A DNA stretch of 62,084 bases from a virus (lineage: Duplodnaviria; Caudoviricetes): positions 1 to 62,084 of IMG/VR virus record IMGVR_UViG_3300042504_002530; one strand, 5' to 3'. Below are positions 1-62,084 of the stretch, one piece after another. The notes under the pieces were generated by a model. It saw nothing but the letters and a program-made list of their open reading frames with translations. It ran no database searches and was not told the DNA's origin. The position numbers were made by a program, and so were the translations under genes. How positions within the stretch are numbered: the stretch's first letter is position 1; the number at the start of each line of letters is the position of its first letter.

Positions 1-399
1 AGTCGTATTTGGCACAATAAAATCAGCAACATTCGTCCCATAGGGGTCTCGTGTTGCGGTGCTATCTAAAACGCTTCCGCTCCCGTACGCAACCATATTA
101 ACAAGTCCCCAAGTGGCTGGAGTAAAGTTCTCACTCTGCAACGCTAAGTTCACCGCACTCGGCTCTACCAACAACGCAGGACACCCATTCACCGCTCCAC
201 CCAACGGATAGTCAAGGCGTGCGACGTTGTCTGCAACAAGTTCAATAAAACCCGCAGCGTTGACCCTTGTTGATTGACCTGCGACGGGGCTTGTCGTACG
301 AGTAACCGTGAAATCGCCTGCTCCGCTCTCCGGTATCTGCGAAAAAAGCACATTCGGAGCAGTAATGAATGGGATATTGACAAGCGACGGCGTAGGCAT
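1..399 (-). CDS. Tail/head fibre-like protein, N-terminal part (runs off window start); paralog of 402..1676
   Basis: Manual translation MPTPSLVNIPFITAPNVLFSQIPESGAGDFTVTR...RVNAAGFIELVADNVARLDYPLGG..GCPALLVEPSAVN aligns with the N-terminus of the neighbouring gene. Confidence 0.8.
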   Translation of the reverse strand, partial: MPTPSLVNIPFITAPNVLFSQIPESGAGDFTVTRTTSPVAGQSTRVNAAGFIELVADNVARLDYPLGGAVNGCPALLVEPSAVNLALQSENFTPATWGLVNMVAYGSGSVLDSTATRDPYGTNVADFIVPNTT

Positions 400-401
400 C
401 G

Positions 402-1676
402 TTATTGCGTTAGAGATTGGAGGGACAAAACTCCCAATGGGGCTGTATTAGGAATACGAGTGGGGTAGAAAGCAAAGGCACGGATGCGAGAGTTTATTAC
501 GCTTCCTGTGCCAGTGTCTTCAACTTTACCTACATTAACGGTGTTTAATGACGCAGGATATGTGGCAGATGTTCCCGAAACCACCGCTCCGCCATTCAGA
601 CTTGCGGTTAATATTCCGCTTACTCCATTTTGAATGTAACCAAATGCAACCTTATTAAAGCCGACCACAGGCGTTCCTACGGTCATAGTTCCAGCTTGAA
701 TTCCGGCAACTATACTTCCAGCAGCAAAATAAAGAAATACTCTATTTAGTTGACTTCCATCGCTAATCGCCAAAATACGCCTTGTGCTCATATCGGTCCT
801 ATATTCAAACTCCACATACATCGTGCCTTCAGTTTGCCCAATCAACCCACTCACGCCCGTCTTGTTTATGACATCTGCGCCGCGATTGATGGCTGCGGTG
901 GTGGTGTGGATGACCGATGTGGTTACCGAGCCGATTTCCATCTGCGGATAACCAATGCGGATGGTGAAGTCGTAGGTTTGCCCGCTGACCAAACCAAAAA
1001 ACAAACTCGGATGAACAAAAGCGACCGTTGCCTGATTTAAAGCTCTTGTGAAAGAAAACCTATCGAAGGAAGTTGTTGATATAGAAAGAGCGGGACCTGT
1101 AAAAACACTCAAAAAACCGCCGCCTGAATTAAACTCCCTCATTGCAAGAGCATAACCGGCGGGAGGATTAGGTTGAGCAATTATTTGCAAATAGCAACTT
1201 GCGACCCAATTTTGACCAACCGATGCCGCAATAATGTTGTTTGCATCCCAAAAGACATCGTGAAACGTATTGTTTGCGGTACCCGAAATTCTTATATCTA
1301 CATAAGGAATCCCATTCAGAGTCCCCGTAACAATGCTTTGCCTTGTGAGTCCTGAGCCAGCGTTACTCCAATTTGTCGGTAAATTACCTGGACTTCCTGC
1401 AACTGCCCCAACCATTGAGTTGTTGCGAATGCCGTTCGTAGCAGCAGGCTCCACGAGCAACGAGGGGCACCCCGCAACAATCCCTCCGATAGGATAATCA
1501 AGGCGAGGGACATTGTCGGCAACGGTTTCAATGAAGCCCTGAGCATTAACCCTCGTAGCAGAATTGCTCGCGGCACGAACAACCGTGAAATCGCCCAAAC
1601 CACTCGACGGAACTTGTGAGTAAAGGGCTCCGGCTTTATACCGGTAGGGCACACATAAAAAAGAAGGACTAGACAT
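402..1676 (-). CDS. Fibre/spike protein with LamG/concanavalin-like C-terminal region
   Basis: ATRVNxxGxIETV..NVPRLDY..GCPSLLVEP motif typical of Bacteroidota phage fibres; start re-called at MSSPSF (1676) by alignment with the paralog. Confidence 0.7.
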   Translation of the reverse strand: MSSPSFLCVPYRYKAGALYSQVPSSGLGDFTVVRAASNSATRVNAQGFIETVADNVPRLDYPIGGIVAGCPSLLVEPAATNGIRNNSMVGAVAGSPGNLPTNWSNAGSGLTRQSIVTGTLNGIPYVDIRISGTANNTFHDVFWDANNIIAASVGQNWVASCYLQIIAQPNPPAGYALAMREFNSGGGFLSVFTGPALSISTTSFDRFSFTRALNQATVAFVHPSLFFGLVSGQTYDFTIRIGYPQMEIGSVTTSVIHTTTAAINRGADVINKTGVSGLIGQTEGTMYVEFEYRTDMSTRRILAISDGSQLNRVFLYFAAGSIVAGIQAGTMTVGTPVVGFNKVAFGYIQNGVSGILTASLNGGAVVSGTSATYPASLNTVNVGKVEDTGTGSVINSRIRAFAFYPTRIPNTAPLGVLSLQSLTQ

Positions 1677-1965
1677 ACAATATTGAAAACCTTGTATAAA
1701 TGCAATCGTAAGCAGGAGCCTCCCGAACGGTGGCACTATCCGTATCGCACCGACGATTAAAGTTCCAGAAATAATCGTAGTCAACAGTCGGCGCATCCAA
1801 CAACGGAGGTGCAAACCTCGACCTGGCACAAGCATAACTGCCAGATAAAGTTCCCGACGCAGCTATGCCTCGAGCAATGTATCTGCCCCATACCGATTCC
1901 CATACATCTGACTGACTGGCAATCCTACGGACATCGGTGGTTATGATTGGCGAGGTTCCTAGCAT
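1669..1965 (-). CDS. Hypothetical protein
   Basis: Fills the gap; ATG overlaps the upstream stop (TAATG). Confidence 0.6.
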   Translation of the reverse strand: MLGTSPIITTDVRRIASQSDVWESVWGRYIARGIAASGTLSGSYACARSRFAPPLLDAPTVDYDYFWNFNRRCDTDSATVREAPAYDCIYTRFSILYV

Positions 1966-2231
1966 TACCAAAGAGCGATTATCCCGCTGGCAGATGTATT
2001 AGTTGCAAAAACCTTAATGACCTGAACCGGGAAGAACCCAATAGGAACATTTTGGAAAGTAACTTCCTGGCCGCCTTCCACCAATACCCTCAAGTTGCCA
2101 GGAACGCCAACATACAAAATGGCGCCAGCAAAAAAGCTGTTTGCCGGGTCAGATGATGGTACGGATAGGTTTGCGGTGTCGCTCGGAGTAACCGCAGCAG
2201 CAACGGATGGCTGAAATTTAATGGCTGACAT
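1965..2231 (-). CDS. Head spike base protein (RcGTA Rcc01079-like)
   Basis: AAAVTPSD...LYVGxxGNLRV...VTFxNVPxG..PVQVxKVxATxTxASGIxAL pattern. Confidence 0.7.
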   Translation of the reverse strand: MSAIKFQPSVAAAVTPSDTANLSVPSSDPANSFFAGAILYVGVPGNLRVLVEGGQEVTFQNVPIGFFPVQVIKVFATNTSASGIIALW

Positions 2232-2415
2232 CTTCGTTTGTTTTATATGGTAATAGTTCGTTTAACGCTTCTTGCCTCTGGCTACAACCGCAGTCCGCGC
2301 CCGTAACCTCGGATACTTTTTCAACGACCGCTTTCACGCCCGTAGCTGTAAAGATACGAGCCAAAGTGTCGCCGAAGCCTTTATCCTTGCTTGGTGAAGT
2401 GCTTTTCGTAGACAT
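2218..2415 (-). CDS. Small conserved phage protein (KGxGDT...DCGC..RQExLN)
   Basis: ORF with overlapping neighbours and a recognisable motif. Confidence 0.7.
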   Translation of the reverse strand: MSTKSTSPSKDKGFGDTLARIFTATGVKAVVEKVSEVTGADCGCSQRQEALNELLPYKTNEDVSH

Positions 2416-2665
2416 ACTCAACGGCTTTTAATCCTCCAAACCCAACAACAAAGGCCACGCCAAACTGCGTATTGTCCTTGAGGTCCATAAAACTTATCAC
2501 TAATGGCGTCAGGTAGTTTGCCGATAGCGTACCGGCAATAAGCGACAAGGCTTGCTCCTTGATGTTCATCTTCTTCTTGGAGCGCCAAATCGTTACGAGG
2601 CTACCCAACAAGCCCGACAGGGCTAAACCAATGTTGAACCCGAGGTCCATTAAAAATTCTCTCAT
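2381..2665 (-). CDS. Putative holin
   Basis: 94 aa, about three hydrophobic segments, charged C-terminus. Confidence 0.65.
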   Translation of the reverse strand: MREFLMDLGFNIGLALSGLLGSLVTIWRSKKKMNIKEQALSLIAGTLSANYLTPLVISFMDLKDNTQFGVAFVVGFGGLKAVEYVYEKHFTKQG

Positions 2666-2886
2666 TTTCTTGCTCTATTTTTGGAGGCTTTTTCTAAGAT
2701 AAACTTTCCACCCTTCTGATGCGAAACATCCAACCCGTCGCCCTTCTTACCCATTTCGCGGTTCTTCTTCACCAACTGCGCACGATACTTACGTCGTTCT
2801 GGGGTGGAGTGATACTCGGTATCGTACTCGGATTTTTTCTTGCGTGCCTTTGGATTGGCATCGTAATACTTTGCGCTGCGTGACAT
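2662..2886 (-). CDS. Small basic HNH-like protein
   Basis: GDGLDVSH...ASKNRAR motif. Confidence 0.55.
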   Translation of the reverse strand: MSRSAKYYDANPKARKKKSEYDTEYHSTPERRKYRAQLVKKNREMGKKGDGLDVSHQKGGKFILEKASKNRARK

Positions 2887-3173
2887 CAGTACTTACCCTT
2901 TCTGCCCTTGGGGCTTGACTTTGTGCTGCCGCCCTTGCCGGCCCATAAGTCCTTGCAGGCCCAATAGCGAGCCGTAAGCTTGCTTGTGGCCGTGTCGCAC
3001 TTGTGACGCGCCTTGAAGGACTTTCGAGCAGCCGCGCTGTAATTGTGGCCATAGCCTTCCGCTCCATAATGAACGATTTTCTCTTGGCCTCCTTCGCAGG
3101 CTTTTACCATCCGCTTTTTCCCGGGGCTCGTTGATGGCCTCGGCTTGTTGCATGGCATTGACTCTTTCTTCAT
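2886..3173 (-). CDS. Small basic conserved phage protein (RKSFKARHKC...ARYWAC..LW)
   Basis: Recognisable motif; TAnnTTTG promoter upstream. Confidence 0.7.
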   Translation of the reverse strand: MKKESMPCNKPRPSTSPGKKRMVKACEGGQEKIVHYGAEGYGHNYSAAARKSFKARHKCDTATSKLTARYWACKDLWAGKGGSTKSSPKGRKGKY

Positions 3174-3209
3174 AGGGCAGTCCCGGGTTTATTGGCAACA
3201 AAGGTAGCA

Positions 3210-3368
3210 TTATTTTTTCCGGGCAGCTGAATATGCAATGGCAGCAATCTGCTCCTTGCTACGCTTCTTGCCGGCCGGCTTCGACCGGTTGGCCCGGGTC
3301 AGCTCTTGAATGTTCGCGGATACAGCCTTCTGCATGTCGGCCTTCCCCTTTGCTTTCTTTAATGGCAT
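3210..3368 (-). CDS. Small basic protein (MPLKKAKGK...QIAAIAYSAARKK)
   Basis: Manual translation, 52 aa; common small phage protein pattern. Confidence 0.65.
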   Translation of the reverse strand: MPLKKAKGKADMQKAVSANIQELTRANRSKPAGKKRSKEQIAAIAYSAARKK

Positions 3369-3370
3369 GT

Positions 3371-3706
3371 CTATACAGGTTTAACTCTTCGACCCATTCC
3401 GACACGCTCTTTCTCCCGAATCTTTTTCCGGATGGTAGAGCGGCCTATCTCTGAGCTCGTCTTGGGGGTTTTCTCGGACACACGCTTGGTTGGCCGGCAG
3501 TACTCGTTCTTCCCACCAGCTCCACAGGCGCGGCCGGTCTTTTGGTCCACCCACTTCTCTTTCTCCCATCGTTTTAAATTAGTTCCTTTTTCAGTCTTGC
3601 GTACACTTCCGGACTCCTTGCGGCACTTAGCAATCGCCTGACTAGCCCTAGCGGACGGAAAAACGTCGTATTGCGCTTTGACCTTTTTGTAACAGGCGTC
3701 CTTCAT
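3371..3706 (-). CDS. Basic conserved phage protein (DUF5872-like)
   Basis: KDACYxKVK..Y.VFPSA.AS..IAKCRK; LKRWxKEKWVD; YCRPxKRVS motifs. Confidence 0.7.
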   Translation of the reverse strand: MKDACYKKVKAQYDVFPSARASQAIAKCRKESGSVRKTEKGTNLKRWEKEKWVDQKTGRACGAGGKNEYCRPTKRVSEKTPKTSSEIGRSTIRKKIREKERVGMGRRVKPV

Positions 3707-3727
3707 AACTTTGGCAAAAATAATACA

Positions 3728-4183
3728 ATGGAGTACCTAAAGTATTTTAAGGTCGTAAGGGCTTATGTCAAAGCGAAATACGCCGTAAGTCTGGATGACT
3801 TAGAGTTCTTACTCTTCCTAAGTCCGGAGAAAGTCTTTAATAAGAAGCGACTTAAACTAGCAGAAGTGGGCATGAGTTGGGACCCCAAGCGTCTCGACAG
3901 CATGATACGCCGCGGGCTGATAGGGCAACTGCGCGAGAAGCCAACCGCCCTCTATACCCTAACGCCACACGCGCGCCATATTATCAACTCAGTCTACCGG
4001 AAGCTTGAAGGGAAGGAGCCCATCAACACGTCGCCGAGGTCCAACCCCCTATACGCCCCGAAAGCCCCATTTAGCTACAAGCTATACCGACGGCAGGCCG
4101 AAGACCTCAACGAATCTATAATACGACAACGACGTCGCGCTCAAGAATCACAAGGTACTGATGGCCCTCAATCATCAACTTAA
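3728..4183 (+). CDS. Putative winged-helix DNA-binding protein
   Basis: DLEFLLFL...LDSMIRRGLI...ALYTLT pattern; own TAACTTTG promoter at 3706-3713; only + strand gene in the - arm. Confidence 0.55.
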   Translation: MEYLKYFKVVRAYVKAKYAVSLDDLEFLLFLSPEKVFNKKRLKLAEVGMSWDPKRLDSMIRRGLIGQLREKPTALYTLTPHARHIINSVYRKLEGKEPINTSPRSNPLYAPKAPFSYKLYRRQAEDLNESIIRQRRRAQESQGTDGPQSST

Positions 4184-4373
4184 AGCCGGCGCTCCTGTCG
4201 TACAGGACGCTGTCGCCGTCCTTAACAGCACAGACTTCGTTGCCGACGCTGACGACCTTGGCCTCCCGGTAGCGGATGTCCTCGGCGTCCTTGCTTGACA
4301 TGGTTAGCCCGCTGCCGGTCTTTATCTCCCGGTGGACTTCTTCGGCGACGATGAACTTATTTATTGCTTTCAT
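4116..4373 (-). CDS. groS: Co-chaperonin GroES
   Basis: KTGSGL mobile loop, VVSVG, VKDGDxVLY, YLVILERDV; adjacent to GroEL. Confidence 0.9.
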   Translation of the reverse strand: MKAINKFIVAEEVHREIKTGSGLTMSSKDAEDIRYREAKVVSVGNEVCAVKDGDSVLYDRSAGFKLMIEGHQYLVILERDVVVVL

Positions 4374-5913
4374 TGGTAATAATTGCGTTTGTACCTAGAA
4401 GAGTGGCCGCTACGCTCGTAGCGCTGATGAGAGCGTTCTTTGTCACCTTGGCCGGGTCAATGACCCCCATGCCCATCATGTCGCCGTAGTGCATGCTCTT
4501 TAGGTCAAGCCCGAAGCCGAACGCGCACCCACGAATGTTCTGCTGGACCTCCAAGTCGTTTACGCCGGCATTCTCCAGAATCTGACGGAACGGAGCCATC
4601 AACGCCCGGCAGAACACCCTCCGGACACGCTCGATATGGCCCTCCTCCTCCATGACCTCATGGGCGATGTAGTTAAGCGCCACCCCTCCGCCGGGCAGTA
4701 CACCCTCGGCTAGCGCGCTACGCACGGCGCAGACCGCGTCATCAACCCGGTCATACAGCTCTTTCTGCTCCACGTCCGTATTTGCCCCGACGTAGATGAC
4801 CGACATGCCCCCCCGGAGGCTTGCAATTCTCTCCATAATAAACTCCCGCTCGTCCTTGCGCTCGGTATTCTTGTGCTGCTCCCATAGTTCTTTGACCCGC
4901 CCGTCAACTTTAGCCGCGTCCAAGTCCGGCCGGACGATGATGGTTTCCTCCCGGCCGACCACGATGCGCTTAGCAATGCCTAGGTCCGTGACCTGAGCGA
5001 TGCTCAAGTCGTCACCGGTCTGCTCGCTGAAGTACTTGCCCCCCAACATGAAGGCAATGTCGCCCATCTGCTCATGCCGGCGCCACCCAAACGAGGGAGG
5101 CTGCACCACGCAGAACTTCAACCCGTTCTTCACCACGTTCGCAGCAAGGGTCATCTGCACCGCGTCGGAGCAGTCCGCGATAATCACCAACGGCTTACCG
5201 CTGTTGATGACCGGCTTGAGCACGTTCTCAATGCTCAGGATGTTGTTGATGGGCGTATCGGACACCAAAACATACGCGTCCTCCAGAATACACTCGTCTT
5301 TCCGTTGGTCGTTGACGAACATCCGGTTCGTGTACCCCCGCTGAAACCGCATGCCAGTGGTTGTCTCCACATAAGTCGTCTGCCCCTGCGAACGCTGCAC
5401 CGTGACAATGCCGTCAGCGCCCACATTCTTGTACGCCGTGGCAATAATCGCCCCAATTTGCGCGTCGTTGTTCGCGCTAATCGTCGCAATGGCCTCCAAA
5501 GACGACAATTTCACCTTCTTGGACAACTTGTCAATGCGCTTAGCCACCTTGTCAGCCATGCCGGTCAGCAACTTGGCCTCACTCAGCGTCAACCCCTCCT
5601 CAATACCACCTAAAGTCATCGCTTCAGCAATGACCACCGCCGTCGTTGTGCCGTCGCCGGCCATCGTAGCCGTCCGGTCCGCCGCCTGACGCATAATCCG
5701 TACCGCCATATTCTCCACCGGGTCGCTCAAAGTGATGGAACGGGCCACCGTGACGCCGTCTTTCGTGACCGTCATGCCCCCAATGTGCTCCGGAGATTCC
5801 AAAATAACCGTGTTACCGCACGGACCCAGAGTGCTCTTCACCGCACCCGCCATTTTTTTGATTCCTGATGCCAAGCCTTGCCTCGCGTCAGCTCCTAAAG
5901 TGAGATTTTTCAT
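4357..5913 (-). CDS. groL: Chaperonin GroEL
   Basis: VKSTLGP, TKDGVTVA, AGDGTTTA, GVLPGGG, GVIDPAKV motifs. Confidence 0.97.
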   Translation of the reverse strand: MKNLTLGADARQGLASGIKKMAGAVKSTLGPCGNTVILESPEHIGGMTVTKDGVTVARSITLSDPVENMAVRIMRQAADRTATMAGDGTTTAVVIAEAMTLGGIEEGLTLSEAKLLTGMADKVAKRIDKLSKKVKLSSLEAIATISANNDAQIGAIIATAYKNVGADGIVTVQRSQGQTTYVETTTGMRFQRGYTNRMFVNDQRKDECILEDAYVLVSDTPINNILSIENVLKPVINSGKPLVIIADCSDAVQMTLAANVVKNGLKFCVVQPPSFGWRRHEQMGDIAFMLGGKYFSEQTGDDLSIAQVTDLGIAKRIVVGREETIIVRPDLDAAKVDGRVKELWEQHKNTERKDEREFIMERIASLRGGMSVIYVGANTDVEQKELYDRVDDAVCAVRSALAEGVLPGGGVALNYIAHEVMEEEGHIERVRRVFCRALMAPFRQILENAGVNDLEVQQNIRGCAFGFGLDLKSMHYGDMMGMGVIDPAKVTKNALISATSVAATLLGTNAIITNESNK

Positions 5914-6113
5914 TTTTCTTCAAAATTAACACTCAAACACCATGCCAAACTCTTCTGACCGGAAAAAATTAACGGCCATCGCTTCCGGGGATTCTCAACC
6001 GGCGTGTCGTCGTCGTCCGAAACCCACTGCTCGTTGAACGATACGAAGACGTTGTTGCCTAAATAGACAACTATCCCGGGGTCGTCCTTGCTGTACCAGA
6101 AGACATCGTCCAT
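5910..6113 (-). CDS. Hypothetical protein
   Basis: ORF between a TATTTTTG promoter (6118-6125) and groL. Confidence 0.5.
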   Translation of the reverse strand: MDDVFWYSKDDPGIVVYLGNNVFVSFNEQWVSDDDDTPVENPRKRWPLIFSGQKSLAWCLSVNFEEK

Positions 6114-6130
6114 AAAACAAAAATACCAGA

Positions 6131-6290
6131 ATGTCGATTTTTTTTCTCCCTATACTCTCTATATATATTCTTATTTTAGATTTCTTCCCAAAAAATCATA
6201 GGAAAAAAATCGTCATAATCTATCAGTAGCTTGATAATCAGCGAGAAAAATTGGCTCAAAATCGTCATACGCTGCCAGATTTTCGACATT
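6131..6290. repeat. Dispersed ~150-bp AT-rich repeat, copy 1 (origin-like)
   Basis: Co-linear similarity with 18894-19050, including identical AAAAAATCATAGGAAAAAAA and CG(A/T)CAT iterons. Confidence 0.7.
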
Positions 6291-6672
6291 TGGGGGTTAG
6301 AAACTTGGAGTAAATGGGTTATCTGAGCCGTTCCGCGCGTCCGTCCGCGTGCGCAAGCACCCCCGCCTGCACGTTGGGGGGTGTTGTATCTTGTGTTACA
6401 TGACGATTTTTTGCCGATTTTGCGCCGACCATACCAACCCCTAAAGGGGTGGTAAAGTACGCCGAAATGGGGCGTTTTGGGCCGACCGAGAGAGGGGTCG
6501 TGTGATGCGCGTTTCCGCCCGAGCATAATGCCCGCGCCGAAAGAGTGGGTGTTTGAACACCCCTCGTTTTGGTCTATACATCTTCGATGTATTGCTCCAT
6601 AACACATCTTACATCCTCCGTTCCCCACCTCTACACCTTCGGTGTAAGCTCCATATACCTTCGGTATATGCT

Positions 6673-6714
6673 CCGTAACACAACTCAAACAAGCCGTAAC
6701 ACAATTCAAACAAG
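6673..6714 (+). repeat. Tandem 21-bp repeat CCGTAACACAAYTCAAACAAG x2
   Basis: Read directly. Confidence 0.9.
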
Positions 6715-7092
6715 CCCCAAATGACACGCCGTGTACGCGTACCCGCCTTGGCGGTTCTTCAAGAACCGCCGCGCAGTGTCCGAAGGACACCGCCCGACCC
6801 CGCGACACCCCCGCGTTACCGCGCCGCCGCCTTGGTATCCCCTTCGGGATACCGCCCGTAGCCCAAAAAACGCGTCACGCTTAGGCATAATGCGTAATCC
6901 CCCCACATTTCGCGTCATCCCCAAATGATACGCGCGCGGTGCTTTCGTCAACTGCTTGATTTTCAGCGCCTTTGCCGAAATCAAAATGTGGATAACTTTT
7001 TTCACCCCCTAACTTGCTGATTTTGAGCCGTTTACATACTCACCGAAAATTTAATTTGACCCTGTTGGGCTGCATTCGGATTTTGCCGTTTA

Positions 7093-7100
7093 TACCTTTG
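7093..7100 (+). promoter_or_regulatory. Bacteroidota sigma-A -7 element (TACCTTTG), first early promoter
   Basis: Matches TAnnTTTG; precedes the structured RNA and the early gene arm. Confidence 0.65.
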
Positions 7101-7634
7101 CATCGCCGACTGACAGCAAACTGACCTCGGCTCCCCACGATACAGACTACCTTGGTAGTCATTGTGGATTACTTGTGACCTACTAAAGTAGGGGTGACAG
7201 CCCAAAACAGAGAGGACAAGGAGAGGTCATAATTTCTAATTATGATGTCGGATGCTTCGTAGTGGTTCCTTACGGAAAGGAACTTAGGGTAGCCGCCTAT
7301 TTCGTGGCTGAGGAATCCCGCACTCCGCAAAAACGGGAACAGGGCAAGGTCAAGCCAAGATTGACCCCGAAGGGGACTGCGACAAAGCAGACCCTACCTT
7401 AAAAAGGTACTTCGGCGAAGGGAAAAGGACAAAACTCCTACGGAGTAAAACCCGATTCCTTACTATGTAACGGCTTTGGTAACACAAAGTATTCCAACCG
7501 AAGGTTGCATAGTGAGGGGGTGGCGCAGACCGAGTTCGTCTAAAAGCCCGATGTGAGCGCTAGAGCCACGAAGATAGAAAGCAGGTTACTAACTATTGGC
7601 CACCCCGAAGGGGTGAAACTTCGGGATTGGTCAA
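7101..7634 (+). ncRNA. Large structured ncRNA candidate (~530 nt), class unknown
   Basis: No credible ORF; more than 12 hairpins and nested long-range helices with G-U pairs on the + strand. Confidence 0.7.
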
Positions 7635-7696
7635 GGCAAAGTACAAGGCAAAGGGGTGTTCAAACACCCCTTGGGGTTCGACTCCCCACTTTGCCA
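7635..7696 (+). ncRNA. tRNA-like element 1 (62 nt; acceptor + T arm, palindrome hairpin in place of the anticodon arm)
   Basis: GGCAAAG/CTTTGCC acceptor stem, TGGGG-TTCGACT-CCCCA T arm, discriminator A. Confidence 0.8.
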
Positions 7697-7764
7697 CAAT
7701 GCCCCGTTGGGGGGCTAAAGCCCCAACAAACCCTTTTTTTCAACGCCATAAACCCTAAAAAATC

Positions 7765-8376
7765 ATGGCTACATTATCCCCCATCGCTCAAATCGTCCGT
7801 TCCAACGCCCAAGTTGCAGAGCAACTCAAGGTCAAGGAAATTCGCACCGTTCTCGCTTCAATAGAGAGCGGTAAACAGAAAGTGTTTACCAAATCGATTG
7901 AACAGGCCCGTCTTTTGGCTAACGCCAAAGAGTGGTTCAACTCCAACAACTCGCTCTGTAAAGAGCGAGGCATTACTTGGAAGTCAATTTTGTCCGATAT
8001 ATTCGGTTTTACCGAATCGGCTATTGAATCCAAGTGGCCCAACCAACTACTGAAAGTAGGGGATGTGACCAATGAACAACTCGAAGAGTTCGTCAAGTGG
8101 GCACAATCCAACGACAAGTCGTTGTCGGTCAAGCAGTTGTACCTTTGGCTGAAGGGCGAAACCGAAGAGACCACCGAAGGTGGTGCTGAAGGCGAAGAAC
8201 AAGCGCCAAAGGCGCAGTGTGTGTGCAGTTGGACGTTCAAACTCCCACTTGTTGGGCAGGGTGAGCGTAATGTATCGGTGAGCATTGACACCGAAGGTGT
8301 TGTCAAGACCTCCAACACGGAGGACGAGTTGCGCCTTGCATACGAAATGATGGGCAAGGCGCTTGGCCTTGCATAA
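7765..8376 (+). CDS. First early protein, unknown function
   Basis: 203-aa ORF with A-rich initiation region, followed by palindrome hairpin and T-tract. Confidence 0.85.
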   Translation: MATLSPIAQIVRSNAQVAEQLKVKEIRTVLASIESGKQKVFTKSIEQARLLANAKEWFNSNNSLCKERGITWKSILSDIFGFTESAIESKWPNQLLKVGDVTNEQLEEFVKWAQSNDKSLSVKQLYLWLKGETEETTEGGAEGEEQAPKAQCVCSWTFKLPLVGQGERNVSVSIDTEGVVKTSNTEDELRLAYEMMGKALGLA

Positions 8377-8453
8377 GAGAAACCGACCGACGGGGGGGGT
8401 GTTCGAACACCCCTCCCTTTTGTATTTCATTCAACCCTTAAAACCCAACCAAA

Positions 8454-8711
8454 GTGCTAAACATTACCAAAAATTTCCAAAAAACCGAGTCCGTGTCCGT
8501 TATCATCCGCTTTGGCCTAACGGTCAACGGCCACGAAGTGACGGGCGAATGCGAAGCATGGGCAAGCGACGGCGTTATGGACGCAGGAAGCATCGTGAAA
8601 TTTGATAACTCACATCTCATGTATGAGTCGGGGCTGTTTTCTCCCGACGAAAAGGACGAAATTATTGAGTATGTACAGCAGGGCATCGACCTCCCAAAAA
8701 TCAGCGAATAA
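8454..8711 (+). CDS. Hypothetical acidic protein
   Basis: GTG-start ORF bounded by two palindrome copies. Confidence 0.7.
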   Translation: MLNITKNFQKTESVSVIIRFGLTVNGHEVTGECEAWASDGVMDAGSIVKFDNSHLMYESGLFSPDEKDEIIEYVQQGIDLPKISE

Positions 8712-8756
8712 AGGGGGTGTTCGAACACCCCTCCAACCCAACCCTAAACAAACACA

Positions 8757-10106
8757 ATGCAACACCCTGAGAATTGGTACATTCCCGTAACCCAAGAGAA
8801 CCGCGCCGAACTTGAGCCGTGGTGGCTAATACAGGCCGTAAAAAGCGGATGGACAGGCAAAAAAGGCCACCTAAACATAGACACCCTGCTGCTTTCAGTA
8901 CACCCTTCCGATAGCAGTTATTATTGGAGTGGAAGCGAGAGCGGTTTCGAAGCAGACCACCCGTCCTATCAAAAAATCACCTTAGAACAATTCCGACAAA
9001 TCACCAACCCTAAACCCCAAAAATCGATGAAAAAAGTATCATGGAAAGAAGTCGTGGCCAAGACCACCGAGTCCTCGAGCGAGGCCATCGCCCAAGTCGC
9101 ATCCAAGGCAATCGCCCAAGCCCTTGCGGAAATTGCGCCACCTACGGGGGGCGAGTTCGACCCCGAGGAAGTGCGCTCGTTGGTCCGCGAGGAAATTGAA
9201 GGCCAAATCGGGGTCATCGTCCACCGCCCCGAGTTGAAGGACGCACTCATGGAGGTCGGGCGCAAGGTATCCGACGACCTTGAGCAGGTGTACATGGCCC
9301 GCTTCGATTCGCTCACTCAGGAGGCGGAGCGCAAGGCTTCACACCGAGTTGAGGTTTACCGAGAAGGGGTGTCCGAACACCCCTCCCACGTCGAGGAAAT
9401 CGCCCACCACAACCTGCACCACTTGATAAAGATGGTGGCGCTCAAGTTGAATGTGGCGCTTATCGGCGAGGCGGGGTCGGGCAAGACGTTCGGTGCGGAG
9501 CAGGCCGCGAACGCTTTGGGACTGCGCTTTTTGCCCATGAGTTTCCACGCCAAAATGACCGCGACGGATATCAAAGGGTACTGCGACGCGAACGGCAATT
9601 ATGTGCCGAGTATCCTGTACGATGCGTTCAAGAACGGCGGGGTGCTATGCTTGGACGAGTTCGACCGCTCGAACACGGAGGTCACGGTGTCGCTCAACAA
9701 CATGTTGGCCGGCAGTGCGTACATGTTCCCGAACAACGAGATAGTGCGCAAGCACGATGATTTTCGGGTCATCGCTTGTCAAAACACGACGGGTTCGGGT
9801 GGTAGCAAGACCTACGCCGCCGCTTCGCGGCAAGATTCATCCACGCTCAATCGATTTGTAAAAATCGAGTGGAACATTGACGAAACGATGGAGCGCAAGG
9901 TGGCAGGCGACACCCACGCCACCGAGAAGGTGCAGGCCATACGTCGCAAGGCCCGCGAGTTGGGTGTGGATATCGTCATCAGCCCACGCCAAAGCATCCA
10001 TGTGAATACCCTCATGGATGCGGGGTACAGCTTGGGCGAGGCGCTCAACTACGCCATCTACAACTGCCTTGCCGACGATGTGAAGGAACGATTGAGCCGA
10101 GTTTAA
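8757..10106 (+). CDS. MoxR/CbbQ/CobS-like AAA+ ATPase with N-terminal 'WYIPVT' module (possible internal start at 9027)
   Basis: Walker A GEAGSGKT, Walker B LCLDEFD, DSSTLNRF arginine finger, ISPR sensor. Confidence 0.9.
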   Translation: MQHPENWYIPVTQENRAELEPWWLIQAVKSGWTGKKGHLNIDTLLLSVHPSDSSYYWSGSESGFEADHPSYQKITLEQFRQITNPKPQKSMKKVSWKEVVAKTTESSSEAIAQVASKAIAQALAEIAPPTGGEFDPEEVRSLVREEIEGQIGVIVHRPELKDALMEVGRKVSDDLEQVYMARFDSLTQEAERKASHRVEVYREGVSEHPSHVEEIAHHNLHHLIKMVALKLNVALIGEAGSGKTFGAEQAANALGLRFLPMSFHAKMTATDIKGYCDANGNYVPSILYDAFKNGGVLCLDEFDRSNTEVTVSLNNMLAGSAYMFPNNEIVRKHDDFRVIACQNTTGSGGSKTYAAASRQDSSTLNRFVKIEWNIDETMERKVAGDTHATEKVQAIRRKARELGVDIVISPRQSIHVNTLMDAGYSLGEALNYAIYNCLADDVKERLSRV

Positions 10107-10153
10107 GGGGGTGTTCGAACACCCCTATTTTTCCACCACTAAACCCAACCAAA

Positions 10154-11050
10154 GTGAGATACGAACACGACAAAAAGAAAGATTTAGTCAAGATTGCGAC
10201 GACCTTCCATGAGTACGTCCAACTTGCGAACGAGTACAAGAGCGGCGACGTGGGGTATGGTTCGTGCGAAAGGCTTAGCAAACCCAATGAGTTTCGCGGC
10301 GACGCATTGACCTTCGAGCAGATGTACGACCGTTGCTACGACGGCTACAACGCCAAGGCCATCGGCGAGCAACGCAAGAAAATCGCCGAGTTGTTTCAGT
10401 GCGAGCGTCCCATGGATGAGTTGCGAGTGAGTGGCGAGGCGCTCGACGTTCCGACGTTCTTGAGCGGAGAGCCGAAATGCTTTTGGGAATCGACCACCGA
10501 GGAGCGCAAGGCGAGGGTGCACATCGCTTATGCAAGCAACTGCACTGCGGGTCACGGGGCGCAAGCGTTCCTCAATCACGGCGGGGCCATCGCTGCTTTG
10601 TGCGACGTCATCGCCGACCAAGCCGACACGAAAATCTCCTGCTATGTGAGCAACACTCGCGTCTATGCAGGCAAAGGCTTGAGCGCCATCACCATCAAGG
10701 ACTACGACGAGAGCGTGGACATCCCCCGCATCGGGGCGACCACCCACCCTTCGTTCTTCCGACGCATCGGGTTTGCATGGTTCGAGGGCTTCGGTGCATC
10801 CATCGGCAAGCCCGAGTGGTCGGGGTATGGGTGCTCAGAGACGGGCAAGGACAGACCTGCGGTCATCAGCGACGAGGAGTTCGCCGAGTGGCTACGGGTC
10901 GAGAAGGATGAGATAGTCATCGACCTGCCCGCCGCCGACTTGTCCTGCTTTAGGAGCGAGAGTTCGACCGCCGCATGGTTAGCCAACGCCATTGACAAAA
11001 TCAAGGAAGCCATTGCGACCAAGAACAACTACATTCAACTTTTCAACTAA
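10154..11050 (+). CDS. vWA-like partner of the AAA ATPase
   Basis: G.ALDVPTFLSGEPKCF and HPSFFRR motifs; directly downstream of the MoxR-type ATPase. Confidence 0.6.
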   Translation: MRYEHDKKKDLVKIATTFHEYVQLANEYKSGDVGYGSCERLSKPNEFRGDALTFEQMYDRCYDGYNAKAIGEQRKKIAELFQCERPMDELRVSGEALDVPTFLSGEPKCFWESTTEERKARVHIAYASNCTAGHGAQAFLNHGGAIAALCDVIADQADTKISCYVSNTRVYAGKGLSAITIKDYDESVDIPRIGATTHPSFFRRIGFAWFEGFGASIGKPEWSGYGCSETGKDRPAVISDEEFAEWLRVEKDEIVIDLPAADLSCFRSESSTAAWLANAIDKIKEAIATKNNYIQLFN

Positions 11051-11086
11051 ACCCACGGATGGGGGCTAAACCAAACACCACTTACT

Positions 11087-11413
11087 ATGAGTACCAAAAC
11101 CACAATCAGCGAAGCGCTTGGCCTTTCACAGGTATGGGCAGACAAGAACCAACAGGTAGTCGAGAAGGCGTGGAGTGAGCACGACACCGTGAGCGACACG
11201 ATTCTCGATGTGCTCGAGCAGATGCGTGACGCCGAGTTCGGCGAAACGGGCGAGAAGCCAACGACTTACGAGATTAAGTTGATGATGGCGGGCATGCACA
11301 TCGGCGCGAAGAAGGGCGAGTTGGCTATGAAGAAGATGCTCTTTGAGAAAGCATTGGAGACCATGAGCGGAGACCTGCTCAAGAAATTCCGAGGCGAGGA
11401 GAGCGAAGATTAA
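11087..11413 (+). CDS. Hypothetical protein
   Basis: 108-aa ORF followed by palindrome and T-tract. Confidence 0.8.
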   Translation: MSTKTTISEALGLSQVWADKNQQVVEKAWSEHDTVSDTILDVLEQMRDAEFGETGEKPTTYEIKLMMAGMHIGAKKGELAMKKMLFEKALETMSGDLLKKFRGEESED

Positions 11414-11450
11414 GAGTGCCGAGGGGGGTGTTCGAACACCCCCCTTTTAT

Positions 11451-11532
11451 AGTCGGGTCATTCGGTGGATGCGTTGTGCCTTTTTTAGGGTTAGGTGGTG
11501 CGCATTTGCGGGTTCGACTCCCGCCCCGACTA
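11451..11532 (+). ncRNA. tRNA-like element 2 (no D stem or anticodon loop)
   Basis: AGTCGGG/CCCGACT acceptor stem, GCGGG-TTCGACT-CCCGC T arm, central GATGCG/CGCATT hairpin. Confidence 0.8.
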
Positions 11533-11590
11533 CGATGCCTACGGCGAGGCTTTGTATCGTCTTCGATTTCCTCAACCCAATTAAACACCT

Positions 11591-11797
11591 ATGAACTACG
11601 CCACTTTTTGTATCGCCGCGTACATATTACGCAAAGACCCCGAAAGGTTTGACAGACTTGACGGCGTGTGGACTGTCGCAAGGCAGTACTACAACTCGTA
11701 CTTGCACTCCAAATACAACGACATTTCAAGGAGCGAACTCGACTGCATCAATGACTTTATGAATCTAATCTACACCACTAAAACAATCAACCCATGA
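11591..11797 (+). CDS. Hypothetical protein
   Basis: ORF with A-rich start, overlaps the next gene (ATGA). Confidence 0.7.
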   Translation: MNYATFCIAAYILRKDPERFDRLDGVWTVARQYYNSYLHSKYNDISRSELDCINDFMNLIYTTKTINP

Positions 11798-12147
11798 AAG
11801 CAATCCTAATCGACCCGCACACCCGCTCAGTCTCCGAAGTAGAAGTGAGCGAAAAGAATTTCCTCAAAGACCTGTATGCCCACATCGAGTGCGGTCTTGT
11901 TGAGCGAACCATTGCCGACGACCGCAAGCATGAGATATGGCTTGACGAGGAAGGTTTGTTCAGCGAGTCCGTTCAGTTGTTCAGTCTCGAAGGCTATCCC
12001 CAAGATGCCTATGCTGGCAAGGGCGTCATGCTTGGATGCAACCGAACGCTTACCGGCTCAAAGGACTGCGCCCTTACACTCGATGAGGTCAAGGCCAAGG
12101 TCAAGTTCATGTCTCCGTATGAGTATCTCAAGAGCCGTCAACAATAA
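11794..12147 (+). CDS. DUF3846-like protein
   Basis: AILIDP...IWLDEEGL...YAGKGVMLG pattern. Confidence 0.6.
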   Translation: MKAILIDPHTRSVSEVEVSEKNFLKDLYAHIECGLVERTIADDRKHEIWLDEEGLFSESVQLFSLEGYPQDAYAGKGVMLGCNRTLTGSKDCALTLDEVKAKVKFMSPYEYLKSRQQ

Positions 12148-12206
12148 TCCAACGGGGGGTGTCCGAACACCCCCCCTTTTCTTTTCATCAACTAAACCCA
12201 AATCAA

Positions 12207-13178
12207 ATGACACACCCCGAAAAATGGTACATCCCCGTAACCGAAGAGAACCACGCAGAACTTAATCAATGGAGGCTAAGTAAAAGAACACGGGAAGCGT
12301 CAAGGCATGACAATAAGTTCGTGCCCGGCGCAACCCTTCTGTCTGCACATCCATGCGATGATGGTAGTTATTTCTATATGAAAGGTTATAGTATAACACA
12401 AATAGACAATGGCTACCAAGAAATCACTCTCGAGCAATTCCGTCAAATCACAAACACCATGAAGCACCCAAAGAAATGGTATATCCCCGTAACCAACGAG
12501 AACCACGACGAACTTAATCAATGGAGGCTAAGGGTCGCCACCTCTTATCGTGACATGAAACTCAACCCTTATGATAGCGTTGTATTATCAGCTCATCACC
12601 GTGACGGAAGCTATTATTATGCCGACGGTGTCAAAGGCTTAAAGGCAAACAACGCATACAACGACTACCAAGAAATCACCCTCGAACAATTCCGCGAAAT
12701 CACAAACCCAACCCAAACAACCATGTCAAAACAAATCCAAATCTCCCGTGAGTTACTCAACGAGTACTACGAAGCAAGCACCACCGAACAGAAGGCATAC
12801 CTATCGGAACACTTCAAGTTGGATGGGAGCACAACTGTTGAAGCCATCCGTGGACTGCACGACTTAGCGTGTCGAGGTTGGAGGCCAAAAATCAAGGCGA
12901 ACCACCCCGACTGCTTCCCCGAGGATAGCAAGTACTTTGACTTCTCCGAGCATGTCAACAAATCCGTGCAGGAAAAAAGAGTTGTTTCAGCGGATGTTTG
13001 TGAATCCTTGGGACTTACTGAAAGCACAAGAGGCTTCATTCAAGTTAGGAATAATAGCGGCAACCCACAGACGCATCATCGCTCGTTCTACCTTTCTTCC
13101 AAATACAACTGGGAACTAGTGCAAGACGGGACAGAAGACGGTCGCCCCATTATGGTACTAATCCCAACCAAGAAATAA
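12207..13178 (+). CDS. Protein with two tandem 'WYIPVT' modules plus a C-terminal domain
   Basis: HPxxWYIPVTxENHxELNQW...YQEITLEQFRxITN twice; in-frame ATGs at 12459 and 12723. Confidence 0.85.
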   Translation: MTHPEKWYIPVTEENHAELNQWRLSKRTREASRHDNKFVPGATLLSAHPCDDGSYFYMKGYSITQIDNGYQEITLEQFRQITNTMKHPKKWYIPVTNENHDELNQWRLRVATSYRDMKLNPYDSVVLSAHHRDGSYYYADGVKGLKANNAYNDYQEITLEQFREITNPTQTTMSKQIQISRELLNEYYEASTTEQKAYLSEHFKLDGSTTVEAIRGLHDLACRGWRPKIKANHPDCFPEDSKYFDFSEHVNKSVQEKRVVSADVCESLGLTESTRGFIQVRNNSGNPQTHHRSFYLSSKYNWELVQDGTEDGRPIMVLIPTKK

Positions 13179-13189
13179 TTCAATCAACG

Positions 13190-13636
13190 GGGGGTGTCCG
13201 AACACCCCCCTCTTTTCTTTTCACTTAAATCAAATCAGCCATGAGAAAATTATTATTATTATTCTTCCTCTTGACATCGTGCGTTGCCGAAGACCAACCC
13301 GTTCCATACGAGTACCGCGTTAGCGGAACATCGGGTTCGTATTCCGTCACGCTTCAAAACGCATACGACAACACGCAACAATGGAGCGAGGTCGGCAATG
13401 GGTGGTGGTACAAGTGGACACAAACAGGAGGTACGAGGTGGCTCTATGTTTCCGCGCAGAACAATCGCTCGTCGGGTAATGTTACCGTGCAAATTGTCCG
13501 AGCGGGCGTTGTTGTTGCATCAAACACATCCTATGGCGGATATAGCATCGCCACAATTTCGGGTAGATATTAACCAATGGAGGGGGTGTCCGAACACCCC
13601 CCTCTTTTCTTTTCACTTAAATCAAATCAGCCATGA
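13190..13636 (+). repeat. Identical 55-bp direct repeats (13190-13244, 13582-13636) flanking one gene
   Basis: GGGGGTGTCCGAACACCCCCCTCTTTTCTTTTCACTTAAATCAAATCAGCCATGA twice. Confidence 0.95.
13241..13573 (+). CDS. Lipoprotein (MmpS-like beta-sandwich); candidate superinfection exclusion
   Basis: MRKLLLLFFLLTS-C lipobox; YEYRVSG..YSVT..SAQN...VTVQI pattern. Confidence 0.65.
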   Translation: MRKLLLLFFLLTSCVAEDQPVPYEYRVSGTSGSYSVTLQNAYDNTQQWSEVGNGWWYKWTQTGGTRWLYVSAQNNRSSGNVTVQIVRAGVVVASNTSYGGYSIATISGRY

Positions 13637-14079
13637 AAACAGCCTATGTAAAATCCCGCCAAATCTCCTGTGTGTCCGAGCCGTCTCCGTTTGAGAAGGT
13701 AAAGATAAACGGGTCAAGCGATGCCCAAAAATTCGCACGGCAATTCTATCATGAGGACATTGAACTCTACGAGTCTATGTTTATTATGATGTTGAATCGC
13801 AACAACATGGTCACTTCATACGCCAAAATATCCCAAGGCGGGACGTCGGGAACGGTGGCAGACCCAAAGATTATTGCGAAGTACGCGGTGGATGACCTGT
13901 GTTCCGGCGTAATCCTTGTACACAACCACCCGTCGGGTAACAGAACTCCGTCAGACGCCGACATACGCTTGACGACAAAAATAAAACAAGGATTGGGAAT
14001 GTTTGAAATCAAACTACTTGACCACATCATCTTGACCGCAGACGGATACGCATCCCTAGCAGACGAAGGAACAATCTAA
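13633..14079 (+). CDS. radC: RadC-like JAB domain protein
   Basis: E..(ESMF) and HNHPSGNxxPSxAD JAMM motif, LLDHII. Confidence 0.92.
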   Translation: MKTAYVKSRQISCVSEPSPFEKVKINGSSDAQKFARQFYHEDIELYESMFIMMLNRNNMVTSYAKISQGGTSGTVADPKIIAKYAVDDLCSGVILVHNHPSGNRTPSDADIRLTTKIKQGLGMFEIKLLDHIILTADGYASLADEGTI

Positions 14080-14090
14080 CTCCATAACAA

Positions 14091-14618
14091 ATGAAATACA
14101 AAATCTATCATCGCATCGACAATAGTTATGACATCATCACGGAGGACGGAGGCGTAGCCGTCTTCTATCACAACCAAGAGAACTATGTGACGCATTACTA
14201 TCAGAGAAGCCTCAGCGAGTGCAACCCTGCGAACTATGTGTGGGACGAACTATCCGAGGGCAAAATCTACATCAACGATTGGGAAGGTAGCGACGAACCT
14301 CCGAAGGAAGAAGTAATCAAAGACGCGCTCGAGTGGCTTGTGTTTCCTGCCCCCGCAGAAGGATGGGAACTTGACCAAAGTATTTGGAGCGAGTTCTTTC
14401 CGATGACAATAGTGGGCAGGCACGTTGAGGGCATATCTCTGAACGGACTTGAGTATCTGTTAAACGAGGACGGGAGTGTTATGCAATTCGCATCCGAGTA
14501 TCACGCCAAGAAATTTCTCCGTTCAAAGATTCACGAAGATGTCACCGACGAACTGCTAAACGAGGTTTTCACATTTGAAACAACGGGTGTTCAAACACCC
14601 CCTAAACCAAATGACTAA
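14091..14618 (+). CDS. Hypothetical acidic protein
   Basis: 175-aa ORF; EGISLNGLEYLLNEDG motif; palindrome copy near the 3' end. Confidence 0.8.
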   Translation: MKYKIYHRIDNSYDIITEDGGVAVFYHNQENYVTHYYQRSLSECNPANYVWDELSEGKIYINDWEGSDEPPKEEVIKDALEWLVFPAPAEGWELDQSIWSEFFPMTIVGRHVEGISLNGLEYLLNEDGSVMQFASEYHAKKFLRSKIHEDVTDELLNEVFTFETTGVQTPPKPND

Positions 14619-14833
14619 TGGGACGACAAAAAGGAAAACAAACCACGGCGGAGAGTTGGATAATTGCCAACGGAAAAGCGGGCGACCATTTCTATTCGGA
14701 TAAGAAGGACGGAAGCCTGACGGCAATAGCCGCGTATCACAAGCGCAAAATCACGACCGAAAGGTTAATCACAATCACAACGGGAGGTAAAGAACCTAAA
14801 GCCAAGTACATAACAAAAGCCACTTTACTATGA
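14618..14833 (+). CDS. Hypothetical protein
   Basis: Coupled start/stop overlaps. Confidence 0.7.
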   Translation: MGRQKGKQTTAESWIIANGKAGDHFYSDKKDGSLTAIAAYHKRKITTERLITITTGGKEPKAKYITKATLL

Positions 14834-15078
14834 CGGAATACATCATAACAAATCATTTATTCTTTGAGGACGGGACGTCCGACAGAAACACCGAGACGTT
14901 CAACAAATACAAGGACGCTATGGGTTATGCAAACTGCATGACCGAAACGAGCGAACTGCCCCCGAGCGGCGTTGACTTCACGGTATTGGAAACTGTGGAG
15001 TACGCTTTCGTAAGTGGGCACGGAGAGCTTCCCGACGAATGGAATGAAACAAGAAGAACCTTAACCTACTTTATTTAA
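14830..15078 (+). CDS. Hypothetical protein
   Basis: Coupled ORF. Confidence 0.7.
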   Translation: MTEYIITNHLFFEDGTSDRNTETFNKYKDAMGYANCMTETSELPPSGVDFTVLETVEYAFVSGHGELPDEWNETRRTLTYFI

Positions 15079-15080
15079 CC

Positions 15081-15239
15081 ATGGAAAAGATAAGCCTCAC
15101 AATCCAATCAGCCTTCCCTTCGGGGATGCTCACGATTTCAGCCGTCGTCAAGGGACACCTTGTGCGCAAGCGTTACATGGGTTACTCAAAGACCCAAGCT
15201 AAAAGGCTATTCATTCAAACCATAAACTCCAAGCCATGA
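15081..15239 (+). CDS. Small hypothetical protein (52 aa)
   Basis: Manual translation MEKISLTIQSAFPSGMLTISAVVKGHLVRKRYMGYSK...; ATGA overlap with the next gene. Confidence 0.6.
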   Translation: MEKISLTIQSAFPSGMLTISAVVKGHLVRKRYMGYSKTQAKRLFIQTINSKP

Positions 15240-15559
15240 ACAACGAACTCACACCCCACATTGAATACTACCCCAACGGGAATGTAAAGGTTAAAGGACA
15301 AAAGAACTCCAAAGGGCAAGAAGAAGGTATTGAGGAGTTGTTCTATGGAAACGGCAACATCCGTGTGAGAACCCCTTACAAAGGAGGTAAGGAGGATGGA
15401 ATTGAGGAGTGGTTCTATGATAACGGAAACATCGAATGTAGAATCCCATACAAAGGTGGTGAGAGGGATGGAATTGAGGAGTGGTTTCATCCAAACGGAA
15501 ACATCATAAAAACTTATGTATGGAAAGACGGAGAACTAATTGAAGAAACTGAACACTAA
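15236..15559 (+). CDS. MORN-variant repeat protein (YwqK-like)
   Basis: 24-aa repeats GIEEWFYxNGNIxxRxPYKGGxxD. Confidence 0.85.
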   Translation: MNNELTPHIEYYPNGNVKVKGQKNSKGQEEGIEELFYGNGNIRVRTPYKGGKEDGIEEWFYDNGNIECRIPYKGGERDGIEEWFHPNGNIIKTYVWKDGELIEETEH

Positions 15560-15570
15560 GCCCAAACAAA

Positions 15571-15855
15571 ATGACCAAAGAATTTATCCTACCCACCGAC
15601 TTCACGAAACTCAACCCGAGAAAGAAGAAGCAAGTACGCGAGCAGTATGCGAGAATGCAGAAGGGCTTGTGTATGTATTGCAACGAGCCATTGGACGGAC
15701 AACCGCCCGAGAGAATCACAAGTCTGCCGGTCAACTTCCCCGCTCACTTCTTCAAGTATCCCGTGCACCTTCAGCACAATCATGACACCAACATGACCGA
15801 GGGCGCAGTGCATTGTTATTGCAACGCAGTCATGTGGCAATACGAAGGACGATGA
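15571..15855 (+). CDS. Endonuclease VII/HNH-like zinc-finger protein
   Basis: QxGLCMYC...HLQHNH...GAVHCYCN. Confidence 0.7.
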   Translation: MTKEFILPTDFTKLNPRKKKQVREQYARMQKGLCMYCNEPLDGQPPERITSLPVNFPAHFFKYPVHLQHNHDTNMTEGAVHCYCNAVMWQYEGR

Positions 15856-15925
15856 GAGGGGTGTTCGAACACCCCAAGAATAAATTTTGTTTTTTCAAAT
15901 TAACTTACTATATTTATACAACAAC

Positions 15926-16081
15926 ATGACACGAATCCCAAACTTTAGACTATGGCAGTTATACATACGCAAGGCGTGTGTGTATGCCGAAATGCCCAAA
16001 GTGTCGGACATCAAGTCGCCGATGCGAATCAACTGGGTCCACCTTGGAAATGTAATCGAAGCAAAAAAACAACTATCATGA
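15926..16081 (+). CDS. Small hypothetical protein
   Basis: ORF coupled to the next gene. Confidence 0.5.
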   Translation: MTRIPNFRLWQLYIRKACVYAEMPKVSDIKSPMRINWVHLGNVIEAKKQLS

Positions 16082-16335
16082 AAAGAATACTCAAATTCCT
16101 ATCAACGGCAAAGGACAGGTATCATCGCGCTATCGTCCAACGCTTCCAACGCCTAAGCGATAAGCCCTACGAAATCACGGAGCAAGATGTGTTGTCAACG
16201 CGAAGGGTTGCCATGTACTGCTACCTCGACCACTATAACGTAGTGGTTGACAACGATGGTCACTTCCACCTAAACGGAAGAGTATTCACTGATGAGTCTC
16301 ACCTTTTAACCCACATAAAAAACGATGCCAAATAG
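16078..16335 (+). CDS. Hypothetical protein
   Basis: Start re-called at MKRILK. Confidence 0.65.
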   Translation: MKRILKFLSTAKDRYHRAIVQRFQRLSDKPYEITEQDVLSTRRVAMYCYLDHYNVVVDNDGHFHLNGRVFTDESHLLTHIKNDAK

Positions 16336-16597
16336 CGCCCAAATCAAAAAGACGTGCGATGAAATCTGCACGCTTTTGCAAAAGAAGAACGCCGCCTACG
16401 GAGATTCAGCGGCAAATCCAATCCGTGTATTTTCAAAGGCTCAACCAATAGAGGGCATTCTTGTGCGCATTGACGACAAGTTATCCCGCATACAAAACGC
16501 GGGTCTTACCGACTTATCTATGGCCGAGGACACCCTGCTTGACTTAATTGGCTACTTAATCTTATTAAAAATAGAAAATGACAGAGGAAAAGATTAA
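16325..16597 (+). CDS. Nucleotide modification-associated domain 1 (DUF1599/Nmad1-like)
   Basis: KKNAAYGDS...VRIDDKLSRI...EDTLLDLIGYLIL. Confidence 0.8.
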   Translation: MPNSAQIKKTCDEICTLLQKKNAAYGDSAANPIRVFSKAQPIEGILVRIDDKLSRIQNAGLTDLSMAEDTLLDLIGYLILLKIENDRGKD

Positions 16598-16904
16598 CCT
16601 AATCGTAAACCAAGTTACCCATGCACTCAACCTACAAAAGAAAGAAATCTTTGCGTCCAATAAACGCAGACCTTTTGTTGACGCGAGGCATCTAATTTAT
16701 TTTTGTTGTTATCACTTTGGCGTCCGCAATACATACATTCGTGAGTATTTTTGGAAAAGAGACTATCGTGTTCCTCATGTCAGCATTATCCATGGCGTTA
16801 ACAGGATGCGCATACAACGAAGAACCGACCAAGAACTAAGAGAGCTTCAAGATAAAATAATTGACAAATGTACTCAACAGATGAATTATGGGAGCAAGCA
16901 CTAA
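16578..16904 (+). CDS. DnaA domain IV-like HTH protein 1
   Basis: IF...RR.FVDARHLIYF...HVSIIHGV pattern. Confidence 0.6.
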   Translation: MTEEKINLIVNQVTHALNLQKKEIFASNKRRPFVDARHLIYFCCYHFGVRNTYIREYFWKRDYRVPHVSIIHGVNRMRIQRRTDQELRELQDKIIDKCTQQMNYGSKH

Positions 16905-17266
16905 AGTACCACGGGTCTTTAGTGTATAAGACGGAGATAGAAGAGCAAGTGGACGCGCATGGGGTAATTATGAGAAAGACGGGATACGGATACGAGTTCC
17001 GTACTTATCATAGCGGAGGAGAATACTTCGACAAAATTTCCGAAGAGCATATTCACACGATGTGCCGGCTCGGATTTGATGAAGGGGTAAGGTACGTCGC
17101 TTGCAAATTGCTCGAGCAAAAACTAGAACGCTACTCAAGAAGACCTAAAGCAGGCAAAGAATTAGTCCAATCAATAAAAAATAAAATATGGCAACTTCAA
17201 AACAACAACAACCAGCAGGGGTGTCCGAACACCCCATCAGTATCTACGCCAAACTCAATGCCGTAG
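16868..17266 (+). CDS. Hypothetical protein
   Basis: 132-aa ORF in the replication operon. Confidence 0.7.
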   Translation: MYSTDELWEQALKYHGSLVYKTEIEEQVDAHGVIMRKTGYGYEFRTYHSGGEYFDKISEEHIHTMCRLGFDEGVRYVACKLLEQKLERYSRRPKAGKELVQSIKNKIWQLQNNNNQQGCPNTPSVSTPNSMP

Positions 17267-17829
17267 ACCTCTCCAAGAAGATTGAGAAGAAAGCGAACCA
17301 AGACTATCTTTCTTGGGCAAACGCTTGGAACCTTCTCAAGCATCAGTACCCCACCGCTCAGCGCATCATCTACGAATCCCCACACACGGGCTTGAATTAC
17401 TTCACGGATGGGCGCACGGGCTATGTCAAGGTGGGAATTGTAATCGAAGGTCTAGAGCATATTGATATGCTCCCTATCATGGACTTCCGAAACAACTCAA
17501 TCCCCGTTGAGAAAATCACTTCGCAGGATGTGAACAAGAGCATTCAGCGTAGCACGGCGAAGGCAATCGCTATGCACGGCCTAGGCATCCAACTATGGAT
17601 GGGGGAGGAATCCGCTCCGCTCCAAACTCCTGCGGCAAAGACCGGCACTCCTGCTAAAAAGTTCGGCCTCGATGAAGGCGACGGCAACTGGGAGAAAGTG
17701 AAATCCTATGTGTCCATGAACCGCATGTCTATGACGTTCGAAGCCATTATGTCCAACCTTAAAAACAAATACAATGTCAAACCTGAAATTGAGGCAATCC
17801 TCAGCGAAATCTACACAAGCGTTGATTGA
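17188..17829 (+). CDS. sak: Sak/Rad52-like single-strand annealing protein (DUF1071)
   Basis: YLSWANAW, LPIMDFRN, INKSIQR..AKAIAMHGLG-type motifs. Confidence 0.9.
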   Translation: MATSKQQQPAGVSEHPISIYAKLNAVDLSKKIEKKANQDYLSWANAWNLLKHQYPTAQRIIYESPHTGLNYFTDGRTGYVKVGIVIEGLEHIDMLPIMDFRNNSIPVEKITSQDVNKSIQRSTAKAIAMHGLGIQLWMGEESAPLQTPAAKTGTPAKKFGLDEGDGNWEKVKSYVSMNRMSMTFEAIMSNLKNKYNVKPEIEAILSEIYTSVD

Positions 17830-18544
17830 GCAACTGCGCGACGATAGCGCGTATTATGGAGAAATCGGTAGCGCCCTCATGTCCAATTCGGACGTGGGGG
17901 TGTTGCTCGACAACCCGAAGAACTTCGGGAAGGCGAAGGAAAAGACCAAGGCAATGCTCGAAGGCTCCTACCTGCACGCGCTTCTTATTGAGCCGGCCAA
18001 GGCAGAGGCTTTTCAAATCGTTGACGCGACAACCCGGAACACCAAAGAGTATAAGGCAAAGATTGTTGATAGTGGACAAGAGATACTACTTCTACGCGAC
18101 GAAGCCGAAGAACTAAAACTTTTGGCTCAGTCGTTCCGCGCCAATTACAACGCAAGCGAACTTATCTACAACCTATCGGCTGAATACGAGCAACCCATGA
18201 TAGGCGAGGTCAATGGTATGTTGTTCAAGGGCAAGGCGGACGTGGTAACGGACGAGTATATCATTGACATCAAGACCACTTCGTCGTTATTGGACTTCAA
18301 GTTCAGCGCCAAGAAATACCACTACGATAGCCAAGCGTATATCTATTCAACCATTCTAAACAAGCCAATAAAGTTTGTGGTTATTGATAAAACAACGCAT
18401 CTTGTTGGTATCTTTAATACTTCGGAAGAGTTCTTATTGCGTGGAAGCGCAAAGGTCGACAAGGCCATAGACATCTACGAGGAATACTACGGAGAAAACC
18501 CCACAGGAAATATCAGCCAATTAACAATTTTCGAAACCATCTAA
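17774..18544 (+). CDS. PD-(D/E)XK exonuclease (RecE/DUF3799-like)
   Basis: GSYLHALLIEP, KGKAD, IIDIKTT, YDSQAYIY. Confidence 0.88.
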   Translation: MSNLKLRQSSAKSTQALIEQLRDDSAYYGEIGSALMSNSDVGVLLDNPKNFGKAKEKTKAMLEGSYLHALLIEPAKAEAFQIVDATTRNTKEYKAKIVDSGQEILLLRDEAEELKLLAQSFRANYNASELIYNLSAEYEQPMIGEVNGMLFKGKADVVTDEYIIDIKTTSSLLDFKFSAKKYHYDSQAYIYSTILNKPIKFVVIDKTTHLVGIFNTSEEFLLRGSAKVDKAIDIYEEYYGENPTGNISQLTIFETI

Positions 18545-18558
18545 AAAAAACAAAGACA

Positions 18559-18840
18559 ATGAGTGAAGACAAAATTTTTAGCAAGGGTATCTTCTTTAAG
18601 AACCCATCAGACACCGCCCCAAGTTTTGTTGTGGGCAAAATCAAGTTCAAGGTCGATGAGGCCATTCAGTTCCTATCGGAGCATCAAAAGGAGGGGTGGG
18701 TGACTTTGGACGTCAAAAATTCAAAAGGTGGCAAGGTTTACTGCGAGCTTGACACTTATGTGCCAAGAAATATGACAGATTCTGCGTCGAGTTCCGGGGC
18801 CAATCCGTCAAGCAACAGCACAGACGAAGCGCCTTATTAA
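18559..18840 (+). CDS. Putative ssDNA-binding protein
   Basis: Small beta-rich protein with an acidic/aromatic tail (DEAPY), following Sak and the exonuclease. Confidence 0.55.
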   Translation: MSEDKIFSKGIFFKNPSDTAPSFVVGKIKFKVDEAIQFLSEHQKEGWVTLDVKNSKGGKVYCELDTYVPRNMTDSASSSGANPSSNSTDEAPY

Positions 18841-18893
18841 TAGGTACTTAGGGGTTTTCAACAAGGGGGGTGTCCGAACACCCCCCTTTTTTT

Positions 18894-19050
18894 ATGTCGA
18901 AATTCAGATTTTTTTGGCCGCTTACTCTTATCTATATATTATTTTTAAGACTTTCTCCCGAAAAAATCATAGGAAAAAAAACGACATAATTGACATCTAA
19001 TTGATTATCAGCAAGAAAAACTGGAATAAAACGACATTAAAACGACACAA
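18894..19050. repeat. Dispersed AT-rich repeat, copy 2; candidate replication origin
   Basis: Similar to 6131-6290; AAAACGACA(T/C) iterons; directly upstream of the primase-helicase. Confidence 0.65.
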
Positions 19051-21468
19051 ATGACAAAAATCGTCACCATCTTCAAAAACATACACGAAACAAATACCCC
19101 ATTTCACAAGGAGATTGGCTTTATTCTTGAAAGGATTAAAAACGGCGCATCGGCTGAACTTGTCAAGAAGATTCGGGCGGAAAAGAGAAAGAACGACAGA
19201 AACGAACTCAAGAAGCACCTCCCCTCAATATGCTTTTCGGGCAAGTTTGCAAAAAGGAGCGATGACGCCATCATAGAGCATAGCGGGCTTATATGTTTGG
19301 ACTTTGACAATTACGAAGCCCCGAAGAGCATGCTCAGCGACCGGCAGGCCCTCATGCGGGATAAGTACGTTTACTCCGTCTTTACGAGCCCGTCAGGCGA
19401 TGGCCTGAAGGTATTGGTGCGAGTACCGCCGGATATTGAGAATCACAAGGCGTTCTTCAATTCTTTGGAGAATCACTTTGCGAACCCGCACTTTGACAAG
19501 ACGTCTTCAAACATCAGCCGTGTATGCTACGAGTCACACGACCCGCACATCTACATCAACGAGGACGCGCTTGTTTGGGAGAACATGGAGGAGCGCGAGC
19601 GAGAGCAACACACCGGCCAAATAGGCTTGCCGACGATACCAATGAGGGACGAGAACAAGATTTGCGAGATTTTGTTAAAGTGGTGGACGAACAAGTACCC
19701 CATGGTTGAGGGCGTCCGAAACCAACACGCTTACGTTCTTGCCGCGGCGCTCAATGACTTTGGCATAGCCAAGTCTTTAGCCATGCACATCCTACTTCAG
19801 TATGCGAGCTCCGACTTCAAGCAGGGCGAGATAAAGCGAACGATTGATAGCGCGTATTCTCAGACGCAGAACTTCGGCACAAAGTACTACGAGGACGATG
19901 AGCGCATGAGTGAGATTCGGTCTTCATTTCGAAGGGGCGTACCAAAAAAAGAACTGCGGGCTCAATTAGAGAGCGACGAGGTTGACCCCGCGACCATCGA
20001 TACCGTGCTTGAGCAATTAAGCCAGTCCGTCGTAAAGTTTTGGGAGAAGAGCGGGAAGAACAATACCGTTAAGATTATCCACATTGCATTCAAGAAATTC
20101 CTAGAAGAAAACGGGTTCTACAAGTATAGCCCCGAAGGTTCTGTTTCGTGCATCTTCGTGCGAGTCACTTACAACCTTATTGAGCATACGAGCGAGAAGC
20201 AAATAAAAGACTTCGTGTTGGACTACCTGTACGAGATTGGCGACATGGACGTCTACAACTATTTTGCTGAAAACACGAAATACTTTAAGGAGGACTTTCT
20301 GTCTTTGCTTGCGAGTATCAATGTTCACTTGGTTGAGGACACCAAAGACACGGCGTTCTTGTATTACAACAACTGCGCCGTAAAAATCACCAAAGAGGGC
20401 GTGTTCATGATTGACTATTTTGACTTGGGTGGGTATGTATGGAAAGAGCACATAATACCTAGGAACTTTGTTTACGACCCGGAAGAAAAACCAACTGACT
20501 TTAGGAAATTCGTTCACAACATTTGCCGAGCAGAACCCGAGCGAATAAAATCCATGGAGTCAACCATAGGATTTTTACTACACGGGTATAAGAACTTAGG
20601 ATTTTGCCCTGCGGTTATTTTAAATGACGAGGAAATCAGCGACAACCCCGAGGGCGGAACGGGCAAAGGATTATTTATGACGGGCATTGGAAAGCTGAAA
20701 AAGCTTGTCACGATTGACGGCAAGGCGTTTAACTTTGAGAAATCATTTGCTTATCAGTTGGTTAGCGCGGATACCCAAATCATATCGTTCGACGACACCC
20801 GAAAGAACTTTGACTTTGAGCGATTGTTCTCTGTAATCACGGAAGGATTGACGCTCGAGAAGAAGAACAAAGACGCTATCAAGATACCTTTCTCACGTTC
20901 TCCTAAAATATCCATAACAACAAATTATGCAATTAAGGGCGCGGGAAATTCGTTTGCGAGAAGGAAATGGGAACTTGAACTTCATCAGCATTACACAAAG
21001 GAGTTCACGCCGCTTGACGAGTTCGGGAAACTTATGTTCAGCGATTGGAATGAAGAGGAGTGGAATGCGTTTGACAATTACATGATAAAGAACTTGATGA
21101 ATTACCTAACCACGGGGCTTGTCAAGAGTGGCTTTGTCAACCTCAAGACGCGCCAGTTTTCGGCAGAAACTTGCCATGAGTTTCTTGAGTGGTGTGGAGT
21201 TCTGCAAGGACATACCGAGAACCAACTGCTTGCCGCGAATCAGCGCATCTACAAGCAGAGTCTTTACGATGACTTCGTTAACGACAACCCCGACTTTGGG
21301 CCTAAGTCTAAACTTACCATCAGCAGAACGCGTTTTTATCGTTGGCTTTCTTCCTATGGGGTTTACCGATATGGCGTTGCGCCGGAGGAGGGAAGAGATT
21401 TAATGGGTCGATATATTATTTATCACGATAGGCCCGCATCTTTACACAATGAAACCCCACCTTTTTAA
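19051..21468 (+). CDS. Primase-helicase (BT4734/VirE-N primase, PriCT, P-loop helicase)
   Basis: HSGLICLDFD, FTSPSGDGLK, SRVCYESHDP, GVRN (PriCT), GGTGKGL Walker A. Confidence 0.9.
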   Translation: MTKIVTIFKNIHETNTPFHKEIGFILERIKNGASAELVKKIRAEKRKNDRNELKKHLPSICFSGKFAKRSDDAIIEHSGLICLDFDNYEAPKSMLSDRQALMRDKYVYSVFTSPSGDGLKVLVRVPPDIENHKAFFNSLENHFANPHFDKTSSNISRVCYESHDPHIYINEDALVWENMEEREREQHTGQIGLPTIPMRDENKICEILLKWWTNKYPMVEGVRNQHAYVLAAALNDFGIAKSLAMHILLQYASSDFKQGEIKRTIDSAYSQTQNFGTKYYEDDERMSEIRSSFRRGVPKKELRAQLESDEVDPATIDTVLEQLSQSVVKFWEKSGKNNTVKIIHIAFKKFLEENGFYKYSPEGSVSCIFVRVTYNLIEHTSEKQIKDFVLDYLYEIGDMDVYNYFAENTKYFKEDFLSLLASINVHLVEDTKDTAFLYYNNCAVKITKEGVFMIDYFDLGGYVWKEHIIPRNFVYDPEEKPTDFRKFVHNICRAEPERIKSMESTIGFLLHGYKNLGFCPAVILNDEEISDNPEGGTGKGLFMTGIGKLKKLVTIDGKAFNFEKSFAYQLVSADTQIISFDDTRKNFDFERLFSVITEGLTLEKKNKDAIKIPFSRSPKISITTNYAIKGAGNSFARRKWELELHQHYTKEFTPLDEFGKLMFSDWNEEEWNAFDNYMIKNLMNYLTTGLVKSGFVNLKTRQFSAETCHEFLEWCGVLQGHTENQLLAANQRIYKQSLYDDFVNDNPDFGPKSKLTISRTRFYRWLSSYGVYRYGVAPEEGRDLMGRYIIYHDRPASLHNETPPF

Positions 21469-21470
21469 CT

Positions 21471-21635
21471 ATGCCTAGATACGCCGGAAACTGCAAAGAC
21501 CATGGGCTCGTTCAACATGACGCGCCACAAAAAACCTATGACCTCAAGGGGGGCGCTTACTGCCCCCTTTGCGGAACTTTACTTGAACTATCAAATCTAA
21601 AAACATGGAAGAAAGAGAAGCAAAAATCAAAATAG
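21471..21635 (+). CDS. Small zinc-ribbon protein
   Basis: Manual translation with CKDH...CPLC. Confidence 0.5.
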   Translation: MPRYAGNCKDHGLVQHDAPQKTYDLKGGAYCPLCGTLLELSNLKTWKKEKQKSK

Positions 21636-21862
21636 AGTGTATTGACAAACTTTTTCAGATATGCGGATACGAAAAGACCCACGAAGACATCGTGGATAAT
21701 CCGGATTGGAAAAAGGATTATGAAATGAACACCGACCAGTTCCATGAGTGGTGGGCGTACTGCGTCAATAAGTTCGTGCAAGAGCTTGACATGAGCTTAC
21801 AGGAAGCTCAACGAGAAGCAAGCACTTTTATCATTCAATACGGCTTTAAACTCATTCCATGA
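21605..21862 (+). CDS. Hypothetical protein
   Basis: 85-aa ORF. Confidence 0.7.
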   Translation: MEEREAKIKIECIDKLFQICGYEKTHEDIVDNPDWKKDYEMNTDQFHEWWAYCVNKFVQELDMSLQEAQREASTFIIQYGFKLIP

Positions 21863-22001
21863 TTTTTTTTATCTACCACACCCCCGAGTACATCGGGCAA
21901 GAAGAGTATGTGTATGGATACACAGTTGAACATACCATATCTTGGACTTACGCATCAACATATTTTAATGGGATTCAAAACTTCAATTACTTTTCGTACT
22001 A

Positions 22002-23255
22002 ATGATTCAACTAAGAGAATACCAAGAAGAAATATCAGACAAAGGGCTATCCATTCTTAAAACCCACGGGTTCCTTTACCTATCAATGCAGGTGAGAACC
22101 GGTAAAACATTGACCGCGCTAGCGACCTGTCACAAATTGTCATTGCAAGAAGGGGTGTCCGAACACCCCCTTAATGTTTTATTCCTGACGAAGAAGAAAG
22201 CCATTGCCGGCATTGAGAAAGACATCGCCGACTTCGGCTCGCTACTCATCAGCGTTGACGTGCTCAATTATGAATCCCTGCACAAGAGAGGGAGAAAGTG
22301 TTGGGACGTGCTTATTCTTGACGAAGCTCACGGCTTGGGCGCATTCCCGAAGCCAAGTAAGAGGGCCAAGGACGTCGGCGCCGTTATTCGGGCTTGCACC
22401 CCGAGGGTCATACTCCTGTCCGGCACACCGACTCCTGAGTCCTACTCGCAGATTTACCATCAGATGTACTGCATTCCTCGCAATCCATTTAGGGGATACA
22501 AGAACTTTTACGCATTTGCCGGGGCTTATGTGAGGGTCACATCAAGGAAAATCAATGGCTACGAGATTAAAGATTACTCGGACGCATCAAGCACGGTTAT
22601 TAACATGATGACCCCCTACACGATTTCGTACACACAAGAGCAAGCGGGCTTCAACAGCAACATCGAAGAGCGCGTGTTGACGTGCGATATGCCTGACGAA
22701 ATTGGAGGGCTTATACGCGACCTAAAGAAGCACAAAGTGGTCACGACTGACTTGGGAACAATACTTGGCGACACTTCGGTGAAGCTTATGAGCAAGGTTC
22801 ACCAGATATGCTCTGGCACGGTCATAACGGAGGAGGGCGACGCGTTAATCCTAAGCGACGCAAAGGCAAGGTTTATCAGGGACTACTTCAAGGGCAAAAA
22901 AATCGGCATCTTCTACAAGTTTAAGGCAGAGCTGACGGCGCTGAAGGGGGTGTTCAAACACACCTTGACAACCGATGTCGAAGAATTTGCCCAAACCGAT
23001 AAAAATATTGCTCTTCAGATTGTTTCCGGTCGCGAAGGCATATCTTTGAAAGACGCAGACGCATTGGTTTATTACAACATAGATTTCAGCGCAACGTCGT
23101 ATTGGCAATCAAGAGATAGAATGACGGTCTTAGGCAGGGCGGACAACAAAGTGTATTGGGTCTTCTCGAGCGGAGGCATAGAGCACAAGATTTATCAGGC
23201 GGTCGTCAAGAAGAAAGACTACACCGTGTACCACTTTAGAAACGACTTCCTATGA
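22002..23255 (+). CDS. SF2 (SNF2/DEAH-like) helicase
   Basis: LREYQ, VRTGKT, LDEAH, LSGTP, QSRDR. Confidence 0.92.
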   Translation: MIQLREYQEEISDKGLSILKTHGFLYLSMQVRTGKTLTALATCHKLSLQEGVSEHPLNVLFLTKKKAIAGIEKDIADFGSLLISVDVLNYESLHKRGRKCWDVLILDEAHGLGAFPKPSKRAKDVGAVIRACTPRVILLSGTPTPESYSQIYHQMYCIPRNPFRGYKNFYAFAGAYVRVTSRKINGYEIKDYSDASSTVINMMTPYTISYTQEQAGFNSNIEERVLTCDMPDEIGGLIRDLKKHKVVTTDLGTILGDTSVKLMSKVHQICSGTVITEEGDALILSDAKARFIRDYFKGKKIGIFYKFKAELTALKGVFKHTLTTDVEEFAQTDKNIALQIVSGREGISLKDADALVYYNIDFSATSYWQSRDRMTVLGRADNKVYWVFSSGGIEHKIYQAVVKKKDYTVYHFRNDFL

Positions 23256-23494
23256 GAGAGCAACAGATACAGACAAAACGAATCAAACAACTTGAATCGG
23301 AGGGCTATTATGTCATCAAACTTATCCGGACCAACAAAAACGGAATACCCGACCTTATCGCTATACCAAAAGGGGCAGACGTCTTGTTTAGTGAGATTAA
23401 AACCCCAAAGGGTAGGCTATCAGAAATTCAAAAATACAGAATCGCAGAATTAGAAAAACATGGACTCAAAACAGAAATCTACAAAAATGACTAA
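23252..23494 (+). CDS. VRR-NUC nuclease
   Basis: EQQIQ, GIPDL, SEIKTPKGRLS.IQ. Confidence 0.9.
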   Translation: MREQQIQTKRIKQLESEGYYVIKLIRTNKNGIPDLIAIPKGADVLFSEIKTPKGRLSEIQKYRIAELEKHGLKTEIYKND

Positions 23495-23912
23495 TGAAAT
23501 CAAGGGAATCGTAGCCGAAGCCTGTGGCTTACCGGTGGTTGTTATGGAGCAGCGCTCCGGCAAAAGGCGAGAGGTTGAAGCCAGACAGATAGCCATGTAT
23601 ATGATAAGGCGCTACCTACGGCTCAGCTACAAAGAGGTCTTGAGGTGCTTTCCGGCCTTAGAGAACCACACATCAATAGTCTACGCCATAAGAACCATTG
23701 AAGACCTAATGTCGTATGACAAAAGGATTATAGACATTACGTCTAAGATTATGGGGCGTATTTACATTGTAATTACTGCCAGCGAGGATAGGAAAAAGCT
23801 TTCGCACTATACTATATTTGATGGCAAATGCGCACACGGAATGTATGAAACCGAAAAGATGGCCTCCTCCTTCGTTGAGCCAAATCAACGCGTCATCCCC
23901 GTTTATGTATGA
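23469..23912 (+). CDS. DnaA domain IV-like HTH protein 2
   Basis: VEARQIAMYMIR...LSYKE...NHTSIVYAIRTIE closely follows DnaA C-terminal consensus. Confidence 0.8.
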   Translation, partial: KQKSTKMTNEIKGIVAEACGLPVVVMEQRSGKRREVEARQIAMYMIRRYLRLSYKEVLRCFPALENHTSIVYAIRTIEDLMSYDKRIIDITSKIMGRIYIVITASEDRKKLSHYTIFDGKCAHGMYETEKMASSFVEPNQRVIPVYV

Positions 23913-24088
23913 AAAAGGAATCCAGTAGGGTTATCCACATCAATCACACGATGGACTCCCTATATGGGTTACTAGCGGAGGTGTATGAAGAATTTATTGA
24001 CGACGAAAAAGAGGCCGCTAAAAGAGCGATACGACAACTGATAAAAGAACTGAAACAACTATCCAACTCACTAGAAGATGAAGTGTAA
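23909..24088 (+). CDS. Small helical hypothetical protein (59 aa)
   Basis: Manual translation; ATGA overlap. Confidence 0.6.
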   Translation: MKKESSRVIHINHTMDSLYGLLAEVYEEFIDDEKEAAKRAIRQLIKELKQLSNSLEDEV

Positions 24089-24167
24089 AACATGCGAATC
24101 AAGTGGGCAATGCGAATGCCCCCGGCCAGTCAACCCGGAGGTCGTTGACGGAGACGGCTCTTAGATT

Positions 24168-24569
24168 ATGGTTGCGGTCTTTCTGTTGTTAGGATTCCTA
24201 TTCATGCTTTTCAATGAAATGGAAGACGAGTGTATCCGAGGGCAATGGAGTGGTAAGTTCCAAAAATGGAACAGCATCAACTCATGGAAAAAGAAATGGG
24301 CCACAAACAAGAATGGACTGCTAAAGGTCTACAAGCCCAAGTGGTATCACTTCGGAATACGGCTACCGCAAGAGGAAAGGTTTCCTTTTAGCGCCACGTT
24401 CCTAGTATTCCTCACGGACGCTGAGCACTTCTTTCAGATGTGCAAGATAGTTGTCGCATCGGTGGCTGTCGGTGTCCTAAGCCCTATGCTTGGCGTTGCG
24501 TTCTTCGTGGGGCATTTATTTGTGGGTATTGCAAAAGAAACTTTCCTAAAGTCTTGGATTAAAGGGTAA
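24168..24569 (+). CDS. Membrane protein
   Basis: Hydrophobic segments; ERFPFSATFLVFLTDAEHFF. Confidence 0.75.
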   Translation: MVAVFLLLGFLFMLFNEMEDECIRGQWSGKFQKWNSINSWKKKWATNKNGLLKVYKPKWYHFGIRLPQEERFPFSATFLVFLTDAEHFFQMCKIVVASVAVGVLSPMLGVAFFVGHLFVGIAKETFLKSWIKG

Positions 24570-24600
24570 TCGTTTTTAACTTTCACAAAAATTAAATACT

Positions 24601-24846
24601 ATGACACACACAAGAGAACAAATCAATCGACTGAAGCACTGGAATATTGAAATCTCATTCTTTGACCGAGGATGCCTTGTCAGGGTGGGATGCAAGTCAT
24701 TTGCCTTTGAGAGCATTGAACAGGCAATGGCAGAACTTGTAGAATACACCAAAGACCCGATTGGTGTTAGCGAGAAATACGCTCCTGAAGAGTTCCCAAG
24801 GGAGCTTCGCGAATTACAGCCGGCTATATGCGAAACTCCTAGATAA
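24601..24846 (+). CDS. Hypothetical protein
   Basis: IEISFFDRGCLVRVGCKSFAF motif. Confidence 0.75.
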   Translation: MTHTREQINRLKHWNIEISFFDRGCLVRVGCKSFAFESIEQAMAELVEYTKDPIGVSEKYAPEEFPRELRELQPAICETPR

Positions 24847-24861
24847 GGCAAAGAGAACCCA

Positions 24862-24984
24862 CGTCAGGTGGCGGAATTGGCAGACGCAAGGATTATCTGA
24901 AATAAGAAAACGGTGTTGGTATGTGTAAAAAATACACCCGTAGAGAAGTCCCCCAACGTACAGGTTCGAATCCTGTCCTGACTG
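24862..24984 (+). ncRNA. tRNA-like element 3 (Leu-type D arm, long irregular arm instead of anticodon)
   Basis: GTCAGG-TGGCGGAATTGGCAGACGC ... ACAGG-TTCGAAT-CCTGT-CCTGACT-G. Confidence 0.8.
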
Positions 24985-25072
24985 CAAGGAGTGTCAACCC
25001 TCAAGTGCTGGGCAATGAAAATTGTCAGATGAGCCCATCAAAGTTGATGACACCTCGGAAAGACGAGGACAT

Positions 25073-25167
25073 AGTCAGGTGGCGCAATTGGCTAAACGCT
25101 ATACCGTTTACGGTTAGAGGCAAACGGAAATAAGTCCTTCTTACAGGTTCGAATCCTGTCCTGACTG
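25073..25167 (+). ncRNA. tRNA-like element 4
   Basis: AGTCAGG-TGGCGCAATTGGCTAAACGC ... same T arm and acceptor as element 3; different central arm. Confidence 0.8.
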
Positions 25168-25190
25168 CAAACAAATTAAAAACAAAACAA

Positions 25191-25397
25191 ATGAAAAACA
25201 AAGTTTGGAACAAAACAGTTATTGCAACTGAAGAACAAAACGTAAGCATTTATCCGACAGATGAGTTTGACGGCATTATAGTTGAAACAATGGAGTTGGA
25301 CGATAAAACATTGAATGGTAAGTTGTATCTTAACAAAGACGAAATGGAATTGTTGATTCAGAAAATGATTGAAATGATGAATTACGTAAAAAGTTAA
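25191..25397 (+). CDS. Hypothetical protein flanked by tRNA-like 3' ends
   Basis: 68-aa ORF with A-rich start. Confidence 0.75.
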   Translation: MKNKVWNKTVIATEEQNVSIYPTDEFDGIIVETMELDDKTLNGKLYLNKDEMELLIQKMIEMMNYVKS

Positions 25398-25419
25398 TCG
25401 ATTCCTGTCCTGACTACAA
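25398..25419 (+). repeat. 3' remnant of a tRNA-like element
   Basis: TCGATTCCTGTCCTGACTACAA matches the 3' ends of elements 3 and 4. Confidence 0.8.
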
Positions 25420-25453
25420 TAAAAAACAAAACCAAACCAACTAAACAAAAGAC

Positions 25454-25672
25454 ATGAAAAAGTTAATTGCAATTTTCAGCATCGGTGTATTATTGGTAAG
25501 CTGTAATGTCACCAGCCCTTCTCAAGATAAAGAGATGCTTCAAAAGAAATACCCAAAAGGTATTGTGTATTGTGTTGGCGGATGTCGATACATAGTGGTG
25601 GATTCTACAAATGTGTTGGATATTAGGGTAGAGCTAAATGGAACCATTAAGTCTACCGTGAAAATAAAATAA
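25454..25672 (+). CDS. Lipoprotein
   Basis: MKKLIAIFSIGVLLVS-C lipobox. Confidence 0.75.
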   Translation: MKKLIAIFSIGVLLVSCNVTSPSQDKEMLQKKYPKGIVYCVGGCRYIVVDSTNVLDIRVELNGTIKSTVKIK

Positions 25673-25681
25673 TAAATCCAA

Positions 25682-25917
25682 ATGAAACAAGATTTTCTAG
25701 AAAAAATGGAGCAACTTTTCCATAAAACAGCAGCAGTCGCTGGATACATAATTGCGGTTATATTCTTCTTAATGGTCATTGGACTATTTTGTAAGGGTCT
25801 TTTATTGCTTATAGAATGAACACCGAACGCATCATTGACCTGCTCATTGAAATCGGCAAGGGGATAGCCACTGCACTCTTTATCTTAATCATGCTCACAC
25901 TAATTTGGACACTATGA
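25682..25917 (+). CDS. Two tiny coupled membrane peptides (25682..25819, 25816..25917)
   Basis: Manual translation; single TM each; ATGA overlaps. Confidence 0.5.
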
Positions 25918-26132
25918 ACGGATTTAAACAATACCGAAGAAAGCACATTGCGGAACTTCGGCCTTTTCAGGAAGGCGAACAATTACCCGAAAGCGTATCA
26001 ATATCGCAGGTCGATAGGGATAATGGAAGCCCAAAGGCGGGGGACATGATTGCCCGAAACCCCAAGAACCATGACGACCAATGGCTCGTTGCAAAGCGGT
26101 ATTTTGAAGATAATTTTGAGCCATGCGACTGA
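25914..26132 (+). CDS. Conserved phage protein (FKQYRRK..AELRP...GDMIARNPKNHxDQWLV)
   Basis: Recognisable motif. Confidence 0.8.
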   Translation: MNGFKQYRRKHIAELRPFQEGEQLPESVSISQVDRDNGSPKAGDMIARNPKNHDDQWLVAKRYFEDNFEPCD

Positions 26133-26320
26133 TGTTTTTCTTTCTCCTGCTGACCGCTTGCACCAACGACCGCCCTTGGAAGGTGATTGAGGTGCGGGCC
26201 AAGGGTAACGCCTGCGAGTATGTCCTATCCCGCTCCAACGGATTTGGACCGCAGGTCAAGACCATGACCGATACCTGTGGGAGGTATCAACTTTTTCAAA
26301 CTATACGCAATCGGGTATAA
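26123..26320 (+). CDS. Lipoprotein
   Basis: MRLMFFFLLLTA-C lipobox. Confidence 0.65.
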   Translation: MRLMFFFLLLTACTNDRPWKVIEVRAKGNACEYVLSRSNGFGPQVKTMTDTCGRYQLFQTIRNRV

Positions 26321-26361
26321 TATATAGAAAAACCCAAAATCTATACGCAATCGGGTATAAT
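26301..26361. repeat. 21-bp direct repeat CTATACGCAATCGGGTATAAT x2
   Basis: At 26301 and 26341; each is an imperfect inverted repeat (TATAC..GTATA). Confidence 0.9.
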
Positions 26362-26425
26362 CGTCAGCCCCTGGTCTTACCAAAAGTCCCCCGGCGTCAG
26401 CCTATAAACTGACGAACCCAACCCC

Positions 26426-26572
26426 ATGAAAAACGAAACAATCAAAACCGAATGGAGCTTGCGCTCATGCTTCGAGCAGATGCGAGATTCGAATGGCGAT
26501 GTGATGCTAACCAAGAAGCAGCAAGAAGAAATCATTAGGCTTGTTGAAGAGCGTAACAGAAAAAACCCTTAA
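26426..26572 (+). CDS. Small hypothetical protein (48 aa)
   Basis: Manual translation. Confidence 0.5.
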   Translation: MKNETIKTEWSLRSCFEQMRDSNGDVMLTKKQQEEIIRLVEERNRKNP

Positions 26573-26581
26573 TAACAAACC

Positions 26582-26887
26582 ATGATAAACACATTTGAAC
26601 AACTACAAGACAAAATCGCCCTATGGGCCGAGGAAAAAGCGATAAGCGATTCGCATAATTTCCCCAAGCAATTCATGAAGGTCGTCGAAGAGCTCGGAGA
26701 GCTTTCTTCGGCTATCTTGAAAGGCAAACGCCGCGAAGAGTACGACGCATTCGGCGATGTGCTCGTCACCATTATCATCCTCGCCGAACAGAGAGGAGTA
26801 AACCTCGTTGAAGCACTACACCTTGCGTATGAAGAAATCAAAGAAAGAACCGGTAAAACAATCGATGGAACCTTCGTCAAAGAATAG
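26582..26887 (+). CDS. MazG-like nucleotide pyrophosphohydrolase
   Basis: KVVEELGEL...DAFGDVLVT...AYEEIKERTG...GTFVK. Confidence 0.88.
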   Translation: MINTFEQLQDKIALWAEEKAISDSHNFPKQFMKVVEELGELSSAILKGKRREEYDAFGDVLVTIIILAEQRGVNLVEALHLAYEEIKERTGKTIDGTFVKE

Positions 26888-26888
26888 C

Positions 26889-27041
26889 ATGACCGCCCTA
26901 GAGTGGTTCATAGAAACCACTGAGCTACGGCGTTTGGAAGCCATGGAGCTCCAGAAAGGTCACACCTTTTTATCCGAAACGATTGAGAAAGCCCTTCAGA
27001 TGGAGCAAGAGCAGCTGAAGGGGTGTCCGAACACCCCCTAG
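26889..27041 (+). CDS. Small hypothetical protein (MTALEWF...ALQMEQEQ)
   Basis: Last + arm gene; ends in a palindrome copy at the convergence point. Confidence 0.6.
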   Translation: MTALEWFIETTELRRLEAMELQKGHTFLSETIEKALQMEQEQLKGCPNTP

Positions 27042-27931
27042 TAAAATCGGGTGCAACGAGTGACTTCGGCGTAGATGTACCGGACAAAGTCGCTCCGCGC
27101 GTCGCGCTCAATGCTCAGCTTCAGCCAATAGCCTCCTAGAGGCTTCGGGCCTCTTCCGCGTTCAACGTGAAAGCCCATTTTGCCATCGTCCCACTCTTCC
27201 TTGTACGTCGCCGTGCGTATTTGTTGCACAGGCTTTTGCTTAATCTTTTTAAAGCGAGGTTGATACCTGTTTACAATGTTGGTGTGTTCGTATAACTCAT
27301 GGACGTGGCCCATCCATGTCATGTCATAGTTTTCGATGGAGGCAAGCAGGCGTTGGTCTTGGATGACGCCTTTCGTTACCGGGCCGCCACCGCCTGAGCC
27401 GTGGAAATAGTGAATGATGTAGGACAAGTTGTTCCGGTGCGGCTCGTCCTCCTTGAGTGGCATCCACGCTAGGTTCACATGAAATACGCCTCCATATCCC
27501 CCTAATTGCACGTTGCTCTTGCAAGCGTAGTTGAGGGTCGCCACAAAACGCTCGAGGATGTCCGTCTCTTTGTGCTTGATGACGCCGGTTTCGTGGTTGC
27601 CGTAGCCTACTAGAACGATGTTCTGAGCGTATGGCTTAAACCAATCAACCGCCGTGTCAACAATAGAGTCAAGGTAGCGTCCGTTATTGTGCTCTGGGCG
27701 AATGTCGTCTTTGCTGGCCCGGAAATCGCCTTTGCCTTGCATGGCGCAGAACAAGTCCCCATTGATGATAATGTAAGCCCCCCTCTTGACGGCTTCGTCC
27801 AAGTGGTTTTTCAGGAGTTGCCGGTCGCAATGGGGGTTGTCCCAATGGAGGTCAGAAATCAACAGAAATTCAACTTCTCCATACGCCTCAAAAACGTGGA
27901 TGTTTGAACTTATTCTCGTAATGTTTGTCAT
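27038..27931 (-). CDS. Calcineurin-like metallophosphoesterase
   Basis: SDLH, NGD, GNHE, HG, GHVH motifs. Confidence 0.9.
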   Translation of the reverse strand: MTNITRISSNIHVFEAYGEVEFLLISDLHWDNPHCDRQLLKNHLDEAVKRGAYIIINGDLFCAMQGKGDFRASKDDIRPEHNNGRYLDSIVDTAVDWFKPYAQNIVLVGYGNHETGVIKHKETDILERFVATLNYACKSNVQLGGYGGVFHVNLAWMPLKEDEPHRNNLSYIIHYFHGSGGGGPVTKGVIQDQRLLASIENYDMTWMGHVHELYEHTNIVNRYQPRFKKIKQKPVQQIRTATYKEEWDDGKMGFHVERGRGPKPLGGYWLKLSIERDARSDFVRYIYAEVTRCTRFY

Positions 27932-30900
27932 TCTTCGAATTTAAAGTCTTCTTCAAAGGTAAAGTCCTCAGCCTTTTTTTGCTTTTTTGGGGCGCCCTTT
28001 ATGGTGTATTCGCTGTAATTGAAAAGCCTCAACATAGCCTCACCAAAATCGTCAACATCGCCAGTTGCTACCTTATACCAGTTCTGTGACAACTTAAAGA
28101 GCGTAGCCGCAGGTATGCCGGACAATTCGCTAAGAAGAAGGGAGAACTGAACGATGTGCTTGTTCCTTGTTTCATCGGTCTTGGCATCAAAAATAGCCTT
28201 TCCTTCTTTGGCTAAGTCGGCGATAACGCTAAAAGCTGATATACTCGTTGTATCATCCGCCCAAGGTTTGCCAAGGGCGATGTCTCGAATTTTTTGGAAA
28301 ATATCACCAATAACGAATATTGCGTTCAAGTTACCAAGAACTCCGGCCCATATCAACTCCTCGTCATCGTCATCGTCAAAGTCCGTGAGTATCCCGGGTA
28401 AGCCAAGCATAAGATATTGGAACAGGACCGGAGCGACCAAGTGAACGGTCACAAAGAGTCTTATGTTTTGCCCTAGCGTTCCCTTCGCGCCGCTAAGCCC
28501 CATCAGCTGCTTGTAGATGTTCCGAATGGCGTACATTTCCAAGCGGAAGTATTGCTTTGGCTGAGATTGGAACACCCCAAACATTCTCCATGCCGTAGAG
28601 CCCGTCTGGAAAAAGTCTTTATCTTCAACGTCATTACTTTGAGCAACGGACTTAACCTGAGCCTCAATTTTCTTGAGCGCGTATTTGATGGCGTCCTGTT
28701 CGGAAACCTTTTTCTTGGCTGCTTTTTGCTTATTGATATACTGCTCTTTGTAGAACAAGTAATTTGGAACGCTACCCATAACACCGGCCTTGTCACCTTG
28801 CTTGATGAAGTACATCATGACATTCGCGTAGTTATCAATGGATAGCCCTTTGTCCCCTCCAAGAACAACGTCTCTCTTGGAGTCCGAAAAGGTGGACATT
28901 ATCTCCATAATATTTGAAGTTGAAAACCTCGCTTTCAAATACTCTGAGTTCTCCATCATTTCGGCCCAAGTTTTGTAAGCCGTAGACTCTTTGCCCTTTC
29001 TTAAATCAGAGAATACTCTAGTGGCGTATTTAGCATAAGAGCCATATCCAATGAATGGAATAAACCCTACAAAACTGCTTGCCTGAGCGAGCATGATTTT
29101 TGGGTTAAGGCCAAGTTTCGCGTAAACGAAAGTCTTAAACCCGGCGTCAAGAATGTCATTCTCTTTTCCTTTCCCGAAGCCATCCGTGATAAGCCTATCG
29201 GTCATCATGTTCAATAGGCTGTAAATGTCCTTGCCGACACGGGTTTCAATCGCCTTACGAATCGTGATGTTGTTCAGCATCTTCTTGATGTCGCGAATTG
29301 ACTCAGCGTAAGACGCAAAGAAATTCATGTCGCGTACATAAGACGTGAGCACTTTGTCGCCGTCCATTGTCTTGACGGCTTTGTTGTTTCTGACGCGCTC
29401 TTTCGTTGATGCTCCCCCGACCGCTGTGATAAATTCGCTGGGCTTCTCAAGTAGACTTGGCGCCTCCTGCCCATCGGCGGATTCCCGGTACAACCGGCCG
29501 GCATAAAACTGATTCCAAGGCAAGTCGGTGCGATAAACACGGCGATAAACCTCGTTGTAAATCGGGTACATATTTGGGTAAAACTCTTCAACCTGCCAAT
29601 CGGCCCACTCTTTCACCTTCGGGTCAAGCTTCGATGTTATTTCAGCCATTATCTCCTTGTACTGGGGACCGAACTTTGTTTCAAACCCGGGGTGATTGGC
29701 GGCGTCTTTGTACTGATTATACAGATAGTACATTTCGTTCTGGCTGATAGGCGCTTCATTCTGAAGCAAGAACGCCTGCATAGCGACCTTATCGCCGGTC
29801 TTCAAGACCTTTTGATACCCCTTGGGGTCCATTATGTAGGTGAACTTCTTCTTGCCGTTTTGAATCATTATCTTCTTCCAGCCCTTGCCGAAGATTTGCT
29901 CGGCGTTGGTTTGGAGATACGCCATTGCTTCGTTGTTCAACTTGTTTAAGTTTGCGCGAGATTCACGCACTCGGTCAACGATAAGTTTTTTACTGACACC
30001 ACCGAAAAACTCGCCCGTCATGTTTGATATTCTATCGACAAGACCGGCAAGGTCTTCTGTCCGCCTTAGCATAGCGCCAATGGTATCATCTACAAATGAG
30101 CGAAGAGCCTTCCCGAAGGAACGCTGTTTTTCCTTTTGGACCGACTCACCCATAAGTGCTCTCTCTACCTTATCAACGGCTTTCTTGTCGCTGAAATTGA
30201 CATTGTAATCGCCGCCGGTGATGTCCTTGAGGAGCTGCCTCTTGAGCTTGTTGTAGTACTCTGATTGCGCCTTCAGTTCGTCCTTGAACGCTGCCCGCCC
30301 GGTCTTGAGAAAGTCCTTCATGTAGGAATACAATTCATCAAGAGCAATGAGTTTGTTTTCCTCAATGTCATCCATGAGCATCGTGGCCGCAAACTTCAGC
30401 GCGAACTCAACATCGGCAAGGTCTTCGGCGTACTCGTCCTTCCCTTCGTCAATAACCAACTCGGTAAGCCGGGTGTACTCGGAGTTCAATGCGACAATGG
30501 CTTTTTGAATTTCTTCTACGGATGCTTTTTCATCCGGCAACATCCCTTTAATCTTAGCGATTCGCTCCTGCATGGCCGTGCTGAATTTGCCCTTTACCCT
30601 ACCGCCTTCCTTCTTGGTGGTTTCAGCGGCAAGCTGCTTGAGCAACTTGGCCCTCGTAGCGCGCACTCTGACGCCAATCACAAAGTCAGCGACCTCTCGG
30701 CGAATCTCGGCGATGTTCTCGCGATTTGCTGAGGATACCTTCTTCAGCAAAGCCATCACCTCAGCCTTGGCGTACATCGTCCTAGGCAGACTTGACTTGA
30801 TGAGTATGGTTAACTGCCTCCTGATTTCGTTCAGCTCACGGGCGCCCTTGTTGATGTTACGCATGGCCTCACGAATGCGCTTCATCTGCGCTTGAATAGC

Positions 30901-33900
30901 CGTGTTCGCCGTGGTGTTCAGCGTTGCGTCAAGGTCAGCCATAAGGCTCATTTGCAGGTAATCCGACGACGACAAGAACAAAGGATGCTTGGACAGCTCT
31001 TGCATTGCGAACTCCCGGATTTTTGCGCTCGATGGTTTCTCTCCGTTGACTTCCTTTTTCGCAAAGCGCCGTATCTTCTGCTGAACATTGGTGTACATGC
31101 TGTACCCGGCGAAAGCGCCGCCCTCGACCATTGTAAATGCGCGTGGCAATTTCTCCTTATCACCGACGTTAATCGCCATTGCCTCATTGATGTCCGAGGA
31201 TGAATAGCCCTCCTGCTGCATTCTCCGCTTAATCTCCCCGTCTGTCAAGCCCTCGTTTCTTGCGTCGTTTATTGCGCCATACAAAGTTTGGTCGTTCTCT
31301 GGAACTCGAGAAAAACGAACGTCCGTGTCTTCGTTTGGTTGAAAGCCGGCAAACCTAATGGTCGTTTCAAGCAATGCCATTGGAAACTCACGATTTGCTT
31401 GAGCGACGGCTTCAACAAATCCGGCTGTTTGCAAAAGTCTTTTCTTCTGATTTTTTTCTAAATCCTTTTCAGATATTGGGTTGTTGTCGAGATATTTTGA
31501 AAGGCTTTTTGGCTCGCTTGGAAATACCGCTTTTTTCCCTTGAGAGTATTGGTAGTTAATAAAAGCATCTGGATTGACATTTTTAAAAGGAATATCTGTA
31601 AGAAATGTTTGGCCTTTTTTAACGGATGGATAAATCATTCCACCTTTCATTGGAACATAAACGCTTTGACCATCTTCATTCATTATTACACCCGAAAACG
31701 TCTTATTCTTTTGGTCCACATAAGTTATTTTGATTAAAGCATCATCGTATTTGCTAAGTCCTCCATCTAATTCAACGAAGCTTCCCTGCTTAATCCCAAA
31801 TAACACATTTGGTTTTATTTCGGGTATGTTTGAGTCTTGTATACCATAGTTTTCGTTGATATAATCAATAATTTTTTTGGTTTGTTCGTTGATATATTTT
31901 GACGCCGATTCATCATACTCGATTCTAAACCTGCCCTTTTTTAATTTAATACCTAACTCATTGTAGAGCACCATTTCTTTTTGCCTCTCTATTGATTCGC
32001 TTAGATTGCTTTCCACCATGGCATCTAGCACGCTATTCGTTACCGATGGATATGAAGAGAATCCGGGATATGTCAACAAAGAAACGCCTACCCTGCTGCC
32101 GGTCTTTTGTGGAGAAAAAACTTTTGATAGCGACACTTTTCCGGCAGTAGTCCCAGCAGTCCCGGTATACGCATCGCCTTTTGATGCGAAAATTATATCC
32201 TCGGGATTCGGATATAAGGCAATTCTTACCCCGCTTGCATAAAAACTAGACCAGTTTTTTCCTTCTGAATTTATAGGGAGGCTAGCAAGTTTTGTTAAAC
32301 AGGACAGAGAATACTCTCCACCATTTTGCTCTTGCAAGTCTAAAAATCTCCCAATATTTTGTATAACGGCTGAAAAATCAATATTCTTTGACATACCCGT
32401 CATCATGTAATGATAGAATCCGTAGCCTCTATCGTAAGCCTCTTGTGGGTCGTACTTGATGCCGTATTCTTTTTTCCAACTCTCAAGATATTGTTTTGAG
32501 TTTGAATACTCTTCTTCTGCTTGATAGTAATCTCTTAAATTTTTAGCAAGATTGATTATGCTCCATCTAGGGTCCGCATTAGCGTCTTGATTGAAGGGGT
32601 TGGAGAAATTCTTGTCATATCTTCTTCCGTTAAAGCCTAGCAATATTTCACCCGTTTCAACATCCGTAGCCTCCCAGTAAGGTTTTTCTGCGTTCTCAAT
32701 GAGATTAAAATCAATAGTCCTTCCGGATACCGAATCGTAATACCTAAAGTTCTTTACGTTTTTCAGCTCTTCCTTTATTAATTCATCAATATCACCAATC
32801 CGGTGTATATTCGTTTCAGTAATTCGTCTAAAGATTAACTTCTTTATCTTACTCCCAAGCGTCGGGTTAGACGGGAACTCTAAAGTTGCAGCCGCTCCGG
32901 CTCTTGCCATGTCTTGCTTAACTTCTTCAATGGAAGCGTATGTTTCTCCCGACGGAGTTCTATAACCAATTTCTGTTCCGGGCAATGCAATAAGGTTTTC
33001 TCCATACCCCATTATATCTGCTAAGTCTTGAATCGTAGTTGTTGGCTTCAATTCTCCAATCTTTATCACTTCCTTTCCAAGCAGTTCCCTTACATATTCA
33101 CTGACAAAATTCCAAAGTTTCTCAAGCAACATTCCAAGACTTGACTTCTTGTCAAAACTTTCGCTTGCAAGTTGTCCAAGTAATGTTACCAACGCCTCCT
33201 CAATTCTTTGGTCTTCAGTTAGTTCTGGATATAGTTGTGACACCATGTTGTATGCAGCAATGCCTTCGGGGCTATTTTGCATTTCCTTTACAAGGTTGTC
33301 ATATAGCTCCCTTGAACTTTCGCTTCCGCTCTTCAACGCATAAATAATAGGGTGCGCAAGAATTTCGTGAAAAGGCGTATCTTTTGATACAAAGCTCAAA
33401 TTTATTGTTACGCTATGCGTTGTTGGGTTATATTTACCCCTGTAATTCTCTAATGGCTCTGATACAAAATCGACATAATTAAGCCCTATTCTCCAAGCCA
33501 ATTTACCAACCAATGTGCGAACGGCTAGCTCATCGTTTCTATCGATGACCTTTGGTCTTTCAGAACCATCAACCTTCTGCCTCATCGCAAACATCTTCTG
33601 GCGAATCTTCTCGGCTCTTTGCTCAATCGACAGCTTCTCGTCGTTGAATGCAGGGATACCCGACTTAACCTTCTCAACGATTTGAGGAGTAATGTCTACT
33701 GAGCGTTGCTTGGATGTGGATGAATCAGCTCGACGTTCCGATTCTTTGCGTTCTTCATAGATTTGTTTAATTGCGCCAATAGTGTGTGCTCTTTTTGAAT
33801 CAAGAATGTGAATATCATTCACGGCATCGTGCATAGCTTCAATGTCAGTTCCGGCCTTAAAGTATTTCTTAAAAGCCCCCTCTATACCATCAAAGTATTT

Positions 33901-36900
33901 ATCATGAGCAATACTCATTTCTTTACCGGTCAAGATTTCTTTTGCTTCTGATAAATATTTAGCTTTAAGATATGGAGCAACGCCTTGTACGGCTTCATCA
34001 ATCTCTTTTTCAATACGCTCAATTTCTTCTTCCAAATTAACATTTGCATTCGCAGCAGTCACTTTTGCCTCAAAAGGAGCTAAAGTTAGTTCTGTCGTTT
34101 TTGCCTCTAGTTTTTTCCCGGTTATTTCTTCAATAAGGGCTTGCATCACCTCTTCAACTGTTCCGGTTTTTCCTTCATCTATTGAGCCATAAAAAGCAAC
34201 CATAGCTTTACCACGAACACTTGATTCTAAGTCTAAACCACGCAACAGTATACGTCCGTCGCTTTGTTTTTCGCCGTCTCCATTTATGATTTTTTTTGAA
34301 ATTTCATCTCCAACGGCTGCTTGTAATTGATTCTCTTGAAAAGGATAGTCCTCAATAATGGGATTTCCACTCTCATCGGCTGCATATATTTTATACCCAG
34401 AGTCGGTTTTTGTATATAATATAAAACTTATTTTGTCGGATAGATTATATCTAGCATTCTGTTGTTCCCCTGTTGTCCATGCTACTTTTGTTACATTTTT
34501 TTTAACAGCTTCTTGTAAGGCGACTTTTAAAGCCAACTTCACCCATGCGCTGGTGTTGTCAACGTATGGGGCGGAAACTACATTTGGCGTATAGTTTGGG
34601 GTTTCCTTTTGTTTTTGTCGTTCCTTTCTTATATGTTGCGCTAAATCGCTTTGCACTTCCTCAATAAACAATACTTTATTGCCGTCCTTGTCTTTCCTGA
34701 TAACATATCTTAAATGAGCGATAGTTTTGTCAGTATAATGACTATTAAAATCAAATGAATATGGAAAATTGGCGTCATCCCATTCAATGATTATCTCTTG
34801 ATATTCACCGCTCTGCTCTTCTGTTAAGCCTCCAAACTCTTTGTCTTTGTCTTTTTGTACGCTAATCTTGACGCGATTTTTCTTAATGTAATCAAGCAGC
34901 TCTTTCTTTTCAACCTGCTCGTCAGGACGCTTGGCTTGAAGGAACGCTCTTGCACCGGTGAACTCTCCTTCATCGCCACCAAAAATTCCACTCTGCAACC
35001 ACTTGGTTGCACTTTGCTTTTCAATCGTTGATGTAAGTAGTCGCCGTTCAATAGTTGAATAAAAACCTTTGACAACTTTTAAACCACTAGGCAAGTCTGT
35101 GCTTCTCGCTTGACGCACAATCTCTTTCTCTTTTTCTGTGAGCTGACCCGTCATGTAAGCCACGAAGTCCGAGCGCTTAAAGTCGGTGACTTTTGAGCCA
35201 ATATAATCTGCCGCTTTCTCAACAGCAGCGGATACATTTTCTCCGGCCTCGATTGCAAGAATCGCTGAGTCAATAGCGAAATTCCACACGCTTTTACCCA
35301 TACCAGCCCCAAAGCTGTTCATCGTTCCGATGTCGGTCCTCATGCTCTTGAGCGAGTCCTTGATGGCCTTAATCTTGTCGGTCTTAATCTTCGGCAACGG
35401 GAGGGGTGTTCGGACACCCATTGTGCTTGGACCGCCAAGCAGCAACGCCATACCTCTTGAGTATGCGTCGTCAATCTTGGCTTGGTCTTCCAATAAATAA
35501 ACATCGCCGCTCTTCGTGTCCTTCGCGTACACAGGCTTGCCATCCTTCATGGCAGTCGTAGCCGCTTCAAGTTGCGACTTCGGGCGCACGGCTATATTGG
35601 CGATGTCTTTGTTCTCCACCTTGTCCGCCGGCACAGTAACCTCATGCCGGCCGGTTTCTTCATTGAAGACCGCTTCCGGCCTGAACTCCGCCGGAATCTC
35701 ATTGATGTCTTCAGCGGCAAGCATAACCTTGCCGTCCTCGTAATCTTCTTTGTCAAAGATTGACTCCATCCGGGTGACGTACTTATCCAATAGCTCTTCA
35801 TCCCCTTCAATGGAGATATTCAAGTCCTTGATTTCCTCGTCTGACGCTTTTGTTGGGTCTAAAAGAGCCGTTACATCTTCACGCAACGATGCCTTCCCGT
35901 CAATGTAGTACTTTGGTGTAAGACCAATGATTGGCGCCAAGTCCACGCGCTGCTCGGGAATCTTTTTGTTCTGAAGGATGTAGTTCATTTCATCCTGAAC
36001 GACCTGCTGCATGGGTTGATTAATCGTTGGCGTTCTGTCCAACTGCCTCTTTGCCGCAATCAAGTCTGCTAAGCGGGACTCGGCACGACTGCTAGTGCCA
36101 AGCGCAAGCTGCGACAACCGTTGGGCGTTTGTTGGAGCCGTTGTCGACATCATCTGCCGGGCCTCTCTGACCACAGACACATTCTCGAGAATCTGCTGCT
36201 CGGTCACGCCGGTAATCTGACCGGTCGTCCGCATGTTGTTCGTCCATTGAGTGACCTTGCCAAGGTCTTCGTCCATGTCGTTGAGAAACGAACGGCTATT
36301 GGCCATTTTCTCAGCGAGGTTTGTATAGTAATCCTTTCGGGTCTGTTGGTACACCACGTCGGCAAGGGTGAGCGGGTTGCTTGACATACCGCCGGCCCCG
36401 AGCGCTTCACCAAGTATCTCAATAGAATTTAACTCTTGGCCTGACACGAACTGAGCCGCCGCTTCACCAAAAGCCTCCGATACCGGTTCAATAGCCAAAG
36501 CCTGACCGGCAGCCTGAGTCGTCCTGCGAGCCGTTGACGCAAGCGAAGACGGCGCTATTTTGCTGAGCATCCCGGCCGTAATGGCGTCAACAGCAGCAAT
36601 GGTCAATCCGCGCTTTACGCCGATGTTTCTAGCCTCTTCCCATATCTCAGGGTCGTTAAGCCATTCGCCCTCTTGGGCTTTCTCGAGCGTGTTGTATTTT
36701 TCGCGGATGGCCTCAAGAACAGACGCCGTGTACTCTAGCGAAAAACCGCTAGCGGCATTGGCGATTTTCATACCAGCGGAGAAACCGGACCTAGCGCCCG
36801 GAATAGTACCAACACCCGTAAAACTACCAACAACCGCGCCGGTAGCTGTTGACACAGGTATAATTATTGAACCCTGCTTCCATAAAATCGGGAACATCCG

Positions 36901-38757
36901 GGCCATAGAGTTTAATGTCATATTTGCTACGCCCGAAATAAACGTCGAAGGATTTGCCCCAAGAGCGCGCAAATAATCACCAAACTCTCCTGACTCTGTC
37001 GCTTCGGCAATTCTTTCCTGACCAACCGACATCGCCGTTGATATAGCCGGGTCGTTCATCATTTTGAACATCTGCTCGTTGTATATCGCAAGCTTTTCCT
37101 CATCGCCTGCAATCTTTGCGGCTTGCGCATCTAAGACCACGTTTGACATCTTTCCCTCATTCCACCCAGAGCGAATGGAGTTCAATAATCCTTGCCATTC
37201 ACCCACATACTTATCTTGGGCCTCCTTGTCGTATTTGGCATCAAAATAAGTACGCTCTTTGAGATATACCTGAGCCGCTTGCTTTTGCCGTTGAGCTAAA
37301 AGGTTGTAGGCGTCAATGGATTCGTTAAACACCCTCGCCGAAGCTGCATCAGATGGCTTGACATTTTTGATTTCTGGATTGATAGTTCCATCCGGATTCA
37401 GAAACGGAACGCCAAAATAGTCGTTGAATTTCTGATTGAGATTTCCCTGAATAGTTTTTACTTCACGATTCAGGGCAATAGCTTGTCGTTCGGCCTTCTT
37501 GCGCTCTACCTCAAGTTGCCGGTCGGCCTCCTGACGAATGCTGGACAATGACTGAAAATAATCCTCTATGGAATCTTTCTGTTTGCGCTTTTCGTCAAGG
37601 ACTTTCTCTAAACCATCAACGGTCCCTACGCCGTAAGCCTTCTTCATCTTAGCGGCTAGTCGAGTCTTTTGGGGCTCAAGCCCCGGGCGATTGGAAGACA
37701 AAATATCAATAGCATCTTCTAGGCTATTAATTTCTTCACGACTATACTTTCGCTCGAGCTCGTTCTGCTTCATTACCCCGTACTCAATGCCGTTCTGCTC
37801 CGCTACTTGTTTGCGCGTCAAGTCGCCTTGGTTAATACTCTTCCACGAACCTTTCGCAAAAGACTCCGCCTGTACCTTGGTGTCAAACTGATACAACTCG
37901 CCTCTCCGAACCGCTTCCTTAAAAGCCTCGTCCGGATTCTTGTACTCAAGCCAATCATTCGGGTCGGACGATTGAGAATTTGGTGTCTTTTGGTATAAGG
38001 TTGGAACAGCGTAATGTTTGCCGTCAACCTCCATAGTCGTAAATAAATGGGTTGAGCTAGTTCCGTCAGGATTAATCCGGGCGGCCGGCCTTGTTTCCTG
38101 AGCCTTTAATGATAGGTCAACAAACTCCTCGTTTTGGTACTGCGTTTTTTTGGCGTTTTTTGCAATAAATCCTTTCAGCTTATCGGCCGCCTGCGCTCCA
38201 TCGCCGTACAAATCAACCTCAATGTTTCCGCTACTGCTTCGGGCGACATAGTTGCCCATGGGTGTCAAATCAAAAGAAAACCCGTACTTCCCGTAGTTCT
38301 TCTTCAGCTCATCCAAGACGCGCTCCTTCTTCCGAAGACGAGCCGTAGCATCATATCCAAACGCATTGGTTTCGCCCGGTACGTCTTTGGTCATATTCAA
38401 GATTGACCCGCTAATCATAGCGAGCTCAGACAATGGGACTGACACCATTTCCTCGGCCGGTTGTGCATCCGATTCCTCGCGATACTTTGCCGCCGCACCG
38501 GTGGCCAGTTCTTCAGCGAACTGCTCTCTAAACGCTTCGGTTTTTGACTTGATTTGCTCAGAGAACTCAGGCGTTAGAAGTTCCTCGGTTTTGAGCTCTA
38601 GTTCTTCACTCGGAATGGCAGCGGCCTCCGATGCCAAGTACGGAGTCTTGGCTTGCTGTTGTGCTCTGTATATGGCATTGAGGTCAACTTTAACAGCGCC
38701 CTTCACGGGCTCTGCTTGCTTCAATGCCCGTAAAAGGTCATTCTGCTGTTTAGCCAT
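27928..38757 (-). CDS. Giant (3609 aa) virion/ejection 'polyvalent' protein
   Basis: Follows the internal-virion genes; contains LFIEEVQSD module and HEILAH zincin-like motif; helical C-terminal region. Confidence 0.8.
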   Translation of the reverse strand: MAKQQNDLLRALKQAEPVKGAVKVDLNAIYRAQQQAKTPYLASEAAAIPSEELELKTEELLTPEFSEQIKSKTEAFREQFAEELATGAAAKYREESDAQPAEEMVSVPLSELAMISGSILNMTKDVPGETNAFGYDATARLRKKERVLDELKKNYGKYGFSFDLTPMGNYVARSSSGNIEVDLYGDGAQAADKLKGFIAKNAKKTQYQNEEFVDLSLKAQETRPAARINPDGTSSTHLFTTMEVDGKHYAVPTLYQKTPNSQSSDPNDWLEYKNPDEAFKEAVRRGELYQFDTKVQAESFAKGSWKSINQGDLTRKQVAEQNGIEYGVMKQNELERKYSREEINSLEDAIDILSSNRPGLEPQKTRLAAKMKKAYGVGTVDGLEKVLDEKRKQKDSIEDYFQSLSSIRQEADRQLEVERKKAERQAIALNREVKTIQGNLNQKFNDYFGVPFLNPDGTINPEIKNVKPSDAASARVFNESIDAYNLLAQRQKQAAQVYLKERTYFDAKYDKEAQDKYVGEWQGLLNSIRSGWNEGKMSNVVLDAQAAKIAGDEEKLAIYNEQMFKMMNDPAISTAMSVGQERIAEATESGEFGDYLRALGANPSTFISGVANMTLNSMARMFPILWKQGSIIIPVSTATGAVVGSFTGVGTIPGARSGFSAGMKIANAASGFSLEYTASVLEAIREKYNTLEKAQEGEWLNDPEIWEEARNIGVKRGLTIAAVDAITAGMLSKIAPSSLASTARRTTQAAGQALAIEPVSEAFGEAAAQFVSGQELNSIEILGEALGAGGMSSNPLTLADVVYQQTRKDYYTNLAEKMANSRSFLNDMDEDLGKVTQWTNNMRTTGQITGVTEQQILENVSVVREARQMMSTTAPTNAQRLSQLALGTSSRAESRLADLIAAKRQLDRTPTINQPMQQVVQDEMNYILQNKKIPEQRVDLAPIIGLTPKYYIDGKASLREDVTALLDPTKASDEEIKDLNISIEGDEELLDKYVTRMESIFDKEDYEDGKVMLAAEDINEIPAEFRPEAVFNEETGRHEVTVPADKVENKDIANIAVRPKSQLEAATTAMKDGKPVYAKDTKSGDVYLLEDQAKIDDAYSRGMALLLGGPSTMGVRTPLPLPKIKTDKIKAIKDSLKSMRTDIGTMNSFGAGMGKSVWNFAIDSAILAIEAGENVSAAVEKAADYIGSKVTDFKRSDFVAYMTGQLTEKEKEIVRQARSTDLPSGLKVVKGFYSTIERRLLTSTIEKQSATKWLQSGIFGGDEGEFTGARAFLQAKRPDEQVEKKELLDYIKKNRVKISVQKDKDKEFGGLTEEQSGEYQEIIIEWDDANFPYSFDFNSHYTDKTIAHLRYVIRKDKDGNKVLFIEEVQSDLAQHIRKERQKQKETPNYTPNVVSAPYVDNTSAWVKLALKVALQEAVKKNVTKVAWTTGEQQNARYNLSDKISFILYTKTDSGYKIYAADESGNPIIEDYPFQENQLQAAVGDEISKKIINGDGEKQSDGRILLRGLDLESSVRGKAMVAFYGSIDEGKTGTVEEVMQALIEEITGKKLEAKTTELTLAPFEAKVTAANANVNLEEEIERIEKEIDEAVQGVAPYLKAKYLSEAKEILTGKEMSIAHDKYFDGIEGAFKKYFKAGTDIEAMHDAVNDIHILDSKRAHTIGAIKQIYEERKESERRADSSTSKQRSVDITPQIVEKVKSGIPAFNDEKLSIEQRAEKIRQKMFAMRQKVDGSERPKVIDRNDELAVRTLVGKLAWRIGLNYVDFVSEPLENYRGKYNPTTHSVTINLSFVSKDTPFHEILAHPIIYALKSGSESSRELYDNLVKEMQNSPEGIAAYNMVSQLYPELTEDQRIEEALVTLLGQLASESFDKKSSLGMLLEKLWNFVSEYVRELLGKEVIKIGELKPTTTIQDLADIMGYGENLIALPGTEIGYRTPSGETYASIEEVKQDMARAGAAATLEFPSNPTLGSKIKKLIFRRITETNIHRIGDIDELIKEELKNVKNFRYYDSVSGRTIDFNLIENAEKPYWEATDVETGEILLGFNGRRYDKNFSNPFNQDANADPRWSIINLAKNLRDYYQAEEEYSNSKQYLESWKKEYGIKYDPQEAYDRGYGFYHYMMTGMSKNIDFSAVIQNIGRFLDLQEQNGGEYSLSCLTKLASLPINSEGKNWSSFYASGVRIALYPNPEDIIFASKGDAYTGTAGTTAGKVSLSKVFSPQKTGSRVGVSLLTYPGFSSYPSVTNSVLDAMVESNLSESIERQKEMVLYNELGIKLKKGRFRIEYDESASKYINEQTKKIIDYINENYGIQDSNIPEIKPNVLFGIKQGSFVELDGGLSKYDDALIKITYVDQKNKTFSGVIMNEDGQSVYVPMKGGMIYPSVKKGQTFLTDIPFKNVNPDAFINYQYSQGKKAVFPSEPKSLSKYLDNNPISEKDLEKNQKKRLLQTAGFVEAVAQANREFPMALLETTIRFAGFQPNEDTDVRFSRVPENDQTLYGAINDARNEGLTDGEIKRRMQQEGYSSSDINEAMAINVGDKEKLPRAFTMVEGGAFAGYSMYTNVQQKIRRFAKKEVNGEKPSSAKIREFAMQELSKHPLFLSSSDYLQMSLMADLDATLNTTANTAIQAQMKRIREAMRNINKGARELNEIRRQLTILIKSSLPRTMYAKAEVMALLKKVSSANRENIAEIRREVADFVIGVRVRATRAKLLKQLAAETTKKEGGRVKGKFSTAMQERIAKIKGMLPDEKASVEEIQKAIVALNSEYTRLTELVIDEGKDEYAEDLADVEFALKFAATMLMDDIEENKLIALDELYSYMKDFLKTGRAAFKDELKAQSEYYNKLKRQLLKDITGGDYNVNFSDKKAVDKVERALMGESVQKEKQRSFGKALRSFVDDTIGAMLRRTEDLAGLVDRISNMTGEFFGGVSKKLIVDRVRESRANLNKLNNEAMAYLQTNAEQIFGKGWKKIMIQNGKKKFTYIMDPKGYQKVLKTGDKVAMQAFLLQNEAPISQNEMYYLYNQYKDAANHPGFETKFGPQYKEIMAEITSKLDPKVKEWADWQVEEFYPNMYPIYNEVYRRVYRTDLPWNQFYAGRLYRESADGQEAPSLLEKPSEFITAVGGASTKERVRNNKAVKTMDGDKVLTSYVRDMNFFASYAESIRDIKKMLNNITIRKAIETRVGKDIYSLLNMMTDRLITDGFGKGKENDILDAGFKTFVYAKLGLNPKIMLAQASSFVGFIPFIGYGSYAKYATRVFSDLRKGKESTAYKTWAEMMENSEYLKARFSTSNIMEIMSTFSDSKRDVVLGGDKGLSIDNYANVMMYFIKQGDKAGVMGSVPNYLFYKEQYINKQKAAKKKVSEQDAIKYALKKIEAQVKSVAQSNDVEDKDFFQTGSTAWRMFGVFQSQPKQYFRLEMYAIRNIYKQLMGLSGAKGTLGQNIRLFVTVHLVAPVLFQYLMLGLPGILTDFDDDDDEELIWAGVLGNLNAIFVIGDIFQKIRDIALGKPWADDTTSISAFSVIADLAKEGKAIFDAKTDETRNKHIVQFSLLLSELSGIPAATLFKLSQNWYKVATGDVDDFGEAMLRLFNYSEYTIKGAPKKQKKAEDFTFEEDFKFEE

Positions 38758-40406
38758 TATTCGTTAATTTTTTGTTCAACTTTTTCGTTAAGCGCCTTAA
38801 ATGCTTCGGCGTATTGCTGGCCTATATTGCCTTTTCCCTCTTCAACATTAATTACGACAAAAACCCCTGACTTTTGGTCAACAAACTTTCTAAGAGCCGG
38901 ATTGCCTGAAACTTTTACCACATTGTAGTCTAATCCCATTTTTCGAATAGCACTTTTATAGGCATCAACGCCTTTTGAAAGCGTTTCTCCGTCTTTTGTG
39001 TCAAATGCCTTTTCAAGACTATCGTTAATCTTTGTGATTATTTGGTCATGCTGGCTTGTTGATGGAGGGGAAACTGAAACTTTCGGGCCCGAAACGCTGC
39101 CTGTTCCAGCAGACCTGCTCGCGCTTATGTCAAGTTCGGGGCGGGCAAGAAGGCCGCTAGCGCCCAAGACATCAGCAAGGCCGCTTTCCGCAAATTCCTT
39201 TAATGACTCTCCATACGGATACGTTATTTTCGTTAACTTCGTTTTGCCGCCTTCTACGACTTTCTTTGTTACCTCCACTCCGTTATTTGTGAAATCAACT
39301 TTTGATGCGCCTAATTTTTTGCCAATCCTATCTGCTGCAACCTTTTTTTGCGCCGGTGTCCCGGAGTATAAGCTTTTTATTGTGCCAAGAGCCGATTTCT
39401 CATTGTCCGTCATTTTATCTTCAGAATCACTAGCCCTTGTATCCGTTGCCCTTGGCATAGGCGTTTCCTCATAGGGTAGGTAGACGGATAATTGGCGCTC
39501 CATAAAGTCCATAGCCGCTTTCCGTTGAGCGTCGGTGATTTGAGGCTGATAGCCGTTTGGCGTTTGAACTATCTTGATTTCCTTATCGCTTTGTGGTTCA
39601 CCGGTCGTGTAGGTATAGCCGTCAAGACCATTATCGGTGAGAATGCTCGCAGCCGTATAGGGGTTGTCTAATATGGCGCCAAAGGTATTGCTCTTTACTT
39701 CATCAAACCCCTTACGAAGGGTCACATCGTCCTTCATCTGAACGCCGGTCCTACCGATGACCCTCTTATATGGCGCAAACGTCTTGCCCATCTTGACCAA
39801 CTCGGAGTTCAAGTCGTATTTGTCAACTTGCGTTCCGGCAATCTTGAACATGTTCTTTGCCGATAGCAAGCTCGACCTGTCCGGCTTACCGCTTTCGTCG
39901 GTCTTTGAAAAGAACAAACTGCCAGTCATGGGGTCAAAGTATCCAGAGGTGTTCTTCAGGTCGGCAATTTTTTCCGCTTGTTCATTAAGCGATAACTCAA
40001 GACCTGAAGCCTTCCCGGATTGAAGGCGAGCAAGACGACCCTTATGCCACTCTTGATACGACTTAATCTGGGTGAACAAACCATTCACGTCGTCCGTTAC
40101 ATTCTGCCTAGCAATGGTGAAATCCTTTGGACTCATGCGCCCGGCCTTTAACTCGTTATTGATAGTCCGAAGATACTCGGCGGCATTGTTCGTGACGTTC
40201 AAAGTCCATGAGTTGACCTCGTTGTCCGACCCTTGAGGCGAATCAACGACGGCCTTCATCGTTTCACGGAACTCCTTGTCGAGAGTGGTTTTCTTCTCCT
40301 CTCGAATCTTGCTCTGCTCCTGAATCGTGTCGCTTATGCTCTTACCTATCTCTCGCCAATTAATAAATTGGTCAGCGGTACGTTCCGCGTATTTGTAGTA
40401 TGTCAT
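38757..40406 (-). CDS. Putative internal virion/ejection protein
   Basis: Position and size in the podovirus module. Confidence 0.6.
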   Translation of the reverse strand: MTYYKYAERTADQFINWREIGKSISDTIQEQSKIREEKKTTLDKEFRETMKAVVDSPQGSDNEVNSWTLNVTNNAAEYLRTINNELKAGRMSPKDFTIARQNVTDDVNGLFTQIKSYQEWHKGRLARLQSGKASGLELSLNEQAEKIADLKNTSGYFDPMTGSLFFSKTDESGKPDRSSLLSAKNMFKIAGTQVDKYDLNSELVKMGKTFAPYKRVIGRTGVQMKDDVTLRKGFDEVKSNTFGAILDNPYTAASILTDNGLDGYTYTTGEPQSDKEIKIVQTPNGYQPQITDAQRKAAMDFMERQLSVYLPYEETPMPRATDTRASDSEDKMTDNEKSALGTIKSLYSGTPAQKKVAADRIGKKLGASKVDFTNNGVEVTKKVVEGGKTKLTKITYPYGESLKEFAESGLADVLGASGLLARPELDISASRSAGTGSVSGPKVSVSPPSTSQHDQIITKINDSLEKAFDTKDGETLSKGVDAYKSAIRKMGLDYNVVKVSGNPALRKFVDQKSGVFVVINVEEGKGNIGQQYAEAFKALNEKVEQKINE

Positions 40407-41200
40407 CGGCTAAATGATAGGGGGTTGGTCGAAAAAATGCTTTGAAGCTGAGGATTCTGTTGAGAGAAAGCCGTTGGATTCATTCCGATATAAGGGATTT
40501 GCCCGGGATAGGAAGGCATAGATACTGATGGGAGAAACTGAGAGAAATTCATAGGGTCATAAGTGCCATCGCTTACGTTAGCTGCCGGCTGCTTAGACTG
40601 AACCAAATTGCCCTCCGGCATAAAATCACCCTTGGCTTGCCCTCCGGGATACAGCGGCGCCGCTTGCATCCCAAGCTTCGCCAAATCACCAAGACCTCCC
40701 ACCCCCTGCGCAATAGACCTTGCCCGGGCCGCCTCTTGCTCTCTAACCGCGAGCTGAGCACCTTCGGCTTCTCCAAGTGAAAGCCCGGCCAATGCGCTTC
40801 CAAGCCTTGCGTCTTCGGCTTTCTTCATCTGCTCAAGCTGGAACATGTCTTGGGCTACCTGTGCGTTCAGCTGACGCTCGGCCTCCGTGCGGGCTGCCAT
40901 AACGCGCCCTGCGGCTGCACCAACGCCCCGCTGTTCGCCTTGGGTTGCCTCGGCTAATATATCTGCCGCCTGCTGCCCTACGGCCTCGCGTTGAGCCTCG
41001 TATGCGGTCGTCGGGAGGGATAGTGCCTCTAAGTAATTGACGCCAAGTTGAGCCTTGGCTTCGTTGACTGCGCGCTGCGCTGACTCTCTAGCTTTTTCAG
41101 CGGCCTTGCGCTGCTTGCCGGCTTGAGCGAAGGATAAGCCCGTCCCAGTAGCGGTGACTCCCGCGCTTATCAGTAGTGCTGTTGTCGTTGTTATTGGCAT
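40403..41200 (-). CDS. Putative ejection protein (Ala/Gln-rich, hydrophobic N-terminus)
   Basis: Composition and position. Confidence 0.6.
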   Translation of the reverse strand: MPITTTTALLISAGVTATGTGLSFAQAGKQRKAAEKARESAQRAVNEAKAQLGVNYLEALSLPTTAYEAQREAVGQQAADILAEATQGEQRGVGAAAGRVMAARTEAERQLNAQVAQDMFQLEQMKKAEDARLGSALAGLSLGEAEGAQLAVREQEAARARSIAQGVGGLGDLAKLGMQAAPLYPGGQAKGDFMPEGNLVQSKQPAANVSDGTYDPMNFSQFLPSVSMPSYPGQIPYIGMNPTAFSQQNPQLQSIFSTNPLSFSR

Positions 41201-41586
41201 AATATAAGTGTTTGAGACTTTCCCTTATCGGAAATAAAGCCTAGTGTTTCGTATATGTTTATTGCATGCTGGTTGCTTGCTATTGCGGTGATGTATTTAT
41301 ATCCCAAATTTTTGGCAAATTCAGACATAAAGCTTATCAAAAACAATATGGCATCGCGCCTATCCGGTTTTTTTGTATAATGCTTGTTTGATATAAGCCA
41401 CTCCACCCAAGCAACCTTTGAGTTTGTTTTGTACAGATAGGCGGCACAAATAGGTGTTTCTCCCTCATACACAATGAATCCGGTTTCCGGCAAATAGTCT
41501 TTAACCGGCGGAGTCCAATTCCACTCGCCCCACCACTTCGTGAGGATGTTTTCGTAATCTCCGTCTTGAATTTGCCTAATTTTCAT
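41191..41586 (-). CDS. GNAT-fold protein of the tail/ejection module
   Basis: ICAAYLY..NSKVAWVEW...AKNLGYK...YETLGF. Confidence 0.7.
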   Translation of the reverse strand: MKIRQIQDGDYENILTKWWGEWNWTPPVKDYLPETGFIVYEGETPICAAYLYKTNSKVAWVEWLISNKHYTKKPDRRDAILFLISFMSEFAKNLGYKYITAIASNQHAINIYETLGFISDKGKSQTLILCQ

Positions 41587-41606
41587 GCGTATGCAAAGAT
41601 ATTATT

Positions 41607-42389
41607 TTATGGAAAGCTCTTCATATAATCAATCTCAACTGAGAAAAGCTCCGATTGAGTTGCCGGAGTATGAGTAAGGGTCATCTGAGAATAACCCCCC
41701 GATATGCCATACGATTCAGCCTGAGCGTTTTTGACCACCACAATAAACAATCCCGTAGCCCCAATCCCTGGCGCCGCAAGGCCGGTCGTCGTAATTGTGT
41801 TTCCGGAAATAGCATTTATCGTTCCGCCAATCAACAAAGTGCTGACCGTCGACCCCGATGGTGTGCCGTACCAAATCCGGTCCCCAATAGAGATAGACGT
41901 GCTCAATTCTATATTGGCGGCAAACGTGAAAGTCCTCGTCGTTCCGGAGCCAGTTACGGCTGAAGCAATAATACCAACGCCTATCGTTGACCGGTTCTTA
42001 AAGTTAGGCGTAGTTACAAGGCCCGAATCATGCTTGATGTTTGAGAAATACATCCCCTCTTTCAATACATATTGAGCCGTTGTGACGCTAGCCGTTTGCT
42101 GTGATTCATCCGTTGAAAAATCAGCCTGCCATGGAGCGTCGCTCTCAAGCGCTACTGCCTTAAACAACTTTCGCTCTAACGGTCGCTCATTAACCATTGA
42201 TGTAATGAAGGAGATTCCTTGATTAGCATAAAAATTGCATACAGGCACGTTTCCTGAATTGTGTGCATAAAGTTGACCGCCTTTAAAGCTATAAAAAGCA
42301 TTGTTCATGCCAATCATAAACTCTGGGGAGTAACTGAAGAACGACGACCATCCTTGGGTCGGCTCGTTGTATGATACTGTAAATGCCAT
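41607..42389 (-). CDS. Tail nozzle/stabilisation protein, C-terminal-like part
   Basis: TVSYNE...GWSSFFSYSP, KLFKAVALE, KEGMYF, ELFSV motifs; start re-called at MAFTVS. Confidence 0.6.
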   Translation of the reverse strand: MAFTVSYNEPTQGWSSFFSYSPEFMIGMNNAFYSFKGGQLYAHNSGNVPVCNFYANQGISFITSMVNERPLERKLFKAVALESDAPWQADFSTDESQQTASVTTAQYVLKEGMYFSNIKHDSGLVTTPNFKNRSTIGVGIIASAVTGSGTTRTFTFAANIELSTSISIGDRIWYGTPSGSTVSTLLIGGTINAISGNTITTTGLAAPGIGATGLFIVVVKNAQAESYGISGGYSQMTLTHTPATQSELFSVEIDYMKSFP

Positions 42390-43354
42390 TATGGACAGGT
42401 TCCTATTTGTGTAACGATTCCGTTTTGCACTCTTATCCACGCTTTAGGCGTTCCGTAATTAAGTGCATAATAGCCATCAGAGACAAGGTTTTGAGAATAT
42501 TCATCCGCAAACACCCAGTCATATAAACCAAACGAAGCACCGGCTACGCCGTTAACGTGGCCCTGATAAATCACGCTATCTCTAGCCGCTCCACAAGCGA
42601 GTACAGATGTTGCATACATAGTTGTTGAAGTAAATCCATTTAGCAAGTCGGGACAAAAAACGCGGGCCGAAGAATTATATCCTCCAGTGTTACAAGCCTC
42701 AACAATTCGGCCACGCAACAGGTTTATGTCAGGACTTGTCTTTGGAATATACAAAACCATTGTGCCCGGGTCCGCGGCAATACTAGTTGCCTCCGTTATG
42801 TACTCGGAGTTGACATTATTTGTCCAGTTCCATGCCGAATTGTAGTACTGAAACAACTTGAGATTGGCCACAATAGTCGCAGCCGCATTACATGGGTTTC
42901 CGGCCGTACCAAAAGTGTATCTCTCAGCAATAGGGGTGGCAGAGCCGTATGCTGCAAGTAGATTTTGCGCGCTTCTCTTGCCTCTATTTCCGTATACCGG
43001 ATTTGGATAAGCGTCTTCACCTAGCTGAAAGATAAATGCCGTTGACGATTGCGCAAGAGTGACGCTCATTTCAACACGGACAGCTCCAGTTGCGCCTGAC
43101 AACTCAACTTCAAATTCATACATTCCATTATTATTTCCGCTAAGGTTTGTTGACACAATCGTTTCACAAGGAACAACGCACCCGACAGAAAGGTCATCGC
43201 AGGATAACGCGGACAATAAGAGTCCTCCAGATTGTTGTCTTAAAACTCCACAATACTGATAAAATCCATCGGCCGCTTTTGTAGTTAAAGCAGACGAAGT
43301 GTATACCGCCGTAGCGGTTGAGAAATTTTTAGAATCAATAAAATAAATAGCCAT
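42389..43354 (-). CDS. Tail-associated Cys-rich protein
   Basis: ATAVYT...AADGFY...RQQSGG.L module; beta-rich. Confidence 0.6.
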   Translation of the reverse strand: MAIYFIDSKNFSTATAVYTSSALTTKAADGFYQYCGVLRQQSGGLLLSALSCDDLSVGCVVPCETIVSTNLSGNNNGMYEFEVELSGATGAVRVEMSVTLAQSSTAFIFQLGEDAYPNPVYGNRGKRSAQNLLAAYGSATPIAERYTFGTAGNPCNAAATIVANLKLFQYYNSAWNWTNNVNSEYITEATSIAADPGTMVLYIPKTSPDINLLRGRIVEACNTGGYNSSARVFCPDLLNGFTSTTMYATSVLACGAARDSVIYQGHVNGVAGASFGLYDWVFADEYSQNLVSDGYYALNYGTPKAWIRVQNGIVTQIGTCP

Positions 43355-46300
43355 TAGCAGTTTCCAATTTTAATTACAACGCCAGAAGAATTTAATTCAA
43401 ACCATCTAAAAGTCGTATCATAATAACTATAAAATCCGGAATAGGCAGTAAACGTGCAGCTATTGTCATAGTAAAACTGCTTTCCGATAGCTATTCCGCC
43501 TCCTTCATAGTAAAGTGACATAACGATTCCTGATTTACAAGCGTCTACCGGGCTCGTAAAGACACCCGTAGTCTGAACCTCAATACACGTTGGGCATGGG
43601 GTATTGCAATTACAGCAAGCAGAAGCGGGAATCGTGGCGTGATAGCACATATCAAGCGAAGAAATCCTTCTGTAATCCCAAATCAAATAAAGATATTGAC
43701 CCGATGAGCCTATGCTCATTGACGCGCTATAAGACGCGTCTGGCTCATACTCTACGCCTGGCCCGCTTAAAACACTCGCCGTTGAAGCCGTTATTAAGCT
43801 ATTAAGCCCAGCTGCGGTGTTGAAATTGTAAGGAGTGTTCGTCCTGAGCAATCTAAATCTATCAAGAGCAGTATTGATAAGAAAAGTCCCGCTTTCAATG
43901 CCAAACATTTGTATTGGATTTCCATCCGCCGGCAAGAAAAACGAGCCCGGAGAAACACTAAATGTTGATAAATGAGAAATAATTGGATACGAAACGCTTT
44001 TTTGAGTCGTGAAAGGCTCATTATTCATTTGATTAGGATATGTCCCATACGCAATTTGACCACTCAAATCGACATCATTTGCGTTCGTGAGAACCATTGC
44101 GTAGACCGTGATTGGCGGAGCTCCAAGAGGGCAAGTCGTCGTTAATAAAAAACCGGCTTCTCCTGATGGAGTCACAACAATGTCAGCATAATTAACATTC
44201 GGAAAGTCTTTATTGAAAGTTACCGTGCCTCCTGTTGAAATGGTTATGTTCCCAACAGTTGTGGTGTTGTAAATCACGTCTATGTTTCCATCGCCAATTA
44301 TTGGCCCGGTAATGTAAATATCTACATCACCGATATTTGTTGGATAATAAACCCTGATTATTGTTGGTTCTGTAATGTTTCCGTAGTATTTCTCCGTTCC
44401 GCAATTAACGTATGTTACTTGACTTCCGGGCTCATCACCAACGTGCAAAACGTAGTCTTTTACAAAGGGGTCGTATGCGCCTCTCACTGGGGCGTTTTTA
44501 ATTGGAGAAAACGAATCTCGGAAATAAGACCGCATCCCAATGTCAGAAATAATCAAAAGCTGTTCGCCTGATAGCTTTAGTACGGCGCCTCTTTTTATGT
44601 CGGTAAAGTATATGTCATTGCCAAAAGACGCAAAGCTTTCCGGCTGCTTACAAATACCAAACTCTTCCGTTCTTGCAATCTGATTGCCCAATACTTCTGG
44701 CACACTCGCAACAACTCCACCACCGGTTGAGTCGGCAAGAATATTTTTGCCAACAAGGACCCTAGATACTCTGTCTTCTTGGAAGACTAATAGGTCCGTT
44801 TGCCTTGGGTGCATTCGCTGAATGCTTGCGTAAAGCGCCTCTAGATTTTTGAAGTTAAGCAATCCAAGGTTAAACTCATTGAGCTTATTGACATTTGACT
44901 CGCGATTGTAGACACCGCTGTATGTTATGTCTGAGAAACGATGAACCTCGCTGAAATCAGTTTCAGCAACAGATGTGACACGCTGGCCAAGAAGAAATGA
45001 ATCTCCAACTATTGAATCTTTTATCCTAAAACTCTCAACACCATTGCCAAAAGAATAACAATTATAGAAATCCAAAATGCTAACTCCAGACGTTCCTCCT
45101 GCAATATCCTGACTGACATCATTACATAGGTGATTCCCTGAAGTGTCAATTCCAAAAGACTCATGATTTTCGTAGTACAAATCGGGAAGTGCATCGGTTG
45201 GCTCTGTTTCAAAAACAAGTGCTCCTCCGGCTTTTTGAATAATTATTCGAGCCTCAATGCGCGACGTTTTCACGTTAGGCCAAGAGCAAGCGGGACTTCC
45301 GTGTCTAATAGTCAAGTAAAGAGGATTGGTCGATGCCGAAACAGCTGTGTCTGAAGCAAATTGGTATCTATTTGTCCCTTGTAAAAATCCCGGAACAGCG
45401 CCTACACCAACAAGCGTACTGTTGTCATACGAATCTTGGTTCTGACCAGAATCATCGGGGCAACCATAATCAGGATGAATTGCCTCCTGAACATTCACTG
45501 CTTCACCTGTCCAAAAAGCTTTAAAGTCCGAATAGTTTTGTGATGCAACTATTTTTAAGGATAACAGAGAATCAACCCTTCCGCATTTATTGCTGCTTCC
45601 TCCGCAGTTTCTTCCAAATCGAAAGACCCAAAGGTTAATACTTACAACTGAACCCGCCGGTATATCCCAACGAGTAATAACGCCATTAACAGTATTAAAG
45701 CATGGTATTCTTAACGAAGCATAAGAATTTGCATTCCCGCCACCTGTATCAGTTGACTCGGCCGTTAATGAACCGGTGTCAATGTAATTGTTCGGGTTAA
45801 AATTCGCCGACCATCCATCGTTTTTCAAGCGCATGTAAACACCAGACAGTTCTTGGATAGGCTGCCCGGTCGTCGTTTGGTTTCCGGAAATCCAGTTCTC
45901 AAGCTTAGCCTCTTTATCAAGAACGACAGTAGTGACATAATTCTGCAATGCGCCTTGCGTATCGGATTTCACAATAAGCGTATCTCCAACTTGAACTTTG
46001 TTTTGAGATTCGCCATCAAGTTTTACCCATATACCGCTATCCAATGGGTCGTTGTAAAAGATATTTGCGTAAATCGTGTCATAGCGTTCTTTTGTTGGCT
46101 TTATCACAAACTTATACCTCTTCGCCCACGATGGTGCTTTTTGAGATATAGGTATTGTGACTTTGATTCTATTTCTTGTGCTTGAGTTTCCAGCCGGAAA
46201 AAACACCGTGTTGGTTTGGCTTGTAAGCGCAGTAGTCGACCGGTTGTATTCGTCCATATACACGATGCCAACTTGGTAATCGCGATTGCTATGTAGGCTT

Positions 46301-48021
46301 TTCGGAACACCAGACTTTGAGATTGTAGCGGTTATCTGTTGGACTCTAAACCACTCAAATCTATCTACATTAAGCGTACTGACATTTCTATACGCCATTG
46401 CTGGTACGACAATCTCTAAAAAGGCGGTTTCAAAAGGAGTTGATACAATCTGGAACCCAGTCTTTAATATTGAAGTTGAGCCAACGGCAAATTTGTTGTA
46501 ATTAGGAGAAAGGGTTGTTTTGTTAGATATTGCGCAGGCAAATCTGTCCGTTAAAGAAAATCCATTACACACATTTGGCAAGCCGTTAGCGCTTTGATAA
46601 TATATTAATGAGTTGCCAAGCTTTTGTTGAAATTCAACAGAAGCCACTAAAAGAAGCCAAGATGGATAGGTCTTTTGCGTGGTAAACGTAAAGTTGATAG
46701 AAAATGCAGATTGAGGAGGAAGAGATAAAACAGGAGACACCTGAGCGCTTTCTAGCGTTAGCGTAAACGAAAATATAAGACCTTCGGGGATATTATTCTG
46801 ATATGCAACCGGAATGTTTATTCTAAACTTTGAGCCAGTTATTGTTGCCGACGGAGCTAATGTGTACCAACCAGCCGGATAAAAGTGAGAAAACAATGAT
46901 GTTGTCAATGGCTCGGACAAAATCTCTTCAGACAACGGTTGAACTCCGTAAGTAATATTTACTTTATTATTATCGCTGTCAATAAGATTATATCCCTCAA
47001 CATAATTACCATACATAAGCCTATTGCCCATAATTGCTTGAGCTTTTGCTTTGTGTGGCACGTTGTCGTATAACCTAAACCACTCCGACGAAGGGAGCGT
47101 TGTGTATATTTTGTTATTAGAAAATAGAAAACTATGAACCGTATTATCAACAATAGACGACTGCTGTTTGTTGATTCGCTGAATTACTTTGATTTCATTT
47201 CCGCTTCCTTTTTTGTAACATATATCTATCTCTTTGACCAAATCGCTACCGGAATTGTATGAAATGTAAGCGGCGTTGTATTGATTAACCATACCCTCGT
47301 TGAGGTATGTACTTGGGTCAACCGAAAAATCAGACGGAACAAACGCTATTTCGCTAAATTGAGAGAGCGCGCTATACTCGCCATTGGCGTACCTATAACG
47401 ATACGCAAACGATATGAAGTTTTCTTCAAGAAAATTTCCAACCGTTGAAATATATGTAAGCGAAATTTGCGGAGCCTCGCTCGGCGGCTTAACAATCACA
47501 TTGAATACTTCTCCGCTAGTAATGCCGGAGTAAGCGGCCGTAATGTCTATGCGTCTAGGCGGATTTAAGTTGTCCGTCCAAAAAAGCAAATTCTCAACAA
47601 TGCTGATACCGGTAATCGGATAGTCATAGGAGAAATTCAAAACACCACCTAAGTCAATGACATGATATGTCAAAGAGGCCAAATTCGTGTCGTATGAAAC
47701 GATAAGGTCACAAGTATCGTTAACCGGATAACTACCACCCGGATTAAAGTCATGAATGAACCAATAAATAACCTCTCTGGATTCATCTTTAAATACGCCT
47801 ACACACTTTGCATTTGCCGATATTTTTGCCTGCGTAGAAGGGTTATAGTATATCTCCGTAACCAACGAATTGCCACGGACTTTCTCGACCGAACCAATCT
47901 CAGTAGACTCGGTAGAACCGGTCCTTACATTTAAGGCATCAACATAGTCGCCGGGCGGAACAAGCCTCTCGTCGAGGTCTTTGTTCATTTTGCCACCGGT
48001 ATAGTTTATTACTGTCTTCAT
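43354..48021 (-). CDS. Tail nozzle/stabilisation protein
   Basis: GKMNKDLDERLVP.GDY.DALN, LFWTDNLNPPR, PESFA...YFTD.KRG.V. Confidence 0.8.
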   Translation of the reverse strand: MKTVINYTGGKMNKDLDERLVPPGDYVDALNVRTGSTESTEIGSVEKVRGNSLVTEIYYNPSTQAKISANAKCVGVFKDESREVIYWFIHDFNPGGSYPVNDTCDLIVSYDTNLASLTYHVIDLGGVLNFSYDYPITGISIVENLLFWTDNLNPPRRIDITAAYSGITSGEVFNVIVKPPSEAPQISLTYISTVGNFLEENFISFAYRYRYANGEYSALSQFSEIAFVPSDFSVDPSTYLNEGMVNQYNAAYISYNSGSDLVKEIDICYKKGSGNEIKVIQRINKQQSSIVDNTVHSFLFSNNKIYTTLPSSEWFRLYDNVPHKAKAQAIMGNRLMYGNYVEGYNLIDSDNNKVNITYGVQPLSEEILSEPLTTSLFSHFYPAGWYTLAPSATITGSKFRINIPVAYQNNIPEGLIFSFTLTLESAQVSPVLSLPPQSAFSINFTFTTQKTYPSWLLLVASVEFQQKLGNSLIYYQSANGLPNVCNGFSLTDRFACAISNKTTLSPNYNKFAVGSTSILKTGFQIVSTPFETAFLEIVVPAMAYRNVSTLNVDRFEWFRVQQITATISKSGVPKSLHSNRDYQVGIVYMDEYNRSTTALTSQTNTVFFPAGNSSTRNRIKVTIPISQKAPSWAKRYKFVIKPTKERYDTIYANIFYNDPLDSGIWVKLDGESQNKVQVGDTLIVKSDTQGALQNYVTTVVLDKEAKLENWISGNQTTTGQPIQELSGVYMRLKNDGWSANFNPNNYIDTGSLTAESTDTGGGNANSYASLRIPCFNTVNGVITRWDIPAGSVVSINLWVFRFGRNCGGSSNKCGRVDSLLSLKIVASQNYSDFKAFWTGEAVNVQEAIHPDYGCPDDSGQNQDSYDNSTLVGVGAVPGFLQGTNRYQFASDTAVSASTNPLYLTIRHGSPACSWPNVKTSRIEARIIIQKAGGALVFETEPTDALPDLYYENHESFGIDTSGNHLCNDVSQDIAGGTSGVSILDFYNCYSFGNGVESFRIKDSIVGDSFLLGQRVTSVAETDFSEVHRFSDITYSGVYNRESNVNKLNEFNLGLLNFKNLEALYASIQRMHPRQTDLLVFQEDRVSRVLVGKNILADSTGGGVVASVPEVLGNQIARTEEFGICKQPESFASFGNDIYFTDIKRGAVLKLSGEQLLIISDIGMRSYFRDSFSPIKNAPVRGAYDPFVKDYVLHVGDEPGSQVTYVNCGTEKYYGNITEPTIIRVYYPTNIGDVDIYITGPIIGDGNIDVIYNTTTVGNITISTGGTVTFNKDFPNVNYADIVVTPSGEAGFLLTTTCPLGAPPITVYAMVLTNANDVDLSGQIAYGTYPNQMNNEPFTTQKSVSYPIISHLSTFSVSPGSFFLPADGNPIQMFGIESGTFLINTALDRFRLLRTNTPYNFNTAAGLNSLITASTASVLSGPGVEYEPDASYSASMSIGSSGQYLYLIWDYRRISSLDMCYHATIPASACCNCNTPCPTCIEVQTTGVFTSPVDACKSGIVMSLYYEGGGIAIGKQFYYDNSCTFTAYSGFYSYYDTTFRWFELNSSGVVIKIGNC

Positions 48022-48941
48022 TTAATCCATTTATCGCGGCCCCTCATATTCATCAAGAGGCGACCCGGGTGAATGTTGCTAAGTCTAATTTTTGCATTCA
48101 TCAAAAGAGCCCTTCGGTCTTTTTTGGCCCGGTTCACGATATATTCCTGAACACCAAAACGATTGTTCAAGATGGCGTATTTGATTGCAGCGTATACGTA
48201 ATCTTCAAAAAGCTTGTTGATTTTAACGGAGCCGTCATTGCCGTTCTCCATGCCATCGGACACATATTCGATGACGCAAAGAAGCCCGCTCATGTTCGAG
48301 CTGAAATTGATGACACCACTTTGCTTGTCAATCTTGAAAACGGGGTTTCCATTGGCCGTCTCTGTATTCATTCCATAGTTGCCGCCAATGCCCCATCGGA
48401 AATACCAAACATCGTCAATGCACCATCCGTAGTTGCCGTTGTATGGGCTTGATGGATTAACGTACAAACTTGGCGCAGTATTGTTTATTCTGCCTAGGTC
48501 CAAGTCTGAATACTGCGGAGATAGTACATTGCCGTTTTGGTCGTAGAGCAACGCTCCGCTTTGGTCTTGTAGATAAGCCGTCGCGAAGTTGGTCTGAAAG
48601 TTTTCGCTAAGCGGAAACAAGACACCATTTACCTCTGCGGAAATCCGGACCCAATTCACATAATCAGATGGAAGAAAAATTTTCAAGTCGCTGCCAACCG
48701 GTAGCTCCAATACTTTAATCTCCTTGAGAGCATCATAATTCAGCTCCTGTATCGCGCGCTTTGCGAAAAACAATACCTGATACCGGTTGATGTTATTGAT
48801 AAGCTCATGGTTGCCCTGATACATCAACATGAAGTTGTTGACGATGTCCTCTAGCGACACATACTGATAGCTGCCCCAATTAGCGTCCTGAGGGGAATTG
48901 CCCCCATTGTCGTAATACTGATACTGAGTTATGTATGCCAT
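48018..48941 (-). CDS. Tail ring/adaptor protein
   Basis: AKRAIQELNYD, LPSDYVNWVR motifs. Confidence 0.7.
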   Translation of the reverse strand: MAYITQYQYYDNGGNSPQDANWGSYQYVSLEDIVNNFMLMYQGNHELINNINRYQVLFFAKRAIQELNYDALKEIKVLELPVGSDLKIFLPSDYVNWVRISAEVNGVLFPLSENFQTNFATAYLQDQSGALLYDQNGNVLSPQYSDLDLGRINNTAPSLYVNPSSPYNGNYGWCIDDVWYFRWGIGGNYGMNTETANGNPVFKIDKQSGVINFSSNMSGLLCVIEYVSDGMENGNDGSVKINKLFEDYVYAAIKYAILNNRFGVQEYIVNRAKKDRRALLMNAKIRLSNIHPGRLLMNMRGRDKWIK

Positions 48942-49669
48942 TATGAGCGCTCTTTTTGTAGGGTTTCCGTTTCGGTTGCCTGACCGAATTGATAGACATC
49001 GCCTTCGCGAATAGAAATTCCGGCATACTGAAGAATCCTTGCAATAAGCGCCGGCATGTCTGATTCCGGAAGTTCAAAGTCCACATAGTCAGCGGCGCTT
49101 TGGTTAAAAATTGGGTCGCCATTGCCGCCAAGCGAAATCCAAGTCCACTTTGGAATCCGGGGATAGCGGATATACTGAAGATTTACCCCGGAAGTAATTG
49201 TGGTAGGATACATTGTCAATCGTTGAACCAAAGCCAAAGGGCTTCCGGTGGTTGTGCCACTTATGGTATATCCGGGATATGTAATTGTCGGCGCCGTAAG
49301 ATTTGATGCAAGCAGCTGGTTCAGCTTATTAAGCGAAAGCCTTTCAGCTACTCGATTCCCGTAAAGCACATTCACCAAGGTATAACAGTTTGTCGGTACG
49401 CTAAAAGTCGAACCGGAAACGAGAGTAGCCGCTTGACTTGCGCTAAAGGTGTCAATGACCTCTTCGGTTATCTGCTTTAGGTCGGCATATCCCGTGCCGG
49501 ATTGCCGGGCATTTTCCTTGCGGATTTGGTCGTTATACAGCTGAAAATAACCCTCAAACACATCAAGCTGCGCTTGCTGGGCATATAAGTTGAAGTCCGA
49601 CGGAGTTATGTATCCGTAGTTGTTCTTATTTGCAACGGCGAGTACCGCATTTCTAACGTCGTCAATCAT
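48941..49669 (-). CDS. Tail ring/adaptor protein
   Basis: NKNNYGYITPxDFNLYAxQAQ, YIRYP..PKW, DFELP. Confidence 0.7.
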   Translation of the reverse strand: MIDDVRNAVLAVANKNNYGYITPSDFNLYAQQAQLDVFEGYFQLYNDQIRKENARQSGTGYADLKQITEEVIDTFSASQAATLVSGSTFSVPTNCYTLVNVLYGNRVAERLSLNKLNQLLASNLTAPTITYPGYTISGTTTGSPLALVQRLTMYPTTITSGVNLQYIRYPRIPKWTWISLGGNGDPIFNQSAADYVDFELPESDMPALIARILQYAGISIREGDVYQFGQATETETLQKERS

Positions 49670-49687
49670 AAATGCAAAGATACTTTA

Positions 49688-49993
49688 TTATGCAAACACC
49701 ACGGAACTGATAGTTACAGCGTCATTGTTGACGACTTTTGGCAATGGCCCCAAGACGTAATAAGAAACATCTGATTGACCGGCTAGGGTCACTTGTCCTA
49801 AAAACCATCTTTGTAAGTTGTAAGTTCCATCTGCAACCGAAAAAGTAACCGTGGCGGTATTACTGCTTCCGGGACCGCTACTTCCATAATAGAATACAAT
49901 GGTGCTTGTCGTGGCTAAAACTGACTTTGCATCCTTGATATTCAGCAAAGATGGGACACCCGCCGAAGTGTTTATTTGCATAAATTCAGCCAT
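49688..49993 (-). CDS. Small structural protein, paralog 3
   Basis: Start re-called at MAEF; FSVADGT motif. Confidence 0.6.
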   Translation of the reverse strand: MAEFMQINTSAGVPSLLNIKDAKSVLATTSTIVFYYGSSGPGSSNTATVTFSVADGTYNLQRWFLGQVTLAGQSDVSYYVLGPLPKVVNNDAVTISSVVFA

Positions 49994-50009
49994 ACACAAA
50001 GGTAATAAA

Positions 50010-50043
50010 AAAGCCACCCTCCTGAGTTTCAGGGGGTGGCTTT
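50010..50043 (-). terminator. Rho-independent terminator
   Basis: AAAGCCACCC..GGGTGGCTTT stem followed by a T-tract on the - strand. Confidence 0.75.
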
Positions 50044-50061
50044 GTTGAACTTAAAAAACTA

Positions 50062-50358
50062 TTAATTAATAGCCAAAGTTACAGTTCTTCCTCCGGGCAA
50101 ATCCGTTGGAAAGCCGCTAATAATAGCTGACCCGCCTTGAGCTGCTGAAATCAGAAACTGAGCAATAGCCCGATGAGTTTCAAAAGTTGCATCAGCAGAT
50201 GATAAAGTGATTCCCACGTTATCAGCAAGATTAGCTGAACTATCAAGCGCTACGGAAATAACTGACTCAGTCGTAAAAGAAATTCCGACAATTTTTTGAG
50301 CATTAAAATACCCGTTATTAGCGGCAAAAAGAGTCCCTATTTGTACAAAAGTAGACAT
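50062..50358 (-). CDS. Small structural protein, paralog 2
   Basis: LSSADATFETH, DLPGGRTV. Confidence 0.65.
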   Translation of the reverse strand: MSTFVQIGTLFAANNGYFNAQKIVGISFTTESVISVALDSSANLADNVGITLSSADATFETHRAIAQFLISAAQGGSAIISGFPTDLPGGRTVTLAIN

Positions 50359-50369
50359 ATCACTTAAAA

Positions 50370-50729
50370 TTAAGCAGTTTGAGTTACTGGAGCCTCATAA
50401 ACGACTTGAACAGTTCTACCGCTAGGAAGGTCGGGACAAACAAAAATCGGAACGGGATTTGAGTTACTTGAAATACTTGCAATAATAGCCGCGACAAATG
50501 CGTCATGAGTGGCATAAGAGCTGTCAGCATTACTGAACGAGCATCGAAGCGTTACTGTGCCCAAAGTTCCGACTGCATTGGCGGCTAGTTGCATACTTGG
50601 GTTACTTGTGACTTTGTAAACAATCCGCACAATAGACGTACTTGGATAAGTGATTGTTAAAATGTCAGAAGTTGAAATAACGCGAATATCTCCCGTGTTT
50701 GTATTCGGTACTCTTAAAAGGTTTGCCAT
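50370..50729 (-). CDS. Small structural protein, paralog 1
   Basis: FSNADSSYATH, DLPSGRTV. Confidence 0.65.
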   Translation of the reverse strand: MANLLRVPNTNTGDIRVISTSDILTITYPSTSIVRIVYKVTSNPSMQLAANAVGTLGTVTLRCSFSNADSSYATHDAFVAAIIASISSNSNPVPIFVCPDLPSGRTVQVVYEAPVTQTA

Positions 50730-50764
50730 GATTTTTTTTTAAAGGTGAAGCAAATATACAAAAT

Positions 50765-51481
50765 TTATTGACTGATATATTTTTCAAGCGTAGCCATTAC
50801 TTCAGCTCCTTCTTCGGTTAAAAAATAAGAGCTAACCGCTTCATGGGCATCTTGGCCGGCCGGAATAATAAGCAATTTTGACTTATTATTGGTCAAATTG
50901 TAATGAACAGCGTTTCTTTTTACAACAAGAGCCCCATAGTCAAATAGGCGGGCGACCAAGCCATCATGAGCGACATTTGGGTCGTTGACGATTGACAAAA
51001 ACTCTTCTGGATTGTTTTTTGCATAAACAATGATGTCCCGCTTTAACTCTTGGGTACTAATCCGAGAAGGGTCAACACTGAGAGCAATCCGGGCAATATT
51101 CTCCATCATGGCATAATCGATTGTTCTAGCCTTAGCTAAAGCATCGGCCTCAAGCTCCAACCAATCAAGCTCCTTTTGAGCGTCTTTCTTGTTGTCAACC
51201 TCAACAAAGACCGGCCCATTGTCGGGATGTAATTCTAGAAATTTTTGAAGAACAGGGTTTGAGTCCTCGACTTTTAAAAAACCATCTTCAAAAATGATAG
51301 GTTCAAGAATAAAATTTCCATCTTGTTCATCAACAAAAGGGCTCTTTTGGTTTCGAGCGTAGCGTAGCTCGCGATTGACCTTGCCGTCAAAATGGTAAAG
51401 TCTTTTTGCTGTCGTGTTTCTGCTTGCGAGCATAAAGCTCATAGGCGCAGCGCCTCCGGTTAGTTTATAGATTTTAAGCAT
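50765..51481 (-). CDS. Conserved protein downstream of MCP
   Basis: RELRYARNQKSPFVDEQ...IIFEDGFL motif. Confidence 0.75.
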   Translation of the reverse strand: MLKIYKLTGGAAPMSFMLASRNTTAKRLYHFDGKVNRELRYARNQKSPFVDEQDGNFILEPIIFEDGFLKVEDSNPVLQKFLELHPDNGPVFVEVDNKKDAQKELDWLELEADALAKARTIDYAMMENIARIALSVDPSRISTQELKRDIIVYAKNNPEEFLSIVNDPNVAHDGLVARLFDYGALVVKRNAVHYNLTNNKSKLLIIPAGQDAHEAVSSYFLTEEGAEVMATLEKYISQ

Positions 51482-51550
51482 TTGATTTGAATTTAAAGGT
51501 TAAAAAAATAAAGGAGGGGGTGTTCAAACACCCCCCCCTTCGGTAATCTT

Positions 51551-52996
51551 TTAGGCCCGGAACAAGAAGAAGTTGTTCGAACCAAGTGTACAAACACAAC
51601 GCTCAGACAGGTAGTGGACCTCCATTGCGTCAAGGTCGCTTGTTGCAGCGCCACCGGCAGAACCAGTTGCCCAAGTTTTGAACTTCCTGTCTTCTGACTC
51701 TGTTTGACGATAACGAACGTGCAAGAATGGACGCTTGGCGTTCTGACCCATCACCTGGTCATAAACATTGGTAGAGCCGGCAGGAACAAGCATTCCATTA
51801 ATTGCGCCACCAACAGTACCGCTTGCAGTACCTTGACCACGCATAGTTGGGTCATTCAGGTATTTCCAGTCGGTTTTGTAGAAGTCATAACCACGGCGGA
51901 ACCCACGGAAACCAAGGTTCAAAGCCATCTGTTCGCTGTTGTTAAACAGACCATAAGATGTTCCACCGGTTCCATAAGAGTTCTGAGCAGCCAAGAAGTC
52001 ATCCATAGCAAAAGAAGCAGCGCGGTTTACGAACAAAGCATTCTCCTCGATAGCACCCTGTTTGTCAAGACGCTGAACAATGGCATCAAAGTCAACAAGG
52101 CTAGTAGGATAACCTCCGCTGAACACGTTCCCGTTTGCAGCTACCTCAAAAAAAACACCTTTTGTACCTTTCAAAGAAGGAGAAGCGCCAATAGCCCCAG
52201 AGCCAGCCCCGGCAGGAATCGCCTCAAGCATGGAAGACTCTAGGTAATCCTCAAAGCGAAGACGGGTTTCGTGCTCGGCCTTCATGTACCACAGGTATCC
52301 GGACGCTCCGTTTTCGGTGGTGACTTCAACCCAGCCAATCTGGGTCATGTCAGAACCGGTTACGGTAAATTTGTCCTTCAAAATAATAGGGCTATTGTCC
52401 TTGAAGATGTCAAAAGACTGAACGGACTGCTGCATTCCAAGTTGTCCTTTTGCAAACTCAGAACCATATACCCACAAAGTCCAGTTAGCGCTAGCAACAG
52501 GAAGTCCACCCGCTTCATAAAAAGCAACAGTAACAGTTGCAGCGGCAACGGCCGTTACAACAGCGTGAACGACGTTCGTTCCGTTTTCTTGCTGGCAGAT
52601 AAGTGTTTGACCAACACGAATACCATTTACGTTGTTTGTTCCTGTTCCGCCCAAAAGAGGGTTGTTTGTAGGAGTTTGATACTGAGTCGTAACAATAGTG
52701 AAGACAGCGGTGCTATCGGCAGCCGCCGCCGTAGTGGTACAGCCGGTATATTTAACGTGAAGACGACCTTGCTCTGCCCACTTGATAAGGTCAGAGGCGC
52801 AGGGCATTTCAGCACCTACCATACGCAAGAATCCTGAGATACTACGATTACCATAGCGCTCAAATTCTGCTTCATAGATGTCTGGCAAATACTGATTTAA
52901 AAAGTTGAAATTAGAACTATCGATGTAGTTCGTGGCGGTTACTTGCCTATTAATACTGGGCTGTAACGCAAAAGTTGGAGAAGATAAAACTGGCAT
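51551..52996 (-). CDS. Major capsid protein
   Basis: QYLPDIYE.EFERYGNR...WAEQGRLH; follows portal and scaffold; hairpin terminator downstream. Confidence 0.85.
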   Translation of the reverse strand: MPVLSSPTFALQPSINRQVTATNYIDSSNFNFLNQYLPDIYEAEFERYGNRSISGFLRMVGAEMPCASDLIKWAEQGRLHVKYTGCTTTAAAADSTAVFTIVTTQYQTPTNNPLLGGTGTNNVNGIRVGQTLICQQENGTNVVHAVVTAVAAATVTVAFYEAGGLPVASANWTLWVYGSEFAKGQLGMQQSVQSFDIFKDNSPIILKDKFTVTGSDMTQIGWVEVTTENGASGYLWYMKAEHETRLRFEDYLESSMLEAIPAGAGSGAIGASPSLKGTKGVFFEVAANGNVFSGGYPTSLVDFDAIVQRLDKQGAIEENALFVNRAASFAMDDFLAAQNSYGTGGTSYGLFNNSEQMALNLGFRGFRRGYDFYKTDWKYLNDPTMRGQGTASGTVGGAINGMLVPAGSTNVYDQVMGQNAKRPFLHVRYRQTESEDRKFKTWATGSAGGAATSDLDAMEVHYLSERCVCTLGSNNFFLFRA

Positions 52997-52998
52997 TT

Positions 52999-54075
52999 TT
53001 AAGAAGTTTTAAAGGGTCTAATTTTTAATCCCATTCCTGACGATGTTGGGCTTACATCTGCAACTTTGACTCCTCCGGTTGTTGTAACTGGCTGTCCGGA
53101 AGTTCGAATATCCATGTTGATATTCTTGCTTCTTTTTGCCATGTCTTCCGTAGCAGCGGCTACGCCTTGCTCGTAAAAGAACTTCGCAAACTTATCTGGA
53201 TTCATCGCGATTGAAAGAGCCTTGTGATAACCAGCAGCATCTTTAATCAATCCCTGCTCATCAATAAACTTTGAGATAAGGTTTACCGGAGTAGAGTTTT
53301 GACTTTTGATTTCAGAAGCTTCACCGGGCATGAAAGTGTACTTTTTTTCACCGATGCCGAACTCAAAACCTTTGAACTCGGGTGAGAAAAGTTCTTCCGT
53401 CTTTTTTTGGAACCACTCTCCTTTCCGCTTTGCCTCTTGCTGCTCGCCATTGGCTCTGTCGAGGTACTCTTTGTATTGTTTATACTCTGGCGATTCTTCG
53501 GGCAGGCTCCCTCTTGACTCAAGCGGAACCTTGTATTGCTCTTTTAAATCGTTAAAGTACTTTTTTGCTTTTGCTAATTCCCTTTTCTTGGCGGCCTTTT
53601 TCTTTTTGACATCCGACTCTTGGTCTAAGTCTTCATCGTATCCAAACTTGTCAGCTAGGATTCCGACGGCGTCTTCCCGGTCTAAATACTCTTCCTGGGC
53701 TATGGTGTAGTCCAAAAGAAGTTGGTCGGGGTCAGCCGAGTCAAAGTCTTGATTGAGCTTCATGAAATCGCTAATTCCCCGACCGGTCTCTTTCTTATAT
53801 TTAAGAAATGTAGACACGTCCTCGGGTAATTGCTCTGGCTGTTGAGGCGCAACAAGAAGGTCGTCAATAGAGGAAACCTCTTTTTTGTACCTTTCTTTAA
53901 TAAATGAAAGAACGTCACCCTCTTCGATACTTGGTTTTGCAGCGGGCTCCGGGGCGGGCGGAGTCTGCTGTTGTTGTTGTTGTTGCGCCTCAAGCTGAGC
54001 TTGATTTTGCTGTTCCTTTTCTTGAATAGACGGTTGCCCAGCTGAATCAAGTGCTCTGACTTTAAATTCACTCAT
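52999..54075 (-). CDS. Putative scaffolding protein
   Basis: Acidic and helical; between portal and MCP. Confidence 0.6.
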   Translation of the reverse strand: MSEFKVRALDSAGQPSIQEKEQQNQAQLEAQQQQQQQTPPAPEPAAKPSIEEGDVLSFIKERYKKEVSSIDDLLVAPQQPEQLPEDVSTFLKYKKETGRGISDFMKLNQDFDSADPDQLLLDYTIAQEEYLDREDAVGILADKFGYDEDLDQESDVKKKKAAKKRELAKAKKYFNDLKEQYKVPLESRGSLPEESPEYKQYKEYLDRANGEQQEAKRKGEWFQKKTEELFSPEFKGFEFGIGEKKYTFMPGEASEIKSQNSTPVNLISKFIDEQGLIKDAAGYHKALSIAMNPDKFAKFFYEQGVAAATEDMAKRSKNINMDIRTSGQPVTTTGGVKVADVSPTSSGMGLKIRPFKTS

Positions 54076-54107
54076 AAGATTAGATTTAGTTGCAAAGATA
54101 TAAAAAA

Positions 54108-56543
54108 TTAACGAGGGCTAAATTCGGCCAAATCAAAGCCATCTAAGCTGTCCTCGTTTGATTCAAACCTCATTGGTGGAAGGTTGTTTTTGCGTTGGTC
54201 AATCAGGCTAGATTGCTGCGTGTTTTGAAGCCCTATACGTTTTGCCTTTTCCCTTTCCCGGGCAGCCTCTCGTTCGGACAGCGTTTTGCCCTGCATTTCA
54301 GCAAGTTGAATATTATACTCAAATTCACGCTGCATCAGCAAGCTCTTTGCTTCAACCTCGGCCTTCATCCGCTCAATTTCAAAGGCCACTTCCGCTTGCT
54401 TAACCTTCATGTCGGCCTCAGCCTGCGCGTTAACTTTCATCATGGTTGTCTGAGCAGCCATACGTTGAGTCTCCATGTTTCCTTGAATAGCCATTTGCTG
54501 CTTTTGCATTTCGTTGGCCTGAAGATTCTCAAGATTCTTACGGCGCTTCAGTTTGAGCAACTGATTGGCCATCTTGATGTTCTTTATCTCACGAATGTCA
54601 ATCGCGTCTTCAAGATTGATGTCCCCCTTTTGTAGGGCCATCTGAATATTGGCCTCCATTTGGCTTCTCTCTTCTTCGTCCGGAGCGACCTCAATGAATA
54701 TGCCAAAGTCATAAATGTACAAGTCCTTAATTTCATCAAGCAACGCGACATTGTAGCGACCTATCTGAGAAATAAACTCTTCCTTAAACGGAGCATACTC
54801 AAGCACATCCGAGATTCGGCATGTTAAAGCCTCCGAAAGACTTTTCGTTATGTACACAGACGCATCCAAGATGTGTCGTGTTGCCGTGTTGGAGTTCATT
54901 GCGGCAAGCTTCTGCACGCCGACCAACGACCGAGAATCCGGAACTGTACCGTCCCTCGCTTCATTAAGACCGGTTACGGCCCTAATCATTCCCAGATAAT
55001 GGTTATAGTTCCCGATAAGAGCCGCCATTTTTTGCTGGCCGGAACTCGAGTTAAGCTCCTGAATTGGAATCCGGGCATTGTTGAACTCGCCATCTTGAGT
55101 ATAACTACGCCCTACGACGCTACCTGTTTGGAAGTAAAGCCTCAAGGCGTCCTCTGGATTGTATGCCTGGCCGTTCCCAAGGTCAACATCGTTGACACCA
55201 TCGGCATCAAGAAAGACACCATCTGGAACCATACGAGCAACTACTTGCTGAAGCTTCAGGTGCGTCAGCTGAATGAGGTCTGCAAACGGAATCATCCGGC
55301 GTACTAAGGACTCAATGTTCCCTTTGTACATCCTTGGAGCGCATGCTACATAATTTGGAACGGCATTCTGAGATGCGGACTTAGGACGGACCATGTTTTC
55401 CATCACCTGCCATTTAAGCACAATGTTGGTCCCCATAACCATAATGCCCTCATACCAAACGTCAATAGTCTTTGTGACGCGCTCGAACCCCTGCTCCTCC
55501 ATCATTTCTTCGGGAGGATTAAAGTTTTCGTCCTTCTCGATTATTCTTTCTCCGCCGTTGTCAAGCTTTTTCTTTTTGTAAACAAACGTCTTAGTGGTTT
55601 TGTAATTAAAGAAAAGAAGTGTAGCGGTATCGCTTTTAAAAAGGCTATTGTCATAAAATTGAGATACATTATAGTAATCGTACCAAGACTGACTGTACTT
55701 GGATATTTCTTCAAGCTGCTCATTATTTAAACTCGGCTTCATTTTTACGAGTTCCGTTAACGGAACCGTTTTGATTTCTCCCCAATAAAAGCAATCCCTA
55801 AAATAAGGGTCTTCGGTATAGCTGTAAACTACGTTTGCCGGGTCAACATACTCAACCCGTATGCCGTCACCGGGATAGAATTGGTGCTTGCATATCCCTA
55901 TGCCCAAAACAGTAAGGTCGTAGTCAACCCTCTTTCTTAGGTCGCTATACCGATTGTCCTCCAACACAGTAGAAATAGCCTCTTCCTCCGCAATCTCAAT
56001 AGCCGGCTTGTAGTTGAGCTGCATGTAGAGTTGCAGCTCTTGGTCGTTTTCCGGCAAGTCTTCCGGGTTAATGGCGAATCCATTAATGCCCATGTTTTTC
56101 TGAAGACTCATAAACAACTCCTTGCCGGCCATCTGAGTTTCAATCATGTCCTGATACCGGTTTCTCCGAGAAGAAGACATGCCGTCTTGGGCAAAAGCCT
56201 TAATCTTGAAAAACCTGTCTGACATGCCGTTTACAACGATGTCAACGAATTTTGGCAAAATAGGAACCGGCGTCCAGTCTAGATTTAAATAGGACAAATC
56301 CCCATTTACGGACATCTCGTTCTTATACTTTTCAACCGATTGCTCACCCCTTGCGTAAAGTCTCAAATGATGAAAGTCTCTCCATTGAGAATAAAATCTA
56401 CCGGAGCGAGAGTCCTTTCTAAACCATTCGTACTGAATGGCTTGCCCAATCCTTAGCCCAAACGCCTCCGTATTCTTTTCCGCGTCAGAAACAAACTGAT
56501 TAGGGAAGTACTGCGCGTTTATGATGGGCTGAATGTCGCTCAT
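54108..56543 (-). CDS. Portal protein
   Basis: 811 aa after TerL; LRLYARGEQ, LDWTPVPILPKFVDIVVNG; coiled-coil C-terminus. Confidence 0.85.
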   Translation of the reverse strand: MSDIQPIINAQYFPNQFVSDAEKNTEAFGLRIGQAIQYEWFRKDSRSGRFYSQWRDFHHLRLYARGEQSVEKYKNEMSVNGDLSYLNLDWTPVPILPKFVDIVVNGMSDRFFKIKAFAQDGMSSSRRNRYQDMIETQMAGKELFMSLQKNMGINGFAINPEDLPENDQELQLYMQLNYKPAIEIAEEEAISTVLEDNRYSDLRKRVDYDLTVLGIGICKHQFYPGDGIRVEYVDPANVVYSYTEDPYFRDCFYWGEIKTVPLTELVKMKPSLNNEQLEEISKYSQSWYDYYNVSQFYDNSLFKSDTATLLFFNYKTTKTFVYKKKKLDNGGERIIEKDENFNPPEEMMEEQGFERVTKTIDVWYEGIMVMGTNIVLKWQVMENMVRPKSASQNAVPNYVACAPRMYKGNIESLVRRMIPFADLIQLTHLKLQQVVARMVPDGVFLDADGVNDVDLGNGQAYNPEDALRLYFQTGSVVGRSYTQDGEFNNARIPIQELNSSSGQQKMAALIGNYNHYLGMIRAVTGLNEARDGTVPDSRSLVGVQKLAAMNSNTATRHILDASVYITKSLSEALTCRISDVLEYAPFKEEFISQIGRYNVALLDEIKDLYIYDFGIFIEVAPDEEERSQMEANIQMALQKGDINLEDAIDIREIKNIKMANQLLKLKRRKNLENLQANEMQKQQMAIQGNMETQRMAAQTTMMKVNAQAEADMKVKQAEVAFEIERMKAEVEAKSLLMQREFEYNIQLAEMQGKTLSEREAAREREKAKRIGLQNTQQSSLIDQRKNNLPPMRFESNEDSLDGFDLAEFSPR

Positions 56544-58780
56544 TTAGTTATGATTTGGCTTAATCGGCCGGAGTTGTTATATCGCGTAAAGTTAACACTT
56601 ATTTTGGAGCTCTTCATTTCAGGCACATACAAGTGTTTTTGCGTTGCCATGATGGCTAAACCTGAGCTAATTGATGCGTCATGCTTGGTTCTGTCCATTA
56701 TATTGAACATTGCCCAGTCGTATAAAGTCCGGTTAAACGGCATGTCCCCGCACTCCGAGGGGTGTCTGAACACACCATCGGTGTCATATCCGACGTATTT
56801 TTCAATGTAGGACTCAATGGCCGAAGCATGCGCTTGTCGTACTTCCTCGCTGCTATTCGGTATTCCTCCAAGTTCTAACTCTGTTTTTGACAACTTTGCC
56901 GTTGGCCGGTCGGGCCTGTTCATTGAATACGCCCGGTATCCACGATTCTTTAGGTGGTACAAAAGCCGGGCTTTGTTGTTCTCTGCAAGCATTGGCATTC
57001 CATAAAACACAAGGGCCATCAAAACGTCTTCAAAGAATATCTCCGCGGTTTGAGGTCGGGCAATGTATTCCAAGAAAAACGTATTGGTTGGCGCATCAGA
57101 ATCCATGTGAAACTTGGTCAGACCATGAAGAGCCCCATTCGAACCACCGCCACCAACTACACCGGAAATGTCATAGGAGTCGCACCCAAACGCGCCAAGA
57201 TGTTCGTTTCCGGGATACCTACGGCCGTTCTTTTCCGTATACCGGTTTTGCAGGTTTGCCGGCGGAATCCAACTTACTAGGAATCTCCCGTTGTTGCTTG
57301 GGGCCCAAATGACCTTTGTGTCCTTTACGCCATTCTCCCATTGGAAGCCACCTCTCGTTAAAAGCTGGCCTTTTATCATTCCATCGTTGTAGTCGATTTG
57401 CTGATAGATTTTTGCAAGGTTGAACAACGACTGCCGGCTTTCATCGCGAAATGCATGGGCTTCAGTTCTCGGAAACTGCCGGTAAAACTCGTTCAACGCA
57501 TCTTGGTCGTGCTTCAAGGAGCTAACCTCGTTCTCCCAATAATTAATGGCGCCCAAGACTATCTGCCGGCCAGAATGGTCAACGACTTTCTTCTTTGGCG
57601 TTTCCATAACCGGAAACCCATGCTGGTCAATGTACCCCTCAAAGTTCCACTCCATAGGGACAAAAAACTTATACAGTCCGCTCTTTGTCTGCCCGTTGGC
57701 GTTTCTTTTGCCGGCGTAGGAATCGTCGTACAACTCCTTGAAATTGCCACCGCCCTTGGATAGTGCATTTACCGTAGAACCCATCAAGCACTTACCAACA
57801 ATTCGGCTACCGACCCTGAGCGTCGTTTTTGTGACGCGCCAGTTGTTTAGGATATTCTCCGGCTTTTCCCATTTCCCGGATTCGTCATGAACCAAGAGAA
57901 TCAACTTTTCTCCGTCATAACTGTTGTCCGCGGTGTTTCTCCAGTCAATCGTCGTGTTTAAGCCGTCGGGGTCGTCCGCCGAAAATGCTTCGTGCATGTT
58001 CTTCTTCGTAATTTTTGAAGCCGGAACCCTAAATGCGAGCTCCGTTTTCGGCTTGTCCATGCCATCCTGAATAGGCTTGAAAAAGAATGGATAGTTTCCG
58101 GATATAGGGACGACTTTGTCCGTGAACATCTTCTTGGCATCCGTACCGGTCTTCGAAAGAATACCCACCCGGGAATCCCTCGAGAGCGTGGCGATATGAA
58201 CCGCAATGGCCGAACTCATAAACGAAAATCCAGAACGGCGAATCTTCAGATAGCACATTCCAAAGCATCTTGGGTCAGCCAAGCATGCTTCCCAGAATAT
58301 AAAGAACAACCGGTTGGCCTCCCGGTACTCAGGTTGTCCAATGTCAATTTTTGTCCATTGCAGGTACATGTAGTAACTGCCCGGCATGTAGGTCTTGACA
58401 CCATTGTTCATAAACCAAAATCCCTGCTCCCTTCGGTCGAACTCTTGCTCAATGTAGTCGACCCACATGCTCTTGAACTCTCGAGGCATGTCATGCCATT
58501 GAAAGATGGTCTTTATCTTTTCGAGTTGGGCCGGGTAAGCGAATCGCTCCCAATACTGGTCCGCCGGCCTAGTGCTTCTCTCGTAGCATATTTCGGGTGC
58601 TTCCGGTAGCGCTATTTTTAATCCGCTGATTTCATAAACGTCCCCGATGGTCCCGTCCCTTGATATGACAACCATGTCGTATTCCGGGTCGTATCCATAG
58701 TCCCATCGCTTCTTCCTTTTACCGGTAGAAGGAGCAGGCAATACCCTGTACAGCGCACTATTTTGCTCTACCTTCTGCAA
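56540..58780 (-). CDS. terL: Terminase large subunit
   Basis: KIRRSGFS Walker A, VHDESGK Walker B, GCDSYD nuclease motif, HDASISSG. Confidence 0.9.
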   Translation of the reverse strand: MQKVEQNSALYRVLPAPSTGKRKKRWDYGYDPEYDMVVISRDGTIGDVYEISGLKIALPEAPEICYERSTRPADQYWERFAYPAQLEKIKTIFQWHDMPREFKSMWVDYIEQEFDRREQGFWFMNNGVKTYMPGSYYMYLQWTKIDIGQPEYREANRLFFIFWEACLADPRCFGMCYLKIRRSGFSFMSSAIAVHIATLSRDSRVGILSKTGTDAKKMFTDKVVPISGNYPFFFKPIQDGMDKPKTELAFRVPASKITKKNMHEAFSADDPDGLNTTIDWRNTADNSYDGEKLILLVHDESGKWEKPENILNNWRVTKTTLRVGSRIVGKCLMGSTVNALSKGGGNFKELYDDSYAGKRNANGQTKSGLYKFFVPMEWNFEGYIDQHGFPVMETPKKKVVDHSGRQIVLGAINYWENEVSSLKHDQDALNEFYRQFPRTEAHAFRDESRQSLFNLAKIYQQIDYNDGMIKGQLLTRGGFQWENGVKDTKVIWAPSNNGRFLVSWIPPANLQNRYTEKNGRRYPGNEHLGAFGCDSYDISGVVGGGGSNGALHGLTKFHMDSDAPTNTFFLEYIARPQTAEIFFEDVLMALVFYGMPMLAENNKARLLYHLKNRGYRAYSMNRPDRPTAKLSKTELELGGIPNSSEEVRQAHASAIESYIEKYVGYDTDGVFRHPSECGDMPFNRTLYDWAMFNIMDRTKHDASISSGLAIMATQKHLYVPEMKSSKISVNFTRYNNSGRLSQIITK

Positions 58781-59036
58781 AGCCTTGTTTTTGAGTTCCG
58801 GCCTTTAATGATGGAGAGTCAAGTATTTCTTGCTCCGATTGTATTCGCGCCAAGATGTCAAAAGCATCAACAATAGCGAGCTTCTTTGTGGCCGCCGCGT
58901 TTTTTAACCGGTCAGCACTAATGTCTCCCTCACCACCGGTAATGATGTCCTCTTCAGCAACTTTAATTAAATGCTTGACCGCTTTGTATCCGGCAGCAAT
59001 AATTTGCCTTTTAAGTTCTTCGGATTGATTTTTCAT
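58758..59036 (-). CDS. Putative terminase small subunit
   Basis: Helical; directly upstream of TerL; ADRLKNAAATKKLAI. Confidence 0.5.
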   Translation of the reverse strand: MKNQSEELKRQIIAAGYKAVKHLIKVAEEDIITGGEGDISADRLKNAAATKKLAIVDAFDILARIQSEQEILDSPSLKAGTQKQGFAEGRAK

Positions 59037-59599
59037 AGCAGTACGGCAATATTGCTGGTAAACATACGGTACAGTTTTTCACCATCAACATTGAACTCAT
59101 ACTCGCTTTCTGGCTGATAAACGACTTCATCGCCCGGGCGAAGCCCGGCCGCCAATAACTCGTCATTGATGTATCGGATAGTTCCAACGAGGTCTTCTTC
59201 CTTGTTGACTTTGGCAATAAAGTCTTTTTTAACCTCGGCCGGCTTTACGAAGCAATACCGAGAATGAGCCTTCCACTCGCCGTCATCGCTTTTGAACAAA
59301 AAAAACTGGTCTTCGTCTAATAAAAATAAGTCGTCATTTAAGAATGACCGGCCGCTTTTTTGGCGGCCATACATGTCATAATAAAACTTGAAGACATTGT
59401 GGTGTACGATAAGCATGTCCCCGGCTTTTATGGGGCCATCGTACATGAGCGGAGTGCTTACAACTTCCGCATAGCGATTTGAAAATCGGTGGTCCTCCTG
59501 CGAAACGCTTACGATAAAATCAATATCGCCGTATTTACGGGTATTATCGTATCGTTTCGTATCGCGCGGACGCACGATAAACTGAAACGGTGAACGCAT
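59033..59599 (-). CDS. Tandem GroES-like domain protein
   Basis: Two halves: IKAGDMLIV and LRPGDEVVY...EFNVDGEKLYRM. Confidence 0.6.
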   Translation of the reverse strand: MRSPFQFIVRPRDTKRYDNTRKYGDIDFIVSVSQEDHRFSNRYAEVVSTPLMYDGPIKAGDMLIVHHNVFKFYYDMYGRQKSGRSFLNDDLFLLDEDQFFLFKSDDGEWKAHSRYCFVKPAEVKKDFIAKVNKEEDLVGTIRYINDELLAAGLRPGDEVVYQPESEYEFNVDGEKLYRMFTSNIAVLL

Positions 59600-59820
59600 T
59601 AAAATGAAATATTGTATTCAAATGAAATAGGCATTGATGAAGAAAACTCTTTCCAAAGAAAAATCTCATTCTTCTTTGAGCAAATAAAGACCTTAGCACC
59701 ACCTCCGTCCGAAACCTTAATTAAGTGAACTAAATAGTCACCATTAAGCACCGGCTGATTGACAATGTAGTGCATGGCAGTTTTGTAGTCCTGCCCGATT
59801 GAGATTTTCCGGATGTCCAT
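59599..59820 (-). CDS. Conserved small protein (IRKISIGxDYK.AMHY)
   Basis: Recognisable motif; coupled. Confidence 0.75.
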   Translation of the reverse strand: MDIRKISIGQDYKTAMHYIVNQPVLNGDYLVHLIKVSDGGGAKVFICSKKNEIFLWKEFSSSMPISFEYNISF

Positions 59821-60380
59821 TAGATTTGTCTTAGTACTAGATTAAGGTGCTCCAAAACAACAGCAGTTGTTGACGTGTTGTTTGTGCACCAAATTTCAAT
59901 ATAGTCGTTTGCTAATAATTGAACAAGAACAGTATTAGATACGCTTGACGCTTTTGCGCCACCACCACCAGTTGTTACTGTATCTGCTTCGCTATAACTT
60001 ATTGTAGCATTATTTTTGGCTAATCGAAACATGATATGTTGATTGCTTCCAGATGCAGTTGTTGCCGAAACGGAATAGGTAATAGCAAAGGTTTTTGCCG
60101 GTCCTGTATTGGTGATTCTTCCTGCTCCGTCTGTCGTCAATAATACGTCATTGGTTAACCCTTGAACTGTATTTGTGACCATTTTGTAAAATGTCCCTTG
60201 AACAGCAATACTCGTAGAGTTTCCAGACGTGTCATCATAAATTTCGGTATAGGACGACAAGCCAGCCCTTAGACTGGACACCGTGACATTCTTAGTATTG
60301 CTGCTATCGTTAGCATCACTAATAAGTATAAGGTCTCCGTCTGCCGGAGTTACGGTTGAGTATGTGCTTATCTTGGGCAT
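59820..60380 (-). CDS. Short fibre/decoration protein (C1q/BclA-like C-terminus)
   Basis: PKISTY...DLILISD...TKNVTV N-terminus; LVQLLANDYIEIW. Confidence 0.55.
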   Translation of the reverse strand: MPKISTYSTVTPADGDLILISDANDSSNTKNVTVSSLRAGLSSYTEIYDDTSGNSTSIAVQGTFYKMVTNTVQGLTNDVLLTTDGAGRITNTGPAKTFAITYSVSATTASGSNQHIMFRLAKNNATISYSEADTVTTGGGGAKASSVSNTVLVQLLANDYIEIWCTNNTSTTAVVLEHLNLVLRQI

Positions 60381-60614
60381 TTATCGTTTCTTTTTTGAAC
60401 TCAGGGTAGAATCGCTCAGCGTGTCCTTATATCGTTTGTTAAATTGCTTTTGGGTAACTCGTTTCTCACTTACCCCTTTATTAAACGCTACCTCAGAAAC
60501 GTATTCCGCGTTTTCCGGATTGCGAATGTCGTCAGACCAAGCGGTCTTTGACTTGCCTTTTAATTTTCCCCCATCTTGATAGCATTTTGCTAATGGGTTC
60601 TTCTTATTTAGCAT
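60381..60614 (-). CDS. Small basic protein
   Basis: Coupled ORF. Confidence 0.6.
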   Translation of the reverse strand: MLNKKNPLAKCYQDGGKLKGKSKTAWSDDIRNPENAEYVSEVAFNKGVSEKRVTQKQFNKRYKDTLSDSTLSSKKKR

Positions 60615-60826
60615 GGCTTTTTCATTTTGCCGCCATACTTCATGGTGGACATCTTACCGCCTTTCTTAAATTGGTTTTCGTTAGTAAAACCGGATTTTTT
60701 CTTACTAGCAGGTTCGCTAGTAATTAGCTTGCGACCAGCTGAGGTGTTTGACGTTTTCTTACTAGCAGGCTCCTTGGTAATTAGCTTGCGACCAGTGGAG
60801 CTTTTTGATGTTTTGTTGTCTTTCAT
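60608..60826 (-). CDS. Small basic protein with internal repeat (GRKLITxEPASKK x2)
   Basis: Lys-rich; KYGGKM tail. Confidence 0.65.
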   Translation of the reverse strand: MKDNKTSKSSTGRKLITKEPASKKTSNTSAGRKLITSEPASKKKSGFTNENQFKKGGKMSTMKYGGKMKKPC

Positions 60827-61071
60827 GGTTTTTCAAATTTTTGGATGAGTGAACGAACATAAGAATGAAGGCCGGCTTTGTCGTTTTTATTGACAAGCCT
60901 CTTCATAGTTGATACTTGCTTGGGGTTAAAGATATACTCGCCACCGGTCGCCTCAGCAATCTTGCGCCCGTTGGCCATAATGTCAATAGGGTTGTACTTA
61001 TGGGAGAACCGGCCCGGAGTGACCACCGGCGCCGAAAGCAACTCCTTTAAGTATACCCTTGACTTTTTCAT
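60823..61071 (-). CDS. Hypothetical protein
   Basis: Coupled ORF with a TATATTTG promoter just upstream. Confidence 0.6.
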   Translation of the reverse strand: MKKSRVYLKELLSAPVVTPGRFSHKYNPIDIMANGRKIAEATGGEYIFNPKQVSTMKRLVNKNDKAGLHSYVRSLIQKFEKP

Positions 61072-61493
61072 TTCAAACGCAAATATAGTAAAATCCCAAG
61101 AGCCACAATTACGTTAGCAACTAAAAGCTGCCAAGCCCATTTCGGCGTGACCTTCTTGACTTGAATCTCTGTTTCGTTCACATAGACCGTGTCCGACAAC
61201 GCCCGGTAGCTCTTGACAATAGTGTCGGTCTTTACCCGGACAATGATTTTGGTTCCATCGGTCTCTAGTTTCACTTTTGCCGGGCCGGCTTGGGTTTCAA
61301 ACTTAAAGTCCTTGAGTATCCCGTTGGTATCGCATGGCGATGGGATGGCTGTTTCCACAATGACCGGCATCTGCACGGTGTCGCGCTGAATGTCAACCCG
61401 GGTCCGGTACTCAATCTGAGTGACGGTTTTCTTGCTGCAACCCACAAACAAGAACAGGACCGTGAGGAGTTTAAGATGTATAGAGGTAGCCAT
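61068..61493 (-). CDS. Spanin-like lipoprotein (lipobox + C-terminal TM)
   Basis: LFLFVG-C lipobox, C-terminal TM helix, adjacent to the endolysin. Confidence 0.65.
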   Translation of the reverse strand: MATSIHLKLLTVLFLFVGCSKKTVTQIEYRTRVDIQRDTVQMPVIVETAIPSPCDTNGILKDFKFETQAGPAKVKLETDGTKIIVRVKTDTIVKSYRALSDTVYVNETEIQVKKVTPKWAWQLLVANVIVALGILLYLRLK

Positions 61494-61875
61494 ATTCTTT
61501 TTCTGCGCTAAATTGAGGGCATGCTTTCTTGACGCCGGGGAAATCGCAATGCCCAATGATTCTGGCCTTCGGATACTTGGCTAGCCATTCCCTTAGAACC
61601 CTTTCCATAGCCGATTTCTGAGCCGGCGTCCTATCGTCAGCAGTCTTTCCTCCAATATAACAAACGTGCAGGCTATTGCTATTATGCCCTGCCACGCCAT
61701 TTGTGATAGCCCCATCCGGAGCGAGTTGAATAATTTCTCCATTTGATTTGATTATTCGGTGATAGCCAACTGCCTTCCATCCAAGATTTTCCCGCCAATA
61801 TTTCTTAATGGCTTCTACCGGAGTATTCTTAGCGGTTGCAGAGCAATGGCATACGAGGTTTCTAATCTCTCGCAT
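61471..61875 (-). CDS. Endolysin, N-acetylmuramoyl-L-alanine amidase (T7 lysozyme-like)
   Basis: HCSAT, GWKAVGYH, CYIGG, IIGH, KACP. Confidence 0.92.
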   Translation of the reverse strand: MREIRNLVCHCSATAKNTPVEAIKKYWRENLGWKAVGYHRIIKSNGEIIQLAPDGAITNGVAGHNSNSLHVCYIGGKTADDRTPAQKSAMERVLREWLAKYPKARIIGHCDFPGVKKACPQFSAEKEYGYLYTS

Positions 61876-61876
61876 A

Positions 61877-62083
61877 TTAAATGGCAGTCAAGCTTTGTAA
61901 CGAAAGAACGCCCGGGGGGGCCGCGTTGGGTAGTCGTGTTGGATAAATTTCAGCGGTACGGATGCGGTCGTTGAGATAGTTACCCGTTCCGATACGATTT
62001 CCCAAATCAACTCTACTCGTTGCGGGAATAAGGCAAACCGCACTCGTTGCAACGCTTGTTCCGTTTAGGTATATCGCAACATT
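61877..62083 (-). CDS. C-terminal part of a fibre paralog (runs off window end)
   Basis: ...NDRIRTAEIYPTRLPNAAPPGVLSLQSLTAI matches the C-terminus of 402..1676. Confidence 0.8.
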   Translation of the reverse strand, partial: NVAIYLNGTSVATSAVCLIPATSRVDLGNRIGTGNYLNDRIRTAEIYPTRLPNAAPPGVLSLQSLTAI

Positions 62084-62084
62084 G

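Follow-up and report, generated by a model that had tools for sequence, protein, structure and literature searches.

In the early mRNA of phage T7 and in the Bacillus phage SP82, intercistronic RNase III hairpins, once cut, leave the upstream message protected by a stem at its 3′ end. In phage lambda, the small arginine-rich peptide N reads boxB/nut hairpins at two nut sites, with terminators downstream. Histone mRNAs end in a stem-loop (6–7 bp stem, four-base loop) that is cut a few bases downstream and read by SLBP. At the level of DNA, plasmid RK2 carries the short perfect KorB-OB palindrome about a dozen times on one replicon, and REP/BIME elements are extragenic palindromes past stop codons, which can stabilise the upstream mRNA and which flank the RAYT gene. 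Hammerhead ribozymes have been described as punctuating the polycistronic transcripts of phages and prophages (Perreault et al. 2011, PMC3088659), and the PeSLs of T4-type phages as motifs combining terminator and promoter, through which genes are shuffled (PMC4122927). Cutting of phage messages into pieces the size of a gene by conserved hairpins, ribozymes and tRNAs is known or suspected; why one identical stem should occur throughout a phage has so far been unexplained.

We analysed a viral DNA stretch of 62,084 nucleotides, referred to as the window, in which an earlier note had claimed twenty copies of an 18-bp palindrome, 16 of them in the + arm. Every copy was recovered in its place. 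The sequence GGGGTGTNNNNACACCCC has 15 exact matches in the window, compared with a mean of 0.00 and a maximum of 0 in 100 dinucleotide-preserving shuffles. When up to two mismatches were allowed, GGGGTGT-N4-ACACCCC gave 20 matches, each with at most one mismatch (shuffle mean 0.04), and the palindrome set thus comprises 15 exact and five one-mismatch copies. The + arm (7653–27037) holds 16 of the 20, the remaining four being at 6546, 35403, 51517 and 56759. On the + strand the 20 centres read CCGA (eight), TCGA (five), TCAA (four), TCGG, TTGA and CTGA (one each). As the note had also said, asymmetric centres mostly read YCRA on the locally transcribed strand (13 of 15), with 51517 and 56759 as the exceptions. 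An unbiased scan of the window (5–6 bp arms, loops of 3–8) found no second palindrome family with more than three copies. Outside the window the exact motif is rare. In IMG/VR it occurs in at least 116 stretches; among the 80 listed, four have it at two places and the others at one. With one genome per species (185,579 species) it was found in 55 stretches, among which there was no multi-copy Bacteroidota host. The copies and neighbouring features are as follows, placed on a crude gene map of ATG-only greedy ORFs:

6546–6563, − strand: copy with one mismatch, sense loop TCAA, near or just before the 5′ end of a − strand ORF; ATG on the − strand 19 nt downstream
7336–7654, no strand assigned: non-coding stretch in the divergent region, without a long ORF (ORF map, metatranscriptome contigs)
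7635–7695, + strand: tRNA-like minihelix holding copy 7653–7670 (sub-threshold Rfam matches, fold)
7765–8376, + strand: first gene of the + arm, 203 aa, candidate hairpin reader, its family co-occurring with palindromes
8396–8413, + strand: exact copy, 11-pair extended stem, T-tract, 19 nt past the stop of 7765–8376
8714–8731, + strand: exact copy without T-tract, 2 nt past a stop codon; ATG 25 nt later
9366–9383, + strand: exact copy within an AAA_5 ATPase gene, frame 0, encoding GVSEHP
10108–10125, + strand: exact copy, then T-tract, 1 nt past a stop codon
11425–11442, + strand: exact copy, T-tract, 11 nt past a stop codon; tRNA-Lys starts 8 nt on
11451–11533, + strand: tRNA-Lys (UUU), directly 3′ of copy 11425
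12156–12173, + strand: exact copy, T-tract, 8 nt past a stop codon
13191–13208, + strand: exact copy, T-tract, 12 nt past a stop codon
13583–13600, + strand: exact copy, T-tract, 9 nt past a stop codon
14584–14601, + strand: copy with one mismatch, in the final 34 nt of an ORF; next ATG 16 nt on
15858–15875, + strand: exact copy, 2 nt past a stop codon; RNA contig end at 15874
17218–17235, + strand: exact copy in the 79-nt overlap of ORF 16868–17266 and the Sak annealing-protein gene
18867–18884, + strand: exact copy, 11-pair stem, T-tract, 26 nt past a stop codon
22152–22169, + strand: exact copy within an SNF2-type helicase gene, encoding GVSEHP
22947–22964, + strand: copy with one mismatch within the helicase gene, encoding GVFKHT, aligned with a conserved xVFGxx motif; may be a chance near-copy
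27020–27037, no strand assigned: exact copy at the arm convergence, abutting the stop codon of the − strand gene 27038–27931
35403–35420, − strand: copy with one mismatch within a 3609-aa gene, sense loop CCGA
51517–51534, − strand: exact copy, T-tract, 16 nt past the stop of the capsid-like gene 51551–52996
56759–56776, − strand: copy with one internal mismatch in a homologue of the MW202828 gene annotated as large terminase; probably a decayed copy or a chance match

Eleven of the 12 intergenic copies sit 0–26 nt past a stop codon on the same strand. Their terminator-like appearance had been noted before, and a T-tract (at least six T in the next 12 sense-strand bases) indeed follows 8 of the 14 intergenic or gene-boundary copies, the copy after the capsid-like gene in the − arm having it on the − strand; a simple terminator scan detects seven copies, on the + strand. 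T-tracts are absent at 8714, 14584, 15858, 27020, 6546 and 7653 and at every clearly coding copy, and no cutter is visible at the six of 14 intergenic or gene-boundary copies that lack one. Exact copies 9366 and 22152 lie deep inside genes, where it is not apparent what a 3′ end would be for. The T7 and SP82 RNase III sites are likewise conserved hairpins between early genes; those, however, are longer, irregular double-stranded RNAs read by a host enzyme, whereas the hairpins here have 7–11 bp, are identical and lineage-specific and occur also in genes.

A tRNA-type element adjoins or contains two of the 20 copies. Copy 7653 forms the middle arm of the minihelix at 7635–7695, which has an acceptor stem, the hairpin and a T-arm, with no D or anticodon arm. 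This element matches the Rfam tRNA-Sec (27 bits) and mascRNA (25 bits) models below threshold and folds at −31.7 kcal/mol (z −4.9). Copy 11425 is followed after 8 nt by the tRNA-Lys, the 5′ processing of which would give the upstream RNA a 3′ end close to the hairpin. The related genome G003 has three tRNA-like minihelices, each containing its own hairpin. In three metatranscriptome runs, consisting of unstranded contigs that could include DNA, 7336–7654 is the deepest-covered part, and contigs end at 7654, 11419, 15874, 18854 and 18893, beside hairpins that DNA contigs bridge; one RNA contig stops at the start of hairpin 7653. These ends are a weak hint of transcript ends.

Related phages carry palindromes of their own. 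That of MW202828 is GTGTCGTTAACGACAC, with 14 exact copies; G001 has GTGTGT-N3-ACACAC and G003 has GTCTC-N6-GAGAC, while GTGTCT-N4-AGACAC is the palindrome of G005 and ten further loci, and two additional related loci have further types. In 12 related loci, 25 of 53 + arm copies are fused to hammerhead ribozymes, as identified by pattern: a type III hammerhead follows 20 copies, and five more copies are stem III of a type I. Conversely, the hairpin is present on 25 of the 36 hammerhead-like motifs in these loci, and in L269 and L273 Rfam Hammerhead_3 (RF00008) scores above the gathering threshold right after hairpins. In the window, no hammerhead was found by pattern (CUGANGA...GAAA core) or in Rfam at gathering and E-value thresholds, and no other catalogued ribozyme was found; its tie to ribozyme punctuation therefore rests on the relatives. 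As in the punctuation described in PMC3088659, the relatives' hammerheads stand between single early genes, with the palindrome fused to them in the same slot; the window differs from it in having T-tracts and tRNA-type elements and no ribozyme. Main-text passages of that paper mention neither a genome-wide identical stem-loop by the ribozyme nor a co-occurring protein.

Copies inside genes track each lineage's own palindrome without indels. At Sak codons 11–16, the window encodes GVSEHP (copy 17218) where G001, with its own palindrome at those codons, encodes SVLDTP. The helicase copy 22152 sits in an eight-residue insertion common to the window and G001, and helicase copies encode SLFSET in G003 and SVFEDT in G005. 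The 7765–8376 family gene itself contains VVNDT in MW202828 and SLLSET in G003. G001 also has its own palindrome at the junction matching copy 27020, and the giant genes of relatives likewise hold one or two palindrome copies. The motif thus behaves as a lineage-specific recognised element rather than a generic terminator. The earlier proposal of a lineage-specific recognition site is supported in part, by a separate palindrome for each lineage, the same slots and co-evolution inside genes; its operator, parS-like, packaging and recombination readings are not supported.

The note had further proposed checking whether the palindrome co-varies with one protein across lineages; one of the candidate binders it named, the 7765–8376 product, belongs to a family whose presence does follow the palindromes. 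An HMM of this family detected a homologue in all five palindrome-bearing genomes and none in G004 (best E 0.078). Across the 44 genomes or loci with sufficient sequence, the palindrome family was present in 15 of 15 with a homologue and in 0 of 29 without, and this was the only gene family found here to track the palindromes. On a GroEL tree the trait switches at least 4–6 times, and four of four independent pairs are concordant (sign test p = 0.125). The association could also come from physical linkage in a swappable early region. In most family-bearing loci with sufficient sequence, the window included, the gene is flanked by hairpins, one 94–262 nt before the ATG and another 5–24 nt past the stop. 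In the protein, a flexible acidic linker joins a basic helical N-domain (pI 9.0) to a small C-terminal domain. The 99 members have zero invariant columns, so it is probably not an enzyme, and it may be the reader of the hairpin. Like lambda N, this fast-evolving candidate is encoded by the first gene of the early operon with a lineage-specific hairpin upstream of its own gene; unlike the N/nut system, there is about one hairpin per gene, the protein family is unrelated and the hairpin is the terminator stem itself.

The reading we favour, with slightly better than even confidence, is that of an RNA stem-loop at message 3′ ends read by a phage factor, for which the 7765–8376 product is the best candidate. 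The anatomy, the co-evolution and the co-occurrence are observed. The palindrome would act in the transcript, each message ending in a stem of 7–11 bp closed by a YCRA tetraloop. In the window phage, these ends would be generated in vivo mostly by intrinsic termination (the hairpin, then a U-tract) and at two sites by tRNA-type processing (the minihelix with its hairpin; the tRNA-Lys after another), and in related phages the same slot contains a hairpin of the lineage's own type joined to a self-cleaving hammerhead. The common product would thus be an mRNA ending a few bases past one standard stem-loop. We infer a phage factor that reads this stem because all copies in a genome share its sequence, lineages have different ones and it persists even inside genes. 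Upon binding, the 7765–8376 product would make the tagged RNAs more stable or regulate how they are terminated or translated; the antitermination-controlled terminator listed in the earlier note may apply.

Alternatively, the hairpins could be plain intrinsic terminators or 3′ stabilisers read by the host, identical through the copying of a terminator-plus-leader cassette homogenised by recombination, with no dedicated protein. In favour of this explanation are the G/C-extended stems followed by T-tracts, seen in 8 of the 14 intergenic or gene-boundary copies, and evidence of copying: copies 13191 and 13583 are alike at 38 of 40 downstream bases, and the cassette at 12150–12202 (the hairpin and leader of copy 12156) is 94% identical to one in G001, where the adjacent gene is 77% identical. 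Copies are also densest amid small, poorly conserved genes, and the phage encodes recombination functions (Sak, exonuclease, VRR-NUC). The cassettes resemble PeSLs (PMC4122927), being near-identical stem-loops at variable early-gene borders with signs of sharing with a relative, G001; they differ in having no Sigma-70-like promoter consensus beside the hairpin (22 matches versus 24.4 expected), and what that source presents of PeSLs includes neither occurrence within genes nor a link to a dedicated protein. Copying, however, leaves unexplained the in-frame copies that match the lineage palindrome without indels or flanking homology. Six of six genomes compared have a terminator at the place orthologous to copy 18867, yet orthologous terminators in MW202828, G003, G005 and G004 have unrelated GGGGAG-type stems, and a generic terminator therefore needs no such palindrome sequence. 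In MW202828 no copy has a T-tract, ribozyme or tRNA-like element. Neither the perfect co-occurrence with one gene family nor the variable hammerhead stems of relatives without that gene would be expected from this explanation, which we regard as unlikely.

A further possibility is an operator that a dimeric helix-turn-helix protein (the 7765–8376 product or the wHTH protein 3671–4183) recognises as duplex DNA, repressing or blocking early-arm transcription in the style of KorB-OB or the stoperators of Cluster A mycobacteriophages. Perfect dyad symmetry, the co-occurrence of gene and sites and the site 94–262 nt before the family gene, within the divergent promoter region of the listed family-bearing loci and of the window, would all suit such a protein. 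A basic N-domain, a flexible linker and a small C-terminal domain are typical of dimeric DNA binders, and the family product shows this layout. The N-domain also gave weak fold matches to KorB (Z 5.1 over 87 residues) and Spo0J (Z 4.5; VIA), in a comparison listing PDB 1r71 and 1vz0, and BFVD gave a weak Spo0J-like match (E 0.02). These Z scores, however, are in the chance range for helical proteins. No Pfam ParB or HTH family was found in the 99 members, and a profile search of PDB sequences returned as its sole match amphiphysin (E 0.011), which is irrelevant. The repeated short perfect palindrome thus recalls KorB-OB and ParB-parS, whereas the protein has no ParB N-terminal domain or sequence match and the sites show transcript-strand features.

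Those features weigh most against a duplex operator. Among 61 exact + arm copies, with G-U pairs allowed, the flanking bases add on average 2.46 stem pairs when read in sense, versus 0.95 in antisense and 0.62 at random (Wilcoxon p = 0.0002), so the stem extensions work on the sense strand alone. Copies 8396 and 51517 of the window show the same pattern, the sense-strand stem of 51517 being 7 pairs longer. Sense loops in the + arm of GTGTCT-type relatives read TCAA in 37 copies, TTGA in three and ATGA in one, with 12 palindromic; this bias was not found in the other arm of those relatives (TCAA 6 versus TTGA 5), and innermost-pair variants in G001 showed no sense-strand G-U preference (two for, two against). 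A duplex operator needs no sense-confined T-tracts, hammerhead stem III or tRNA-like arm, and the spacing of the conserved outer GTGT and ACAC differs from 4 to 8 bp between lineages. The T-tracts, the sense-only extension, the tRNA-like embedding and the hammerhead fusion in relatives together place the function in the transcript, which speaks against the earlier note's readings as a parS-like, packaging or recombination site and, for the most part, against its operator or stoperator. Its proposed binders, the two DnaA-IV proteins and the wHTH protein, also occur in G004, which has no palindrome family. We consider an operator quite improbable.

N4 hairpin promoters have three-base loops. A REP-like selfish palindrome spread by a transposase, or a set of N4-style virion RNA polymerase promoters, is very improbable even though copies flank the family gene and lie past stop codons as in REP/RAYT systems and the phage encodes a 3609-aa virion-type protein and a crAss muzzle homologue: coding copies are aligned residue replacements without indels; no insertion footprint or tyrosine-transposase signature was found (26 window proteins searched against Pfam and 10 against PHROGs, 29 different in all); the flanked gene has no invariant residue, Pfam or PHROG family, which makes a Y1/HUH enzyme unlikely; the 3609-aa protein shows no polymerase domain by Pfam or PDB sequence search, which a divergent one could escape; and the loops here have four bases, in copies that abut upstream stop codons and downstream T-tracts, which fits ends rather than starts.

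Relative to known punctuation by hairpins, ribozymes and tRNAs, the new element is the partner protein. More tentatively, we propose that a widespread group of Bacteroidota podoviruses may tag the 3′ ends of early messages with a standard stem-loop read by the fast-evolving 7765–8376 family, much as SLBP reads histone mRNA, the two co-evolving lineage by lineage while the mode of cutting is interchangeable; we see this wider scheme as possible rather than probable. By analogy, a standard stem-loop would end a class of messages and have a dedicated reader; there is no homology to the histone system, and in the phage the end would come from termination, from a ribozyme or from tRNA-processing enzymes. 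Terminators, ribozymes and tRNA-like elements would then be interchangeable makers of one RNA end.

Linking the stem to an uncharacterised protein family provides an RNA–protein pair that can be put to the test and for which nature supplies specificity variants: seven or more stem types, with a cognate protein for each, form candidate pairs. If binding is true, phages would have their own equivalent of the histone stem-loop/SLBP system, the 7765–8376 family, which has 254 representative clusters in public data, would gain a function, and orthogonal RNA tags with their readers would become available for Bacteroidota. For the phage itself, such a tag–reader pair, if true, could be a means to stabilise, translate or spare its own RNAs during host RNA degradation.

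The window is a complete virus record (62,084 bp, CheckV completeness 100%), with rightward genes between about 7.6 and 27.0 kb (the + arm) and leftward genes in all other parts (the - arm). The nearest match of its capsid-like protein belongs to MW202828.1, an uncultured spring podovirus (61% identity), with phages of Maribacter, Flavobacterium and Cellulophaga as remoter matches. DNA near-identical to the window is present in many lake metagenomes; no close relative at the DNA level was found in the GenBank phage collection. Besides the genes listed here, the window codes for an AAA_5 ATPase, a Sak annealing protein, a PDDEXK exonuclease, an SNF2-type helicase, a VRR-NUC nuclease and two DnaA-domain-IV proteins.

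4357-5913, - strand: GroEL
7765-8376, + strand: first gene of the + arm, candidate reader of the hairpin
19051-21468, + strand: BT4734-like primase
27928-38757, - strand: 3609-aa protein
43354-48021, - strand: homologue of the crAss-type muzzle protein

The 3609-aa protein showed no Pfam domain above threshold and no sequence match in the PDB; its homologues in relatives measure 2665 to 4525 aa, with one or two copies of the lineage's palindrome each. A virion RNA polymerase, known from crAss-like phages, may be part of it. G+C content is 52-54% at 2000-12000, a stretch that includes the GroEL and GroES genes, unusual for a 62-kb podovirus, versus 42-47% in the remaining genome. Two genes, that of the AAA_5 ATPase and 12207-13178, match one segment of the related genome G001 in their 5' parts (window 8740-9010 and 12192-12710) and so seem to share an N-terminal module.

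The palindrome GGGGTGT-N4-ACACCCC is present in the window in 15 exact and five one-mismatch copies, with none expected by chance. This agrees with the twenty copies counted in the earlier note, which rightly placed sixteen of them in the + arm and read the asymmetric centres mostly as YCRA on the sense strand (13 of 15). No further palindrome family with more than three copies was found in the window. Using a rough ORF map and direct reading of the flanks, we located 11 of the 12 intergenic copies 0-26 nt past a same-strand stop codon, and two of the eight 'coding' copies (14584 and 17218) are really at gene borders. Four + arm copies, named by their start coordinates, are placed as follows.

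7653: central arm of a 61-nt tRNA-like minihelix, which has an acceptor stem and T-arm, without D or anticodon arm
11425: ends 8 nt ahead of a tRNA-Lys
14584: within the final 34 nt of an ORF, 16 nt ahead of the next ATG
17218: inside a 79-nt gene overlap

The terminator-like features described earlier were also borne out. A T-rich tract on the transcribed strand follows 8 of the 14 intergenic or gene-boundary copies, that of the - arm copy behind the capsid-like gene being on the - strand, and flanking G and C lengthen several stems to 9-11 pairs. Taken with the comparisons below, it is well supported that the hairpin works as RNA, forming the stem with which the phage's messages regularly end at the 3' side; in the window this stem usually doubles as a terminator stem.

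Relatives were located via the primase and their whole records compared. In line with the check that the earlier note proposed, palindromes belong to lineages: five lineages each have a different one at the same kinds of place. MW202828 carries GTGTCGTTAACGACAC in 14 exact copies, restricted to the early arm and typically 3 nt past a TAA and 16-23 nt ahead of the next ATG; none of the 14 is followed by a T-tract. GTGTGT-N3-ACACAC is the palindrome of the closest relative, G001, where most copies come with GGGG/CCCC extensions and T-tracts; G001 also has one window-type cassette (94% identity over 53 nt). Two further related genomes carry GTCTC-N6-GAGAC (G003), with three copies within tRNA-like minihelices built like that of the window, and GTGTCT-N4-AGACAC (G005). 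A sixth genome, G004, has no palindrome family. 'Relic' palindromes in G004 were rejected, since its near-matches total 11 over eight loop lengths versus about 14 expected by our own estimate; those that count are two positional orthologues, one behind the capsid-like gene and one in the helicase.

These genomes also bear on the rival reading that the copies are plain terminators, which the T-tracts and lengthened stems of the window would fit. Terminators stand at two orthologous places, behind the capsid-like gene and ahead of the primase gene, in six of six genomes. Both are made from the lineage palindrome in the window and G001. G005 uses its own palindrome behind the capsid-like gene and a GGGGAG-type stem ahead of the primase, MW202828 and G003 have unrelated GGGGAG-type stems at both places, and G004 combines a GGGGAG-type stem ahead of the primase with a degenerate G005-type stem behind the capsid-like gene. 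Given the unrelated stems at orthologous terminators, termination as such does not need the palindrome sequence. We keep the plain-terminator reading as a rival to a standard 3'-end stem.

To see what else follows the hairpin, we used GroEL as an anchor and collected 80 further loci. Where a palindrome family is present, the hairpin very often has a type III hammerhead ribozyme within a few bases 3', with the GUC cleavage site 6-21 nt past the conserved core; two hairpin-linked hammerheads scored above the Rfam gathering threshold. By pattern search of 53 + arm copies in 12 loci, 20 precede a type III hammerhead, five form stem III of a type I hammerhead, two are T-rich and 26 have neither hammerhead nor T-rich tract. 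The hairpin is present in 25 of the 36 hammerhead-like motifs of those loci. G005 contains two hairpin-hammerhead units, and G001 has one hammerhead, behind the first + arm gene. Neither the hammerhead pattern nor Rfam detected a ribozyme in the window which, in contrast to its hammerhead-bearing relatives, fills the same slot with T-tracts, the tRNA-like element or a tRNA. Wherever a cutter or T-tract is present, the RNA would end shortly past the lineage's stem-loop.

In relatives without a palindrome family, early genes are also punctuated by hammerheads, with variable stems. Five such loci (L237, L215, L218, L226 and L252) have type I hammerheads straight after the stop codons between successive early genes; their stem I (GGTTAA/TTAACC) is conserved and their stem III hairpins vary. 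These predicted motifs point to dense ribozyme punctuation in a freshwater Bacteroidota podovirus clade.

The strand on which the stem folds was assessed by how far the flanks extend the conserved core in 61 exact + arm copies from 12 loci. With G-U pairs allowed, the sense strand gains a mean of 2.46 extra pairs, the antisense strand 0.95 and random places 0.62 (sense versus antisense, Wilcoxon p = 0.0002, a generous value as orthologous copies of closely related loci are non-independent). The share of copies with at least three extra pairs was 39% on the sense strand versus 13% on the antisense strand. In the window, copy 8396 gains four sense versus no antisense pairs, and copy 51517 seven versus one. 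The extension sequences vary from copy to copy, so the conserved feature is pairing, in the transcript only. Comparing G-U with A-C in imperfect copies, we found the mismatches to be terminal or, in G001, two versus two. The sense loops of + arm copies in GTGTCT-type relatives read TCAA in 37 cases, TTGA in three and ATGA in one, and 12 are palindromic.

The sense-strand excess argues against a second rival, that the copies are operators recognized as duplex DNA. Among candidate binders the earlier note had named the DnaA-domain-IV and wHTH proteins. These were rejected as readers, as both kinds of protein are present in palindrome-free G004. A likelier DNA target for them is an AT-rich region of 170-200 nt ahead of the primase gene (window 18890-19050), conserved in all six genomes (window, G001, G003, G004, G005 and MW202828). 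It has repeated (T/C)GACAT boxes, for example ATGTCGAAA and GACATAATTGACAT, and is likely a replication origin or regulated promoter. Recognition hairpins for the primase were also rejected: G004, which is without a palindrome family, has a primase no less similar than the rest (63%). The duplex-operator reading is kept as the second rival.

A third rival holds that the copies are mobile elements. Copy 22152 lies within an 8-residue insertion common to the window and G001. For the coding copies that we compared, mobile insertion is ruled out by indel-free alignments: the same helicase codons hold the own palindromes of G003 (SLFSET) and G005 (SVFEDT), and codons 11-16 of the Sak gene read GVSEHP in the window versus SVLDTP in G001. 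MW202828 and G003 have their own palindromes in the first + arm gene, immediately ahead of the acidic linker. At all these places the palindrome sequence shifts between lineages and the site stays constant. We keep the mobile-element reading as a rival for the copies in general. A host repeat or CRISPR-repeat mimic is ruled out, as a search of 185,579 species genomes found the exact motif in 55 scattered stretches, with no multi-copy Bacteroidota genome among them; the motif is no common host or viral repeat.

Parts of the + arm are present as contigs in three metatranscriptome runs from different studies, in which arm parts lacking cover carry no meaning. Contig ends at 7654, 11419, 15874, 18854 and 18893 lie beside hairpins that another sample's DNA contigs bridge; as RNA contigs show neither true ends nor strand, they are only a hint of message ends. 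Cover is deepest in the tRNA region near 25 kb and in the non-coding stretch 7336-7654 between the arms, which has no Rfam match and may represent a leader or small RNA of high abundance, ending at the tRNA-like element. At 7289-7336 a 46-nt difference is seen in the RNA contigs. The region near 25 kb includes a tRNA (25073-25168; ARAGORN; Rfam tRNA 32.7 bits) whose UUA anticodon would decode TAA, a stop codon. A second copy of the 3' part of this tRNA (T-arm and acceptor) lies about 180 nt upstream (24940-24990), and in this region many different joints are seen in population data. Relatives share the T-arm and acceptor sequence, and ARAGORN calls no tRNA in those genomes. Directly ahead of many + arm start codons is a C/A-rich motif like CTAAACCCAA (8714-8757, 10126-10154, 12174-12207 and 14602-14618), replaced by CACTATCATG in MW202828 and Maribacter phage Panino (13 copies in Panino). 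Lacking a Shine-Dalgarno sequence, such motifs probably serve as leaders for translation initiation.

We then compared gene content across the six genomes for a partner of the 3'-end stem. Only one family, that of the first + arm gene (7765-8376), is common to the five palindrome-bearing genomes and absent from G004. A profile made from members other than that of MW202828 recovered the MW202828 homologue at E = 3e-20 and found no family gene in G004 (best E 0.078). Among GroEL-anchored loci that extend at least 6 kb to the relevant side, a palindrome family (at least four copies) was found in 10 of 11 with the gene, the eleventh being G001, whose family is known separately, and in none of 28 without it. 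With whole genomes added, a palindrome family is present in 15/15 with the gene and 0/29 without. On the GroEL tree the trait changes at least four times on well-supported branches and six times in all, and independent pairs agree in four of four cases, for which the sign-test floor is p = 0.125. In the window, as in most family-bearing loci for which enough sequence is available, hairpins bracket the gene, 94-262 nt ahead of its ATG and 5-24 nt past its stop.

The family comprises 254 representative clusters at E <= 0.001 among 1.84 billion proteins, and an alignment of 99 members has no invariant column. It matches no Pfam or PHROG family. In the AlphaFold model (pLDDT 81) the N-domain is helical and basic (pI 9.0), the linker acidic and disordered, and the C-domain small, with a beta-beta-alpha fold. 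Foldseek returned nothing from the PDB at E <= 0.001, a VIA fold search reached Z 5.5 at most, and a protein atlas gave unnamed viral clusters only, with DUF3102 at 0.91 as a lead. Resemblances of the modelled fold to the DNA-binding domains of KorB and Spo0J are weak pointers. Identity between members is 33-94% (median about 45%) within a hairpin type and 20-40% across types, leaving aside one short local alignment at 73%. That protein identity may follow hairpin type, only slightly beyond what GroEL kinship predicts, lends weak support to a partnership. Taking co-evolution and co-occurrence together, we put the chance that a dedicated phage protein reads the hairpin at even or a shade better.

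A 2011 paper (PMC3088659) proposed that hammerheads flank single prophage genes and may cut long phage transcripts. A full-text literature search turned up no account of a stem-loop identical across a phage genome and paired with a partner protein. Specific to the present analysis are the candidate partner protein, the lineage-by-lineage co-evolution of the palindromes at fixed places, and the strand test.

What the first reader, a model, noticed from the sequence alone, without database searches (positions are those of the whole stretch)
7101..7634. ~530-nt ornate structured RNA as the first early transcript
Seen in sequence: an ORF-free stretch directly after a TACCTTTG promoter element. It has nested long-range helices: TGACCTC 7122-28/GAGGTCA 7223-29; CCACGAT 7135-41/ATTGTGG 7161-67; GGTAGCC 7288-94/GGTTACT 7584-90, continuing through CTAT-TTCGTGGCT 7297-7309/AGCCACGAA-G-ATAG 7564-77; and AGGAATC 7311-17/GATTCCT 7454-60. 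More than 12 local hairpins are also present. The mismatches are G-U on the + strand, which points to an RNA from that strand. Established: phages carry large ornate RNAs (GOLLD, ROOL). Inference: I cannot assign it to a known class, so it may be a new large phage ncRNA (ribozyme, scaffold or anti-defence sponge) expressed first on infection.
Basis: partly seen in the sequence, partly recalled or inferred. Interest (0 to 1): 0.88.

Follow-up and report, generated by a model that had tools for sequence, protein, structure and literature searches.

The report
Structured phage RNA with tRNA-like tail
A freshwater phage makes a roughly 600-base, heavily folded non-coding RNA of a previously undescribed family that ends in a miniature tRNA look-alike, which probably lets the host's tRNA-processing enzyme cut the RNA free.

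Summary
Window 7101-7634 has no conserved ORF and follows a conserved TA(C/A)CTTTG box (9 of 9 loci). It has the strongest fold excess measured in this genome: z -6.97, against a mean of -1.5 and a minimum of -5.0 in 24 other windows.

Nine related lake-phage contigs carry it. Base pairs are kept through compensatory changes far better than in the neighbouring gene treated the same way. A pseudoknot-type core is shared by two clades whose interiors no longer align.

After a capping hairpin (7597-7633) comes a 61-nt tRNA-like element (7635-7695). It has an acceptor stem, a T arm and an invariant ACAAGG linker, but no anticodon arm, and its covariation is strong. Similar hairpin-plus-tRNA-like modules recur downstream.

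No Rfam family matches. Contigs from 4 of 4 metatranscriptome runs cover the RNA.

Best reading: this is a new family of stable phage ncRNA that heads the replication operon and is released by RNase P, as MALAT1/mascRNA is. Its trans function is unknown and its family is narrow.

The parts
6928..7092 (+). Conserved region upstream of the promoter. It carries three GATTTT-N-(A/G)GC(G/C)-like repeats and is a likely regulatory or promoter region.
   Evidence: 78-82% identical to all six clade B loci that reach it, while the RNA interior does not align. Its function was not tested.
7093..7100 (+). Bacteroidota-type -7 promoter box TACCTTTG (the TAnnTTTG consensus is recalled).
   Evidence: TA(C/A)CTTTG is at the same place in 9 of 9 clade A/B loci that reach it and in MW202828.1. 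The transcription start itself was not mapped.
7101..7634 (+). Body of the structured ncRNA. The true 5' end is inferred to lie a few bases after the box.
   Evidence: MFE z -6.97. The clade B homologue keeps 97.7% of cells paired, with 21 compensatory pairs, against 88.2% in the coding control. RNA-library contigs cover 7093-7654.
7288..7309 (+). 5' arm of the long-range helix that closes the central multi-branch domain.
   Evidence: Pairs with 7564-7590 in the MFE. The inner 9 pairs are kept in 3 of 3 clade A sequences, with one mismatch in L007. Clade B has an analogous two-part closing helix: helices 9 and 10, 12 pairs, 100% paired, none covarying.
7316..7366 (+). Conserved core. It holds helix S1 (7316-20/7334-38), a candidate pseudoknot partner S2 (7324-26/7342-44) and a hairpin with the invariant loop GCCAAGA (7348-66).
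   Evidence: The clade B core model hits here (13.3 bits, E 0.02-0.04) and at the syntenic place in L007 (16.3 bits, E 0.003-0.005) and L006 (11 bits). Across clades, S1 has 4 of 5 pairs compensatory and the GCCAAGA hairpin 2 of 6.
7564..7590 (+). 3' arm of the closing helix.
7597..7633 (+). Hairpin H1, with conserved loop GGGTGAAA. It would cap the 3' end of the body.
   Evidence: 13 pairs, 4 of them compensatory, 90% of cells paired in 10 sequences. Only 1-2 unpaired bases separate it from the tRNA-like element.
7635..7696 (+). tRNA-like element. It comprises a 7-bp acceptor stem (7635-41/7689-95), the linker T-ACAAGG-CAAA, a hairpin at 7653-70, a T arm at 7672-88 with loop TTCGACT, and discriminator A7696. 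It has no D stem and no anticodon loop.
   Evidence: Acceptor stem 100% paired with 3 of 7 pairs compensatory. Hairpin 100% paired with 4 of 7 compensatory. T stem 92% paired. ACAAGG and GGTTCGA are invariant in 10 of 10. Rfam gives tRNA-Sec 27 bits and mascRNA 25.2 bits, both below gathering. ARAGORN makes no call here.
7706..7740 (+). GC-rich hairpin (GTTGGGG...CCCCAAC), then AAACCC and a run of seven T. It is a possible leaky terminator or a 5' cap for the downstream mRNA.
   Evidence: The first 30 bases after the tRNA-like element, which run into this hairpin, are the same in 10 of 10 clade A/B loci apart from 2 bases of the trailer, and the whole hairpin is the same in all ten. The terminator scan did not list it, because the T run starts 6 bases after the stem. 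One low-depth RNA-library contig runs across it.
11420..11534 (+). A second hairpin-plus-tRNA-like module inside the same operon. The palindromic hairpin and TTTTAT are followed by an 81-nt tRNA-like element at 11451-11531.
   Evidence: Model R1 matches it over its full length (22.7 bits, E 0.006). ARAGORN calls it tRNA-Lys in the window and L006 but makes no call on the homologous element in any other locus scanned, and Rfam tRNA does not reach gathering.

Best explanation
What it is. This is a phage-encoded, stable, structured non-coding RNA of a family not yet described. It is made as the first segment of the replication-module transcript.

Proposed steps.
1. Host RNA polymerase starts at the TAnnTTTG-type promoter (7093-7100).
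2. The roughly 530-nt body folds into several 5' hairpins plus a central multi-branch domain. That domain is closed by a long-range helix and holds a small conserved pseudoknot-type core.
3. The body ends in hairpin H1.
4. Directly behind H1 lies a 61-nt tRNA-like element: a 12-bp acceptor/T-arm stack, a T loop, and a GG-bearing linker that could form the tRNA elbow.
5. Host RNase P is proposed to cut between 7634 and 7635. This frees the body with a hairpin-capped 3' end that has only 1-2 unpaired bases, which would resist 3' exonucleases, so the RNA builds up.
6. The tRNA-like piece and the next hairpin then separate the body from the downstream mRNA.
7. The same kind of module is reused further along the operon as punctuation.

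Shown: the anatomy, its conservation and covariation, the absence from Rfam, and presence in RNA libraries.

Inferred: the transcription start, the RNase P and RNase Z cuts, and the stability.

The trans function is unknown. My guess is a protein-binding scaffold or decoy acting early in infection. The reason is that the fold and a few loops are kept while most of the sequence is free to change.
For: Context. The window is a whole 62-kb virus record. The RNA lies between a minus-strand block that ends with GroEL and a plus-strand block encoding an ATPase, RadC, Sak, an exonuclease, a primase/helicase and a helicase.

Fold. Fold excess is z -6.97, the most extreme value among the 600-nt stretches tested in this genome.

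Homologues. The region was found in 10 of 14 fetched loci.

Clade B covariation. 167 pairs, 97.7% of cells paired, 21 compensatory pairs against 0-3 in slid controls. Only 19 of 55 variable pairs are broken, against 82 of 106 in the adjacent gene handled identically.

Cross-clade core. 26 pairs, 98.5% paired, 12 compensatory against 1-2 in slid controls.

H1 plus tRNA-like element. 32 pairs, 94.7% paired, 12 compensatory, and 0 of 500 shuffles as good.

Trailer. All 27 tRNA-like elements listed in clades A, B and C are followed by N-C-N-A, the shape of a tRNA 3' trailer.

Recurrence. Modules recur downstream.

RNA libraries. Contigs from 4 of 4 metatranscriptome runs, from 4 studies, cover 7093-7654, 7126-7557, 7155-7578 and 7155-7270 plus 7367-7600. 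One low-depth contig begins exactly at 7635.

Literature. RNase P cutting at tRNA-like structures of non-tRNA transcripts is established for MALAT1/mascRNA, the C4 RNA of phages P1 and P7, and plant mitochondrial t-elements (PMC4919922, section 5.4, passages read).
Against: 1. No RNA end has been mapped. The contigs give neither strand nor termini, and DNA can sit in RNA libraries (tool caveat).
2. One RNA-library contig (X15) runs 20 nt into the tRNA-like element, so at least some molecules, or DNA, are uncut there.
3. Contig depth was higher for the RNA than for its neighbours in 3 of 4 runs: 10.2 against 3.2-3.5, 58.9 against 2.8-20.4, and 28.4 against 3.7-5.3. In X17 it was equal. The tool warns that this is a poor measure of expression.
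4. The genome's background is structure-rich, with neighbours at z -4.5 to -5.2.
5. The interior does not align between clades A and B (score 30.5 against a null of 24.2 +/- 3.2). The cross-clade model hits are marginal (E 0.003-0.2, rough calibration), and alignment A8 was fitted to the model.
6. In more distant relatives the equivalent stretch is shorter and less structured: L004 z -0.57 and MW202828.1 z -2.75.
7. No promoter separates the RNA from the first gene, so it is also physically a leader.
8. The family is narrow. Only one other IMG/VR contig carries its motifs.
Confidence: 0.6

Rival explanations
1. It is a cis-acting leader of the early operon. The structured RNA and the hairpin plus T run behind the tRNA-like element would act as an attenuator or antiterminator, or as a 5' stabiliser, that sets how much transcription reaches the replication genes. 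The RNA would have no function in trans.
For: No promoter-like site and only about 65 nt lie between the tRNA-like element and the ATG at 7765, so the genes must be co-transcribed. The hairpin and T run at 7706-7740 are the same in all ten clade A/B loci. A low-depth RNA-library contig bridges 7635-7785.
Against: A leader does not need about 530 nt with a conserved pseudoknot-type core and loops that stay invariant across clades. It also does not need a precise tRNA-like cutting module. In 3 of 4 runs the body's contigs are deeper than the downstream contigs, which is weak evidence. This reading is not exclusive with the best explanation.
Confidence: 0.17
2. It is an origin-associated transcript. 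The RNA would activate or prime replication at an origin in the 1.6-kb intergenic region, as ColE1 RNA II does or as T4 and T7 origin promoters do (recalled). RNase P would supply a 3'-OH end.
For: Relatives carry iteron-like repeats just upstream of the promoter: AATCGACATA four times in MW202828.1, and other repeats in L004 and L015. The phage encodes a protein with a DnaA C-terminal helix-turn-helix. The RNA heads the replication module.
Against: The transcript points away from the repeats. After the proposed cut its 3' end would be a closed hairpin, which makes a poor primer. Covariation argues for a folded free RNA rather than an RNA-DNA hybrid. No replication start has been mapped.
Confidence: 0.08
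3. There is no specific function. The region would be a hairpin-rich spacer built from the genome's spreading palindromic or terminator-like hairpins, and it would be seen in RNA libraries only because structured fragments survive.
For: The genome carries 20 copies of one 16-nt palindrome against 0.15 expected, and one copy forms the hairpin of the tRNA-like element. Neighbouring regions are also strongly structured. The interior is not alignable between clades, and whole hairpins come and go.
Against: Loops are invariant and stems covary across clades (GCCAAGA hairpin, S1, H1). The long-range closing helix is kept in both clades. Fold excess is maintained in both clades, at z -6.97 and -7.83. 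The promoter and the 3' module are precisely conserved.
Confidence: 0.1
4. It is a protein-coding gene read with TAA as a sense codon. The phage carries a tRNA whose anticodon ARAGORN reads as TTA.
For: Frame +2 of 7103-7699 holds only three stops, all of them TAA. ARAGORN reports a tRNA with anticodon TTA at 25073-25168.
Against: The frame is not kept in relatives. The longest TAA-read-through frame is 172 of 200 codons in L006, 129 of 205 in L007 (in a different frame) and 52-97 codons in clade B. Lengths differ by 5 and 20 nt among clade A sequences. The frame would also run through the covarying tRNA-like element. Large genes elsewhere are intact under the standard code.
Confidence: 0.01

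Closest known systems
GOLLD and ROOL large ornate RNAs of phages and prophages
   Same: Same size class, several hundred nt. They are encoded by phages and often sit next to or linked with tRNAs. GOLLD was first found in lake metagenomes and has a conserved 3' part with a variable 5' part. Their function is unknown (passages read in 10.1101/2024.12.08.627333 and PMC5737381).
   Different: No match to any Rfam model, even at E up to 10. Far fewer conserved positions. The neighbour is a tRNA look-alike rather than a true tRNA. The family is confined to a small group of lake phages. Nothing is known about multimer or cage formation.
MALAT1/mascRNA and MEN-beta 3'-end formation in mammals
   Same: A long non-coding RNA is followed directly by a tRNA-like structure that lacks decoding function. 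RNase P cutting there makes the mature 3' end of the long RNA, and a local structure then protects that end (PMC4919922, section 5.4). Rfam's mascRNA model is the second-best weak hit on the element (25.2 bits, E 0.02).
   Different: That system is eukaryotic and nuclear, and its 3' end is protected by a triple helix rather than a hairpin. The score here is below the family's gathering score of 42.5, so this is an analogy and not membership. Cleavage has not been shown here.
tRNA punctuation and t-elements of mitochondrial transcripts
   Same: tRNAs or tRNA-like elements placed between genes of one long transcript serve as RNase P/Z cutting marks (PMC4919922, passages; PMC1920247, listing only).
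   Different: Here the setting is a phage operon read by bacterial enzymes. The elements are flanked by hairpins on both sides and lack anticodon arms.
Phage regulatory RNAs matured by RNase P (C4 antisense RNA of P1 and P7)
   Same: These are phage non-coding RNAs whose precursor is a host RNase P substrate (PMC4919922, reference 206).
   Different: C4 is a small antisense repressor. The RNA here is about 530 nt, has no identified target, and RNase P would define its 3' end.
T4 stable RNAs (species 1 and 2) in the tRNA cluster, and bacterial or phage Y RNAs with a tRNA-like module (both recalled, not checked here)
   Same: Phage-encoded stable RNAs are co-transcribed with tRNAs, or a tRNA-like module is fused to another RNA domain.
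   Different: No sequence or Rfam relation was found. None of the 20 different window proteins scanned against Pfam showed a Ro/TROVE or RtcB domain. Not all ORFs were scanned.

Membership tests
GOLLD / ROOL (Rfam models) | A match to the family covariance model at or above its gathering score. | tested here: not met
   The window at gathering threshold gave only one tRNA, at 25073. Window 6600-8000, L003 3450-4250 and L004 2900-3620 at E up to 10 gave no GOLLD or ROOL row.
GOLLD / ROOL (as a kind) | A large, phage-borne, multi-junction RNA with pseudoknots, sited beside tRNAs. | tested here: met
   About 600 nt in a phage. It has a multi-branch domain closed by a long-range helix, crossing helices S1 and S2, and a fused tRNA-like element.
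tRNA | A cloverleaf with a D arm and an anticodon arm, called by the Rfam tRNA model or by ARAGORN. | tested here: not met
   ARAGORN makes no call at 7635-7695. No Rfam tRNA hit; the best is tRNA-Sec at 27 bits against a gathering score of 47, with the D and anticodon arms deleted in the alignment. The middle hairpin has a 4-nt loop.
tRNA-like RNase P substrate | A 7-bp acceptor stem stacked on a 5-bp T stem, a T loop, a possible elbow partner, and a tRNA-type 3' trailer. | tested here: met
   Covarying 7 + 5 bp stems and an invariant GGTTCGA T loop and ACAAGG linker. N-C-N-A follows the acceptor in 27 of 27 elements.
tRNA-like RNase P substrate | Actual cleavage by RNase P at the 5' side of the acceptor stem. 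| not testable with these tools
   The only hint is that one RNA-library contig begins at 7635. Contigs cannot show RNA ends.
mascRNA-menRNA (Rfam) | A score at or above the gathering score of 42.5 bits. | tested here: not met
   25.2 bits in the window and 16.7 bits in L003.
tmRNA | A tRNA-like domain formed by the 5' and 3' ends, a tag reading frame, and a call by ARAGORN or Rfam. | tested here: not met
   ARAGORN finds no tmRNA. Rfam matches only a 15-nt T-loop piece (13.3 bits). The acceptor stem is local and there is no G3-U70 pair.
RNase P RNA | A match to a bacterial or archaeal RNase P model. | tested here: not met
   The only row is 7.6 bits over 26 nt in L003, with none in the window. 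A GAGGAA-TCC motif at 7310-7319 looked similar from memory only.
CRISPR repeat mimic (RNA anti-CRISPR) | Close likeness to the repeats of a CRISPR array in a host. | tested here: not met
   The CRISPR-DR36 hit at 7359-7383 scores only 15.7 bits, E 2.2. A 19-nt pattern from it gave 13 single hits in 185,579 species genomes. None was in an array and none was in a record titled Bacteroidota.

The most novel reading that the evidence does not exclude
This phage group runs a bacterial-virus version of the MALAT1/mascRNA and mitochondrial punctuation logic. Miniature tRNA look-alikes without anticodons, each flanked by hairpins, are placed along the early operon. Host RNase P and RNase Z then cut the transcript into protected pieces. 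The first piece is a hairpin-capped long non-coding RNA with a pseudoknotted core that accumulates and acts in trans. It may be an RNA-only assembly or a decoy, like ROOL or GOLLD with their linked tRNAs.
Probability: 0.35. Interest if true: 0.8.

Novelty: new variant of a known kind. Interest (0 to 1): 0.62.

Why it matters
Large structured RNAs of phages are few, and their roles are an open question. GOLLD and ROOL are the main examples, and both have unknown function despite recent cage structures.

This one adds a new family with a readable piece of mechanism. A tRNA-like element is fused to its 3' end, and sister elements are reused inside the operon. That makes a concrete, cheap test possible: RNase P cleavage in vitro, and end mapping in lake metatranscriptomes.

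If confirmed, it would show three things. First, phages of Bacteroidota use tRNA mimicry to shape their transcripts. Second, the 3'-end strategy known from mammalian MALAT1 has a phage counterpart. Third, GenBank relatives such as MW202828.1 carry small hypothetical ORFs annotated over this RNA that are probably not genes.

Tried and rejected
Rfam. The whole window and four loci at gathering threshold, and three close-ups at E up to 10, gave no family for the body.

ARAGORN. No tmRNA was found. The call tRNA-Leu at L013 3290-3376 spans H1 plus the element and is taken as spurious.

Coding under TAA read-through. Open in the window only.

CRISPR-repeat mimic. No array carries the motif.

RNase P RNA and tmRNA likeness. 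Not supported.

Direct sequence alignment of clade A and clade B interiors. Not significant. blastn with word size 7 matched only the flanks.

GenBank phages by DNA. No match.

IMG/VR searches. The 203-aa protein gave no relative. The 26-nt hairpin motif and a tRNA-like-element pattern each found only the L003 contig.

Distant relatives. L004 (z -0.57) and MW202828.1 (z -2.75) keep the layout of promoter, ORF-free stretch, tRNA-like end and first gene, but the stretch has little or only moderate fold excess. Flavobacterium phage elemoF has no long intergenic region at its divergent point.

Neighbouring 203-aa protein. No Pfam or PHROG family, and only viral hypothetical clusters in the Atlas, so no partner could be proposed.

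TAnnTTTG genome-wide. 52 sites against 45.9 expected, which is not enriched, so the box alone proves nothing. CTTTGYATCG has exact copies only at 7096 and 11550, but with one mismatch allowed the count is near chance, 15 against 9.0.

Read laying. Stretches without cover, such as 8420-8924, and the differing contig ends at 7557, 7578, 7600 and 7654 say nothing about RNA ends. The depth ratios are a weak hint only.

Supplements of papers were not consulted. The Rfam and Breaker-laboratory motif lists in supplements could hold an unnamed motif like this one.

No paper describing this RNA turned up in searches. These were word searches of open-access text only.

This call repeats it unchanged apart from that field.
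Full report
Setting. The window is one complete virus record of 62,084 nt. Genes on the minus strand run up to 6113: a tail protein and a GroEL-like chaperonin at 4357-5913. Genes on the plus strand start at 7765: a 203-aa protein of no known family, an AAA_5 ATPase, DUF7192, RadC, a Sak annealing protein, an exonuclease, a primase/helicase, an SNF2-type helicase and a DnaA-C helix-turn-helix protein. The late genes (terminase, portal, virion proteins) lie on the minus strand from 27 kb onwards. The finding therefore lies in a 1.65-kb gene-free gap, at the head of the replication module. The nearest GenBank phage by primase is MW202828.1 from a freshwater spring (64% identity). Flavobacterium, Maribacter, Cellulophaga and Bacteroides phages follow at 27-39%. 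This, together with TAnnTTTG boxes just upstream of several genes (consensus recalled), points to a Bacteroidota host. That is an inference.

The observation. TACCTTTG is at 7093-7100. Inside 7101-7634 the longest ORF is 57 aa. Three are in the minimum-energy fold, including the 13-pair helix 7297-7309/7564-7577. Two are not in any predicted fold, and GGTAGCC/GGTTACT is lost in close relatives. A 7-bp complement is not remarkable in itself: 14 were seen against 7.4 +/- 3.7 expected.

The region as a whole is remarkable. MFE is -225.9 kcal/mol with z -6.97 on the + strand, against z -4.82 on the minus strand. This genome is structure-rich near the gap. The first gene gives z -5.18, 6500-7099 gives z -4.49, and 24 windows across the genome give mean -1.52 and minimum -5.03. 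The fold excess is thus the largest measured, but not by a wide margin over its neighbours.

Relatives. Searching with the downstream ATPase gave 14 loci, L003-L016. Some are duplicates of one contig: L012 equals L003, and L005 and L016 equal L004. blastn of 6101-7800 matched 10 of the 14. They fall into three groups.
- Clade A: the window, L006 and L007, at 93-95% identity.
- Clade B: L003, L011, L008, L009, L013, L014 and the cut L010, with ATPase identity of 65-74%.
- More distant forms: L004 and L015.

Between clades A and B the promoter region (6928-7114) and the 3' part (7591-7755) are about 76-82% identical. The 280-520 nt between them are not alignable by sequence. Lengths range from 401 nt in L014 to 640 nt in L003, and whole hairpins are gained or lost. 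TA(C/A)CTTTG is in place in 9 of 9 loci that reach it.

Is the fold conserved? In clade B the consensus fold has 167 pairs. 97.7% of cells are paired and 21 pairs carry compensatory changes, against 0-3 when partners are slid. Because the fold was derived from the same alignment, I ran the same procedure on the adjacent 203-aa gene of the same six loci. It also yielded 168 'pairs', 25 of them with a double change. However, only 88.2% of its cells paired, and 82 of its 106 variable pairs were broken in some sequence. The RNA has 19 of 55 variable pairs broken. Variation in the RNA is therefore largely structure-preserving, and in the gene it is not. Clade A alone is too uniform to test (3 sequences, 2 compensatory pairs).

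A shared core. A covariance model of the clade B core was built from alignment A7. It includes helix S1, an optional hairpin, a hairpin with loop GCCAAGA, a helix enclosing a sub-domain, and a GNRA hairpin. It found clade A at the syntenic place as the best hit in each source: L007 at 16.3 bits (E 0.003-0.005), the window at 7289-7434 with 13.3 bits (E 0.02-0.04), and L006 at 11 bits (E 0.1-0.2). These values are marginal and the calibration is rough.

On the resulting alignment, which is fitted to the model, 26 pairs are 98.5% paired and 12 are compensatory, against 1-2 in slid controls. S1 changes from CTTGG/CCAAG or CTGTG/CACAG in clade B to TCCCG/CGGGA or TCCGG/CCGGA in clade A. A second helix crosses S1: ACCC/GGGT in clade B (4 pairs, 100% paired) and TCC/GGG at 7324-26/7342-44 in the window. 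That would make a pseudoknot, but it has no compensatory change yet. Both clades close the central domain with a long-range helix. I read this as one RNA family with a small conserved core and changeable outer hairpins.

The 3' end. Hairpin H1 at 7597-7633 has the conserved loop GGGTGAAA. One or two bases later comes a 61-nt element made of the following.
- A 7-bp acceptor stem, GGCAAAG/CTTTGCC.
- An 11-nt linker containing ACAAGG.
- A hairpin with a 4-nt loop.
- A 5-bp T stem with loop TTCGACT.
- A discriminator base.

In 10 sequences the 32 pairs of H1 plus this element are 94.7% paired. 12 pairs show compensatory changes, none of 500 shuffles reached that, and slid controls give 41-55% paired. 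ACAAGG and GGTTCGA are invariant.

It is not a tRNA. It has no D stem and no anticodon loop, ARAGORN makes no call, and the Rfam scores are below gathering. Its shape is what RNase P reads: a 12-bp stack, a T loop and a possible GG elbow partner (established knowledge, recalled).

The same genomes hold two more kinds of such elements further down the operon. One is 51-57 nt long and found in clade B only. The other is 78-101 nt long and lies at window 11451-11531. Each is preceded by a GC-rich palindromic hairpin and a short U-rich spacer, and each is followed by another hairpin. In all 27 elements listed for clades A, B and C, the acceptor stem is followed by N-C-N-A. A model of H1 plus the element matches these other modules over its full length, for example window 11410-11534 at E 0.006.

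Expression. Fourteen lake or freshwater DNA runs hold at least 57% of the sampled words of 6900-8400, and six metatranscriptome runs hold 11-22%. I laid the four best RNA runs, which come from four studies and are all kept as assembled contigs. In 4 of 4, contigs cover the RNA:
- X15: 7093-7654.
- X16: 7126-7557.
- X18: 7155-7578.
- X17: 7155-7270 and 7367-7600.

In X15, X16 and X18 the contig carries a 65-nt replacement of 7289-7336, at the place where L007 carries its extra hairpin; X17 has no contig over that stretch. Contig depth exceeded that of neighbouring contigs in 3 of 4 runs: 10.2 against 3.2-3.5, 58.9 against 2.8-20.4, and 28.4 against 3.7-5.3, with X17 about equal. One low-depth X16 contig spans exactly 7635-7785.

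The tool warns that contig depth is a poor measure of expression, that DNA may be present in RNA libraries, and that contigs show neither strand nor ends. I take this as consistent with an abundant transcript, not as proof.

How it most likely works. Shown: the anatomy, conservation, covariation and presence in RNA libraries. Inferred: host polymerase starts a few bases after the box, and the body folds. RNase P cuts 5' of the tRNA-like element, leaving the body closed by H1 with at most two unpaired bases. Such ends resist 3' exonucleases (recalled). The element and the following hairpin detach the body from the mRNA of the replication genes. The recurring modules suggest that the whole operon is punctuated in this way.

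The function of the body remains open. Its fold and a few loops are conserved while its sequence changes freely, so I favour a protein-binding scaffold or decoy over a ribozyme. This is a guess.

Rivals. The following were considered.
- A purely cis-acting leader. This is plausible and not exclusive, because no promoter separates the RNA from the first gene.
- An origin-linked primer or activator RNA. Iteron-like repeats lie upstream in relatives, but the transcript points away from them and would end in a hairpin.
- A functionless hairpin-rich spacer. This is weakened by cross-clade covariation and invariant loops.
- A gene read with TAA as sense. The window's frame +2 is open that way, but no relative keeps it.
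- A CRISPR-repeat mimic. No array carries the motif.

Comparison with the known. As a kind, it belongs with GOLLD and ROOL, which are large phage RNAs sited beside tRNAs. It is a member of neither family. Its proposed 3'-end formation works like MALAT1/mascRNA and like tRNA punctuation or t-elements. RNase P maturation of phage RNAs has a precedent in C4 of P1 and P7. None of these is a family to which it can be assigned.

Verdict. This is a real, conserved, expressed-looking structured RNA of a new family with a tRNA-like processing module. It has a narrow distribution: about ten lake-phage contigs, and one other contig in IMG/VR. Its function is unknown. It is a new variant of a known kind. 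Interest 0.62.

Noticed in passing
window, 20 sites, e.g. 8397-8412, 10109-10124, 11426-11441, 7654-7669: A 16-nt palindrome, GGGTGTT-NN-AACACCC, occurs 20 times against 0.15 expected. Most copies lie at gene ends in the 7.6-23 kb plus-strand block, and some lie inside genes. Relatives carry their own versions of the hairpin. Terminator, processing signal and protein-binding site all remain open.
   Followed up: partly
window 11420-11560; L003 4835-4960 and 7440-7590: Hairpin-plus-tRNA-like modules sit inside the operon. Each is followed by a hairpin of the GCCT...AGGC type and then TTTGTATCG, which resembles the start region of the RNA (CTTTGCATCG at 7096). This could be a second promoter type or a processing signal.
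   Followed up: partly
window 24862-24983 and 25073-25168: ARAGORN reports a 96-nt tRNA with anticodon TTA, which would read the TAA stop. Rfam scores it as a tRNA at 32.7 bits. A 122-nt tRNA-like stretch 90 nt upstream shares the same 3' half. Large genes are intact under the standard code, so recoding is not evident.
   Followed up: no
window 6114-7092: The rest of the gene-free gap is also hairpin-rich (z -5.0 and -4.5). Blocks at 6129-6421 and 6810-6883 are conserved in clade B, and an RNA-library contig covers 6659-6939. Relatives have iteron-like repeats in this position. It may be the replication origin, or a second RNA.
   Followed up: partly
L031 (MW202828.1 record 42536-43803): The GenBank record annotates four small minus-strand hypothetical proteins across the homologous gene-free gap. 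One lies over the RNA. They are probably not genes, since the window has no matching ORFs.
   Followed up: no
window 7103-7699, frame +2: The frame holds only three stops, all TAA. Close relatives do not share this, so it is taken as chance.
   Followed up: yes
window 7597-7633 (H1): Two mutually exclusive pairings of H1 both show compensatory changes. One is a local hairpin, CACCYY-GAA-RRGGTG, and the other is a longer stem with loop GGGTGAAA. This could be a two-state element.
   Followed up: partly

Follow-up and report, generated by a model that had tools for sequence, protein, structure and literature searches.

A tRNA-like element of 62 nt, lacking both D arm and anticodon, forms the 3' tail of a large, structured non-coding RNA (about 520 nt) in a tailed freshwater phage, and comparison with related phages confirms that this element is real and conserved with covariation. 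The stretch of DNA that was analyzed, 62,084 nt long, is referred to below as the window. The element lies on the + strand at positions 7635..7696 and was delineated from the sequence, the predicted fold and homolog comparison. Its structure is conserved among relatives, it is linked to the large RNA, and RNA from the locus is present in environmental RNA libraries. The element and a paralog in the same window may serve host RNase P and RNase Z as tRNA-like punctuation marks, a proposal for which our analysis leaves the chances about even.

The acceptor stem of the element consists of 7 bp, formed by GGCAAAG (7635-7641) and CTTTGCC (7689-7695), and is followed by a purine discriminator, A7696. 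The position of the D arm is taken by a 9-nt linker with a conserved GG, TACAAGGCA (7642-7650). The central arm (7651-7672) is a 9-bp stem with the loop TCAA and thus has no anticodon loop. In the T arm, GGGG (7673-7676) and CCCC (7684-7687) enclose the loop TTCGACT (7677-7683), with U7672-A7688 as a possible fifth pair of the stem. The nucleotides directly 3' of A7696 are CA, which means that CCA is not encoded in the element of the window. The predicted fold of the 64-nt stretch is exactly this tRNA-like shape, with a minimum free energy of -31.9 kcal/mol and a z of -4.8 that was equaled by 0 of 200 shuffles. The first-pass annotation had described a helix TTGGCC/GGTCAA that closes at 7634, a mimic that begins at 7635, and a copy of an 18-bp palindrome with a TCAA loop as its sole central arm; all of its statements on the sequence of mimic, helix and palindrome are true, coordinates included.

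Standard models do not recognize the element as a member of a known family. ARAGORN called no tRNA and no tmRNA at 7635-7696, and the Rfam matches of this stretch were all sub-threshold, with 27.0 bits for tRNA-Sec (cut-off 47) and 25.2 bits for mascRNA-menRNA (RF01684; gathering score 42.5, E 0.024 in a 1.7-kb search). The canonical tRNA model (RF00005) gave no match at its gathering score. The cloverleaf of that family is missing, since the element has no D stem, a linker of 9 nt and a central loop of 4 nt; the acceptor/T-stem architecture and the T loop of the family are present, the latter as TTCGA[C/A/T]T in all six sequences compared. RNase P depends on an acceptor stem of 7 bp that stacks on the T stem, and further on a canonical T loop, G at position +1 and a purine discriminator. 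Each of these determinants (acceptor/T stack, T loop, G+1, purine discriminator) is found in the element.

The homolog set comprises the window and five metagenomic phage contigs, of which L018 and L019 form a clade with the window, and L003, L025 and L021 a sister clade. Standard pairs were observed in 192 of 192 base-pair cells of the six aligned sequences, as compared to 40-57% when the partners were slid by 1-3 columns, and this level of pairing was reached by 0 of 500 shuffles; the six-row alignment was fitted to the structure model and its rows correspond to only about 3-4 independent lineages. Compensatory changes on both sides were found at 11 of 32 pairs, of which 3 belong to the acceptor stem and 4 to the central arm, and these changes show that RNA pairing is under selection. 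The comparison of the window with L003 alone gave 9 compensatory pairs out of 32 and 0 broken ones. The T loop (TTCGA[C/A/T]T) and the GG of the linker (ACAAGG[C/A]A) are invariant across the six sequences, all of which have G at +1 and A or G as discriminator. The T stem contains four invariant G-C pairs and a fifth position that reads U-A in the window clade and L025, U-C in L003 and U-G in L021. CCA is encoded in 2 of the 6 sequences (L025 and L021) and not in the other 4, and a search of the phage for a CCA-adding enzyme found none. In the homolog alignment, conservation is higher in the tRNA-like part than in the large RNA.

More distant relatives were also inspected. Ahead of the homologous gene, the phage contig L004 has a candidate tRNA-like element (12.9 bits) that matches in position and in its T loop, although the RNA upstream of it cannot be aligned. 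The upstream stretch of L004 was dropped as a homolog of the large RNA because its fold was no better than that of shuffles (z -0.6), and two other matches of the R1 model in this contig, at 8792-8872 and 4648-4765, were rejected as lying within coding sequence and lacking the T loop. In another distant relative (G002/L026), a three-way element with a 7-bp outer stem scored 23.1 and 16.2 bits, and its arm is that phage's own, different palindrome. We list it as a doubtful relative only, since its second hairpin is without the T-loop consensus and it is located downstream of the homologous gene. A related complete phage (G001/L009), whose GroEL-like protein is 77% identical, lacks both RNAs at the syntenic position, so that the system is dispensable within the phage group. 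No blastn match for 7000-7760 was obtained in the phage GenBank collection, and three DNA patterns run over viral_contigs retrieved one already known contig as the sole match. BLAST and the R1 model found nothing in five related virus records, a weak negative because the first pass of this search is loose and missed the 23-bit element that a filter-free search detected in G002.

The large RNA extends over 7115..7634 on the + strand, with an approximate 5' end (7093-7115), as judged from its fold, its homologs and RNA contigs. Its fold had a z of -6.5 for 7100-7740 and of -5.25 in homolog-wide folding, and values of -3.2 to -7.3 were obtained for all six sequences. The five homologs measure 329-569 nt, and the shortest, in L021, is about 200 nt shorter than the RNA of the window (329 versus 525 nt). 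Several helices show compensatory changes, although the MAFFT-based consensus structure of the whole RNA is unreliable beyond a few helices. Long-range pairs from the core to the trailer, suggested by RNAalifold, were set aside because their columns are invariant; motifs resembling RNase P RNA were sought by eye, and the idea was dropped because a GAGGAA..CC stretch of the window is not conserved in L003. A cmscan of 6500-8200 against 4227 Rfam families gave no match for the large RNA at E<=10.

The large RNA ends in a closing helix (7596..7634, + strand), in which TTGGCC(A) at 7596-7602 pairs with (T)GGTCAA at 7628-7634 and which encloses an inner helix of 7606-7610 with 7619-7623. Both helices are 100% paired in the alignment, with 2 + 2 pairs changed on both sides, and a G-U pair that all six sequences share in the closing-helix region identifies the + strand as the RNA strand. 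G7635, the first base of the acceptor stem, adjoins the closing helix with a spacer of 0 nt. The co-occurrence of the two RNAs in relatives, which the first-pass annotation had named as a check, is borne out: all six contigs with the large RNA have the tail after the closing helix, even L021 with its shortened RNA, and among these contigs no large RNA without a tRNA-like tail was found.

The RNA is flanked by conserved sequence on both sides. The upstream control region (6957..7114, + strand), recognized from the sequence and the homolog alignment, contains three GATTTT..GCC..TTT repeats at about 6957, 7018 and 7078, a DnaA-box-like TGTGGATAA at 6988-6996 and a nearly invariant block at 7066-7114 that ends in TACCTTTG. 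This block is conserved in 6 of 6 sequences and unique in the window, and TACCTTTG may represent a -7 box as in promoters of Bacteroidota; a sigma-70 scan of the upstream region gave no promoter. The trailer (7697..7755, + strand) is near-identical in all six sequences despite the diverged RNA upstream. It contains a hairpin of 7706-7712 with 7721-7727, paired by Alifold, and a run of seven T at 7734-7740, and looks terminator-like from its sequence, ahead of the start of a 203-aa gene at 7765. A strict terminator scan made no call in the trailer because the T-run begins 6 nt past the stem. A 19-codon frame from the ATG at 7699 was rejected as coding, since an indel in L025 and L021 shifts the frame.

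A second tRNA-like element of the same build is located between genes at 11451..11532 on the + strand, as identified by sequence and a homolog. Its acceptor stem is AGTCGGG/CCCGACT and its T arm is GCGGG-TTCGACT-CCCGC; the linker of 9 nt contains GG, and the central arm is long and variable. The element is preceded by a palindrome at 11422-11445 and TTTTAT. ARAGORN calls it tRNA-Lys, with a poor anticodon stem, and the Rfam tRNA model scores it below its cut-off; the R1 model gives 20 bits. Its homolog in L003 differs by 4 pairs changed on both sides. Compensatory change in an intergenic mRNA context argues that the module works alone, beyond any part it has as a domain of the large RNA.

RNA from the locus was sought in metatranscriptomes, and 13 runs of 13 studies contain part of 7100-7745, with word shares that are all below 0.33. 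Contigs of four lake metatranscriptomes cover the large RNA from 7093/7115 to 7563-7654; these are assembled contigs, which cannot show RNA ends. One of them, X1, spans 7093-7654 and thus reaches 20 nt past the predicted site at 7634/7635, so that at least some molecules, or contaminating DNA, are uncut there. No contig was found for 7655-8040 in the four runs, and the flanks are also without contig in X2-X4; these gaps are not readable as absence. As evidence for the processing model described below, the contig cover is a weak hint.

The central arm of the element contains a copy of the recurrent 18-bp palindrome at 7653..7670. With up to 2 mismatches, the palindrome gave 34 strand matches, counted as 19 distinct sites, as compared to an expectation of 0 from 100 shuffles. 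As a central arm it is confined to the window, L018 and L019 (3 of 6 sequences). The arm of L003, L025 and L021 is a different hairpin, reached via compensatory changes, and these phages keep the GGTGT..ACACC palindrome family elsewhere. The arm loop reads TCAA, TTGA or TTAA even among relatives with a GroEL-like protein that is 98-99% identical. In at least 7 of 19 cases, the site precedes a T-run and so looks like a terminator hairpin; the copy in the mimic is not among these, as it precedes TTGGGGTTCG rather than a T-run and so lacks the arrangement of an intrinsic terminator. From its sequence context, the recurrent palindrome thus looks mostly like a terminator hairpin. It had been proposed that the released mini-RNA displays the palindrome as a decoy or ligand. 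As a conserved function this is unsupported, since the sister clade retains the palindrome and uses another arm, the loop varies, and sites elsewhere are terminator-like.

Under the processing model, our preferred reading, a single + strand transcript would begin at about 7100-7115 and comprise the RNA of about 520 nt, the 62-nt mimic and the hairpin with the T-run. The mimic retains only the parts that tRNA-processing enzymes read, namely the acceptor/T stack, the T loop, the linker GG and the purine discriminator, and the linker GG could form a tRNA elbow. Host RNase P would cut between A7634 and G7635, leaving the large RNA with its own closing helix as the 3' end, and RNase Z or exonucleases would trim 3' of 7696. 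A tRNA-like RNA of about 62 nt would be freed and the terminator trailer removed. The second element (11451-11532) would punctuate the early operon likewise. The usual substrate of RNase P has a single-stranded leader. Here, the leader is paired up to position -1 in the closing helix, and cleavage could be inefficient for that reason. Also pointing away from processing are the T stem of 4 invariant pairs, the missing CCA in 4 of 6 sequences and the uncut X1 contig.

The bridging of the junction by X1 fits a mimic that stays attached as a cis domain of the large RNA, providing a tRNA-shaped handle or protecting the 3' end, an alternative that we consider doubtful though plausible. Such a handle could recruit a CCA-adding enzyme, an elongation factor, the ribosome or modification enzymes, and the arrangement would have parallels in the tRNA-like 3' structures of viruses and in the tRNAs that are a covalent part of some GOLLD RNAs. 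As no nucleotide separates the closing helix from the acceptor stem, coaxial stacking would be possible, and a precedent is offered by GOLLD and ROOL, described as large phage RNAs near tRNAs, with tRNAs sometimes in the GOLLD linker (10.1101/2024.12.08.627333, PMC5737381). A permanent attachment fits poorly with the second element of the same build, which sits far from any large RNA, and with L004, where a candidate element is present although no large RNA can be aligned. Moreover, both acceptor strands are local, so that nothing shields the element from RNase P, and the RNA contigs end by 7654, a weak argument in the same direction.

It is unlikely, in our view, that the freed small RNA is itself the product, acting as a decoy or sponge either for a protein with affinity for the acceptor/T-arm shape, for instance a host tRNA-targeting defence nuclease or modifying enzyme, or for a binder of the palindrome hairpin, with the position after the large RNA merely securing its transcription. 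The two paralogous armless elements per genome would suit such a role, as would the stronger conservation of the tRNA-like part relative to the large RNA and the window-clade arm, which evolves in concert with the palindrome family (TCAA/TTGA/TTAA). The match between arm and palindrome in G002/L026 points the same way, but homology is doubtful for an element without a canonical T loop. The arm that is no palindrome in 3 of 6 homologs, its unconserved loop and the terminator-like appearance of at least 7 of the 19 sites speak against this role, and the proteins that flank the element had no family match and provided no candidate binding protein. Quite unlikely is a joint reading, in which a new class of large phage RNA matures by host RNase P at an armless mimic, the mimic and its paralog are active decoys that soak up a host factor or defence enzyme recognizing the acceptor/T-arm shape, and gene conversion keeps the arm of one clade identical to the phage's terminator hairpins. 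Such a system, if true, would give the MALAT1-mascRNA arrangement its first counterpart in a prokaryote. In phages, tRNA genes are common both as cargo and as integration targets. An explanation as a tRNA gene in decay, or as the core of an att site derived from a tRNA, without function at the RNA level would fit the close likeness between the 3' half of the element and a stretch of a Bacteroidales MAG contig (L040), but is very improbable given the compensatory changes on both strands of acceptor and arm and the T loop and GG that are invariant in 6 of 6 sequences; a search of the phage that covered integrases of the tyrosine type alone found none.

Returning to the processing model, several known systems offer comparisons. 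The t-elements of plant mitochondria are tRNA-like processing signals in mRNA precursors that mark ends rather than decode. Like the phage elements, the second of which is also intergenic, they are truncated tRNA-like folds, and they serve as RNase P/RNase Z signals that set the ends of neighboring transcripts. They belong to another kingdom and to other enzymes, with a protein-only RNase P in plants, whereas processing in the phage is predicted only. PMC4919922 names t-elements as a PRORP substrate and counts the t-elements of plant mitochondria, OLE RNA and phage regulatory RNAs among the substrates of RNase P. According to the same source, RNase P and RNase Z process MALAT1 and MEN-beta at tRNA-like structures on the 3' side, such that in vertebrates RNase P forms the 3' end of the long RNA and RNase Z frees the small RNA (PMC4919922). 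The phage element resembles mascRNA/menRNA (RF01684) in being a small tRNA-like fold without a real anticodon loop, fused 3' of a long structured RNA. The score below the cut-off gives no evidence of homology, however, and the setting is a phage of a bacterial host and not a vertebrate nucleus. Furthermore, the phage RNA is without an upstream triple helix or A-rich end, the phage element has no D arm, and its cleavage is predicted only.

The tRNA-like domain of tmRNA and YrlA, both reported as RNase P substrates (PMC4919922, PMC4201824), share with the element an acceptor and T arm and the lack of an anticodon, and their D stem is likewise reduced or missing. In the phage, unlike in tmRNA, the 3-70 pair is C-G or U-A with no G3-U70, the acceptor strands are 47 nt apart and both local, and ARAGORN finds no tmRNA. 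Neither YrlA nor tmRNA had an Rfam match, and no Ro60/TROVE domain was detected in the record, although controls matched in 2 genomes. GOLLD and ROOL are described as complex phage and prophage RNAs of about 580-800 nt without a known function, often beside tRNAs, which are sometimes inside GOLLD (PMC5737381, 10.1101/2024.12.08.627333). The likeness lies in a large complex phage non-coding RNA near a tRNA-shaped element, and the difference in the tail, where an armless mimic takes the place of a real tRNA. ROOL (RF03087) and GOLLD gave no match at E<=10 in 6500-8200 and none at the gathering score over the window; a ROOL-only search over the whole record gave none, and neither did control genomes. 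A literature search found no description of a tRNA mimic at the end of a large RNA from a phage or bacterium, though the motif lists of PMC5737381 could include this RNA.

Phage RNAs of the GOLLD/ROOL type are abundant and tRNA-linked, and their function is still missing. In this compact, conserved locus, a large phage RNA and a tRNA-shaped module are physically joined with base precision, and the RNA is visible in lake metatranscriptomes. A cut at 7634/7635, if true, would mean that 3'-end formation by tRNA mimics is not confined to vertebrate nuclei and organelles, and would provide a minimal natural substrate of RNase P/RNase Z without D arm or anticodon loop; a new family unmatched in Rfam would then join the few large RNAs of bacteria and phages. 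If there is no cut, the covalently attached tRNA mimic would bear on the use of tRNAs by GOLLD-type RNAs.

Proteins of the phage were compared with sequence collections. The 3609-aa protein had no PHROG match. For the 203-aa protein encoded downstream of the trailer, no close relatives were found in viral_contigs, and an alignment of three homologs retrieved only a known contig. In the protein atlas, the matches of this protein are hypothetical phage clusters only.

The mimic (7635-7696, plus strand) begins directly after the closing helix of the large RNA, in which TTGGCCA (7596-7602, plus) was read from the sequence as pairing with TGGTCAA (7628-7634). Opened by G7635, its 7-bp acceptor stem joins GGCAAAG (7635-7641) to CTTTGCC (7689-7695). 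Between the acceptor strand and a single central hairpin (7651-7672; 9-bp stem, loop TCAA) runs a 9-nt linker, TACAAGGCA, and the hairpin is followed by a T arm (7673-7687, GGGG-TTCGACT-CCCC) and the discriminator A7696, with CA as the next bases, all on the plus strand. The predicted fold of this stretch was exactly the described shape (z -4.8), which none of 200 shuffles equalled, and re-reading of the sequence confirmed the first-pass description of the mimic and its arm to the base. ARAGORN made no call at the mimic and the Rfam matches were all sub-threshold (tRNA-Sec, 27.0 bits with a cut-off of 47; mascRNA-menRNA, 25.2 bits with a cut-off of 42.5). Membership tests placed the mimic outside tRNA, tmRNA, mascRNA, YrlA, ROOL and GOLLD.

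Searching with two proteins encoded nearby, one GroEL-like and the other CobS-like, yielded related phage contigs from IMG/VR and JGI metagenomes. A covariance model of the closing helix and mimic, R1, was built on the window and the first homolog, L003, and scored 109-130 bits in five more distinct contigs: L018, L019, L003 (counted once; L007, L015, L016 and L022 denote that contig too), L025 and L021. In the resulting alignment, which was fitted to the model and whose six rows represent three or four independent lineages, all 192 pair cells held standard pairs and 11 of the 32 pairs had changed on both sides (two plus two in the closing helices, three in the acceptor stem and four in the central arm). 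When, as a control, the partners were displaced by 1-3 columns, pairing fell to 40-57%, and none of 500 column shuffles matched the observed pairing or covariation score. The acceptor stem variants were GGCAAAG/CTTTGCC, GGTAAGG/CCTTACC and GGTAAGA/TCTTACC. All six sequences share, without change, a purine discriminator, the T loop TTCGAnT, four G-C pairs in the T stem and the linker motif ACAAGG, whose GG is so placed that it could serve as G18-G19 of the tRNA elbow. CCA is encoded in two sequences (L025 and L021) and CAA in the other four. Because a G-U pair in the closing helix is kept in six of six sequences, the RNA strand is the plus strand. The mimic is better conserved than the large RNA that precedes it. 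The mimic and its physical linkage to the large RNA, as claimed in the first-pass annotation, are real, and the interpretation given there holds in part.

In the more distant L004, a candidate element that scored 12.9 bits, with TTCGACT as T loop, directly precedes the 203-aa gene homolog (27% identity, E 7e-5). The RNA 5' of this element was neither alignable nor well folded. One complete relative (G001/L009) had neither RNA at the syntenic site.

The window is a complete virus record of 62,084 bases (CheckV completeness 100%). Its minus strand holds the structural genes, including portal, large terminase, virion proteins and a 3609-aa ORF (27928-38757, minus) that is without a family match; the PHROG comparison gave none at E<=1e-5. 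A replication and recombination module occupies the plus strand between about 7.7 and 27 kb, with genes for a CobS-like AAA ATPase, DUF7192, a Sak-like annealing protein, an exonuclease, a primase/helicase and a helicase. The two RNAs occupy a divergent gap of about 950 bp between the minus-strand block, represented at this border by a 210-aa ORF (6176-6808, minus) and the GroEL-like gene (4357-5913, minus), and the first plus-strand gene, of 203 aa (7765-8376, plus). Genes for a tyrosine integrase, a CCA-adding enzyme and Ro60 were searched for in the phage, and none was found.

The region 7100-7740 folds with a z of -6.5. From the upstream block to the mimic, the large RNA measures 525, 530, 545, 569, 546 and 329 nt in the six sequences, with fold z values of -3.2 to -7.3 and none of 40 shuffles as good in any of them. 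Sequence identity is low in its middle, and several hairpins hold their shape via compensatory changes, for example one with the conserved loop GCCAAGA; the six sequences gave no trustworthy full consensus structure. At 329 nt against 525 nt in the window, the L021 RNA is smaller by about 200 nt, and the large RNA is therefore modular. At 7289-7336, L018 and an RNA contig from metatranscriptome run X1 have 65 nt in place of 46 nt, a replacement with an extra hairpin that marks a variable domain. Rfam returned no family for the large RNA at E<=10 in the window and none at E<=0.1 in five relatives, and a ROOL search of the whole record gave no match, with control genomes equally blank. The large RNA looks like an undescribed phage RNA family, and a rare one: IMG/VR contributed two contigs to it and the JGI metagenomes a handful.

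The upstream block 7066-7114 hardly varies among the six sequences, and its 3' end, TACCTTTG, fits the -7 box of Bacteroidota promoters, making it a candidate promoter element; a sigma-70 promoter scan found nothing. The trailer 7697-7755 contains a T7 run and a hairpin in which 7706-7712 pairs with 7721-7727; it is near-identical in all six despite the diverged RNA 5' of it. Given the conserved block and trailer, the likely primary transcript consists of promoter, large RNA, mimic and terminator-like trailer, in that order. Directly 5' of the large RNA (6957-7103) are three GATTTT..GCC..TTT repeats, beside a DnaA-box-like TGTGGATAA (6988-6996) that recurs in L003; TTATCCACA is found in L009 too, in the syntenic region. 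This stretch may be a replication origin or operator region.

Thirteen metatranscriptome runs from thirteen studies, mostly of lake water, contained 0.04-0.32 of the sampled 7100-7745 words. Four were placed on the window as assembled contigs, which are blind to RNA ends, strand and level, and such libraries can hold DNA. Run X1 gave one 582-nt contig with the L018-type insertion (7093-7654), extending 20 nt beyond the predicted cut at 7634/7635, and low-depth flanking contigs (6659-6939 and 8049-8365). Run X3 gave one 455-nt contig (7115-7563), and contigs covered 7270-7585 in X2 and 7164-7582 in X4; 7655-8040 was without contig cover in any of the four. RNA libraries of four independent studies thus contain the large RNA, in three of them without its flanks.

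A second D-armless element of the same build lies at 11451-11532, between protein genes and not 3' of a large RNA. Its 7-bp acceptor stem is AGTCGGG/CCCGACT, the linker again measures 9 nt and contains GG, and the central arm is long and variable. A 5-bp T stem carrying the loop TTCGACT, as in the mimic, and the discriminator A complete the element; a palindrome (11422-11445) and TTTTAT lie 5' of it. ARAGORN called it tRNA-Lys; it scored below the cut-off of the Rfam tRNA model, with a poor anticodon stem. In its L003 homolog (about 7479-7560) four pairs are changed on both sides. The tRNA-like module, present in two contexts within one phage, keeps the recognition features of tRNA end processing and has lost those of decoding.

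We consider the chances about evenly balanced that the mimic serves as a punctuation signal of the tRNA type. RNase P would then cut between 7634 and 7635, and the terminal helix would close the resulting large RNA; RNase Z or exonucleases would cut 3' of 7696, so that an RNA of about 62 nt would be released and the trailer discarded. PMC4919922 gives MALAT1 and MEN-beta, with mascRNA and menRNA, and plant mitochondrial t-elements as precedents, and lists OLE RNA and phage regulatory RNAs among bacterial RNase P substrates; PMC4201824 reports that a 7-bp acceptor stem matters when RNase P cleaves a bacterial tRNA-like Y RNA. In its proposed working the mimic is most like mascRNA or a t-element. 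The fully paired leader and the contig spanning 7634/7635 count against punctuation. It is somewhat unlikely that the mimic instead stays attached as a cis tRNA-shaped handle, like the tRNAs inside some GOLLD RNAs. A dead tRNA or att remnant is contradicted by the covariation and is very improbable. In the literature covered, no large RNA of a phage or bacterium was described with a tRNA mimic as its 3' end, although an existing motif list could hold this one.

An activity of the small RNA itself, as a decoy, overlaps with punctuation and seems improbable. The first-pass annotation had proposed a version in which the recurrent palindrome is displayed. The central arm holds the 18-mer GGGGTGTTCAAACACCCC; 19 members of its family occur in the window at <=2 mismatches, where none is expected. 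The proposed display role is not conserved: besides the window, only L018 and L019 have the palindrome as the arm, and three of the six arms (L003, L025 and L021) are instead AGGACAG..CTGTCCT or AGGACGGC..GCCGTCCT, with the GGTGT..ACACC family retained at other sites. The palindromic arms have the loops TCAA, TTAA and TTGA, two of which are mutual reverse complements, a variation suggestive of exchange at the DNA level with palindrome copies elsewhere. At least seven of the 19 palindromes lie just 3' of plus-strand genes and are followed by T-runs, one being terminator-like by scan; the palindrome therefore serves the phage mainly as a terminator hairpin, and its presence in the mimic is clade-specific. 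Palindrome sites include 8396, 10108, 12156, 13191, 13583 and 18867, and those bearing T-runs resemble a homogenised set of intrinsic terminators; others (9366, 17218, 22152 and 22947) fall, by position, inside listed ORFs.

A more distant complete phage, G002 (GroEL-like protein 62% identical), and its relative L026 have a three-way element with their own, different palindrome as an arm (L017 3195-3295, minus; L026 2806-2917, minus). A 7-bp stem encloses two hairpins, one being the recurrent palindrome GGTGTACTTGAGTACACC and the other without the T-loop consensus. The element sits 3', not 5', of the 203-aa gene homolog, and its kinship with the mimic is a lead only.

Two paralogous long-arm tRNA-like genes were observed at 24864-24985 and 25073-25168, both having GTCAGG../..CCTGAC as acceptor and ACAGG-TTCGAAT-CCTGT as T arm. 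The former has an insertion of about 50 nt and was called by neither ARAGORN nor the Rfam tRNA model; the latter is a UAA-reading suppressor by ARAGORN (anticodon tta) and scored 32.7 bits with the Rfam model. A pattern scan of bacterial genomes yielded eight hairpin-plus-T-arm elements, none called as a tRNA by ARAGORN, at loci L035, L038 and L039 (Alphaproteobacteria), L036, L037 and L042, and L040 (a Bacteroidales MAG). The L040 element, without a clear 5' acceptor strand, closely matches the 3' half of the mimic. Three of the eight are mini tRNA-like elements of about 75 nt with a G3-U70 pair, among which L038 and L039 gave sub-threshold tmRNA matches, and three of the eight lie directly 3' of a real tRNA.
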